This document shows positions 1-53,612 of a stretch of 53,612 nucleotides of DNA, one piece after another. The position numbers and the translations under genes are program-made. Numbering within the stretch: the stretch's first letter is position 1; each line of letters starts with the position of its first letter. A model generated the notes under the pieces. The model made no database searches and was not told the origin of the DNA. It saw only the letters and a list, made by a program, of their open reading frames with translations. Source of the DNA: Reclinomonas americana ATCC 50394 (lineage: Eukaryota); NCBI GenBank assembly GCA_048213135.1, contig PS015120.1, positions 1 to 53,612 of the forward strand. Reading direction: 5' to 3'.

Positions 1-3000
1 ACCACCACACAGGGCATGGTGGTGGAGGAAATCGAACTGGTCAATCATGGGAGCGCCTTTATCTCGGTGGACGCGAGTGCAGATCGAACGAGCAAGTGGG
101 ATGTAAGTCGTGTCGCCCTTCTTGCGTTGTGCAGCAGCTGACATGTGTAATGTGTACAGTTGATCTTGCCGGCCAAGCAGATCCGCACGGCGAGGGAGAT
201 TGAGAGCGGACAGAACAAGAGCGACACCAAGGTGTTTGTAAGCAGCGATTTCAAGCGTGCAGCGCAGCAGCCAATGTTGCGTCGTTGTTGTTGTCGTCGC
301 CGTCGTCGGCATCGCTTGCTTACTTTGCCGACTCACGCTTTTTCCGCGCAGTAAGTTTATCCGGTTCACGTGCTCGCAACCATTTCCACCCGAGTCGCCG
401 GTCGGTCTGGCGCGTGTGGTGATTCGCGGGCGTGATCCGTCGGCTCCACCGTCGGCTGCGTCGGCGTCGGGAGCGGCGCGCGATCCGGTCAAGAAACAGT
501 TGCCGCCCAAGCCAACAGTGGACCCGGCTGCTGCACGACCAGCACCACCGCCACCGGCTGCCGCCACGGCTGCGGCGCCACCACCGACCAATGGCGGAGC
601 GAAGAAGCAGCTGACGGTGCCGGATCTGGGTGACGAGGATGAGGATTTGATGAGCGCCGACATCAGCCCAAAGAAACCCGTGGTTGGTGTCGTGTTGTTA
701 CCAGCAACTTGATTGTCGTTGTTCATTCCTTTCTGCGTGCAGAGGTTTGGAACAAAGACAGCTGCGGCCCCAGCACCAGCAGGAGCAGGAGCAGCGAATC
801 CATTCGCGGCCTCCAAGAACACACAGCCGGGTTGCGTGTGCATGTGTGCGCGCGTTCGTGCATATCGCTCTTGCTGTTTGCTCATCCGCTTGCATGTCGG
901 CAGTGTTTGCCTCAGACCCTGCCTCGGCCGCCGCCGCCGCATCTGCGCCTGCATTGTCGTCTGCGACGGCTGCGCCCGCCGCCTCCAAGCCTCCACGCCC
1001 GCCAGCCACCCGCCCCAAGTCACCTTCGCCACCGCCGCCACCACCAGCTGCGGCACCCAAATCCGCTGCCGCTCCGGCCGCTGGCGGAAAGAAAGGAAAG
1101 AGTGGCCCGAAGGCGGCCAAGGAGAAGAAGAAGAAGCAGGGCGATCCGTGGGCCGAGGAGGCAAATGTGGCGTTTGGCCAGCTGATGGTATCGCGTTCTG
1201 TCGCCTTCTTGCTCATGAGAACGAGGCGCCTGATCGCAGGTGTGTGTTGCAGCGCGGCTTCCGCATCGTCATCAGTGGCATTCAGAACCCGGAGCGTGGC
1301 GATCTGCGAACCAAGGCCCTGAAAATGGGTGCCAAGTGCGCTTCTGTTTCTATTGCCCTTCTCTGCCTCGTGTGCTCACGATGCCGCCCATTGCAGGTAC
1401 GATCCCAACTGGTCCAACGGCTCCACTCACCTCATCACACCGTATGCCAACACACCAAAGTACTTTGAGGCGAAGAGTTGCGCTGCATTGAACGAGTCTG
1501 TATTGCTCGCAGAGACTCATGCTCCTCTGTGCGTGCAGGTGATGGCGGCACAATCGTGAAAAAGGTGAGCATCATGCATCCTTTGGTGTAGTCTCTCTCT
1601 CTCTCTCCCACTGACTCACTTGTGAAACAGGAGTGGATCAACGACATGTTCGACGAGAAGAAGCGATTGCCGATTCGTCCATATCTGTGGGATGGTGCGT
1701 CTCCTTGCCAAATTCATGCCATTATCATTTCGTCATCTCATTTCTGCGCATACGGCAGCACCACCGGCGAGTGACGACGATGACGACAGCGACGACGAGG
1801 AGGAGGAGGATGAAGATGAGGAAGACGACCTGGGTGGATTTATTGTAAAGGACGATGAGGTCGACACCCCGGCGCCGCGCAATGCCAAGAAAACCGGGGA
1901 CGTGTGGAACGCCGACGACGAAGACGCGGAGGATATGGATGACGAGGAAGACGAGGACGATGACGATGCGAAGAGCTCCGACACCATCGACATGGGCAAG
2001 GAGGACAAGGAGTACAAGCCGCCCGGTTCGTGCGCATGATTTGTTACAAGCTCGCTCCTTCTTATCGCTCACTTTTCCTACGCACGGCAGCCGACATTGA
2101 TGTGCCGACTGCGCGTTCACGAGATGCGCCGGCGCGGCAGGCGGCCGCCAAGGCGTCGCGAGTGGTGGCCGAAGTGTTGCACGACTGGAGCGAGGGTGAC
2201 GACGACGAACCGGCCAAGAAGAAGCGCAAGACAACGGGTCACAAGGGTGCCGGTTTCGGCAGCCTCGACATGGACGTGGATGAGGCGCCACCAAAGGGCA
2301 AGCGCGCACCCACCCCACCCGTCGCTGCCGCCGCCGCCGCCGCACCACCACCACCACCACCAGCACCCGCGGCAACGAAACGCGCACCAACACCACCGGC
2401 TCCCGTCACAGCTGCCGCACCGGCTGCACGAACGCGATCACTACGCAGTGCGTCGCCGGTGCCGGTTGCCGCCGCCGCTGCCGGCGAAGACGATGGTTGC
2501 GTAGCCTTCTGTGCCTTCCTTTTGACTTTTGTTGGTCTGAACACCCTCTCTCGTGCAGCCTGGATCACGGAAGACATCAACGCTCTGCGCGACGAGTTGC
2601 TGTCGTACACCAAACAACCGCGCCAGTTCTTGCAAAAGGTCTTTGACGACGCTGTGGAGGAGCTTCCGGGCAACAAGCAGGCCGCCACGGGTGCGCGCAT
2701 CTGTGTGTGTCTCGTCCCCACAACATCCATACTGACCTGTCGTTGATCATTCACTTCACCGCCCTACAGCATACCTCAGCAACTGGCCACACCCATGCCG
2801 CGTTCCGCGTGCCATTCGCAAGGCACTCCGTCTGAAGAACATTGGCGAGCAGCTTCGCACGTGGGGGGACAGGTACTTGGCCATCTGGGACCAGACCTCA
2901 GCTCCCGCCGCCACCTTCCTCAACTCGGTTCGCTGCTTCCTCGAGCCGGCGCTGGGCGACGACGAGATCACCGAACTGACCGCCATTGTCGAGGAGTGCG

Positions 3001-3247
3001 GAGGGTACGCACACACCATCCCTCCTTCTCTCACTCACTCTCTAACGCCAGCTAACCACGAGCTGCAATCGGCAGTGCGGTGTGTGGCAAGGTCGACGGC
3101 TCGACCACGCACATTGTGACCGAGGACTACGTGAACCTGCCGAATGCCAAGTGGCAGAACACGATTGTGCAAGTCGAGCCGGCCTGGATCCGCCAGTGCA
3201 AGAAGAAGCAGCGCATGGTCGATGCCGATCCGTTCTTGGTCGACTGA
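1..3247 (+). CDS. XRCC1: XRCC1-like DNA repair scaffold (N-terminal domain + BRCT1 + acidic linker + BRCT2), 5'-partial, multi-exon
   Basis: Spliced translation gives XRCC1-NTD-like EEIELVNHGSAFISV...LILPAKQIRT...KFIRFTCSQPF; BRCT1 RGFRIVISGIQNPERGDLRTKALKMGAKYDPNWSNGSTHLITPYANTPKY...IVKKEWINDMFDEKKRLP; C-terminal BRCT ECGGAVCGKVDGSTTHIVTED...VEPAWIRQCKKKQRMVD; stop TGA 3245-3247. Confidence 0.88.
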
Positions 3248-3290
3248 TAGTAGCGCAGGACAAGTGTTTTGCAAAGTGTGAGAGAGGGCA

Positions 3291-4351
3291 ATGGATGAGG
3301 ACTACGATGATGATGTTCCCGTGTGCTTCTCTGCGCTGTTTGCCGACGCCAGTGTGACGTCACCGTCCATGGCACTGCGCGGGCGTCATGTGTTTGTCGA
3401 CCCCGTCATTCATGTGCGTCTCTCTCTCTCAACAAAGAAAGAAGAGTGACTCTCTGCCTCACTCACACATCCGCATCTGCGCGCAGCACATTATGTGGTG
3501 CAGTGTGCCTGCGCATCGACTGTGGGAGCGCGGTGGCATTCGTCACCTCTCTGTCATCAGTGACGATCTCTCACAAATCACAGACAACCGTCTGTTGCGT
3601 CTCTCTCTCACTCACACACACACACTGTCACTATGTGTGCACACTCACACAGGCGCATCACACAGACTGCGCGACTCGCTTGACCGCTGTGTGCAGTCGG
3701 GTGCGCCTCTGAAAGCCGCCTTTCTTGTCAGTGGTCTCTTGTCGCAGTGGCAGCGTCGTGTGGAGCAGATTGTGGAGGCACTGGAGTTCACTGATGTGGC
3801 AGTGCACACCACCTCTGACACACTGCTGGCCGCACTGGAGCATGAGTGCTCCTCGTATGAGTTGCGCTCCTCCAGGGGAAGGGAGTGTTTGTTGTTCACC
3901 ACACTCACTCTGTGACACACGCAGAGAGTTTGAGGAGGCAGTGACACAGCGCATTCGACGTGCCACAAAGCACAGCAGCATGTTTCGTTTTTTTTTCTGA
4001 CTGGTCGCAGCAGCGCGTCCATGCTTCACTCATGTTGTGGTCGTGTTAGCTCGGTGCGCGTGCACTACCTGCCACTGTTCTCGTTCGAGGTGTTTCCGCA
4101 GCTGCACATCTTCCCGTCGTTCTGCACGGCACGTGATTGGATGAAGCATGGTGGGGCTGTGGCGACTGCGGATCCGTTTTTCATGCTCGAGTCAGAGCTG
4201 GAGGCGCAGCTCGAGGGGCAACGGTGTGTGCGCGCGATGTGGGGAGAGGCGAGGACTGTGCTTGTGTTGGGCACTAACCGCTGCTCCTCTTGTCGGCAGA
4301 CTCTCCGAGGTCGAGGATCTGAACCCGGTCAAGGAGCGCGTCTCTTTACTC

Positions 4352-4393
<42 letters not shown>

Positions 4394-6343
4394 GTGGGGT
4401 GCGTGGGAAGAGAAAGGCTGGTGGCTTACTCCACTCAGCAAATGCACTGGCCACCACCATTGCGTACCAAAACCTGGAGCTGAGTCTGTTTGCGTGCGGT
4501 CCGCTGGCACACCTGGTGGCCGCCCGCACGCAAATGTACTTGTCGCGGACGGAACACAGTCGCGAGGAAAAGGCCGCCGTGGTCATTGTGGATCGAGTTG
4601 CGTGGTGGCGACGGCGAACTGATGATGCACAGGGGTATTTTTCGTACTCACTTGCTTGATGCAGGCACTCGATCTGGCCTCGCCACTGCTGGCGGCCACG
4701 CATCTGGTCGATCGCCTGTTTGAGATGCACGAGCGACAGGCGCAGCGCGCCACCGACATTCTCATTCCTCTGCCGGGTGATGACGTCGATGGAGGTGACC
4801 GCACTCATTCTTTCTCGCTCCTTTCCGACTCCTCCTTCCTCTTGTGCGCTGACATGACATACAGGAGCCCTGCTCACGCACTCACTTGTACAACCGGATC
4901 CGCATCGCTTGCGTGTGATTTGCGACAAGAGCACCGTGTGTTCGAACACAGACGCTGTTGCATCTGCCGGCACCGTATATGCGCGGCTGCGCAATGTGTT
5001 GGACAAGGACCCAGTGTGCCACGACTTTATTCACCACTTGCCTGTTGCGTGCAGTTGAATGATAATTCCTGTCTGTGGAGTGAAACAGTGTGGAATGACG
5101 CATGGGCGTGCAGCAGGTCAAGAGTCCAGTGACACCGGTGGAGTTCCGCCAGTTGCTCCCGTTCCGAGACGATGGCGTGGGTGCGCACTTGGCGCGGCAC
5201 CAACACCTGTTGCCGCTGCATGCGTTGGCGCTGGCCTGTGCCGGCGCTCTCGATGACACGCCCGCCAATCGTCGAGCAGCACCGCTGCGTGAGATGCAGG
5301 AGGTATGACTGGCAAGCATCGTGACGCTGCCCCAGCATCGTGCGTGTGTTCTCACTCCCTTGGCCGTCGGCAGATGCTGATATGGCTCTCCACGCAAGAA
5401 TCACCGGAGGAGACGTGTCTCGCACAGATTGCCGCTCACGTCAAGGCCAACGGTGCGTATTTGTGCGCGCGCGGCGTCACAAACTCACCTTTGCTCACTC
5501 GTGGTATGTGTTGTGCAGCCGACATGGAGTTTGCGGACGCGGTGTCACTTCTCGTGTTTTGCTGTTCTTTGCACGGACCGAACATGGTGCCTGTATTGCA
5601 TGCTGGTGGCGATACGGGCCTGCTGGGCAGCATTCTGCACCACTTCCGCCGCTTGGAGCTGCGCGAGGAGGTGACCGATTTGTTGCACCAGGTGGCGGTG
5701 TCTCGCTCCGAACTCGGCGACGATTAGTTGTGTCTCGATTGGCACGTGCTTTCCTCCAATGCGTTTATTTCTTACAATGCACGCCCGTCCTTGCTGCCAG
5801 CTTTGGCTCGCTGCTCAACCAGGACAGCGAGTCGCTGCAGGGCGTGTGCTCGCGCATCATCTCGGTGTTGGGATCCGTGGACCATCGCAAAGTGCGCGAC
5901 CACGGCATCATGCCGATCGACGACGGCGGCGTATCGTCACTGCTGTCTTCGTCGCTGAGGTGCGGTAGCGCTCATTCGTATTCATATGCATGTCTCACGA
6001 GTCAGCACCACTCATGCGTCGCCGTTCACACGCAGTGCCTTCTTCACCTCGTCGAAAGACACGGTGTGGAGTCGCTCCGACACCATTATCATTTGCGTTC
6101 TCGGCGGCATCACGCTGGCCGAGTATCGCGACATTATGACTGCGGCGAACGCACAGGCACAATCGAAAAATGTTACGCGTGCCCGTCACGCATATCTCTC
6201 TCTCGTGCACGCTCATGATTGACGCATCCACTCGTGTGTGTCATCTGTCGCAGATCATGATATGGTCCACCAGTCTGCTCGACGCCAACTCTCTCGCTCG
6301 ACAACTTGCCACCCGCGTGCCAACCGCATCCTCAAAATTGTAA
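3291..6343 (+). CDS. Sec1/Munc18-family protein, SCFD2/MIP3-like, multi-exon
   Basis: HVFVDP...HIMW...RLWERGGIRHL N-terminus, VRVHYLPLF, KAAVVIVDR|ALDLASPLL..THLVDRLF, and C-terminal TIIICVLGGITLAEYRDI...IMIWSTSLL, typical SM-protein motifs; ATG 3291, TAA 6341-6343. Confidence 0.78.
4353..4391. repeat. (TG)n microsatellite in an intron
   Basis: Perfect run of about 19 GT units. Confidence 0.95.
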
Positions 6344-6376
6344 CCTCTCTCCGTCATTCATTCCCTTCTATACTGC

Positions 6377-9300
6377 CTACTGCGCCAGCCACTTCTCTAT
6401 GCGATCAACCAGTTCCCGTGTGGCCGGCCGTACTCTCCGCGCCTGCTGCTCCTCGTCGGCACCCGCCAGTCGCCACACTCGGCTCCAGCCGTCGTGCAAC
6501 GCCTGCTGCATTGCAGATCGCACGCTTCGCTCACGCAGCGCTGGTGAGCGCGGCACGTCCTCGTCGCTACCATCATCGCCGCCATCGTCACCGCTACCAT
6601 CTCCGCTACCACTACCACTGCCGCTAGCGCCCTCGGCCGCCGCCGTGGAAACCGCCATTTGCGATGCTGATCGCGGCGCCAGGTACCGTCCAAGGAGGCA
6701 CACGTTGCGATGCACGCGCTCCCAGTCACCTGCATTCCTCCACCATCAGCACTGCGACTGTGATTCACAGAACCACACACACAAAAAAAACACACTCACC
6801 GCTATCGGCCGCGCTCACTAGTGACGCCGCCATGGCTTGCGCCCACTGCACCTGGACATCACCGGCCGGCGATCGGCATGCGACCGCCGACAGCAGCGCC
6901 GCTGTCTTCACCAGCAGCACGCTGTCGTCATCGAAAAACATGGGTTGCGCTGCCGTCCGACACAGATGCGTCCACAGTGCCGCGTCCTCCAGCAGCAGAT
7001 GCACCAGCGGAGTCTTGGTGAAGGCAATCAACAGATCCAGCAGCGTGTACCGCACATTGAAGAGTGCATCCTCCAGATCCTCCATGCCAAACTCGTCGTC
7101 CTCGTCGTCGTCGTCACCCTCACCACGATCCTCTCGCGCACCCTCGCGTGCATCTCGTACGCTCAGCCGCTCATCGGTAAGCTCATCCGACACGAATCGA
7201 ACGGCCAGTCGCAGCAGCAGCTCGCACTCGTCGTGCAGTGCGTTGGGTTCCTCCAGCTCGTCGCCGGCACCCAACAGCAGCATCTCCAACGTGTGCAAAC
7301 AGAATGGACCCACAGTGTAAAACTGGCGACTGTGTGTCGCCAGCGAGCCCGCCACGGGCAGGAAGCGCGAGCGCAGCAGGCGGACGGCTCGAAGCCGCGC
7401 ATCGGCGCTAATGGCATCCGGGCACGCAAACGCAATGCGGCCGAGTCCACGCATCACACTCGCGAGTGCGTCAATGTCGTGCAGGTCGGGCTGGAACGAC
7501 TCAATGGTCATCAGCAGCAGCGACACGGTTTCGGTGACCAGGGGCCGGAAGGCGTCGGCTTCGTCGTCGTCCATCAAGCAGAAGGCAACATCTCTGCATT
7601 GTGGAGTGGTTAGCCAGCGAGTATCCCTGCTTCACGCGGGGACGAAGTGTACGCAACGCCAGGATTTCAGGATCGCGCAAACGGAACAAAATGAGATGCT
7701 TCAACTCCTCCAGGTGCGACTTGACGTGATGCTGTGCGGTGTGCAGCAGCGCGATAAGACGACCATGGTACCTTTTCAACTTGTTGGAACGCAGTGCGGC
7801 ACAACGCAACATCGGCCACACGAATCCATGCGCTCAGCGCCTTGATGACACCGACTCGCACCTCGTGTACCTTCTTCTCGCTCCACTCGCGCTCTTCACC
7901 GCCCTGCTGCTGCTGAGATGGCACAGGACGCTCATTTTCACGGGCTAACCGCATTGGCCTGGCATCGTCATCGTAATCATCATCGTCGTCATCGTCGTCA
8001 TCCTCCTCGCCCTCTCCGTCATCGTCTTCCTCTTCGTCATCGACGTGACCACCGCGGCTAATGAACCCCGGACTCGCATCCGCTTCCTGCTCTCACGTCA
8101 GTCAATTTCACACGCTTCTTGCGCAGCGCACAGTTGACACTCACCAAGAACCGCTCCGCGCACGTCTTGAGCGTGCCAAAAAGCGAGTCAAGCGGTGCCG
8201 AGCTCTCGTCGGACGATGAGGCCACACGCGCGAGGAACTCTGCGCGCCCGCACATGCCATCACTTCCATGCACGACAAGGGTGGAGAACACACGCGCAGA
8301 ACTTACCATTGCCACCTGCAACGGCTGACATGGCGGCACAAAACTTGCGCAGTGCCTTCAGCGTCGGCAGCAGCACCAGCTCAGGATCCGGTTTGGGGCC
8401 AGCGCGGTCGCCGCGGAGAGTCCGCGAACAAAACTCCAACAGTGACTCGGCAAACATGGCGAACAGCGGATGTGCCGGCGACATGGCCGATGTCACAAAA
8501 CTCAGCACCAGTGGCACGACATCAGGACACTCGGCTGCATACACAGCAACAGCATAGACAGAAGCGTGAGATCGCAGCGGCCACAACGTTGGGGGTGTGA
8601 TACCAACCTTGCACTTGCTCGTTGCACAGGGCGCTGTGCAGCGTCTCCAGCAGCACTCGGGAAAAGGGAAAGTCTGTGTGTGCGAGTGAGGACGGAGAGA
8701 AAGAGAAAAGGGAGGGTGGATGATAGAGGTCATAACTCTGCTCATCCAGCAGCACGGCGACACGCTCCTCCTGCTCTTTGCTGGTCAGCACAGGTGGGTG
8801 ATCCGTCTCCCCAGCATCCGCGTCTTGCACAGCCTCAATGAGCTCCGTCACCACAGACGACTTGGGCAGTCGGTGCTCGTCGCAGCGCAGATTGCACGCA
8901 TTCTCCGCCACACGTCCGGTCAACTCCAGCGCCGCCGACAGCGACAGCCGCACACCGTCACCGACACCAAGACTGGCCACATGCATCGTGAGGGAAATGA
9001 TACGCACGCTCACGCACACGCACAAATGGGAGCGACTGTTTCATGACGCACCTCACAATCGGCACCGACACCTCCAGAATCTCGCGCGACATCTCCAACA
9101 ACGACAGCGGCGACAGCATGCCAACCACTGTGCGCATGTACTTGATGCCGGTGACAAAGAGCATATGTGCGTGCTGCTGCCGCGCGTCTTCTCCTCCGTC
9201 GGCAGCCACCACCAGCGCCAGCGCACTCTGCGACAAGCGCGACAGGCACACCAACACTGCACGGGTGGCCGTCTCGCCGCCAATGCCGGCACTGTACTCC

Positions 9301-9905
9301 TTGGTGTGATGGCCGATGAGCCGGAGGAGGATCTTGAGGGCCTCCAGCTGCACGCGCACAATGGCATCGTGCTCCACACTCGCGTGCCGCATGTACGTGC
9401 CGAGTGCGTCGGCCAGCGGACCCACGACGGTCGCCGGAACACTGCTCCGGTACGGATTCTTGTCAATCAGCTGCATGGAGACGCACACGAAAGTGAGTGT
9501 GGAGAGCTGAGCATGGGACCTCCTCGCGCACGCTCTACTTCACCGTGTCAATCACCGGTAGCAAGCGACGATGCACGGCGACGTGTCGACCAGCAGAGTC
9601 TGTGTGCACATGAGCACACGAGCACAGTGAGCGAGAGAAGAGGAAGTCTCTGCGCGCACCTGCGATAAACCGCTGCGATGCCTCTCTCACGGCCACCACA
9701 TGCGCCTCGAGCACTGTGCGACACGCACGCGAGGATTCACGCATTGCTCCGAGTGCATTTCGTACATAGTCTGTGTGCACACACAGTGAGCAAGTGCGTG
9801 CATTGTGTGCGCGCAAGAGTGTGCGCATGTGTCACCTTGCAAGGCTTGAGGCGATGTGCATGCTACAATCTGACGCAAAACTTGCGACTCGACGATGTCG
9901 TCCAT
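6377..9905 (-). CDS. HEAT/ARM-repeat protein, importin-beta (karyopherin)-like, multi-exon
   Basis: Long run of amphipathic Leu/Ala-rich helices with acidic D/E loops (about 7970-8045 and 7090-7120), the first followed by ...HEVRVGVIKALSAW; ATG 9905 (MDDIVESQVLRQIV), stop 6377-6379. Subfamily not determinable by eye. Confidence 0.6.
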
Positions 9906-10096
9906 TCGTTTTTTCAATGCAAATGGACAGATTGGTACACGCGAGCAATGGCCATCACACCGTTACAGCAAGATTTTTCATCGCGCGCCAAATCGTCTTC
10001 GAGAGAGTGTGTTCGTTGAGGGCGTGTGCGTGAGTGTCGCACTGTTGGAGTGAGACAAGGAGAGAAGACAGAAAGAAAAGAGAGAGAGTGAGAGAT
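9906..10096. promoter_or_regulatory. Putative bidirectional promoter between the divergent HEAT and CAP-EGF genes
   Basis: Positional inference only: about 190 nt between divergent ATGs. A similar gap of about 97 nt lies at 26067-26163. Confidence 0.4.
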
Positions 10097-13000
10097 ATGC
10101 GACACGTGAGCGCGTTGTCGCTGGCGGTGGCAGCAGTGCTGCTGCTGCTGTTGGTGGTGACTGTGAGTGCAGCAGCACCCAACTTGCTGGTGAACCCGCC
10201 AGCGGGTACGCCACCGGCCGTCGGCAGTGTGGTCGACTATGAGCAGAAGCGCGGCAACGGCTTGTCGGTGAAGAGCAACTCGTTGGTGAATCTGACGCAG
10301 TCGCAAAAGGATGCGCTCATTGCGCAGCACAACACGGAGCGTGCGGCTGTCACCGGCGCCAACATGCTGGCTGCCGTGTGGGACTCGGGTGCGTTGTTTC
10401 CCATGCTACTCTTGTAAGTCGCAGTTTCGCTCATCGTGGTTTTTCTTTCGTGTAGCACTCGAGGCCGATGCTGCGGCGTGGGCTCTGTTGTGCGTCTTCC
10501 AGCACGACTTGAGTGGCACGGGAGAGGGCGAGAACTTGGCTGCGCAGTGGCCGTTCAGCTCCATCACTGCCCCCACGCAGCTGGGACAGGGTTGGGTCGA
10601 CGAGAAGCAGTGTTGAGTTGTTGTTGTTGGTGTTGTTGTTGTCTATTTCTCGCAACTCGGCACTCATGCGTCCCACAGGGTACACGTTCCCCAGCACGTG
10701 CACAGCACCAGCGAGCGACACCTGCTACCATTACACGCAGGTTTGATGCGAGCGAGACTGTGGGTTTGTCGCGCGCGTTCTTCTAAGATTTAAGCGCATA
10801 TATCCTTGTTGTCGATAGATGATCTGGGCGTCGAGCTACCGCGTCGGGTACGTACAACTCTCTTCCCCCAGCAAGGGTTGACCCCGTGGCTGACATTTGT
10901 TTTGCGTCTGCAGCTGCGCGTTGGCCAACTGCATGGACACGGCGAATGACAATATTCCCGCTGGCGGTAGCAACTGGGGCTTCCTGGTGTGCTTTATCTT
11001 TATTTTGCTCTTCCCTCTTTCATCTCGCGCAGTTGCTCACTCGTGCTGGTGTTCGTTTCAGGTGTGCCGCTACTCGCCGCAGGGCAACTTTGTCGACGGC
11101 ACCGGCACTCTGCTGCCGCCGTACACTCCGGGTCAGTGCACCAACTACAACAGCGGCTCTGGCACATGCCCGAGCACGCAGCCCGTGTGCACTGGCAAGC
11201 TGTGCTACGCCTCGACGAGTTGCGGAGAGGACTCGCCATTGGTGTCGCTAGTTTCTGCACTCATACACGCACGCACATTCGCTGCAGGCTTCAACTGCTC
11301 GTCGCTGAACAACTGCAATGGTGCCGCTGGTACCTGCACGGCAAACAATGTCTGGTGTGTTTATTTGACTTTGCATAATCTCCTTCGCCTCGTATTTCAG
11401 CATCTCACTTTCGTCGCCACAGCACGTGCAACGCTGGTTTCACTGGCGCCGACTGCGGTTGCAACACGTCGAGCTCATGCACTGGTGCCAACCAGACATG
11501 CAACACTGCCGGCGTCAACGGTGCTTGCTCATGCATTGGCAACTACGCCACACCTTCTTGCACTCAGTGCCTCAACGGATTCTACGGCACGACCTGCACC
11601 GGCACCTGCTCCACCTGGTCAGTACACGTCTCCACTGTAGTCATCAACGTGCCGTCGCTGACATGACTAACCATCCCCTCGTTCTCAGCGTGGCGGCCAA
11701 CACTCAGTCGTGCACCAGCACCACGTCGGGTGGCTGCAACTGCAAGGCGGGTGCTGCCGGTCCCAACTGCCAGTACACCAACAGCGGCACTTGCAGCGGC
11801 CACGGCACTGCGCAGGCCAATGGCTCGTGCGTGTGCAATGCAGGCTACAGCGGCGCCGACTGCTCGTCTTGCGCCGCCGGTTTCTACGGCCCCACGTGCG
11901 CCGGCAGCTGCTCGGCTTGCAGCGCTGCTGGCACGCAGTCGTGCAGCTCGGGTATCAATGGTACTGGCTGCGTCTGCAACACTGGCTTCACTGGCACCAA
12001 CTGGTCTGTGCACTCGCCGTTCCCTCACATTTGGCGTGCGTCGGCGGTGGCTCACAAGCTGTGCGCTTTTGTTTTTCCTCACGCAGCGACCAATGCTTGC
12101 CCGGCAAGTTTGGTCCGACTTGCAGCGGCACGTGTCCGACGTGCCAGAACGGTGGCACGTGCAACTCGGTGGGTCGACAGCAGTGCTGCTGACGATATAT
12201 TGTCACTGGGCAACTCATGTGTTGCGCTCCGTAGGGTGTGTCGGGCAATGGAACGTGCCAGTGCCAGGCTGGCTCGAGTGGCCCGCTCTGCCAGTGCATC
12301 AACGCCACCACCTGCAGTGGAAACGGCTCGTGCGACAGCAGCGGCTCCTGCGTGTGCCAGTCTGGATTTGTGGGCCCCGCCTGCCAGTGCCAGAATGGAA
12401 CCACTTGGTGCGTTGTGTTTGTGTGTGCATGTTTGGCATGGCTGGCTTGTCGCTCACACAACCCCACCAATACTGCAGCAAGAACGGTGGAACATGCCAA
12501 GCCAACGGCTCGTGCTCGTGCACTGGCAACTTTGGCGGCTCCACTTGCAACACTTGCCAGCCGAACTTCTTCGGTGCCACCTGCTCCGGCGTGTGCCCGA
12601 CTTGCCTGAACGGCGGCACGTTGCGTGGAAATTGGCCATTGATAAATGGTGTGCAGTGCCTTGTGACTCATCGCCTCTCCCGTCATCAGTTGCAACCAGG
12701 GCATCTCTGGCAACGGTCTGTGCCAATGCCCTGCAGGCACTGCTGGCGCCACTTGCCAGTGCTCCAACGCCACCACCTGCAACGGAAATGGCACGTGCAA
12801 TGCCTCCGGCACTTGCGTGTGCAGCTCCAGCTTTAGCGGGTCAGATTGCTCGCAGTGCGCCACTGGCCGCTTCGGCAGCGCTTGCGACGGTGACTGCAAC
12901 CAATGTGATGCTATTGGCTCGTCTGGCTGCTCGCAGGGCGTTGCCGGCACCGGCTGCCAGTGCAAGCCAGGTTTCACTGGCAAGTTCTGCGACCAGTGCC

Positions 13001-16000
13001 AAGCTGGCAAGTTCGGCAACGATTGGTGCGTGGAATCGCTCGCCTGTCACACACCATGGCCAGGGAAAGTCACTCAACGTACTTGCGCGCAGCTCCGGCT
13101 CTTGCCCGACATGCCTCAACGGCGGCACTTGCAACGGCGGTCGCCAGGGCAACGGTATCTGCTCGTGCACCGGCAACTTCAGCACCGCCAACTGTGGCGA
13201 CTGCAAGCCCAACTTCTTTGGTCCCGAGTGCACTGGCAACTGCGGTGCTTGGTGAGTGCTCACTTGCCGCCGCCACGCTTGCACATAATCACTCACATTT
13301 TACGAAATGCAGCACGGCGGGTGCGTCGTCGGGCTGCGTGCCGGGCATCAACGGCACTGGCTGCACGTGCAACGCAGGTTTTGCTGGACCTCTGTGCCAG
13401 TACTCGGATGCAGTGACTTGGTTACGTCGTTATTCTTGTCTCTCTCTCGCTGCAATGCACGTGCTGCTGTCTTTGTCTTGCTGACGAGATTCATCCTGCA
13501 GCAACGGGCGTGGTGTGGCACAAAACAACGGCTCGTGCGTCTGCAGCGGCAACTATGGTGGAGCCAATTGCAGCAGCTGCGCCACTGGGTTCTTTGGCCC
13601 GAACTGCACTGGTCAGTGCGCCAATTGGTGAGTGTGGAGTGAGTTGCGAGTTATTTTTGGGGTGATGGAGGTGCTGACTCAGGCGATGGACGCAGCGTCG
13701 CGGCCAACACCTCGTCATGCACCAATGGCCCCTCGGGCACTGGCTGCGTGTGCAACATTGGAGCCGCCGGCACCAACTGCCAGTTCACCAACGCCACGAC
13801 TTGCAATGGTCACGGCACAGTAACGTCCACTGGCAGCTGCGTGTGCACCACAAACTTCACCGGCGCCACTTGCAACGCATGTGCCACCGGCCTCTTCGGC
13901 GCGCAGTGCGACGGTTTGTGCTCGGCGTGCAATCCGACTGGCACCGCATCGTGCTCGGCCGGCATCAACGGCACCGGGTGCCAGTGCAAGACCGGTTTCA
14001 CTGGCGACAAGTGCGACAAGTGCGACGGCGACTTTTTCGGTCCCAACTGCGAGAGCGACTGCCCGACCTGCCTCAACGGCGGCGTGTGTGACACCAACTT
14101 GTCCAGCACCGGCAAGTGCATCTGCCCGGCGAACTACGCTGGTGACGTGTGCGACATTTGCGCGCCAGGATTCTACGGTCCAAGCTGCGCTGGCTTGTGC
14201 TCGCAGTGGTGCGTTGGCTTACCATCTTGTGTAATGATTCCATTCCCTCCTTTGCAGTCACTCACCTGCGTGGATGTGTTTCGCAGTGTGTCGGCCAACA
14301 CGGATTCGTGCCAGGGTGGTCTGGCGGGTGTCGGCTGCGTCTGCAAGAACGGCGCTGTGGGTGCCCTCTGCCAGTACACTCGTGCACTGACCTGCTCCGG
14401 CAACGGTATTCCGGTCGCCGACGGCTCATGCGCCTGCGACATTGGCTTCACCGGTGCCGCGTGCAACATGTGCACCGCCAATCGCTCCGGACCCAAGTGT
14501 GTCGACTGCTCCACCTGCAACGCCAGCAACACGCTGGCGTGCAGCCCGGGCATCGCCAACGCCGGCTGCCAGTGCAAGGCCAACTACGGAGGCCCGACAT
14601 GCAGCGACTGCGCGCCGGGTTTCTTTGGCGCCACCTGCACCGGCATCTGCGCCACGTGCACCAACGGTGGCACTTGCAACGGTGGCATCAATGGCAATGG
14701 TCAGTGCAACTGCCCGACCAACCGCGTGGGTCCGACGTGCGCCACTTGCGCCACGAACTTTACCGGTGCCGACTGCCTCTGCAGTAAGACATCGGGCTGG
14801 TCAGTGCCTCGCAATTTTGCGTGTGTCATTTTGGTATCCGCTGTGCAACTCATAGGATGATGATCTTGCAGCACTGGCCTCAACCAGCTCGGCTGCGACC
14901 CGACTGGCACCAACGGGCAGTGCCTGTGCAAGACCAACTACGATCCGACCACCAATTGCACTCGTTGCGTTTTGCGTGCAACCAGGCACACAAGTGGGTT
15001 GTCACTGGGCGGTTGCTCACCTCGCTGTATATGCAGAGTGCGTGTTTGGCTGGACCGGTCCGAACTGCTCGCAGTTGCTGTTGCACCCCAAGCTGCAGCC
15101 ACCGAAGGAGGTGTTTGGTTTCCGCCTCGGCAAGGGTGCGCATGAATTGCTTTCTCTGTCCCTCTCTCTCTCTTCCATCCTCTCTTCTTCTTTTCACACG
15201 TTGCATGTGCGTTTCGCAGTCAACAACTTCCTGCGCAACACTGCCTGCGAGAACACTCAGTTGAAGATTGAGTGCCCGAGCCTCGAGTTCATCCACTTGA
15301 TCGGCGCCGCCTGGCGACCGGCGTGGCCGACGGAGTGCCCGGCTCAGAGCCTCAATTTCAACCACGGTGTGGCCTCCGGCTGCAAGGCCGCCTACGTCAT
15401 CAACGACGTCAGGCCGTACTGCCAGGGCCTGCAAAAGTGCTCCATCACGCTGGCGGATCTGCGTCTGAAGAAGACGTGTCCGGGCGCCGGTGTCGACACT
15501 GGCTACCTGCTCGAGGTCGACTACGTGTGCACGGAGACGCAGAAGGCGTACCAGCCGCGCCCGTCCGGCTTGTCTGGCAAGCGCAGCCATGGTCACGGTC
15601 ACCGCCAGGGACACGGCCACAACAACTACAATGGCGGTCGCGAAAACCACCACCACCACGGACAGCAGCGTGTTAACCAGCACCAGCACCAGCATCAGCA
15701 CCGCCAGCCGATTGTGAACCAACATAATCACAATCAGCATCACCACCATCAGCACAACCGCGTCAACTCGGCCACCAACTACAACCAGCCGATTCGCCAG
15801 TACAACGGTGACTACGATCAGAACGACGCGCCGTACGTGCAGCCTGTGCGCCCGTACAATGCGCCGCGGCCATCGGCCCCGCCGCCACCACCGCCGTACG
15901 GCTACGCGCCGATCAACGGCAACCTGCCGCCACAGCAGCCGTACTACGATGCCCAGCAGCAGTACCCGTACCGTGCGCAGGCCGCGGCACCGTTTGGCTC

Positions 16001-16070
16001 GCAGTACGCCACCGATTACGTCGACTATGCTTCGGCGGCGACGGCACCGGCCAACGACCAGGACAGGTGA
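10097..16070 (+). CDS. Secreted protein: signal peptide + CAP/SCP (PR-1) domain + long EGF/laminin-EGF array + SUEL-type (Gal_lectin) domain + His/Gln/Asn/Pro/Tyr-rich tail
   Basis: Signal MRHVSALSLAVAAVLLLLLVVTVSA; CAP motifs HNTERA, VWDSALEADAAAWA, GEGENLA, CYHYTQMIWASSYRVGC, FLVCRYSPQGNF; dozens of CxCxxGFxGxxC repeats (about 11290-15075); TACENTQLKIECP...VRPYCQGLQKCSI...KTCPG...YLLEVDYVC at about 15220-15535; stop at 16070. Confidence 0.9.
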
Positions 16071-16500
16071 CTATTTGTTGTGTGTATGTGTGTGTGCATG
16101 TGTGCCTCTTTCTCTCGCCATTGCTGCTGTGTACTGATGCAATGTGGGGTGTTGCAGTTTTGATTACTGGCAAGGACAATACGATGACCAGGCATCCTAT
16201 GGTGGAGCCGCCGACTATCAGCAGCAGCCGACAGGCGCTGCATACGGCAGCGACGACTACGATGCATGGGCGCCTGCCGCCGGCAACAATTATTACCCGT
16301 AATGTGTGGGATGGAAAAAAGATAACGACAACAAGATCTGAATGTCTCTTTCATGTTTGTGTGTGTTTTGTGTGCGTGTTCTCTGCGTCTCCATGTATGT
16401 TGCGTGTCACTATTGCCTCTATTTTCCCTCTCGAACGCGAGCGAGCACCCATGTTGTGAAACATTGAAAAACCGAATGCGCGTGCTGTGAAAAACTACAT

Positions 16501-19500
16501 TCACTCGCTCTCCTGTGATGAGATGTGCCGATGGGCACTCTCCGGCCGTCCTTGATCGCCAACACTGGGGTCCTCGCCGGACGAGAGGCATACATGAGCA
16601 CCGAGCACACTCTCCATGTGCTTCTCCTTGGCGGCAGACAGAGCGGCGAGCGACTGCAGCTCCGTCCACTGCGACGAATTCAGCGTGGAGGCGATGGACC
16701 GATGGCTCCGCTTGAAGGCCGAGGTGGCCGTGAGTCGCTCCACCGCTCGCGGACGTGCCGGCGTACGCTGCGAGTATCTCTCGTCCACTTCGTCCTCCTC
16801 CTCTTCTTCATCTTCTTCTGGCCCTTCATCGTCGTCGCCATCATCATCATCGCCGCACTTGCAGTCGACCGCGCCCTTGGTCGGTGTGGCGGGGCGCAGG
16901 GAACGAGGGAGTCGATTCATGGCCGACTGTGCGCAGTACAAGCTTGGCGTGACTGAACTCTCGCCGCTGCCCTCGTACGGCGACGCCATGACAGCGAGTG
17001 AGGCCGACAGCGGTTGTGCACAGTCCACGTCTGTGTGGCGACAACACGGCGTCAGGCACGGCGCACCAGCAGACAAGAAACAACAACGATGCATCGCACC
17101 ATCCTCGTCGCTGCTGCCGTCACCGGCGGTGGTTTCAATGGATCCCGTAGGTGCTTGCCGACGCGGTCGACGAAGCTCCACATCGTCGTCATTGTCGTCG
17201 TCACCACTGCCGTTTGCGTCCGAGGCGGCTACGGCCTGTTCCTGCACTCGATCTTCTGGTGTCGGGTCGACAACTGCTCCGCCGAGCGACGCGTCGAGCT
17301 GAGTGGGAGGAACGATGGATGGCACGGGGGCCATCCGCGGACGCTACAAAAGACAGCATGAGAGATCAAGCTCACATTATTGTGCGACACACAAAGAGGG
17401 CCACGTACCACAATCACCAACGTCTGCGACACAGCATCGAGCCACTCATCTCCAAGAGAGGGAGGCCGGCGGCACACTTTCTTCTGCGTCGGCTGACCGT
17501 TGCCCCCGGTGCCGATGCTGCATTGCACCTCGTCCTCGTCGTCGTCGTCTTCGTCGTCGTCTGCACACATGTCACCGTCCTCGCCGTGACCGTCGCCTGT
17601 CATCTCATCTGCACATGGTGACAAAAGTGTCATGCAAGGAGAAGCGACACGAAGCCGGATTGCTACAAGGCTACGCACCTGCGGGTCGCTTCCCGAGTAC
17701 CGGTGACGGAGCCACGGTCGACAACATTTGTGTGCCTGAAGTGGAACTCGATTCCTCGCCCTCATCGCCGTCCTCGCCCACTCCTCCTGCCTCTCCCTCT
17801 CCCTCTTCCTCTTCCTCCTCCAGCTCCTCTTCATCGTCTTGGTACAGGGCGTCGTCGTCGTGCAGCCCCTCCACTTCGGCCATGCTTCCCTTCTCCTCGT
17901 GCTCCTCATCGGCGCGGAAACCGTTGCTGTCCACGAGGGGTATGGGTTGACACGGCAGCGGTGCGGCGGCTGCGTGCTGGACTGTTTACATGAATATACC
18001 TCACGCGAGGCAGGCGCAGCGTGGTAACGTACCTGGGGTGGGTGGCGTGGGCTCCGTGGTAACCGTGTCCTCGGCGGGTGTCGCCATCTCCTCATCCTCC
18101 TCGTCCTCCTCCTCCGGTTCCTGCTTCGGGCTCGACACCGCAGAGCCGCTCGAGGCACGCCTGTGAGGGGGAGGTGGTCTGGTAGAAAGTCAGCTCGGCG
18201 AGTGAAACATGAGCAAGGGCGAGTAACAAAAGCATCACGCAACGGTACATCGCCGGGCGACAGAGGGCGTGCGGCCTTGGGAGCCAATGACTTGTGTTCG
18301 TGGCACCACACACGGCACTTGCTCTTGTCCATCAGCAGATGCGCGGCGCGTGCGCACGGCGCGTGAAAGGATCGACGACACTTTTTCACATCGCACCCGA
18401 CCGTCGCTCCTCGGTTGCGACACACGCTACAATTCTGCACAGCGCAAAAGAAAAATGAGCTGCTGCTTAAGGGGAAGAATGGCGCACGGACACGGCGGGT
18501 GACGCACCAAGCGCTTCGATCGGCTAATGGCGGCCTCCAGGTTGACCACACGGTTATTCTTCACGAACACTTCGCTGCTCCAAAACGCACACTCCTCGTG
18601 CACAAACACCTCCGACCCGTCGCCCAGCTCCACGGCACAGTCCGTGTTGCCGTTGCACAGCACGCACGGACCGTCCGCCTCTTCGCTGTCGGCCTGCATA
18701 TCCTCATATTCTGAATCCGAGTCCTCTTCCTCCTCTTCCTCAACCTTCTTGGACTTTTTCGTCTTGGTCTGCGACCGACGGGTCTTTGTTGCCACGCGGC
18801 GCCTTGTTTTCTCGACGACGACATCCTCCTCTTCCTCCTCCGACTCGTTCTCTTCCTCCTGTTCGTCCTCGTCGTTGCCTCTCACTGCACAAAGACCCGC
18901 AAAAGAAGAAGTGAGCGAAACACAGAGGCTACACACGCGCCACCTTCCGCGGCAACGCAACGCTGTCGGCGCTTGATGTTGGCCATGGAAATGTCGCGAA
19001 CAATGGCATTGCGCTGATTGAGCAGCCGCTGCGGTCAGAGGAGACGCTGAGATGAGAAAGTCGGGGATGCTCTCATGGCCATCCATGCACGCACGCACCA
19101 GCAACTCCCTGGCCGGCGACGGCAGTTGCTCGGCGCGAGTGCTCCCCCCGGCGGCAGCGGTCTTTTTCGGCGTCGACACCGGCGTCGATGCGGGTGTCGA
19201 CGAGGCCGACGGAGCTGCGGAGGACGCCTGTGACGACGAGGCCGACGAGCATCGCGGTCGCACCAGCGGCGACTCCTCCCACTGCCGATGCATGCTGGCC
19301 ACGCGAGACTGCAACACTCGGTGCACCTGAGGAGGCGAGTGTTGAGCAAGAGACACCCACACGAAAGAGCGTGTGGGTGTGCGCGGAGACAAGACCTTGG
19401 AGGAGGACTGGCGTGAGGAGAGGCGTGGCACAGGGTCGCACACCCGCTGATCAAAGGTGCCATCCTGCACGTGAAACATGGGAGTGCCGCTTTGCTCATC

Positions 19501-19746
19501 CAGCTGCACTTCGACCTCGTGCATGGTGCCACACACACGCACAGAGGCCTTGAACCCCACGCGGTAGAGGAAGCACTCCTCCTCGGAGCTCTGTTGTTGT
19601 GTGCGGAGAATCTGAGAGGCAAGAGAGAGAGACAACTGCACTCACTCCCACACACGCACGTTTTTCAGCACGGCCCACCGCAGAGGGTTCTCGGCGGGGT
19701 GCATCCACGCCTCGCCGGAGCAGTGCACAACAGTGTCGTCAATCAT
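16501..19746 (-). CDS. Chromatin protein with N-terminal FYRN-like domain, extended PHD finger (zf-HC5HC2H) and acidic low-complexity regions
   Basis: CVLC...VHEECAFWSSEVF...VVNLEAAISRSKRL|NCSVCRNRGATVGCDVKKCRRSFHAPCA...VWCHEH (about 18300-18670) is a clear ePHD; CFLYRVGFKASV...HEVEVQLDEQSGTPMFHV (about 19470-19580) resembles FYRN. Gene ends are approximate. Confidence 0.72.
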
Positions 19747-20305
19747 CCCGCGCGCGCGCGCTCCAAGGCAGCGGAAAAAGGGGGGTTTGCAGAAAAAGTG
19801 CGCGAAAATAAGAGGCGGCAAAACGCGAGTTTCGCGATTGTCCTTTCAATATCGGCGAATGATATAGCCAGGGTGGTGGTTGTGCATGCACCGCGTCTCC
19901 GCTGTCTCTCCATTCTTGCCATGGGGGAAAAGTTTGCACATTCATTCGCGATTGAAATGGAATTAATATACGGTCGCGTGCATTCTGAGCTGCAAGCCAC
20001 CGCGGCGTGTCGATGTGCTGATGTATGGAGTTAGTGTGTACTACGTGTTTATTATGATTTCCATTAATTCTTGCATGCGCATGTGTGCGAAACAAGAGTA
20101 CACGAGTGGTCATGAATTTGAAACAGACTGTGCTGCGCATGCAGTGGCCGCATGCACAGCACTCTGCGTGCATCACTGCGCTGCAGTGACGTCAACACTG
20201 CACGCCCTATTTGCCAAACTGAGTTACATGGCGACCTACACCTGCATCAGTCCGTTTCCACACACATAACTCCGCATGTATTGGTCTCTCTTTTTCTTGC
20301 ACCCC

Positions 20306-21194
20306 ATGAGCACGCACGGACAACCCCCGGCTTACGGCGGCGCGTATCCCACACCAGCGGGGCCTCCACCTCAGTACGGGTACCCTCCTCCACCCGGACC
20401 CGCACCACAGTACGGCGCCTACCCACCGCCTCAATACGTATACGGCGGCGCCTACCCGCCTCCGCCTCCTGCTGGCCAGTTCGCGCCCGCCGGCGCGTAC
20501 GAGATGCAACCCATGGCCACTCACGAAAAGGCCGTCATGTATCACGGCGAGTCGTCGTCGACTGCACCGGGCCCACGCACCACCTTCAAGATGGACGGGT
20601 CGGGCAGGGGTGGCGGAGGGATTGCACGCCCGGCCTCCACCGCCACGCGACTCATCATTGACCTGTTTCCGCGCTCGTGCTGGTGCGGCGAGGAGGCGTA
20701 TGGCATGTCGGAGGAGGACGCCAGCACAGTGCCGCCGCCACTCGCGCAGCGTGGCGTGACGCAGGAGGAGTGGACACGACACATGGGCCACTTTCGCGAC
20801 GATCTGCGCCGCGACAATGTGTCATGCTGCTGCCACTTGTGGTGCTGGATCGGCGGCCTCTCCAGCATGATTGGCCTGCCCTTCGTGTGCTGCCTCGGCC
20901 TCAAGCAACAGCGCAACGCCAAGGCCAACATTGTCGCCTTCAACGCCGAAGTGCTCGAGCCGCGCGGCATGTACGCCAAGACGCAACGTTGCGATCTGGA
21001 CGAGCAGTATGGCGACTATCACAAGCACGAGGATGTGTCGTGGCTGGCCATTGCTTTGACGCCCTGCGGCACTCCAGCAGGAGGAGCACATGTATTGCAC
21101 GAACTCGTGCTCCAAGACCATGACCGCCAAGACCGAGTGCTGCTGCTACTGCTCATGCTGCAACTGGTGCTACTGCACGGAGGATGTGGTGTGA
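20306..21194 (+). pseudogene. Erf4/Golgin-A7-like Cys-rich membrane-associated protein with Pro/Tyr-rich N-terminus; frameshifted near 21064
   Basis: PPPQYG repeats, then [21 protein letters not shown]...CCCHLWCW(hydrophobic)...[17 protein letters not shown]...SWLAIALTP. Alignment to the paralog at 22439-22601 shows an 8-nt deletion; the repaired frame ends ...[20 protein letters not shown] (TGA 21192-21194). Could be an assembly error rather than a true pseudogene. Confidence 0.55.
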
Positions 21195-21259
21195 GTGGGC
21201 AGCGAGGAGTGAATGAAACCGACGAAAGGTCCGACCTCCGAGTTTTTTTGTTTTTCATT

Positions 21260-21403
21260 ATGAGCGGTGAGCACGCCCCCGCAGCAGCAGCGCCAGCCAA
21301 GAAGATGTGCTGTGCGTGCCCTGAGACGAAGAAGGTGCGCGACGCGTGCATTGTGGAGAAGGGCGAGGATCGATGCAAGGATCTCGTGGAGGCGCATCTT
21401 GTG
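21260..21403 (+). CDS. COX17: Cytochrome c oxidase copper chaperone, exon 1
   Basis: [48 protein letters not shown] has the CCxC copper motif and twin CX9C pattern; donor GTGCGT at 21404. Confidence 0.95.
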
Positions 21404-22055
21404 GTGCGTGCATGTCTGCGCATGTGTGGATGCAGGTGTGATGCTCATCACATGTGTGTGTNNNNNNNNNNNNNNNNNNNNNNNNNNNNNNNNNNGTACG
21501 TGCCACCGTAGGTAGTGTCAAAGGCGCCGTGCGTGCTCATTGTGTAGCAAAGTGTTGTGATGCTGATGAGTCAGTCGGTTTGATATCGATCCTGTCTGTG
21601 CGAGCTTGTGATACCGCACTGTGTAGACGACGCTCTGCATTCCTCGTACGTGCGTACTGACGGTCCATGCATGATCACAGCTGCAGGCGGCCTTTCTACA
21701 AGTGCATGCAAGGATTGGAGTGTTAATTGTTCGACCAGTATATTGTGTTTGAAGCCTCTGGCCACGGGCCTCCACGACATCGACCAGTGAGAGTGTTGGC
21801 GAGCAAAGGCAGCGTCCTCCAGTGCGCGAATGCGTATCGGCACTCTGGGGTGCAGCTGATCGTCCAGTGCTGCGATGCGTGCACCTGTTCACGCTCCAGC
21901 ACACCAACTCGCAGCCGTTGTGAAGAAGAGATGCACCACTGTACCATGCAACGAGAGCATTGCTCGTGAAGGCAACACCACAGCCCTCTCTCTTCACTGA
22001 ACTCGACGACAAGGCTCACACTCTATCACGGACTCTCTCTCACACTCGCGCTCCA

Positions 22056-22085
22056 TCACACCTTGAACCCTTCAGCACGCAGACA
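22056..22085 (-). CDS. COX17: COX17 last exon on an apparently inverted contig
   Basis: Minus strand reads gcgcag|TGT CTG CGT GCT GAA GGG TTC AAG GTG TGA = CLRAEGFKV*, the conserved COX17 C-terminus, phase-compatible with exon 1. Confidence 0.88.
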   Translation of the reverse strand, partial: CLRAEGFKV

Positions 22086-22438
22086 CTGCGCNNNNNNNNN
22101 NNNNNNNNNNNNNNNNNNNNNNNNNNNNNNNNNNNNNNNNNNNNNNNNNNNNNNNNNNNNNNNNNNNNNNNNNNNNNNNNNNNNNNNNNNNNNNNNNNNN
22201 NNNNNNNNNNNNNNNNNNNNNNNNNNNNNNNNNNNNNNNNNNNNNNNNNNNNNNNNNNNNNNNNNNNNNNNNNNNNNNNNNNNNNNNNNNNNNNNNNNNN
22301 NNNNNNNNNNNNNNNNNNNNNNNNNNNNNNNNNNNNNNNNNNNNNNNNNNNNNNNNNNNNNNNNNNNNNNNNNNNNNNNNNNNNNNNNNNNNNNNNNNNN
22401 NNNNNNNNNNNNNNNNNNNNNNNNNNNNNNNNNNNNNN

Positions 22439-22601
22439 GTGGCTGGCCATTGCGTTGACGCCCGACGAGTCTGCCTCGCTCGAGCTGGAGGAACACCTCT
22501 TCTGCACGGGCTCCTGCTCCAAGACCATGACTGCCAAGACCGAGTGCTGCTGCCACTGCTCCTGCTGCAATCGCTGTTACGGCACAGAGTGCGTAGTGTG
22601 A
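22439..22601 (+). CDS. 3' end of a second Erf4-like Cys-rich paralog (5' part in gap)
   Basis: [53 protein letters not shown] is collinear with 21040-21194. Confidence 0.8.
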
Positions 22602-22739
22602 AACAATGAAGAGGAATGATCCACAGCTGCGATGATTGGTCCATGATCCTCGTGTTGGCGATGCTTCTCCATTTCGCCATCTAAGGCCTGGCCTTCCTTT
22701 CTCCTCTCCCCCTCCCTCATCCTCATCGACCAACCATCA

Positions 22740-23566
22740 TCACTTCATGTATCCTGCATCGTGTTGCGACAGTGAAGCATCGGTGGCGAACGGCGCCTTG
22801 TGCGAGGCCGGCACTCGCGCCGCGGACGACACACTCAGCGCGCGAGTCTTCTGCACGGCCTCGTAGTTGGCCATTGACGAGCGACGGCCATCGGCGGCCG
22901 CCGACACCTGCCCTGTGAGAATATTGTACGACGACTCGAGGCGCGATGGACGCTGTGGGGAGCGATCGTCGGATCGCCGGGCCTTGGAGACACCGGGCAC
23001 ATACGACTCGTACACCGGCATCATGTGCGTCGGCACCGGGCGATCACCGCCCGTCACCGGATTGAATCGCGGGGCTGGTGGCTTGTACGTCGGCTGCTGC
23101 GTGGCTCGTCTCTGCAGCACCTCTGGACTGGCGTGCGTGGTCTGTGGCGCACCAGCGTGATGAGCAGCAGCAGCAGCACTACCTCCACCCAGTCAAAAGC
23201 AGGAGCGATCAACGCACAGCCGAGGTCGTCTCCAATCGCGTCTGTGCATCGTACTCAATGTGCAAGTTGGATTGCGTGCCGCGACCCTTGGTGTGCACTC
23301 GCGTCGCTCCACCGCCCACCAGCCTGCTGGCATTGAACCTACACACACACAGGGCATGAGGTCACCGCCCTCTCTCACTCTCACATACACATGATTGATT
23401 GAGATAACTGCTCTGCAGCCTCGCTCTTGCCCGACAAGGTGGCGGCCTTGGTGGGACTGAAGACCACCTGCGACGCATTGCGGACGGGCGGTCGTGGTCT
23501 CTCGTACTTGGCAGTGGCCGCCAGGCGACTGCGCTGAGGTGGTTCGGGGAGGCCGTCGTCGTCCAT
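22740..23566 (-). CDS. Hypothetical basic low-complexity protein, possibly microtubule/cilium-associated
   Basis: Spliceable exons from MDDDGLPEPP...; last exon has FNPVTG, SSYNILTG and APFATD short motifs; stop at 22740. Confidence 0.5.
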
Positions 23567-23598
23567 CGCTCACTCAAAATAAACAACGGCCAACTTTT

Positions 23599-24739
23599 TC
23601 ACTGCTCAGGCATGACAACTTCGAGGGGCAACAATGGCACCGCGAGGTCGGCCACATCGTTCCACGTCTTGCTCATGACGAGGCGGATGCGACTGGCCAC
23701 GTCGAGTCGTCCCCACTCGTCGTTGCCGAGGTTGGTGGCGCGCGTACGCGATCGCAAGGCAGTCAACGGAGGAACTTCGTCATCGTCTGTTGCAGCTGCT
23801 GCTGCGGCGGCCACGGCAGCAGGAGGAAGCTCCATCTCGAAGCGCTCGCGCTTGAGCAGGGTGCCGAATAGCAGGTGCGGCGGCTGCTCGGCCAGCGTGA
23901 CGCCGTGCAGCTCGCGCAAGGCCTTGATCACGCCACCGAGCGACATGCCGTGCAGCTGCCGCTGTGACATGAGAGTGTGCGCCAGCGCATTGACACCGTT
24001 GCGGAAGCAGTCGTGCTCGCGTCGCCAGGCCACCGCCAGGTACGCCTCCTCCTCCGAGTCGACGCCAAAGGCACGCCCGTCGAAATGCGCCCAGCCGACC
24101 TTGCTGTCGTAAAACGCGCGTTCTTCGTCGGTGGTGGGCGCGCCGAGCGCCAGCGCCAGGTGGTGGTTGAAGCGGGCGCTGGCAAAGCCGGCCATCACCG
24201 AGGAGATCTTTTGCGGGCGACCGCGGAACATGTGCGTGTTGGGCGGAGCGGAGGCGCTGGAGGCGGGCACGGGGGGCGCAAAGACGAGCGTGATCTCGTC
24301 GCTCTGTGTGTACACGGTGGTCGGCGAGAACTTGCTCAGCAGGTCGGCGGCCGTGTTGAACATGGTCGTCTGCAGGCGCTTGTCGCACGGCTTGCGGAAG
24401 CCGCGCGTGAAGACACTGAAGCAGTGCCCGTCGAGCCTGCGTTGCATTGCATGTCACTCAACTGTGACATGGCAATCGAGGCAGCGCACGTACCGCACAA
24501 CGTAGGGTCGTGTGGAGTCGAGCGGAGTGCCCTCGCTGCTGGCCTCGAGGGCCTTGATCTGCACGCCACAAATGTGAGTGAGTGGGTGGGAGCAGGGAGA
24601 TGTTTGTCAAGCTCATACATACATGATTGCCAACGGCCTCGGCATCGCGCATCGGCAACAGCGAGGTCACTGCAGAGACGGGACCACTTGCATCGACAGC
24701 ACTACCGCTGCCGCTGGCGACCGACGACCCTTCGCTCAT
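23599..24739 (-). CDS. Thg1-like protein (TLP), tRNA-His guanylyltransferase family 3'-5' polymerase
   Basis: Spliced VGNH|IKALE...RPYVVR|LDGHCFSVFTRGFRKPCD, YTQSDEITLVF, FRGRPQKISSVMAGFASARFN, FDGRAF, WRREHDCFRNGV; catalytic D (RLDG) and SDE intact. The start could be the downstream ATG near 24652. Confidence 0.93.
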
Positions 24740-24811
24740 CGAAACAAGAACAAAAGCAAAACAAGACTGCAGCAGGACAGCTGCGGGAAGGGGTGGGAGG
24801 GGTGGGAGTAT

Positions 24812-26066
24812 TCACTTGCTCATATCTTCTCCGCTTTTCCGCCGCCCACAGGCCTCGCACGTCCACTCGCACGGCTCATCGACGCTTGACGGCTCACCAG
24901 CAATGACGTGGCGGGGCACAAAGCGGCCGCAACATCCGTCGACGTGGCACAACTGTGATGCAAGCATCGCGTTCGCACCGCTCACGTCGCGCCCACTCGT
25001 CTCCAACTGGCACCTCGGACACGCGCACTCGAAGAAGAACCACCGGCTCAGCAGCTCGCGTCGCGCAGCGCCAGCATCGTCGTCGGTGCTCGGCGCCAGG
25101 CCGACGTATGATATGCAGGCCTCCTCGCCACGCCTAAGTGGGGCAGTCGCGTAGAATACCAGCTCGGCGTTCCGGTAGTAGTGGCCCACGTTGGGGCAGC
25201 TGTACGTGTTCGTGAGTGTCACAAAACCAAACACCAAGCGACAGCGATGGCTGCTGCAGCAGCACCCACCATGCATGGTTGAAATAGACGGCCTCCGGAA
25301 CCATAGCCGTGGCGTACGACTGCCGCGGCACGCGGTGACCCTCGTGCGTGAACGTGTAGAAGCCAAACGAGTTGCACTCCTCGCGACAGATGAGCTCCAT
25401 GAGCCCCCCCTCGTCCAGCCTGTCGTCGCCCACCAGCGCAACATCGGAAAATCTTCGCAGCACCGGCAACATGACCGTGCTCAGCTCGTGCCGCCGCTCC
25501 CCCGTAAACTTGTCACTATTCGACACCAGCTGCGCCACCGTACGCTCAAACTCATCGCGATCGCCATGCCGACGCGTCAACACTCGCATCAGCAGCCGCG
25601 TAAACTCAGTCTCATCGGCACACAACGTCTGCTCATCCGGCATCGCCTGTAGCCACTGCACAACGAACTCGCATTCCACACCATGAAACGCCTCCCAGTC
25701 AGCCTGTGCACACTCATCGCTGCAGTACACCACGTTGCCGCATGCTGCTCTGGACACAATCACTCGACATTGCCCAACAAGAAATCGAACACACCAGTGA
25801 CAGACCTTGTCGACACGGCACTGGCGATGCACCACCGCCCTGCAAGTGACTCAAGCAGTGCGCACACACACGCGATGCACGCAGACGCGCATCGACCACT
25901 GCTGCGTATGGTCGTGGACAACGCAAAAGCACTTGCCCAGGACACACATCGCTCTACGCGCGCGCACACGAGTCAGCAAGGGAAGTATGACAGCAAACAC
26001 TGCACACACACTCACCGTGGCAACATAGGAGCGACCACGATCAGGCAGCGACTCGATCGCCAACAT
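24812..26066 (-). CDS. SMYD-family SET + MYND lysine methyltransferase
   Basis: RGRSYVAT (SET-N), VCAHC...CRQACGNVVYCSDECAQADWEAFHGVEC (MYND), CNSFGF, YFNHACCPNV, GEEACISYV, FFFECACPRC (post-SET), plus a C-terminal CxxxxC...CxxC pair. Confidence 0.9.
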
Positions 26067-26163
26067 GTTTGTAATCGCGAGCAAGCAGCTCTCTTCGTTC
26101 TTTGATTCTATCACTCACGCGCGAGGCTGTCCTCGGTCGCTCCTCCCACCGGCCCTTGCTGTG

Positions 26164-29100
26164 ATGCGGGCCTCACCATCGGAGGACGAGGGAGGAGGAG
26201 GAGGAGGAGGAAACGAGTCTCCTCCTCCATTAGTCGCGCCTCCTTCTCTTGTGGATCTTCATCATCAACGTGACGAGGAAGCACCACTCATTGTCGACGG
26301 TGTGCCTGTGAGCAGCGCAGTGGAGTTGGAAAGCGTTGCGTGTGATGAGCCAGGCGAGAGAGACAGAGAGAGTAAAGAGCGATGTCGTCGTGTCTGAAAT
26401 ACTCTCTGTTCGTGTAGCTGGTCGGTGAGGAGCTGGAGAATGAGATTCTTGGCATGTGCGTTGCTGTGCCGGGTCGCCCGGGCGTGTACGCGTTCAGTCT
26501 GGCGGGTACGCACGTTGGGGGATCGCCTACACAGTATACTGTATGTCTCCTCTGTGCTGATCGTCATTGGCAGATTCTGGTGCTGGCGACGATGAGTTCG
26601 CGTTTGTGATGCAGGTGCTGATCAAGCATCGTGTGGCGTTGCAGGAGTTTGCCATGCCTCGTTGCGTTGTTTTCACAGTGAGTCAGTTCACGCGCAGCGT
26701 TGATTGTTGACGGTTTTTTGAACACAGGCAACGCGCTGACCGATGTCTGTGTTGAGATGCTGGCGGAGGCCGTGAATGGTGGCGGGATATGTGTGGAGTA
26801 TGTGAATTTGGCGAGTTGAGTGGTGGCGATGGTCCGTGCTGCGCGCTGGCCTGCTGCTTCCTTAATTGTTCGAGTGCAGACAATCGGATTACGGATGGTG
26901 GGTTCGAGAAGCTGTTGGAGATCTGCAAGCAGCATGGGTTCCCGCAGATGCTTGACATGGGTGGTGAGTTGTCCATGATGAGTAGGGGGAGACGGATCGT
27001 GACTGAGAACGTGAATCGTGCGACGCATTAGGCAATAGTATTTCCGATCGGTCGACGCTCTCGCTCAGTCGCGCGCTGCCCAACACCAAGCTGCAGTACC
27101 TGTGTCTGGCTGGTTTGGCGCACCCGTCCGTGTTTCCATTCGTGATTGCCGATGCTTATCGCAGTGTACGCGTGCGCAGGATGTGCCTTTGGCGAAGTCG
27201 GCGCTGCGCTTCTCGGTGATGCGCTGTCGGGCTCCAGCACGCTGACGGAGCTGGACATGACTGGTGGGTGGGGGAAGGGGGAAGGGGGCGAAGGGGGGAA
27301 GGGGGGAGGGGGGAGGGAAGGACAAGAAAGCGTCGAAATGAGGCAAGAAGGGGAACGCACATACAACGGAAGAGAAAGGGAAAGGGAGAGAGGAAGACAG
27401 AGGACAGGAGAAGGAGGAACAAGTGCCAGAGAGAACGGAGGGGGGTTAGAATGCAATGACACGAAAAGCGACAGAGAGAGAGAGAGAGAAAGTCAGTACC
27501 AGAGAGAACAAGCAAGCTTCGTGTAAAGAAGGAGAGATAAGGAGAAGGGCATGTGGCAAAGAGAACGAGTAAGTGCCGAGACAGCAAAGAAGCGTTGAAG
27601 GGAAGCAAAAAGGAAGGTACAACAACGAGAGTAGAGAGGGGGCGGAGACAATCAAGGACTACTGTGGAGAGAGTTCAAGAGAGAGTGGAATGGAGGGATA
27701 GAGGAATACGTGATCGAGAGGCAAGCAAGCGTCGAAAGGAGGCAAGAAGGGGACGACACAACAACGAGAGGGAGAGGGAGGAGACAGTGACAGAGTGACA
27801 AGCGTTGTGAGACAGTGACAGAGTGACAAGCGTCGGAGGAGGTAACAGCGAGAAAACTGCAACAGAGAGAGAGAGAGAGAGAGGAAGACAGTGACAGAGG
27901 CAAGCAAGCGTCGGGGAAGGCAGGAATGCAAGGCGCAACAGCGCGCGCGAGAGAGAGGCAGAGGGAGTGACTGGGAAACGAGTAAGCGACACAAGATCAG
28001 GAAGGCACAACAGCGACACAGAGAGAGAGGAAGATGTAGGTGACAGTGACAGGTAGACAAGCAAGCGACGCAAGAAGAAGGAAACACAACAGCGAGAGAA
28101 CAGAATAGGGCTTAGGACACTGGTGCATCCTCTCAACACAAGTACCCCTTTGCCACGAAAAGGTCGTAGCGTTGGTATTACTCTGTCCTCACGCCACACG
28201 TGATTGATGTGACACAGGTGCTCTTCGTGATGGAGCCACTGCGGCCGTGCTGCTGCGTTCGCTGTCCACCAACACCTCACTCACATCCCTCCATTTGTCT
28301 GGTTTGTTCGTCACGCACACGCACGCTCGCTGTCCGTGTCTCACGCTTTTGGTGTCTGATCTCTGCCCGTAGATAACCCACTTGGTGTGAGTGGTTCGGA
28401 TGCGCTGGCTGCCCTGCTCGACAACACGGCGACTCTAGGGTGGCTAGACATTCAATGTTGCGTTCTGCTTGTTTTGTCGCCAACGCTGCCGTGGCACACA
28501 CGATGCTAATGGCTTCGACGCGCTTCTATCACCAGCTTGCAGCATTCCGATCGCGCGTGCGCCGCACGTGGCCCGCTCCCTGCTGGACAACAAGACGCTA
28601 ATGCACGTCAACTACGACTCGAACACCGCTCTGACGGTGTCACTCTCGAAAGACAAGTTTGCCAAGCACTTGCGACGCAACATTCGACGCCGTCGGCAAG
28701 GTCAGTGGCCTTCATTCTGTTGTACGTTCCCGTCCCCCTATTTCTCACGCCTTCACTGCCGCTGCAGAGTTGGCACGCGCCGCCGGTGGTTCTGTGGAGA
28801 ACGCCATGGTGTCGGATCGCAGTGGTGGCTCGGGCACCGGCTCCGCCGAACTGGCCTCCCTCGTTCTTCCACCTTGGTCACAAGAGGGACTGGAGAGCGG
28901 TGGTGGCACCGGCGCCGATACGGAAACACTCACTCTCATGTCGCAAAACGAGGCACCGTCTCTGATCGGCAGCTGCTCGTCCATTCCGAGTCCTCTCGAG
29001 CTTACACCGCGTGACGCGATTGACTCCGTGCCGTCGCCGTGGGATGTGATCGACGAACCCGTGGTTGACGAACCGAGTTTGCCACCCACTGCAATGTCTG

Positions 29101-30588
29101 TGGGGGCATCGCCACGTGACCACGACGATGTTGGTGCAGTCGAACCCGTAATTGGAGATGGTACGTGCACAATGGTCGTCGAAGTTCCTCAGATGCATAC
29201 ATCTGACGAGGTTGCGTCCGTGTGCAGAAGATGTGCGTCCACTGCTCAGACCACTGTCACCGACGACGGATGACAACGTGCCATGCAATGCCACTGCTGC
29301 TTCGCTGCCGGTCAGTCCACGCTGGATGTCAGCTGTTGATGGTTCGGTAACCCATGCTACCCGACGTGACACCATGCCTCGTGTCACTCATTCGCGACTT
29401 GCAGAGCCCGAGGGCATGGAGATCGTTGAAGTGCATCTGCGGCCGTGGTCGGAACCAAGTGACGCAGGCGGCTTCGACCATCCCACAGTGGCACCATCGG
29501 CGCACTCGCATTCTCCTCGGTCGGATATGTTCACTGAGCACGATGATCCCGCTCCCATTGATATCGCTCTGCAACTGCATCACGTGGACGACAAGGCTGC
29601 TGAGGAGGTGCACCAGGTCGCGGCAGTTGTTGATGAGCCACAAGGTGCGCCGCCATTGGAGACAGTCGCCGCAGTGCTTCCCGTGGAAGAGGTGGACGAG
29701 TACGCCGCGGATGCGGACTTTGTGAAAGAGGAGGAGGAGGAGGGCGAGGGCGAGGGTGAGGTGGAGATCGATGAGTACGCCGATGATGACTGGTGCGATG
29801 AGGATGAAATGGTGTTGCCGGCTGCCGACGGTGTGTGCTCTGTTGCATGTCGTTGCGTGTGTCATCTGTTTGTCTAACCCGGTGGTCTGATGGACACGCA
29901 GCGGTCGCACTCTCCCTCGATAATGGACCCGAGCCGCAGCCACTCGCATCGCCGCTTCCGGCCAACGGCTCGAAGCAGGTCCACAGAAGGCGCGCAGTCA
30001 TGGACGCGGCGCCGGCGAGTCCGCGGGGCGTCGAAGTGCAGCCACCGTCGCTGCCTCTGCCGCCGTCTTTAGTATTCACCACAGGTATGTATGTGTGTTT
30101 GTAAGAGAGAGAGAGAGAGAGGGAGAAGGGGAATAGGACCAGGAAGAGACAAGATGAATCGAGAGTGCGTTGGTCACTCTATGCTCACCCCTTCAAACGC
30201 AACCAGCGACTGCTGCCGCTCCTGCTCCCGGCACGACTGGCGCCACCGTTCCTGGTCAGTTGATTATGTGGTCTTTGTGGCCGGCAGCAGTCACCCTTGC
30301 TCACTCCATGACTCTTCTAGTTGTGCTGAGCAACCGAGGGCACGTGGCGTCCTCATTTGTCGATGCTGTCCGCGGCTCCGCTTCCTTGATTGATCCCGCA
30401 ATCGCCAGTGGCGACAGTGGCCCAACTGTCTTTGTGCCGGCCTCAGGAGTCAGACCACTACTTGTACCCCCCCTCGACCTGGAGCAGCCCGTTGCAGTCG
30501 ATGTGCATCGCGACCTCGCGACTCCGGCTGTGTCGCGAAAGCGCGCACCTCGCCCGCTATCGCCTCCACGCTCGCCGCGACTCGCATT
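26164..30588 (+). CDS. RNI-like leucine-rich-repeat protein with long disordered C-terminal region; 3' end runs into a gap
   Basis: Exons of about one LRR each: DNRITDGGFEKLLEIC...MLDMG, GNSISDRSTLSLSRALPNTKLQYLCLAG, CAFGEVGAALLGDALSGSSTLTELDMT, DNPLGVSGSDALAALLDNTATLGWLDIQ, ...VARSLLDNKTLMHVNY. Start uncertain. Confidence 0.75.
27264..28110 (+). repeat. Purine-rich low-complexity intron sequence with degenerate tandem repeats
   Basis: G/A-rich tract; unit gagacagtgacagagtgacaagcgt occurs at 27781 and 27809, with diverged copies near 27885 and 28040. Confidence 0.85.
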
Positions 30589-31585
30589 NNNNNNNNNNNN
30601 NNNNNNNNNNNNNNNNNNNNNNNNNNNNNNNNNNNNNNNNNNNNNNNNNNNNNNNNNNNNNNNNNNNNNNNNNNNNNNNNNNNNNNNNNNNNNNNNNNNN
30701 NNNNNNNNNNNNNNNNNNNNNNNNNNNNNNNNNNNNNNNNNNNNNNNNNNNNNNNNNNNNNNNNNNNNNNNNNNNNNNNNNNNNNNNNNNNNNNNNNNNN
30801 NNNNNNNNNNNNNNNNNNNNNNNNNNNNNNNNNNNNNNNNNNNNNNNNNNNNNNNNNNNNNNNNNNNNNNNNNNNNNNNNNNNNNNNNNNNNNNNNNNNN
30901 NNNNNNNNNNNNNNNNNNNNNNNNNNNNNNNNNNNNNNNNNNNNNNNNNNNNNNNNNNNNNNNNNNNNNNNNNNNNNNNNNNNNNNNNNNNNNNNNNNNN
31001 NNNNNNNNNNNNNNNNNNNNNNNNNNNNNNNNNNNNNNNNNNNNNNNNNNNNNNNNNNNNNNNNNNNNNNNNNTGCATGCATATGTGTTGCGGTACGCAT
31101 GCCCAAAATGCCAAATTGGCAATCACGACCCCGCAGCGTGGGAATCTTCACAGTCGACTGACCCTGGGGGAAGCGATGCGTGCTGCAGGCGGCGTTGGTT
31201 CTCACGTGCAGTGCACATGTGCGCACTTGTGCTTTTTAATTCTTGCGTATGCTCGACAAACATGGTGGCTGTCGCTTGTGCGCGCAGGTAGTTGCGCTGC
31301 GCCTGGACACACTTGCGTGTCCGTACAGCATGCAGCCACGCCGCAGGCGGTACACAGCACATCATGTACTGCGCCGATGGGAAAGGAGCACTGAATTACA
31401 ATGCCAATGCGTTAATCGAACTCCAACCACGGATCCGACTCTCCCCCCACCACGGCCCCTCCTCTGCAATCGTGCGCCAGCGGTGCACTCGCGCGCGCGC
31501 GCGCTGAGCACACCTACACAGTGCGTTGATTACCTCCATTTTTCATTCAAGCACCTCCCGGCACCGCGCGCAACAAAAATCGAGA

Positions 31586-34500
31586 TCATATGATATCGCC
31601 GAGATTGCAGCTGCGGTCACGCTGCGCGCAGAGAAGAGCGGGGAGCACACGTAAGAGGCAGGGTGAAACACACTCACACGAGCACAGCAAACAAACGACC
31701 ACAAACCCTCTCCAGATCGCGTATTACTCGCTCCAGGAAGACAATGATATCGGCAAACGAGGGTCTCAGGTCCGGATCGCGTTGCAGGCACTCGACAAGC
31801 AGTTGTCGTATGCCCGGGTGGTGGAACACCGCAACATCGTACGCCGGTATCTGTACGACTACGTGAGGCACTCTGTGTGGACGCACGTGTGCGACAGTGA
31901 CGAGCGACCACCACACCTCCAACTGCAAGTCATCACCGCGCTCCGCCATCTCCATCACTAATGCCACAGGATCGCGGCCATCGAATGGTCGTTTGTGGGT
32001 CACCAGCTCCCACACCACTGCGCGATGGTAAGCAAAGGGGTCGTGGAACATGTTGTACCCCAAAAAAAGGCGACAACTAGCAACAAATGAAATCGACGAA
32101 GACTGCCAGAGAACGCGACCTCTGACTCTCTCTCTCTCTCCTTCCCATTTTCAACCACTCACCAACACCATAGCTGTAGACNNNNNNNNNNNNNNNNNNN
32201 NNNNNNNNNNNNNNNNNNNNNNNNNNNNNNNNNNNNNNNNNNNNNNNNNNNNNNNNNNNNNNNNNNNNNNNNNNNNNNNNNNNNNNNNNNNNNNNNNNNN
32301 NNNNNNNNNNNNNNNNNNNNNNNACGCCTTGCCCTCAGTCTCTTTCTCACTCACTCTCTCTCTCTCTCTCTTCCTGTCATTCCTGTCGTTCCTTCTTCCC
32401 CTCTCTCACGCAACTCCCTTTCCCTTTCGCCCTCCCTCTTCCTTCCCACTCACTTTCCCCTTTCCCCACTCCCTCTCCTCCTCCTCACCAGCACATTCGC
32501 ACTCTTCAAATCCCGATGCAAGATCGGCGGCACATGCGAATGCAAGTAGTGCAACGCGCGTGCCGACTGCAACGCGATCTTGAAGAAGGCACGGCGGTCA
32601 ATCAGATGCGCATTGCTGTCGTCCGGGTCCAACAGCTCAAACAGACTCCCGCTTTTTCGTGCAAACAAACCAAGTGAGTGAGTGGAAATACTGCCGGCTC
32701 ACTGTGTGCGACTGACTGACCGACTGAGGAACTCGGTGATGATGGCCGGGTATCGCGAGTCCTCGCAAATGCCGAGAATCATGAGAATGTTGGGGTGTCG
32801 CAGCGAGCTGTATGTGGAAGACGCGGAAACAACATGAGTGCATATTCCTTCTGAAACGAGGCCGGCCGGGCACGCAACGCCATTATCTTCATCTCGCCCA
32901 CAAACTCCCGCAGCGCTCTCTCACGCTCTGCAGCCTGCACTGGCAGGTAGATCTTCTTGACAGCCACTGCGCGCGGAGCGGAGTGAGTGTGGCCGCCAAA
33001 AACAAATCATCGCAGCAGATTCGTCTCTCGGTATTACCTTCCAGCCCGTTCCACCGTGCCAGATACACATCACCGTAGGAGCCAGTGCCGATCTGGCGGT
33101 CGATCTCCAGCTGCCGCATGGGAATGGAGCGCACGGCAAAGGGCGCCACTCGATTGCCGGGCGAGCGATTCAGCAACGCGCTGTATCTACACGCGCGCAC
33201 GAGACGGACGGAGGACGGCGGTCAAACAACAATCTCGTTTCCCGTCAGAGAGAGACAGGCAGCGCAACTTTTCATCTTGCGGGTCCATATAGTCGTCGGC
33301 CCACGATCTGACCTGCGGCGAGGCTGGGACTGCGGCGGCGGCGCCGGCGGCGGCAGAGGCGGACACGTCGACCGCCATCTCCCGTTGCTTGGCGGCTTTG
33401 CGGGCCGCCACCCGCTCGCCCAGCGCGGCGGCCGCCGCCAGTTGTGGGTGGCGAGGTGACATGGGCTCCGCGCTGCTGCTGTCCATCAGCACGGCCGCCG
33501 CTCGAGGCTGCATGTGCGCGTCAGAAGGAAGCGTGAAGACAAAAAGAGAAGTTAAGTGGCTGGCACTCACCGACATGGGCGAGCCAGGCACCGAGAGGAA
33601 CGACACGTTGGTCGGCGTCGTCGACAGCACATCCTCGGCGCCACCACCATCGCCAGTCACCGATGCGACCATGCCAGTCGTGCCCATGGCCCCGAATGTG
33701 CTCTGGCGAAAACACCACCAGTCAGGCACACTTGTACAAAGGAGAGACAGTGAGTGGGAGATGAAGACGCAACTCCACTCGAGTGGCCACTGAGCAGCGG
33801 CTGCTTTTCGCTCAGCAGCCGAGTGCCGTCGGTGGCAGTGCTGGTCGCCGAGCTGCCGGCCATCGCTGCCGCATCGCCGTCGCTGGCAGCGTCTCGGTAC
33901 AGACTCTTGCTCTCGTGCAGATCCTCAATGGCACCGACGTCGGCCAGGAACACAAAGTACGTGATGAACGGGAAGAGCAGGTAGTGAATCGGCAGAGCGA
34001 CCATCCACAGACTGCACACAGCACGTGCGATGAGCTGGATGCAACACACGTACGCGGTCAACATAAGAGCGCAGGCGCACCAGAATCCCCAGTCCGCCTC
34101 ATACATCGTGGTCAGGTCGCCGGCAGTGAAGAACAGGTACACCGTGGCCGTCCAGAACGACGCAATTACATACATCACCGAAATCAGTGGCTTGTCGTCT
34201 GGCACCTTTGGTACGGCTCTCCGGTGCGCCACCGGGACGACGTGCACCGAGCGGCCCTCGCCGACACCGGCCACCACCGGGTCGTCGAACGGCTCCTGCA
34301 GCATCGTCACCGACGGCGGGAGACTTTCGTCCGCATTCACCGACCGGTACACCGCCGCGGCAACTACGTCCACACACAGAGACACACGGACGGTGGTCGG
34401 CAAACCCAGAACAGCAAAGAATATACGAAAAGGCAAAAGATAGCATGTGCGGAACTTGATGAGGAGGAGTGCGTACTGGACGGAAGCGATGCGAAGCGCA

Positions 34501-36830
34501 ACATACCCGCGCGCTGTCGCTTTCGCAGCACAAGCAGCACCAGACCGTTGACGTAGTGCGCCACACAGATGAAACCATCAAACAGGATCCACCACGACAC
34601 CGCCGACCGATTGCCCAGCCAGTGTAACCTCAGCAGCGTGAACAGCACCGCTGTGCAGGAAGAGAAGTGTCAACAACGAGGAGGCGATGCACGGAGGAAG
34701 GGCGTCGCACGCAACTGCCGGCACACACGGCGGCGCACGAAGCCACCACAAAGAAGCGCGTGTACGGCCGTGGCACCGACCAGTGATGCACCAGCACCAG
34801 CCACACAAACAGCATCGTAAATGTCTCGCCACCACAGTCGACCACCGCGCGCACAATCTGCCCGCCGAGGTTCTCCGACGACAGAAACATGTTGCGCACA
34901 AAGTCCGCCGTGAAGATGATGAACAGAACAAAGAAGAAGAGGTGGTGCGCCGGCTGCAGAATCGTGTGTCGTATCCTCAGCAGCGTCAGTTTGCTGCGAG
35001 ATGAAATGAGGACAACTCGCTGAAGTAGCGGCGACAAAGGAAGACGAGCTGCCTTACTCCCTCCGCGCACTCGCTCACTCGCAACATGGGTCGCTCATTG
35101 GCTCACTCTTCCTCTTTCTTCAACTCTCCTTCACTCGTCGCTTGGCTCCTGCACTCACTCCACTCACTTCCTCGTTCTTTCACTCACTCACCAACTGCCA
35201 ACATCGCTGCTGCACCCAGCCTCCTTCAACTCGCTCTTCTCTCTCCCTCATCTCAGTGCTCCTTCGCTCCTTCCGCTCACTCACTCTCTCGCTGCCAAGC
35301 TCATGCACTTGCTCATTCTTCCGTTTGCCCCTTGCTATTCCTCCGTTCTTCGACTCACTCTTCTCTCTCACTCACTCCGTCTCTCGTTCGTTCACTCGCT
35401 CGCTGCCACAGTCGCCGCGTAAGTCGCCGGCCTATGTCGCTCACTCACTACCTGAGTCGCTCACTCTCCTTTGCTCCTGCACTCCCTACACTCAGTCACT
35501 CTCTCGTTCTCTCGCTCACTCTCTCGCTACCAAAGTCGCCCACTTGTTCACTCTTCCCTTGACTCTTCTCTCTCCTTCACTCTTCCTTTTCGCTCTTGCA
35601 TTCCCTGCACTCTCGTTCTCTCACTCACTCGCTGCCAAGGTCGCTCACTCACTCATTCTTCCCTTTGCCCCTTTTTCCTCCGTCTTTCATGTCACTCATC
35701 TCCTCGCTCCTTCTCTCGCTCCAGCATTCCCTGCGNNNNNNNNNNNNNNNNNNNNNNNNNNNNNNNNNNNNNNNNNNNNNNNNNNNNNNNNNNNNNNNNN
35801 NNNNNNNNNNNNNNNNNNNNNNNNNNNNNNNNNNNNNNNNNNNNNNNNNNNNNNNNNNNNNNNNNNNNNNNNNNNNNNNNNNNNNNNNNNNNNNNNNNNN
35901 NNNNNNNNNNNNNNNNNNNNCTCTCGTTCTCTCACTCACTCGCTGCCTAAGTCGTCACTTAGACTGCTTTAAGCGCCACTTAGTCGCTCACTTGCACCAC
36001 GCTTTCTCTCCCCTTTCGCTCCTGCACTCCCTCCCTAACTCTCTCTCTCTCTCTCGTTCTCTCGCTCATTCACCGCCAAAGTCGCTCACTTGCTCATGCC
36101 TCCCTTTGCCCCTTGCAAGTCCTCAGTCCTCCATGTCACTCTTCTCTCTCCTTTCTCATCTCTCTCTCTCTCTTCCCTCCCCTCTTCTCCCCCCTCTCCC
36201 CCTCCCACTCCCTCCCTCCCTCCCTCTCCCTCTTTGCGCCCCCACTCACCGATAGTTGCGATTGATGGAGATGAGGACGACGACGACGGAGATGAGCATG
36301 AGCGACGAGTTGAGAAAGACAAAGAGCGGTGCATTGAGCCAATTGACGCGATGCAGAAACGCCGATCCACATGCGCCACACGGAATCGTGTAGTTGGCCG
36401 AGGGCGGAATGTCGTCAGAGCCCGCACAGGAGGGGTACTCGGGCCGGTACTCGTGTAACATGTGGTGTGCGAGAAAGAAAGAGAGAGGGTGGGGGTCGGT
36501 GCAACTCACACTCTCTTCCTCTCTCTTCTCTCACTCTGTCACACACGCACACAATCAAGTTTAACACAGAGAGACACGCGCGCGCGTGCGGGTGACGATG
36601 AAGGTGAGGACGGGAGCATGAATTTTTCACCCACCGGGTACGTATACGGGGTACGGTCGACCAGAAAAAGAAGGGGACGGGGTTCTTCCCAGCAGCCCCA
36701 GCTGGGGTACAGCTGTACCCCAAGTTCGCGGTCGAAGTCGACGTCGACACAACGTCAGCAAACAAGTCGATTGTTGAGAGTTCGGCACACGCTCCTCCGA
36801 TCCGGATCCCTGGCGTCGGGAGCGCTGCAC
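31586..36830 (-). CDS. Seven-transmembrane (TPRA1/GPR175/Cand2-like) receptor fused to a TKL-group protein kinase, multi-exon, interrupted by gaps
   Basis: Kinase: IGTGSYGDVYLARWNG|VAVKKI, FVGEMKIMASLRHPNIL, GSLFELL, LHYLHSHVPPILHRDLKSANVL, VVWELVTHKRPF, CLQRDPDLRPSF (DFG/APE region falls in gap 32182-32323). Upstream exons (33930-36350) encode seven hydrophobic helices ending GFCLWMVALPIHYLLFPFITYFVFLAD. Confidence 0.82.
35065..36245 (-). repeat. Long intron of degenerate tandem repeats (CT-rich on +, GA-rich on the sense strand)
   Basis: Recurrent unit like ctctcgttctctcactcactcgctgccaag.tcgctcact at about 35500, 35610, 35921 and 36050. Confidence 0.85.
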
Positions 36831-37486
36831 ACATGCACACACACGCACACACACACACAACGCATACACACACAGACATGTTCATCTTTCAACTTCCCNN
36901 NNNNNNNNNNNNNNNNNNNNNNNNNNNNNNNNNNNNNNNNNNNNNNNNNNNNNNNNNNNNNNNNNNNNNNNNNNNNNNNNNNNNNNNNNNNNNNNNNNNN
37001 NNNNNNNNNNNNNNNNNNNNNNNNNNNNNNNNNNNNNNNNNNNNNNNNNNNNNNNNNNNNNNNNNNNNNNNNNNNNNNNNNNNNNNNNNNNNNNNNNNNN
37101 NNNNNNNNNNNNNNNNNNNNNNNNNNNNNNNNNNNNNNNNNNNNNNNNNNNNNNNNNNNNNNNNNNNNNNNNNNNNNNNNNNNNNNNNNNNNNNNNNNNN
37201 NNNNNNNNNNNNNNNNNNNNNNNNNNNNNNNNNNNNNNNNNNNNNNNNNNNNNNNNNNNNNNNNNNNNNNNNNNNNNNNNNNNNNNNNNNNNNNNNNNNN
37301 NNNNNNNNNNNNNNNNNNNNNNNNNNNNNNNNNNNNNNNNNNNNNNNNNNNNNNNNNNNNNNNNNNNNNNNNNNNNNNNNNNNNNNNNNNNNNNNNNNNN
37401 NNNNNNNNNNNNNNNNNNNNNNNNNNNNNNNNNNNNNNNNNNNNNNNNNNNNNNNNNNNNNNNNNNNNNNNNNNNNNNNNNNNNNN

Positions 37487-37661
37487 CAACGATCGCACTC
37501 AGTGACAGATGACATGGATCGCAACGCAATGCCAGCCATCAGCAGCTCGGGATCGAACTCCTCCGCCACAAAGTTCTGCGCCTGCATCGGACCAGTCGGC
37601 TTGTTCCGAGCACGCAGAGTCAGCACCAATGACTTCTGCGGGTCGTCGGCGATGCCAAACA
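37487..37661 (-). CDS. Isolated coding exon between gaps, probably extracellular part of the 7TM-kinase
   Basis: Open frame VFGIADDPQKSLVLTLRARNKPTGPMQAQNFVAEEFDPELLMAGIALRSMSSVTECDR after a ttcgag acceptor; same strand as the kinase. Confidence 0.5.
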
Positions 37662-38615
37662 CTCGAACACATATATGCAAGAAAGGCAGAGACACACACG
37701 AATGTCTCGCGGGAAGAGTGGCCGATTGCGAGACGCCACGAGTGAACACAGATGCAACCGAAGCAGCTGCAGGGGAGAGGCAAAGGGGCATGAGTGATCC
37801 AGAGCAGAAATANNNNNNNNNNNNNNNNNNNNNNNNNNNNNNNNNNNNNNNNNNNNNNNNNNNNNNNNNNNNNNNNNNNNNNNNNNNNNNNNNNNNNNNN
37901 NNNNNNNNNNNNNNNNNNNNNNNNNNNNNNNNNNNNNNNNNNNNNNNNNNNNNNNNNNNNNNNNNNNNNNNNNNNNNNNNNNNNNNNNNNNNNNNNNNNN
38001 NNNNNNNNNNNNNNNNNNNNNNNNNNNNNNNNNNNNNNNNNNNNNNNNNNNNNNNNNNNNNNNNNNNNNNNNNNNNNNNNNNNNNNNNNNNNNNNNNNNN
38101 NNNNNNNNNNNNNNNNNNNNNNNNNNNNNNNNNNNNNNNNNNNNNNNNNNNNNNNNNNNNNNNNNNNNNNNNNNNNNNNNNNNNNNNNNNNNNNNNNNNN
38201 NNNNNNNNNNNNNNNNNNNNNNNNNNNNNNNNNNNNNNNNNNNNNNNNNNNNNNNNNNNNNNNNNNNNNNNNNNNNNNNNNNNNNNNNNNNNNNNNNNNN
38301 NNNNNNNNNNNNNNNNNNNNNNNNNNNNNNNNNNNNNNNNNNNNNNNNNNNNNNNNNNNNNNNNNNNNNNNNNNNNNNNNNNNNNNNNNNNNNNNNNNNN
38401 NNNNNNNNNNNNNNNNNNNNNNNNNNNNNNNNNNNNNNNNNNNNNNNNNNNNNNNNNNNNNNNNNNNNNNNNNNNNNNNNNNNNNNNNNNNNNNNNNNNN
38501 NNNNNNNNNNNNNNNNNNNNNNNNNNNNNNNNNNNNNNNNNNNNNNNNNNNNNNNNNNNNNNNNNNNNNNNNNNNNNNNNNNNNNNNNNNNNNNNNNNNN
38601 NNNNNNNNNNNNNNN

Positions 38616-40159
38616 GCTTGGCTACCCGTTCTACTCACCGACTCGTACAAGTGAGGCGAAGAAGCAAGTGACGGAGATGGTGGAGAAGCAGCTCTTCACT
38701 CCGATCAAGGCCACCAAGCAATCATCGCTGTTACCGCTCCAGAAGGTGGATGCCGTTCGCCGCTTCGTCCTCACGAAGGCCACCTTCGTCATGTCGGCGG
38801 TGGAGCTCCAGCATTCCGTGCTCGCCAGATTCGACAGCAAGATCCGCGACAGCAAGATCCGCGACAGCATCCGACTCTGCCTCGGCCTCGACAACGACTC
38901 TGGCACCCCCTTCCTCTACACTCCGCTGTCGAAAGCTGGTCTCGGTCTGTACTCTGTGGTGGAGCGAGCGGCCTCTCTGTTGATCAACTCTGTTGACACA
39001 CCGCCGACCGCTGACTCGCCGTGCGGCGGAGCACATGCTGCACTGCTCGGTGAAGGCGGCCGGTGGTCGTGTTGACGACTTCTCGCCGTTGCCGACTGCT
39101 GGTTTGGTGGCCAAGTACCGGCAGATGAACGAGGTCACAGACGTCAATCGCCAGCAGCTGCCAGTTGCCACGCCGCAGCGGTATTTCTCTGTGTTGCTGT
39201 CTCCTGTTGTTCCCCAGGCCGGTGCTGCTGTGGCTGCTCCTGGTGCAGGTACTCGGTTTCAAGTGGCCACTGATCCGCATGCTCCTCGCCGCGCGCGCTG
39301 TTCGCTCCAATCTGATGGGTGTTGCTCTCGGGCACGCTCTGAAGTTGGGTGTCAGTGTGGAAGTGCATCCGGCTGCTGCTGCTGGTCAGCCTCCGCTGGT
39401 GGTCGGACGGCCGGCTGACGGTGGTGTTGTGTTTCCCTTTGCCTCTCGCTTGTTGCCTGCGATGTCACACTTCTACTCCAAGAGCCACATTGTGAGCTGG
39501 AAGGCCTTGCAGAAGTGTGGTGCCTTTGTCGACTTTCTGCAGAAGGCTGCTGCTGGAACCCATGACGTGGTGGCTCAGGGCAACAGCATCACCGAGAAGG
39601 AGCAGCGCTTCCTGTGCAAGATGCGAACCAACTCCGTCGCGCTCAACAACAAGGCGGCGGTCTTCATCGGCAACCCTGGTGGCCCCGCGTCGCTGTGCCC
39701 ACTCTGTGGCAAGGAGTCGGAGTCGCTCGGTCACTTGCTCAACGGCTGTGAAAAGCTGAAGGGCTTGTGGACGACGCGCCACGACAACGTGCTCGACGTC
39801 CTTCAAGCGGCGCGCTGTTGCGGCGCCCCAAGGTGGACGGTGTGGTGGGCCAGCTGCTGCGCGAGCGTATCGACGCCGACCTGCAGCCAGCGCCGGTGGA
39901 CATTGCCAACCACGCCAACTCGGCCAGGCTCAAGCCAGACGTCACCCTGGTTCACACCAGAGAGCGGACTGGTGAGATCTGCTCGGTCCAGGTGGTGGAG
40001 TTGACGTGCCCCTTTGCCAACGAAGACTCGGTCAAGTCTGCTGTCAACGGCAAGAAGGCCGAGTACGACTCATTGGTCAAGGCCATCAAGCAGAAGATCG
40101 GCGATCAGACCAAGGTCGCTGCTGACGAAGTCTGCCTGGAGGCTGTGTGTCCTGATTAG
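38616..40159 (+). mobile_element. Decayed RLE-type (R2/NeSL/R4-group) non-LTR retrotransposon, 3' half
   Basis: RT thumb-like LLPLQKVDAVRRFVL...FDSKIRDSIRLCLGL...FLYTPLSKAGLGLYSV; RFLCKMRTNSV; CCHC knuckle CPLCGKESESLGHLLNGC; RHDNVL; endonuclease RLKPDVTLV...VVELTCPF...KKAEY. Several frameshifts and a 15-nt tandem duplication (DSKIR x2). Confidence 0.9.
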
Positions 40160-41446
40160 GGCTCTGTTCTCAACATCGACAACACACTTAAAACAGTTTT
40201 AGTTGTAGAAGGAAAGCACACGAGACTTGTTGGCGATCATTGGTAGATGCTTGTGAATGAATTATCGAGCTTCTGAATGACAGCAGTCTATCCAGATTTC
40301 CACCACTGTTGGAATATCGATATCATGGTTTCATAAAGTGAAACACGATCGGAGTCATATCATGATCATACTCCTCTCGTTTTTCACTTTCTTTCCTGTT
40401 GAGCTCTTGGTTCGCTTGTGTGGTGGTTGCGAGAGATGTGGGTTTGCGGTTCAGCGCTTGACCTTCGCTTCTGAATGCGGGGTCTGTCTCTTGTGAAAGN
40501 NNNNNNNNNNNNNNNNNNNNNNNNNNNNNNNNNNNNNNNNNNNNNNNNNNNNNNNNNNNNNNNNNNNNNNNNNNNNNNNNNNNNNNNNNNNNNNNNNNNN
40601 NNNNNNNNNNNNNNNNNNNNNNNNNNNNNNNNNNNNNNNNNNNNNNNNNNNNNNNNNNNNNNNNNNNNNNNNNNNNNNNNNNNNNNNNNNNNNNNNNNNN
40701 NNNNNNNNNNNNNNNNNNNNNNNNNNNNNNNNNNNNNNNNNNNNNNNNNNNNNNNNNNNNNNNNNNNNNNNNNNNNNNNNNNNNNNNNNNNNNNNNNNNN
40801 NNNNNNNNNNNNNNNNNNNNNNNNNNNNNNNNNNNNNNNNNNNNNNNNNNNNNNNNNNNNNNNNNNNNNNNNNNNNNNNNNNNNNNNNNNNNNNNNNNNN
40901 NNNNNNNNNNNNNNNNNNNNNNNNNNNNNNNNNNNNNNNNNNNNNNNNNNNNNNNNNNNNNNNNNNNNNNNNNNNNNNNNNNNNNNNNNNNNNNNNNNNN
41001 NNNNNNNNNNNNNNNNNNNNNNNNNNNNNNNNNNNNNNNNNNNNNNNNNNNNNNNNNNNNNNNNNNNNNNNNNNNNNNNNNNNNNNNNNNNNNNNNNNNN
41101 NNNNNNNNNNNNNNNNNNNNNNNNNNNNNNNNNNNNNNNNNNNNNNNNNNNNNNNNNNNNNNNNNNNNNNNNNNNNNNNNNNNNNNNNNNNNNNNNNNNN
41201 NNNNNNNNNNNNNNNNNNNNNNNNNNNNNNNNNNNNNNNNNNNNNNNNNNNNNNNNNNNNNNNNNNNNNNNNNNNNNNNNNNNNNNNNNNNNNNNNNNNN
41301 NNNNNNNNNNNNNNNNNNNNNNNNNNNNNNNNNNNNNNNNNNNNNNNNNNNNNNNNNNNNNNNNNNNNNNNNNNNNNNNNNNNNNNNNNNNNNNNNNNNN
41401 NNNNNNNNNNNNNNNNNNNNNNNNNNNNNNNNNNNNNNNNNNNNNN

Positions 41447-41871
41447 GGCGACCGACGAACCCTTCAAAAACGAGAACGTCAACTTGATGCGCAGTCCCTG
41501 TGCAATGCTGCCATTGGTGGCGGTGCTCGTCCACCGTCCAGCCACTGGCGCAAACAGCGGATCGACCTCGGCCTCGGTGTGCACCTCGGCAGTCGCAGAG
41601 GCCACCGCCTGCGCCACCAGCTGCTCAATCGTTTGCGACAGGTACTCCCACGTGGTGTCTGTGGCCATCACTGGGGAAGGCGCGCTGGCTGCTGCGTGGT
41701 GGTGGTGCTGGGCACTGATGGCCACTGTACAGAGAGAGAGAGGAGGGGGGAGGGGGGGGAAGGGATTTCGATATTCGGTGTCTGGTTTCTCGCATCTTTC
41801 TCTTGTGTGCTGCACATGCACGCACCAGCGAGGAGAGCAATGGTGATGACGGTCACAAGGATGGACCGCAT
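41447..41871 (-). CDS. Signal-peptide-bearing first exons of a secreted or membrane protein, probably the 5' end of the 7TM-kinase
   Basis: ATG 41871: MRSILVTVITIALLA|VAISAQHHHH...TWEYLSQTIEQLV...GLRIKLTFSFLKGSS, with a GTGCGT...GTACAG intron; frame runs open into the gap. Confidence 0.55.
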
Positions 41872-42458
41872 GTGAGCAATGGACACTGCACACAGAGAGT
41901 GAGTGTTTCATGCAACTTGCATTGATCACCACACTGCGCTCACAACGCTCACACTCACCCATGATGTGTTGCTATTGGGTGAGTTGAGGCACTGAGATTG
42001 CAAGTGTGTGTGCTGTGTGTGTGTGTGTGCAGGTTGTCTGTTCTCTCCGAACAGTGCTACGTTTTCTGTATTGACGTGTCTGTTTCCCCACGAGTAATAT
42101 GGTGCATTGGCAGGTGGTTGCACTTGCGCACAAGGCCCTCTCAATTTGACAAGCAATTTGCGCGTGCGTTCGGACAAGGCAAACGTGCACGGGCCCGCCC
42201 GTTGGCAAGGCACAGAAGGAGGTGCGTAGGTGCAGGTGTAGGTGCGGAAGCGAGTAGAAAGCGACGTGCAGGAGTGGTGTGGTGGGAGAGGGCGAGGCGA
42301 AATGCATCGGCCAATGCATGTCCAGAAATGTGAAAACTAGACAAGTGCCGCAGAGACCAGCCAGGGGCGTGGTGGCAAGGGAGAGAGTGCAGATGTGCAG
42401 GGATGAGAAGTGAGGTGCTTATGCTGCGCAGAGAGACACGTGAATGACAACGTGTCAG

Positions 42459-42680
42459 AATAATAATAGAACTTCACTGGGACAATAATAATAGAAACTT
42501 CACTGATCCATACACCAATGAGCATCTACCAGTGATTACACAACAATGAACATCTACCAGTGATCGCCGCATCTCTGAGATGCACCTGCAGATATTGGCG
42601 ATCACTAGTAGATGCTCATTGTTGTGTATGTCCAGTGAAGTTTCTATTACTCATTGTATCAGTGAAAATTTCATTATTTT
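42459..42680. repeat. AT-rich foldback (long inverted repeat with internal sub-repeats), MITE-like
   Basis: 42537-42568 pairs with 42597-42628 (32 bp, 2 mismatches); outer arms carry aatagaaacttcactg / cagtgaagtttctatt and duplicated sub-units. Confidence 0.85.
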
Positions 42681-42832
42681 TAGCCTACAACTCTTTCGTG
42701 GGCGCAGTGCTGCAGGCGCGCGCGAGAGAGATGATGCGAAATAAAAAGGTTCACCGTTACTGGGGTACGTTCGCGGTAGAGGCGAGGAGCACACAAGAAA
42801 GAGACAAACAAATTGCGGTACAGAGAGTGTGC

Positions 42833-44493
42833 TCAGTGGCTGACAATGACCGTTTGCGTAGTGGTTTGCTGTGCACGTGCAGACAGAAAGAAAACAGGTG
42901 AGCAGTTGGCGAAAAGGAGTGTAGCTGTGAGAGGAGGCAACGAACCTTGCCCTCGCGATTGCCCTGCGACGACACCTCGATCGAAGAGGTGAGCATAAGC
43001 ACGCCCCACATGATGCCCCTGTGCGTACGCGTGTTAGACAGAGTTGTTGAGCAGCTGCAAGAGGACGACATGGTTAACGGTGTCGCGTACACACCACACG
43101 TAGCCTGTGAAGCGGAACGGGTACCCAGCGGAACAGAGAGGTCAGAACAAGAGACAAAAGAAGCAAATTAATTTAAACAGCAACATCGACAAACCAATAA
43201 AGAAAATCAATGTGCAAATGAGCTGGAGGACCCTGTAAGGAGAGAAGACAAGGGAGGTCAGAAATAGACTCTAGGCTTGCACAGTTACTAGAATCATGCA
43301 TCACTCACCACACCCTTTTGGCCATTAAAAATTAAAGGCGAGTAGAAAAATGAGACACAGTTGGTTTGAACAGGACATTACATCACGACGACAGGAGCAG
43401 TCAAGGCAAACCAGAAGTTGATCCAGAACACTATACATACACGACACGACAATCAGCATCCCGCACTCGCAGCAGCTGCAATTCATTTGCATTCGTCCAG
43501 ATCCCGACCAAATTAATACTCACCTCCGCAACCTGTGGCCACATCGTGCTTGGCAGTGCTGTCTCCCTTCTGCACATATTGACGCCAACAACGTCAGCAA
43601 TAAAGCACGTCACCCTTGCACACTCAGGCACTCTCGAACCGGGATCGGGCAGCAGCACTCTGTGCAATCCATGGCCAGCCACGATCGCGAATCAGAAATT
43701 CAAACGCAAGGACAACGTTGCAACAACTATACAAGACTCAAAGGCCGAGCGAACACACCCTCACTGCCACCAGCAATGGCACCAATTAGCGTGCCCAGTG
43801 AGCCAGGGAGGAGGTTCTATGCGCACACAGTGAGACAGGAGATCGTACACAACAACAGCCTGCAAAAAACTCCAACATGTGAAACAAAAAAAGACGCAAC
43901 GAAGATGAAGCAGATGATGCCCCACCACAGACGCATGCGCGGAATCGCCAGCTTGAAGCGCTCCATGCAGCTGCCCTGCTCCTTCACCGTCGTCTGCACG
44001 ACAGTCACCTACGCGACGACAAACAAGATGCATATATGCATTTGCAAGCATTATTATAATTATTGATCATGACCAGCACTTGCCAAGCAGAAGAACAGTT
44101 CGTTTGCACACCTGCGGAGCTGGGTACGAGCCAGGCTACAATACACAGAGACGTAAGTCACATGGGAAGAGGAGGAAAAGAGGAGGAGAGAGGCAGAGGA
44201 ACACCATCGATACCTGTCCAGGATACGATCCGGATCCCGGCTGTGGGTAGCCCTGCGGCGGGTAACCCGGCAGGGAGCCCTGCGGCGGGGGGTAGCCAGG
44301 AGCGCCGTACTGTGGAGGGTAACTGCCCGGCTGGCCCGCCGGTGACGCGGGAGAAACCTGTCCGTGCTGTGCGCGAGAAGAGAAAAGTGTGTGAGGAGCG
44401 CGCAGCGCTCGCAGCGAGCTCGAGGCGCCGGCGTTTGGCGGGTGCGATCAATCTCTGTCTCACGCGCACAAATGACGCAACTTCGTGGCCCAT
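42833..44493 (-). CDS. Stum/SPEC3-family small membrane protein with Pro/Gly/Tyr-rich N-terminus; 13 exons including micro-exons
   Basis: Hand-spliced product MGHE|HGQ...YPPQ repeats...|VTVVQTTVKEQGSCMERFKLAIPRMRLWWGIICFIF|NLLPGSLGTLIGAIAGGSEECCCPIP|KGD...GCGVFWINFWVWVLQLICTLIFFIGYVWGIMWGVLML...QTTTQTVIVSH* matches the family pattern AIP.M....A.IC...N...PG.GT...VFW.N....LQ.....G..W.I.WG; all junctions GT-AG and in phase. Confidence 0.85.
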
Positions 44494-45107
44494 GGTTCTC
44501 TCCCCAAACTGCGCGCAAAATCGGTGGTGACAATCGGTCCCTGCAGGGCCCTGGAGGAGGTCAACTGATACAGCCATGCGACCACAGATTGGGTCCGAAC
44601 TATTTTGCAGAAAAGGCGGCGGAGGTGGGGCGGGCTCAGGGAGGATAGTCGCGTGGGCTATGAAGGCTTATCCTGCTGCAAAGTGTTGTTCGCGGATTTG
44701 CTCGGCGACCTTCCACGGGGAGAACGGCTCGCCCACAGGAAACGTACTGTTTTTCATTGCAACAAATGAATTCGTTGACGCCAGGAGGAGGACTGAAACA
44801 CATGGCGAGATCCTGCGAAAGGCAGTGTCTCTTGCGGGTGTTGCCGTTGTGGCCGCCTGTGTCCTAGACACGATCGCGAGGCGGCCACACCAATCGGAGT
44901 TTAGCGGCTCGGCATCATCCGTTCCTGGCGAGACGGTACCTTCGTGTTCCATGGGCAGCAGCCAGGAAAGACAGACAAGGCAGAGAACATCATCGCCACC
45001 GCAGCCACTCTTGCAGCGAAGCACAGATTCAGCGTAGACTCCTAGTACACCGATCCTGTCTCTCAGAAGATCACGCGCACCACGCTGCGATTGGCCGTCT
45101 GACAACA

Positions 45108-45418
45108 CGACCGGCACCGTATTTGCTGGGCTTTCCTTCCACTTCACCGTCCGGTGCCGTATGAGTTGGGGAAGACGGTCGTTGGAGCCTTGTCCATGCG
45201 GTGTCGGTACGGTGACGGGCAAAGCTCGAAGAGGGCCGGTGCCGGACGGTTCGGCTATCGCCAGCGATTCCGATGCCGTCCGGCCACTCACCGCCACCTG
45301 AGTCTCCGTACGGCACCGTGACCATTCTTCTGCGCCGCCGGACGGTGCCGTACGGCTACTCACCACTCCCACGAGTCTCCGAACGGCACCGTCACCAACA
45401 TCACCGAACGGTGTCGCG
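45108..45418. repeat. Cluster of direct and inverted ACGG(C/T)(A/G)CCGT motifs with an approximately 73-bp direct duplication
   Basis: gagtctccgtacggcaccgtgacca (45300) vs gagtctccgaacggcaccgtcacca (45373); cggcaccg/cggtgccg motifs also near 45112, 45152, 45237 and 45343. Confidence 0.65.
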
Positions 45419-47732
45419 AGATTACCTCACGCATTGATCACGCATCACCACTCGAGCCCACCCATACGCGTGAGCATTGAGAGGTCACGACCATTGTCTC
45501 TTTATGATCACTCGCTAGCGCAGCGGCCAGCGTGCCATCTTCTGCATGTGTGCATGCGCTGCAGTGGTTTGGTGCTTGTGTTGATGCATCTCTCGCGCAA
45601 CAGTCGAATCCACTGTCGACATGGACGAGCGGTTAGCATGCTCTTTGTCACAGTGTTGTGGATGGCTGTGCAGCAGTGCACCACTGCCACTGTTTCTTGG
45701 CCTTTCTTTGCGAGTGAGCATTCTGCCATTCCACTGTGATCAACCAACACGACTTGTCTCTCTCGTTCGCTTGCTTCCGCGCGCAGAAGTCTCTCTCCGT
45801 GTGTCAGGTGCACAGAGTTGATCCGTGTGCTGTCCCTCTCTGACCATGTTCACTACTCACGCTGCTTGAGCCTCTGCCGTCTTGGCGTGGTAAGTAAGCG
45901 CAACTGCGTTTTTTGTTGTTTGAGCATTTTTCCGCTGTGCTTCCTTGCTCACCCCTGTTCATGCCTGCGTATCCTTGCGTCGAGACAGGCTTCTCCAGCA
46001 CACACTCAGTGATGCATGTGAGAGTGGCACTGCTGATGCGCGTGTGCCGTGCCACGTCGTCCCTCGTGTGAGTGATGACTTGTTTGATATCGATTGAGCA
46101 TTTTTCCGAGCATATCACTCACCAAAGAGGCCGTCGTCTGTAGCAGCACAGTGAACCACTCTGCACCCTTGGTGCATGCCTTGCTACCTGCGAGCTCGTG
46201 GTGACGCACATCATGCATGATCTCTTTGAGGTTTGGCCCTCACACACTTCTCATCTCATGTGAGCACTCGTAACCTATTGCGCCATCTGTTCTCTCTCTC
46301 GTTGAGCAGCTTTGGCACCAATGCTGCACTGCTCTACATGCAGCGATCGGTGTGACTGAGCCTGTTAGCAGGAGCCCTCATTATATCTGGCCCGTCACCT
46401 TCACCGCAGCGTCGTCTTCGTTGTTACATCTTGACACCGTTGCAGTGCCACTCGTGTCGTCGGTATCCATGAGTAGTGCGTGCTCCTGGCGACTACGGTG
46501 TGCGCCGTGGTGTGCTATTTTGTGGCAGACATGTCTCATGGTGCTCGTACTGAGGTGAGCAAAAGCTGTGCAGTGTCATGTGCTTCATGATCACGGTTGG
46601 TTGACACTGTATCGCAGCGGCTTCTTGCTCAACCGAGCAACAGCATTGACGATGATGCATTCGAAGGAACCAAGTGGCACTGGCTCTGTGGCGGCGGAGA
46701 CCCGGATCTGGCTGTGCTTCCACACAGTGCTACTGCATTTCGGATTTGGGTGCAAGACCGAGTCTGATTTGAACCCCTGACATCTGCCAGTGACCCTCCC
46801 ACCTTAACCGCCGAGTCACAGCGGTGGTGGTTATATCGATCAGCAAGAATCAACCATCCCCCATCGACAAGCATCCAACAAGCCCGCCAAAGGCGATCAG
46901 CAACAGGTGGTCTCTCGCAGACTGACGAGGATGGCGATCGGCAATGTCTGGTGGAGATCGTGATGCGGTGCTTTCTGGCGGAGGAGGCTCAGGTGGTGGT
47001 GCACCAGTGCGTGCAAGCTGGCCAGTTCCTGTAGCGTTCATTTTTTCGAATGAAAGAAACACTGTTCACTCACACTCTCGGTNNNNNNNNNNNNNNNNNN
47101 NNNNNNNNNNNNNNNNNNNNNNNNNNNNNNNNNNNNNNNNNNNNNNNNNNNNNNNNNNNNNNNNNNNNNNNNNNNNNNNNNNNNNNNNNNNNNNNNNNNN
47201 NNNNNNNNNNNNNNNNNNNNNNNNNNNNNNNNNNNNNNNNNNNNNNNNNNNNNNNNNNNNNNNNNNNNNNNNNNNNNNNNNNNNNNNNNNNNNNNNNNNN
47301 NNNNNNNNNNNNNNNNNNNNNNNNNNNNNNNNNNNNNNNNNNNNNNNNNNNNNNNNNNNNNNNNNNNNNNNNNNNNNNNNNNNNNNNNNNNNNNNNNNNN
47401 NNNNNNNNNNNNNNNNNNNNNNNNNNGACGAGAGAGAGAGAGAGAGAGAGGGAGGCACAGAGAAAGATCGAAAGAGAGACAGGGAGAGGTACTGAGGGAA
47501 TGAGGGCGTGAGATCGGGAAGGAGAAGAGATGGAGACACAGAGATTGATGCAGAGAAACAGATGAGTGAAGCAGAGACAGAGGACACACATACACACACG
47601 CACACACACACACACACAGAGAGAGAGAGGAGGCAGCAAAGTGTCGCTTGAGTTGTCTCATCACTTGAGAGAACTCCTAATCTCGAGTAGTTGTCAGCTC
47701 ATCTTTCCCCTTCCCTTTCCCCGTCATCTCAG

Positions 47733-50100
47733 CCGACGGCAACAACATCGCCGACGTGATGCTCCTCGCCGAGGCACTCTTCCTCGGCGGTCAGTACGAA
47801 CGCGCCTACGAAGTCATTACGCTGCGTCGACTGCACGCGAGGCACCTCCCCGCGCTGCTGCTGGCCGGACGGTGTTTGGTGAGGATCACACCAAGCAAAC
47901 TTGTCTCCCTCCATCAGTGGCTGACCACCAACAATCGCACGCAGGAACGTGCCGAGCAGTGGTCTCCGTGCCTGCTCCTGCTGGGCGAGGAGGAGAGTGC
48001 GCTGGAGCGCGACATTTTCAGCCGTGCCGACGATGCAGTGACCACCGACGAGAAGGATCTGTTGGCCGATCTGTTTTCGCTGCGCGGTCGCTGCTGCGAG
48101 CAGCAAGAGGACACGGGGCAGGCGGCCAAGTGGTACCAGAAGGCGCTCAGTTTGAACTCGTATTGCTTCGAGGCCTTTGACGGTCTCGTCAATCACTCTC
48201 TCGTGACACCGGCTGTGGGTGCGTCGGCGCAGTGGCTGCCGCATGTTTTAATGTCGCGGTCTTCCCTTCCTCCTCACCTCCTCCTCCTCCTCCTCCTCCT
48301 TTGTGCAGCCGAAGAGCAGCTGCACACTGTCAAGTTCCTGCCCGAGGAGGAGTGGTTGCGCTGCATCTACACCATCAACTTGTCGCTGGTGAGTGGAATG
48401 AGACTCGGGTGATGCGTGTGCTAGTGATCGCACTGATGTTTATGTGATTGCGCAGTACTCACCCACCACCACCGTGCGCGACCTGATCGACCGCCTGTTC
48501 CATCAGTACAAGATGAAGCGCAACACATTCGTCGGCGGCCTGTACGCTGCCATCAAATTTCACCATCAGAACTACGAGGGCGCCTACAAGCTGACCAAGG
48601 AGTTGCGATTGGGAGTTCTCTCTCTTTGTCTTCGTCCGTTGCCGTCCTTTTCACACTCCTTTTCTCGCACAGGCTGCTGAGTGGCAACGGAGGGTGGGAG
48701 TTGGGCTCGGCGGACGATGCCCTTCTCTGTGTATACGTTGCCTGTCTGGTTGCACTCGGTCACAAGAGCGAGTTGTTTTACGTGTCGCACCGTTTGATTG
48801 AGGACTTTGCTGGACGTCCCATCTCGTGGTACGCTGTCGGCGCCTACTACTACCTGCTCAAGAAATTCGAGAATGCGCGCAAGCATTTCAGGTGCGGCGC
48901 GCTGCACTCTTCGTCTTGCATCTGTGTGTGTGACGCGCTCACGGATGTGGTGTGCAACGAGCAGGAAGGCGACGCAGATGAATCCGCGTTTTGCTGCTGC
49001 CTGGGTGGCGTACGGTCATGCGTTTGCGGCGCAAGATGAGAGCGACCAGGTGTGCTGGCATGGTTCATGTCCCGTGGCATTCCTATCTGCTCATCACTGT
49101 GTGCAGGCCATGACCGCCTATCGCACCGCCTATCGCTTGGCCGAGGGCTCGCACATTCCGGCGCTGTGTGCTGGCATGGAGTATGCACGCGCGGCGAACA
49201 CGTTCCACGCCGAGCAGTACCTGATGAAAGCGCAAGCGGCGTGCCCCGAGGACCCCATGGTGTTCAACGAACTCGGTGTCCTCATGTACAACAACAAGGA
49301 GTTGCGTGGTTGGATGACGGAGGTGCGGTGTATGAAGCAAATAATTTACTGTGGTGATCCATGTGTGCACAGTTTTGTGGAGGCCGAAAAGTACCTCCGA
49401 CACGGCCTGCGGTTGGTCGGCTCTGTCAGTGCCATCAACAAGGAGAATCAGGTGTTGTTCTTCAACTTGGCACACGTTCTGCGGAAGACACAGTTGCGTG
49501 GAGCGAGCGAGTGAGTGAGTGGGAGGAGGTGGTGCTGATGCGTTGTGTGCTGCGTGTGCTTGTGAATAGGCGGTATCGCGAGGCCATCGACTTGTTCCTC
49601 TTGTGTCTGACGGTGGCACCGCAATCGGCCACCATTCTGTCGGCTCTGGGTCTCACGTATCACACAAACAGTCAGCTGGATCAGGTGCGCATAGGCAGGA
49701 AAAGAGAAGTTCCTTATTGCCGTGCTCACCCGTGCGGTCGACGTGCACGCAGGCAATATCTTGCTACCAAAAGGCGCTGGGCGTGAGGCCGGAGGACACG
49801 CTGGTGAATTCGTTGTTGAATCGTGCATTTAAGGAGCTCTTTGAGACGCCAGGACCAGATCCAGTTCCACGTGGTGCGTGTTTGCGTGTTTGCGTGTATG
49901 TGAAGTCTGCTTCCTTGCCTCATCGGTATCTATGTCCGTGCGCCCATGCAGTGGACAGTCCGCATGGAGCTGTCAGCTTCCCGGAGCGGTGGTTCCGCGA
50001 ACCATCTCCCATCCCGCGCGTCACCGAAGTCGGCGGCGCCGATGCGTCGATTACGCGAGATGATGATGTGGACGACGTGGACGATGACGACGAAGAATAG
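47733..50100 (+). CDS. CDC16: Anaphase-promoting complex subunit 6, copy A (exon 1 missing, presumably in the upstream gap)
   Basis: TPR exons ISWYAVGAYYYLLKKFENARKHF, AWVAYGHAFAAQDESDQAMTAYRTA...GSHIPALCAGMEY, PEDPMVFNELGV, FFNLAHVLRK; stop TAG 50098-50100. Confidence 0.93.
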
Positions 50101-50146
50101 CGAAGCGTGGTGGNNNNNNNNNNNNNNNNNNNNGCACCACGCTTCG

Positions 50147-53097
50147 CTATTCTTCGTCGTCATCGTCCACGTCGTCCACATCATCATCTCGCGTAATCGA
50201 CGCATCGGCGCCGCCGACTTCGGTGACGCGCGGGATGGGAGATGGTTCGCGGAACCACCGCTCCGGGAAGCTGACAGCTCCATGCGGGCTGTCCACTGCA
50301 TGGGCGCACGGACATAGATACCGATGAGGCAAGGAAGCAGACTTCACATACACGCAAACACGCAAACACGCACCACGTGGAACTGGATCTGGTCCTGGTG
50401 TCTCAAAGAGCTCCTTGAATGCACGATTCAGCAACGAATTCACCAACGTGTCCTCGGGCCTCACGCCCAGCGCCTTTTGGTAGCAAGATATTGCCTACGT
50501 GCACGTCGACCGCACGGGTGAGCACGGCAATAAGGAACTTCTCTTTTTCCTGCCTATGCGCACCTGATCCAGCTGACTATTCGTGTGATACGTGAGACCC
50601 AGTGCCGACAGAATGGTGGCCGATTGAGGTGCCACCGTCAGACACAAGAGGAACAAGTCGATGGCCTCGCGATACCGCCTGTTCACAAGCACACGCAGCA
50701 CACAACGCGTCAGCAACACCTCCTCGCACTCACTCACTTGCTCGCTCCACCCAACTGTGTCTTTCGCAGCACGTGTGCCAAGTTGAAGAACAACACCTGA
50801 TTCTCCTTGTTGATGGCACTGACAGAGCCGACCAATCGCAGGCCGTGTCGGAGGTACTTTTCGGCCTCCACAAAACTGCGCACACATGGATCATCACAGT
50901 AAATCACTTGCTTCGTACACAGCACCTCCGTCATCCAACCACGCAACTCCTTGTTGTTGTACATGAGGACGCCGAGTTCGTTGAACACCATGGGGTCCTC
51001 GGGGCACGCTGCCTGCGCTTTCATCAGGTACTGCTCGGCGTGGAATGTGTTTGCCGCGCGTGCATACTCCATGCCAGCACACAGCGCTGGAATGTGCGAG
51101 CCCTCGGCCAAGCGATATGCGGTGCGATAAGCGGTCATGGCCTGCGCACAGTGATGAGCAGACAAGAATGCCATGGGACATGAACCATGTCAGCACACCT
51201 GGTCGCTCTCATCTTGTGCCGCAAACGCATGACCGTACGCCACCCAGGCAGCAGCAAAGCGCGGATTCATCTGCGTCGCCTTCCTGCTCAATGCACACCA
51301 CATCCGTGAGCGCGTCACACACACAGATGCAAGACGAAGAGTGTAGTGCGCCGCACCTGAAATGCTTGCGCGCATTCTCGAATTTCTTGAGCAAGTAGTA
51401 GTAGGCGCCGACAGCGTACCACGAGATGGGACGTCCAGCAAAGTCCTCAATCAAACGGTGCGACACGTAAAACAACTCGCTCTTGTGCCCGAGTGCAACC
51501 AGACAGGCAACGTAAACACAGAGAAGGGCATCATCTGCCGAGCCCAACTCCCACCCCCCGTTGCCACTCAGCAGCCTGTGCGAGAAAAGGAGTGTGAGGA
51601 GGACAATGGCCGATGAAGACAAAGAGAATGCACTCCCATTCGCAACTCCTTGGTCAGCTTGTAGGCGCCCTCGTAGTTCTGATGGTGAAATTTGATGGCA
51701 GCGTACAGGCCGCCGACGAATGTGTTGCGCTTCATCTTGTACTGATGGAACAGGCGGTCGATCAGGTCGCGCACGGTGGTGGTGGGTGAGTACTGCGCAA
51801 TCACATAAACATTAGCGCCATCACTAACACGCGCATCACCCGAGTCTCATTCCACTCACCAGCGACAAGTTGATGGTGTAGATGCAGCGCAGCCACTCCT
51901 CCTCGGGCAGGAACTTGACAGTGTGCAGCTGCTCTTCGGCTGCACAAAGGGGTGAGAATGGAGGTGAGGAGGGAGGGATGCGACATTAAAACATGCGGCA
52001 GCCACAGCGCCGACGCACCCACAGCCGGAGTCACGAGTGAGTGATTGACGAGACCGTCAAAGGCCTCAAAGCAATACGAGTTCAAACTGAGCGCCTTCTG
52101 GTACCACTTGGCCGCCTGCCCCGTGTCCTCCTGCTGCTCGCAGCAGCGACCGCGCAGCGAAAACAGATCGGCCAACAGATCCTTCTCGTCGGTGGTCACA
52201 GCATCGTCGGCACGGCTGAAAATGTCGCGCTCCAGCGCACTCTCCTCCTCGCCCAGCAGGAGCAGGCACGGAGACCACTGCTCGGCACGTTCCTGCACGC
52301 GATCGTGTGTGGTCAGCCACTGATGGAGGGAGACAAGTGTGCTTTGTGCGATCCTTACCAAACACCGTCCGGCCAGCAGCAGCGCGGGGAGGTGTCTCGC
52401 GTGCAGCCGACGCAGTGTGATGACTTCGTAGGCGCGTTCGTACTGACCGCCGAGGAAGAGTGCCTCGGCGAGGAGCATCACGTCGGCGATGTTGTTGCCG
52501 TCGGCTGAGATGACGGGGAAAGGGAAGGGGAAAGATGAGCTGACAACTACTCGAGATTAGGAGTTCTCTCAAGTGTTGAGACAACTCAAGCGACACCATG
52601 GTGCCCTCTGTGTGTGTGTGTGTGTGTGCGTCTGTCTATGTGTGTATCCCTCTGTCTCTGCTTCACTCATTTGTCTCTCTGCATCAATCTCTGTGTCTCC
52701 ATCTCTTCTCCTTCCCGATCTCTCGCCCTCACTCCTTCCCTCACTTTCTCTCTCTCTCTCTCTCTTTCTCAGTCTGTGACTCTCTGTCTCTGGCTGTGTC
52801 TCTCTCTCAGTCTGTGCCTCTCCCCCATCCTCTCTCTTTCTCCCTCTGTCTCTCTTTCGATCTTTCTCTGTGCCTCTCTCTCACACACTCTGCCTCCATC
52901 ACTCCTCCCTCCTCTCTCCTCTCTCTCTCTCTCTCTCCATCACTCCTCCTTCCCTCTCTCTGTCTCTCTCTCTCACCTTCTGTTGTCAACGACACCAACT
53001 TGTCAGCCAAGAACGCTGCATTCACATGCGAATGTCTCGCCAGTGCTCCCTGCACTTTCAGCCGCAGAAGCGCCGCAGCGTGCTCAATCGCACTCAT
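50147..53097 (-). CDS. CDC16: Anaphase-promoting complex subunit 6, copy B (complete)
   Basis: Exon 1 (53097-52977) MSAIEHAAALLRLKVQGALARHSHVNAAFLADKLVSLTTE matches the APC6 N-terminus (A.F.ADK..SL); remaining exons collinear with copy A. Confidence 0.94.
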
Positions 53098-53612
53098 CAA
53101 CGTAAACACGAGGGAAACAAACAAGAACGATTTCGCGCCAAAAAAGAAAAACACGGCTGTCCTGCGCACACACGAGCTCCCGGTCTCCAGCACGGGGGAA
53201 AGAAGGTGTTGTGGATGTGGTTCGTGGGTATAGTGCACGTCCGTGCTGCGGCTGAACCTGGCGCTTTTTTTGGTGAAACATGCTCGACGTCGCGTCGACG
53301 TTGATCTTCTTGTCGCTTGTGCTGCGGCTGCGCGCGTGCCATCTTCACTGCCACTGTGTTCATGCATGTCACTATAATATGCGCAGTCGTGCATGCGGCT
53401 GTTTCAAGCGACACGGGCTGCAAAGTCGACGTCGCATTAAACTGCGCGCTTTCTAAGCTGCGATTACAAGCGGAGATGAAGAATTTGATGCCGACGATAA
53501 CGTTGGCACTCATCTTGCACATAGTGGGCAGGTGGGCGTCGTTTTCACCACGATTTAGAGTGAGAGGACACCACGCTGTCCCACAACCTCTCTCACACTT
53601 AACTTCAGTAGG

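Follow-up and report, generated by a model that had tools for sequence, protein, structure and literature searches.

The closest described parallels to donors with an extra base after GU come from human cells, in which 5' splice sites can pair with U1 snRNA in noncanonical registers (PMC4856993). In the parts of that 2016 study drawn on here, 68 and 51 sites are predicted for the bulge +2/+3 and bulge +3 registers (54 and 36 once curated), the noncanonical registers that were validated jointly account for about 1.5% of sites, and some predicted registers acted otherwise in cells. Shifted (+1) sites are described there as rare and as relying on a stretch of the AAGUAU type with good pairing to U1. 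That 5' splice sites might have a second reader has a precedent in the human variant U1 snRNAs, extra U1-like genes some of which, in the portions of the reports used, are assembled into snRNPs (PMC3561869, PMC10870369). Here we describe a donor class beginning GTTGCGT that occurs in roughly a quarter of the introns of the window, by which we mean the whole stretch of 53,612 nt that was analysed.

Results

Abundance and placement of the GTTGCGT donors

Genes were modelled with a dynamic-programming program of our own that scores coding potential, intron length, branch site and acceptor, and which in a flat-donor run needed only GT (or a penalised GC) at the donor. This run returned 15 genes with 136 introns and picked 13 of the 17 donors that a sequence-only reading had listed, missing 49493, 44481, 6172 and 10612; when donors were scored by a learned first-order model, there were 16 genes with 128 introns, and 14 of the 17 were picked. 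All 17 listed sites are present with the hexamers given for them, and 14 have T at +7. The models come from an ad hoc program applied to 53 kb of DNA, and some of the 15 curated introns (of 90) that have neither donor pattern are probably wrong.

The raw count of GTTGCG is unremarkable, at 68 copies on both strands of the window against 52.3 +/- 7.2 in shuffles (at least 68 in 3 of 100 shuffles), so that the signal lies in the placement of the motif. GTTGCG was the top donor hexamer of the flat-donor run, used by 21 of 136 introns where random GT sites would give 2.07 (P = 3e-15), an expectation based on its share of sense-strand GT sites in flat-model genes (39 of 2557, 1.5%). Donor hexamers in the two runs were:

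Flat-donor run: GTTGCG 21, GTGCGT 12, GTGAGT 9
Learned-donor run: GTTGCG 25, GTGCGT 15, GTGAGT 10

Among the 30 GTTGCGT heptamers on both strands of the window, 15 (flat) or 19 (learned) are donors and only 3 or 1, respectively, lie in sense exons; for comparison, 12-15 of 83 copies of GTGCGT are used as donors. Introns hold 8-10 internal copies of GTTGCG, against 21-25 at donors. Two checks named in the sequence-only reading bore it out on predicted donors: GTT[GA][CA]G donors numbered 22 where independent position frequencies predict 2.16, and donors with T at +3 were enriched for G at +6 without G at +5 (26/42 vs 9/94, Fisher P = 5e-10), an association that also holds for the 102 introns shared by the two runs (24/33 vs 5/69, P = 2e-11). 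Its description of the ordinary donors was likewise correct (canonical +3 to +5 triplets: GCG 16, GTG 9, GAG 8, ACG 6, CAG 3, TCG 3), and its view of the class as mainstream is upheld by a non-redundant set in which 23 of 90 introns, in 9 of 13 intron-containing genes, belong to it.

Location of the sites and evidence from spliced proteins

Sites in the XRCC1-like and Sec1-family genes are given below, those marked new being absent from the earlier list; 'both runs' refers to the flat- and learned-donor models.

276..282, plus strand: GTTGCGT donor, XRCC1-like gene; both runs; no in-phase G+5 GT alternative within 40 nt
831..837, plus strand: GTTGCGT candidate donor, XRCC1-like gene; both runs; in-phase canonical GTGCGCG 15 nt downstream
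1477..1483, plus strand: GTTGCGC donor in BRCT1, XRCC1-like gene; both runs; followed by a 26-nt micro-exon
2496..2502, plus strand: GTTGCGT donor, XRCC1-like gene; both runs
3861..3867, plus strand: GTTGCGC donor, Sec1-family gene, new; both runs; GTATGAG alternative at -6
4597..4603, plus strand: GTTGCGT donor, Sec1-family gene; both runs; no G+5 alternative
5044..5050, plus strand: GTTGCGT donor, Sec1-family gene, new; learned-donor run only
6172..6178, plus strand: GTTACGC donor, last intron of the Sec1-family gene; Pfam Sec1 match

The exon upstream of 1477 aligns with residues 52-75 of XRCC1 chain 2d8m_A; on the downstream side of that junction no anchor was found. The Pfam Sec1 match spans residues 12-43 of the 45-aa exon 6037-6171 (E = 4e-4) and supports 6172 as the probable exon end over 6123, the donor taken by the gene model.

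In the EGF-repeat gene, peptides spliced at the predicted junctions could be compared with uninterrupted repeats:

10612..10618, plus strand: GTTGAGT candidate donor, probable 5' exons of the EGF-repeat gene; read from sequence
11219..11225, plus strand: GTTGCGG donor, EGF-repeat gene, new; both runs
12620..12626, plus strand: GTTGCGT donor, EGF-repeat gene; gapless match of the spliced peptide to an uninterrupted repeat, 18/23 identical, 4/4 Cys
13421..13427, plus strand: GTTACGT donor, EGF-repeat gene; spliced peptide against an uninterrupted repeat, 14/23 identical, 2/2 Cys
14964..14970, plus strand: GTTGCGT donor, EGF-repeat gene; C-x2-C spacing across the junction as in uninterrupted repeats, 3/3 Cys

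A GC donor at +3 of 12620 was rejected by the repeat match. The site at 10612 is a plausible donor: an in-frame TGA comes next unless the RNA is spliced, and a potential branch sequence (CTCAT) and acceptor (ACAG) lie downstream. It sits outside the gene model, upstream of the predicted start codon.

Junctions in the two copies of CDC16 were tested against a profile of 30 aligned homologues, 12 of which are shown:

48602..48608, plus strand: GTTGCGA donor, CDC16 copy A; both runs; homologue profile
49301..49307, plus strand: GTTGCGT donor, CDC16 copy A; gapless junction peptide against the 12 homologues shown of 30 aligned
49493..49499, plus strand: GTTGCGT donor, CDC16 copy A; preferred over GTGAGTGAGT at 49511, in phase and 18 nt downstream
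51640..51646, minus strand: GTTGCGA donor, CDC16 copy B; both runs; paralogue of 48602
50941..50947, minus strand: GTTGCGT donor, CDC16 copy B; both runs; paralogue of 49301
50749..50755, minus strand: GTTGGGT, CDC16 copy B, counterpart of 49493; alignment of both copies

The profile preferred 48602 over its +3 GC variant only weakly, by 1.4 bits. At 49301 the alternatives at +3, -15 and +27 were 6.4 to 19.7 bits worse, and the 49493 variant scored 516.4 bits against 504.8 for the 49511 variant, which adds six residues that are missing from all 12 homologues shown. The GTTGGG ascribed to the second copy was located at 50755 on the minus strand by aligning the copies; introns so delimited diverge by 8.1% between the copies and exons by 2.3%.

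The remaining sites lie on the minus strand:

7804..7810, minus strand: GTTGCGT donor, helical-repeat gene, new; both runs; strand fixed by translation
7651..7657, minus strand: GTTGCGT donor, helical-repeat gene, new; learned-donor run only
18955..18961, minus strand: GTTGCGT donor, PHD-finger gene, new; both runs
18237..18243, minus strand: GTTGCGT donor, PHD-finger gene, new; both runs; no G+5 alternative
34709..34715, minus strand: GTTGCGT donor, receptor-kinase gene; both runs
33767..33773, minus strand: GTTGCGT donor, receptor-kinase gene, new; both runs; sole in-phase same-acceptor alternative a +3 GC site
33262..33268, minus strand: GTTGCGC donor, receptor-kinase gene, new; learned-donor run only
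32872..32878, minus strand: GTTGCGT donor, kinase-domain start, receptor-kinase gene; both runs
43894..43900, minus strand: GTTGCGT donor, unnamed gene; both runs; gene coding score low
44475..44481, minus strand: GTTGCGT candidate donor, unnamed gene; learned-donor run only; canonical in-phase alternatives at +12 and +18

Five junctions are thus confirmed independently of any donor model, namely 12620, 13421 and 14964 by EGF repeats and 49301 and 49493 by CDC16 homologues. We are highly confident that the GTTGCGT donor class is real, abundant and nucleotide-exact, on evidence stronger than the sequence-only reading had stated.

A discrete motif on otherwise ordinary introns

The class had been described as the canonical motif with one extra T. 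This holds for T at +7 (18 of 24 class donors) and for G at +6, which together mark a GCGT block shifted by one base, but the other canonical cores and the exon context are largely not carried over. The core after GTT is GCG in 19 of 23 class donors, compared with 16 of 52 canonical ones (P = 4e-5), and GAG, GTG and ACG cores are nearly missing. On the exon side, G at -1 is found in 3/23 class against 46/52 canonical donors (P = 4e-10) and G at -2 in 12/23 against 6/52 (P = 3e-4), while A occupies -1 in 10 of the 23. A single bulged U on a normal U1 helix predicts neither the GCG-core bias nor the exon-side shift. We infer that the motif is discrete and strict, with C at +5 in about 92% of donors, G at +4 and +6 and a rare G at -1, in the wider context G-N/GUUGCGU (the slash marks the cut). 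In other respects the introns are ordinary U2-type GT-AG introns that are indistinguishable from the rest: length is 71 nt (class) against 69 nt (canonical), 22/23 and 44/52 introns, respectively, carry a YTNAY branch motif some 19 nt before their 3' end, and both donor classes have identical acceptors (GCAG/ACAG).

Pairing of the class with U1

Duplexes between the U1 5' arm and donors were calculated in every register, including bulges. With the textbook 5' end (AUACUUACCUG), the median best duplex was -2.0 kcal/mol for the class and -2.5 for random GT sites, against -6.0 for canonical donors, in nearest-neighbour energies that leave out pseudouridine, U1C and other proteins; AUC values against random GT sites were 0.40 for the class and 0.84 for canonical donors. 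Textbook U1 therefore binds the class no better than random GT, which makes a changed snRNA recognition plausible, and the good match of the canonical donors indicates that the usual U1 is probably present. At 49493, the site supported by homology, the pairing energy is -2.7, whereas the GUGAGU 18 nt downstream reaches -6.5. Hypothetical U1 arms in which GC or GCA replaces UU gave AUC values of 0.70-0.92 for the class, a fit that is circular, since these arms were designed from the motif, and which speaks to feasibility only. An Rfam search of the 53,612-nt window matched no snRNA.

Discussion

A strict motif with no useful complementarity to textbook U1 in any register points to a lineage-specific change in an RNA that recognizes the 5' splice site as the most likely explanation. 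We tentatively propose, with slightly less than even confidence, that donors starting with GTTGCGT form a true and efficient second class, read by an altered or variant snRNA. The reader could be a U1 with a changed 5' arm or with one extended by a single base, or else an additional U1-like variant with an arm (...ACGCAAC...) that would pair contiguously with GUUGCGU. Once the site has been handed over, the extra U at +3 would need to be tolerated by U6 and the catalytic core, and the cut would stay at GU. To our knowledge, no human variant U1 serves a large and discrete donor class. The 5' end of U1 is among the most conserved of eukaryotic RNA sequences, which lowers the prior for an altered arm and favours a reading by unaltered U1.

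Another explanation for the data is that unaltered U1 and U6 read the class with the register shifted (+1) or bulged (+3), much as happens at rare sites in humans, the weak pairing being offset by U1C, by further proteins or by U6/U5, which would fix where the RNA is cut. This is possible, although we lean against it. Human cells have been proven to use such registers (PMC4856993); T at +7 and G at +6 resemble the canonical +6 and +5 positions, and the A found at -1 in 10 of 23 donors would pair with U10 in the shifted register. However, the G at -2 would then oppose G11, and textbook-arm energies do not exceed the random GT level in any register. The strict C at +5 would oppose a pseudouridine, leaving no reason for its selection, and the loss of G at -1 is opposite to what is expected of a bulged helix in need of compensation. 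Use of 49493 in preference to the better-pairing site at 49511 also argues against it, as does scale: the human +2/+3 and +3 bulge registers, in the data of that study used here, amount to about 120 predicted sites and all noncanonical registers validated there cover about 1.5% of sites (PMC4856993), whereas the present class makes up about 25%.

The other explanations carry less weight. A sequence-specific RNA-binding protein might bind UUGCGU and recruit or replace U1, and a discrete, strict motif without a textbook snRNA complement would suit such a factor, but the motif retains the canonical GCGU block, which speaks for RNA pairing of the usual kind, and the content of the window has no bearing on the idea, which we consider unlikely. 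We know of no candidate protein that binds UUGCGU. It is very unlikely that faulty gene models or a TGCG-rich composition of the introns have produced the class spuriously: GTTGCG is mildly in excess of shuffles and the home-made models do contain errors (they missed 49493 and 6172), yet a model with no donor information gave tenfold enrichment, the motif is uncommon inside introns and five junctions have model-independent protein evidence, so that this reading is already largely refuted. It is more improbable still that these are GC-AG introns beginning three bases further in (GTT/GCGT...) with GTT exonic. Every GTTGCG site does offer that alternative in phase and with the same acceptor, but the extra residue would disrupt repeat spacing at 12620 and 14964 and, at 49301, add a residue missing from CDC16 homologues at a cost of 6.4 bits; moreover, GTTACG (13421, 6172) and GTTGAG have no GC there, and an exonic GTT kept whichever of the three phases the intron has (5, 8 and 11 cases) is not expected of coding sequence. 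We give almost no credence to the view that the introns are copies of a mobile family (introners) equipped with a GTTGCGT end of its own: beyond the shared 7-nt start, no pair of class introns matches at E < 0.01 once donor heptamer and acceptor are removed, and the best matches, of 12-13 nt, are as frequent between classes.

We compare the class with known systems, as far as the cited parts of the studies describe them. Like human shifted (+1) sites, it has a GU-U start, carries at +6 rather than +5 the G for pairing with U1 C4 and is cut at GU (PMC4856993); unlike them, it has a GCGU core that pairs poorly with textbook U1, favours G at -2 and accounts for about a quarter of introns. As in the human bulge +2/+3 and +3 registers, the extra nucleotide after GU could loop out, with +4 to +7 replacing +3 to +6, but here 23 of 90 introns are concerned and G at -1 is lost, not kept. 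The SNRP-27 M141T mutant of C. elegans also shows one-base shifts of 5' splice sites, and it indicates that tri-snRNP proteins help to set the register of cleavage relative to the recognised motif; that case is, however, a mutant effect on cryptic sites and not a natural genome-wide class (PMC6140464). U12-type introns and U11 provide an analogy of another kind, a donor class that exists in parallel, follows a strict motif of its own and is read by a separate snRNA. The donor and branch consensus that defines U12-type introns is absent here, and branch motif, length and acceptor match ordinary introns. With U12-type introns at about 0.36% in the figures given (PMC4856993), the GTTGCGT class is far commoner.

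Results

A large offset class of 5' splice sites

Introns were modelled with a dynamic-programming gene finder that weighs three-periodic coding potential together with intron length, branch site and acceptor, its parameters being trained iteratively from Pfam-supported ORFs. In its flat form the finder demands nothing of the donor but GT (GC being accepted at a penalty), so that no donor motif can be favoured; this form gave 15 genes with 136 introns, and a learned form with a first-order donor model gave 16 genes with 128 introns, 102 introns being common to both. A sequence-only reading of the same DNA had listed 17 donors of an offset class, GTTGCG with its GTTACG and GTTGAG kin, in which T occupies +3 and G lies at +6. 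The expected hexamer is present at 17/17 of these sites, with T at +7 in 14, and the flat and learned models chose 13/17 and 14/17 of them, respectively.

GTTGCG occurs 68 times in the window, near the count in shuffles (52 +/- 7; at least 68 in 3/100), and this raw count is therefore unremarkable by itself; the question is its position at donors. It was the commonest donor hexamer of the flat model (21, compared with 12 for GTGCGT and 9 for GTGAGT), even though GTTGCG makes up just 39 of the 2557 GT sites on the sense strand of flat-model genes, a share from which 2.07 donors would be expected (p=3e-15). The frequency test named beforehand placed GTT[GA][CA]G donors well above the independent-position expectation (22 seen, 2.2 expected), and T at +3 was associated with G at +6 without G at +5 both in flat-model introns (26/42 vs 9/94, p=5e-10) and in the 102 common introns (24/33 vs 5/69, p=2e-11). 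Counting both strands, 15 (flat) or 19 (learned) of the 30 GTTGCGT heptamers are predicted donors, and 3 or 1 fall in sense exons; GTGCGT (12-15 of 83 at donors) and GTGAGT (9-10 of 78) are far less donor-specific.

For further comparisons a non-redundant set of 90 introns was formed from the common introns by removing the gene of the second, minus-strand CDC16 copy (copy B), which would have counted paralogues twice, and by replacing donor 49511 with 49493. It holds 52 canonical introns (G at +5), 23 offset introns and 15 with neither pattern, some of which are probably wrong. The proposal that the offset register is mainstream holds at this scale, as the 23/90 introns are spread over 9/13 intron-bearing genes. 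We conclude that the offset donor class is real and large in the window. About 13 further offset sites, including two weaker ones, came from this work.

Offset donors additional to the 17 first listed
3861, 5044, 11219; plus strand; offset donors in gene models
7810, 7657, 18961, 18243, 33773, 33268; minus strand; offset donors in gene models
51646, 50947; minus strand; offset donors in the gene model of CDC16 copy B
43532, 26661; weaker offset-donor candidates

Two other predicted donors, at 1188 (+) and 44213 (-), read GTATCG, in which GTA is followed at +5 by C and at +6 by G; they may represent a smaller class with the additional base at +4 (GTA-T-CG).

Gene content of the window

The 53.6 kb window is eukaryotic and GC-rich (about 59%), with dense genes and many short introns. 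Pfam searches of raw ORFs and predicted exons identified an EGF/laminin-EGF repeat protein with a SUEL lectin domain, a PHD-type zinc-finger protein, COX17, Thg1, a MYND-finger protein, a Sec1-family protein, a receptor-like protein kinase and two inverted CDC16/APC6 copies; with exons this short, the raw-ORF scan yielded few matches. An XRCC1-like gene comes first in the window, and two of its exons align with the BRCT1 domain of human XRCC1 (PDB chain 2d8m_A), and translation places the gene of the 6.8-7.6 kb ORF on the minus strand. Ten N runs of 20 to 947 bases (3895 in total) lie within 21462-50133; several fall in stretches without a modelable gene, where introns are therefore undercounted. 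Within or next to an intron of the Sec1-family gene lies a long (GT)n microsatellite (4340-4392, +), and CT and CA runs occur elsewhere between that gene and the XRCC1-like gene. At 10336-10385 the predicted start of a minus-strand helical-repeat gene (10365) abuts or overlaps a possible ATG (10364) for the plus-strand EGF-repeat gene, whose model begins at 10819 without a signal peptide; at least one of these 5' ends is mis-modelled. The exon-like ORF at 38616-40159 (+), which matches zf-RVT (reverse-transcriptase zinc-binding) weakly (E 5e-4), probably represents part of a retroelement; introns modelled there, GTTGTG at 39426 among them, are doubtful.

Relatives of the Thg1 exon in the protein collection searched were 32-55% identical (top matches 42-45%), identities low enough to indicate that the organism's own proteome and those of close relatives are absent from that collection. 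Among named relatives of CDC16 and Thg1, the best come from Rhizaria (Amorphochlora, Nonionella and Reticulomyxa), and Acrasis was also listed; this hints only weakly at affinity. Neither the CDC16 nor the XRCC1 ORF found relatives in word-indexed searches, and a metagenome scan for Thg1-related loci found none. Rfam gave no match on the window at gathering thresholds, and at E<=1 it gave five weak, irrelevant matches with no snRNA among them.

Exact junctions from protein evidence

Five offset junctions were confirmed exactly, 12620, 13421 and 14964 by EGF repeats and 49301 and 49493 by CDC16 homologues; for the rest, support comes from frame and coding score only. In the EGF-repeat test the peptide spanning a junction was matched without gaps to repeats uninterrupted by an intron. 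The peptide across donor 12620 was identical at 18/23 residues, with 4/4 cysteines, and that across 13421 at 14/23, with 2/2 cysteines; at 14964 3/3 cysteines matched and the C-x2-C spacing was preserved. Nearly all introns of this gene (10819-16302, +) lie directly before a cysteine codon, at a repeat-module boundary, which suggests that the protein was built by exon-module duplication.

An exhaustive profile search found 85 relatives of CDC16, and the spliced model matches along its length (best E=1.5e-94). Among the offset donors first listed, our models had overlooked 49493 and 6172, and in both cases protein evidence favours the original choice. For CDC16 copy A, on the plus strand, a profile of 30 full-length homologues scored 516.4 bits with donor 49493 (GTTGCGT) and 504.8 with the modelled 49511 (GTGAGT), which adds six residues absent from 12/12 homologues displayed. 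In the Sec1-family gene, the Pfam match of exon 6037-6171 (residues 12-43 of 45, E 4e-4) reaches the exon end, supporting the GTTACG donor at 6172 and ruling out the modelled donor at 6123, which would have been a third GTATCG. The junction peptide at 49301 is free of gaps, and variants of +3, -15 and +27 cost 6.4, 19.7 and 14.8 bits; at 48602 the difference of 1.4 bits is a weak test because a lineage-specific insertion comes next. In the XRCC1-like gene the canonical junction at 1336 is exact, PDB chain positions 50 and 52 flanking the split codon, and donor 1477 has an upstream anchor only, the downstream exon 1631-1693 having no PDB match. We note a 26-nt micro-exon in this BRCT1 region (1539-1564, +), between a GTTGCGC intron (1477-1538) and a GTGAGC intron (1565-1630). 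A PDB check of the exon before donor 32878 matched no kinase.

Offset introns differ only around the donor

All 23/23 curated offset introns begin with GT and end with AG. A YTNAY branch motif was present in 22/23 of them and in 44/52 canonical introns, its median distance to the 3' end being 19 nt in both; the branch motifs (CTCAC, CTCAT, CTGAC) and acceptors (GCAG, ACAG) are those of canonical introns, and lengths are similar (71 vs 69 nt). At the five exact junctions, removal of the offset intron restores the frame and the conserved protein. The exception is the G at +5 of U2-type introns, which pairs with U1 C4 and U6: offset donors have C at +5 in 22/24 and G at +6. The offset introns are thus ordinary U2-type introns, different only around the donor.

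Other readings of these introns fared poorly. A GC-AG reading would use the in-phase GC donor that lies three bases further in at every GTTGCG; however, that +3 junction breaks the EGF-repeat spacing at 12620 and 14964 and adds a residue in CDC16 at 49301, and the GTTACG and GTTGAG members also contradict it, as does the spread of the class over all three phases (5, 8, 11). Canonical in-phase alternatives lie near the candidate donors 831 (+15), 44481 (+12, +18) and 43532 (+9), and likewise at 49493, where homology rejects them. U12-type (minor) introns have an extended conserved donor and branch consensus; here the donor is GTTGCGT and the branch motifs are those of the other introns, not the minor-class consensus. 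An introner-like mobile family was also rejected, since no pair of offset introns matched at E<0.01 once donor heptamer and acceptor were stripped.

The class had been described as the ordinary motif with an extra T. The displacement of the block by one base stands, but the class has a discrete motif of its own. The triplet after GTT is GCG in 19/23 offset donors, compared with 16/52 canonical donors (p=4e-5), in which GAG, GTG and ACG together make up 23/52. On the exon side, G at -1 is lost (3/23 vs 46/52, p=4e-10), A being the commonest base there (10/23), and G is favoured at -2 (12/23 vs 6/52, p=3e-4). Core and exon-side preferences together define the offset motif as G-N/GUUGCGU (slash, splice junction). 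At -2 canonical donors most often have T (25/52), where the usual CAG/GT has A, and at +4 they most often have C.

The inverted CDC16 duplication

The two CDC16/APC6 copies (47600-52640) are inverted, their 3' ends head-to-head around a 20-N gap (50114-50133). Exons differ at 37/1625 columns (2.3%) with zero gaps, and introns at 60/744 columns (8.1%) plus 12 gap columns, indels being found in introns only; this divergence fits the modelled boundaries. The copy-B counterpart of 49493 is indeed the variant GTTGGGT, at (-)50755, as first read. A weak Rfam mir-598 match at about 50.06-50.19 kb is merely the hairpin centre of the duplication.

Pairing with U1

Positions -4 to +10 of each donor were paired with the textbook U1 5' end, allowing bulges and internal loops and taking the best duplex; the energies take no account of pseudouridine or proteins. 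Median best energies were -6.0 kcal/mol for canonical donors, -2.0 for offset donors and -2.5 for random GT sites, with AUC values against random GT of 0.84 for the canonical and 0.40 for the offset class. The good pairing of a human-type shifted or bulged register was not seen in the offset class (p=0.13 against random GT), a result that holds only if the organism's U1 arm is the textbook one. In CDC16, the homology-supported donor 49493 pairs at -2.7 and the rejected 49511 at -6.5. Textbook U1 therefore accounts for canonical donors and, in this model, not for the offset class in any register.

Discussion

The strict C at +5, the lost G at -1 and the G at -2 speak for a reader unlike the textbook U1 arm, since C at +5 would oppose pseudouridine in textbook U1 and G at -1 would pair with C9 in a bulged helix. 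The U1 arm is highly conserved across eukaryotes. One explanation for the data, in line with the suggestion of altered U1 or U6 or a variant snRNA in the sequence-only reading, is a lineage-specific change in the recognising RNA, which could be an altered or longer U1 arm or an additional U1-like variant. Replacing UU by GC or GCA in a hypothetical arm gave AUC values of 0.70-0.92 for the offset class, although such arms were designed from the motif and speak to feasibility only. We hold this explanation tentatively, at not quite an even chance, and favour it over its main rival, in which unaltered snRNAs read the offset class in a shifted or bulged register with help from proteins. That rival is a serious one, though less likely than not: it would extend what is established for human sites, and against it stand the textbook U1 duplexes, which are no better than those of random GT. 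Whether the reader is altered or unaltered, U6 and the catalytic core would have to tolerate the extra U at +3. In its fullest form, a change in the recognising RNA would give the major spliceosome two parallel systems of 5' splice-site recognition, ordinary U1 acting on G/GUGCGU-type sites and, on GN/GUUGCGU, either a dedicated snRNA resembling U1 or a U1 arm lengthened by one base. The second class would enter catalysis with the cleaved GU and the U6-paired block separated by an additional nucleotide; we regard this specific scheme as rather unlikely.

After GU, the best-conserved donor positions are G at +5 and G at -1. In a quarter of the introns studied here the conserved block lies one base further in and G at -1 is lost, and one such donor is preferred over a nearby classical one. 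Such an organism would offer a natural experiment on how a 5' splice site is marked, how U1 hands over to U6 and how the cleaved bond is fixed independently of the paired motif. The class is of practical importance for annotating this lineage as well as of interest for splicing mechanism: gene finders that score six intronic positions independently would mis-call about one junction in four.

To our knowledge, mammals are the only group in which offset U1 registers are known, and there as rare exceptions; a shallow literature search, confined to its best matches and extending to work on introns of Rhizaria, found no report of a GTTGCG or GUUGCG donor class. For human 5' splice sites, reading in shifted and bulged U1 registers is established (PMC4856993); the sites predicted for the bulge +2/+3 and +3 registers number 68 and 51 (54 and 36 once curated), and the validated noncanonical registers, all taken together, account for an estimated 1.5% of human sites. 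Human cells also contain variant U1 snRNAs (PMC3561869, PMC10870369), a precedent for a second reader. The offset class resembles the human shifted and bulged registers in that its paired block is shifted by one base while cleavage stays at GU, but it differs from them in accounting for about 25% of introns, in its core, in its changed exon context and in its poor pairing with textbook U1.
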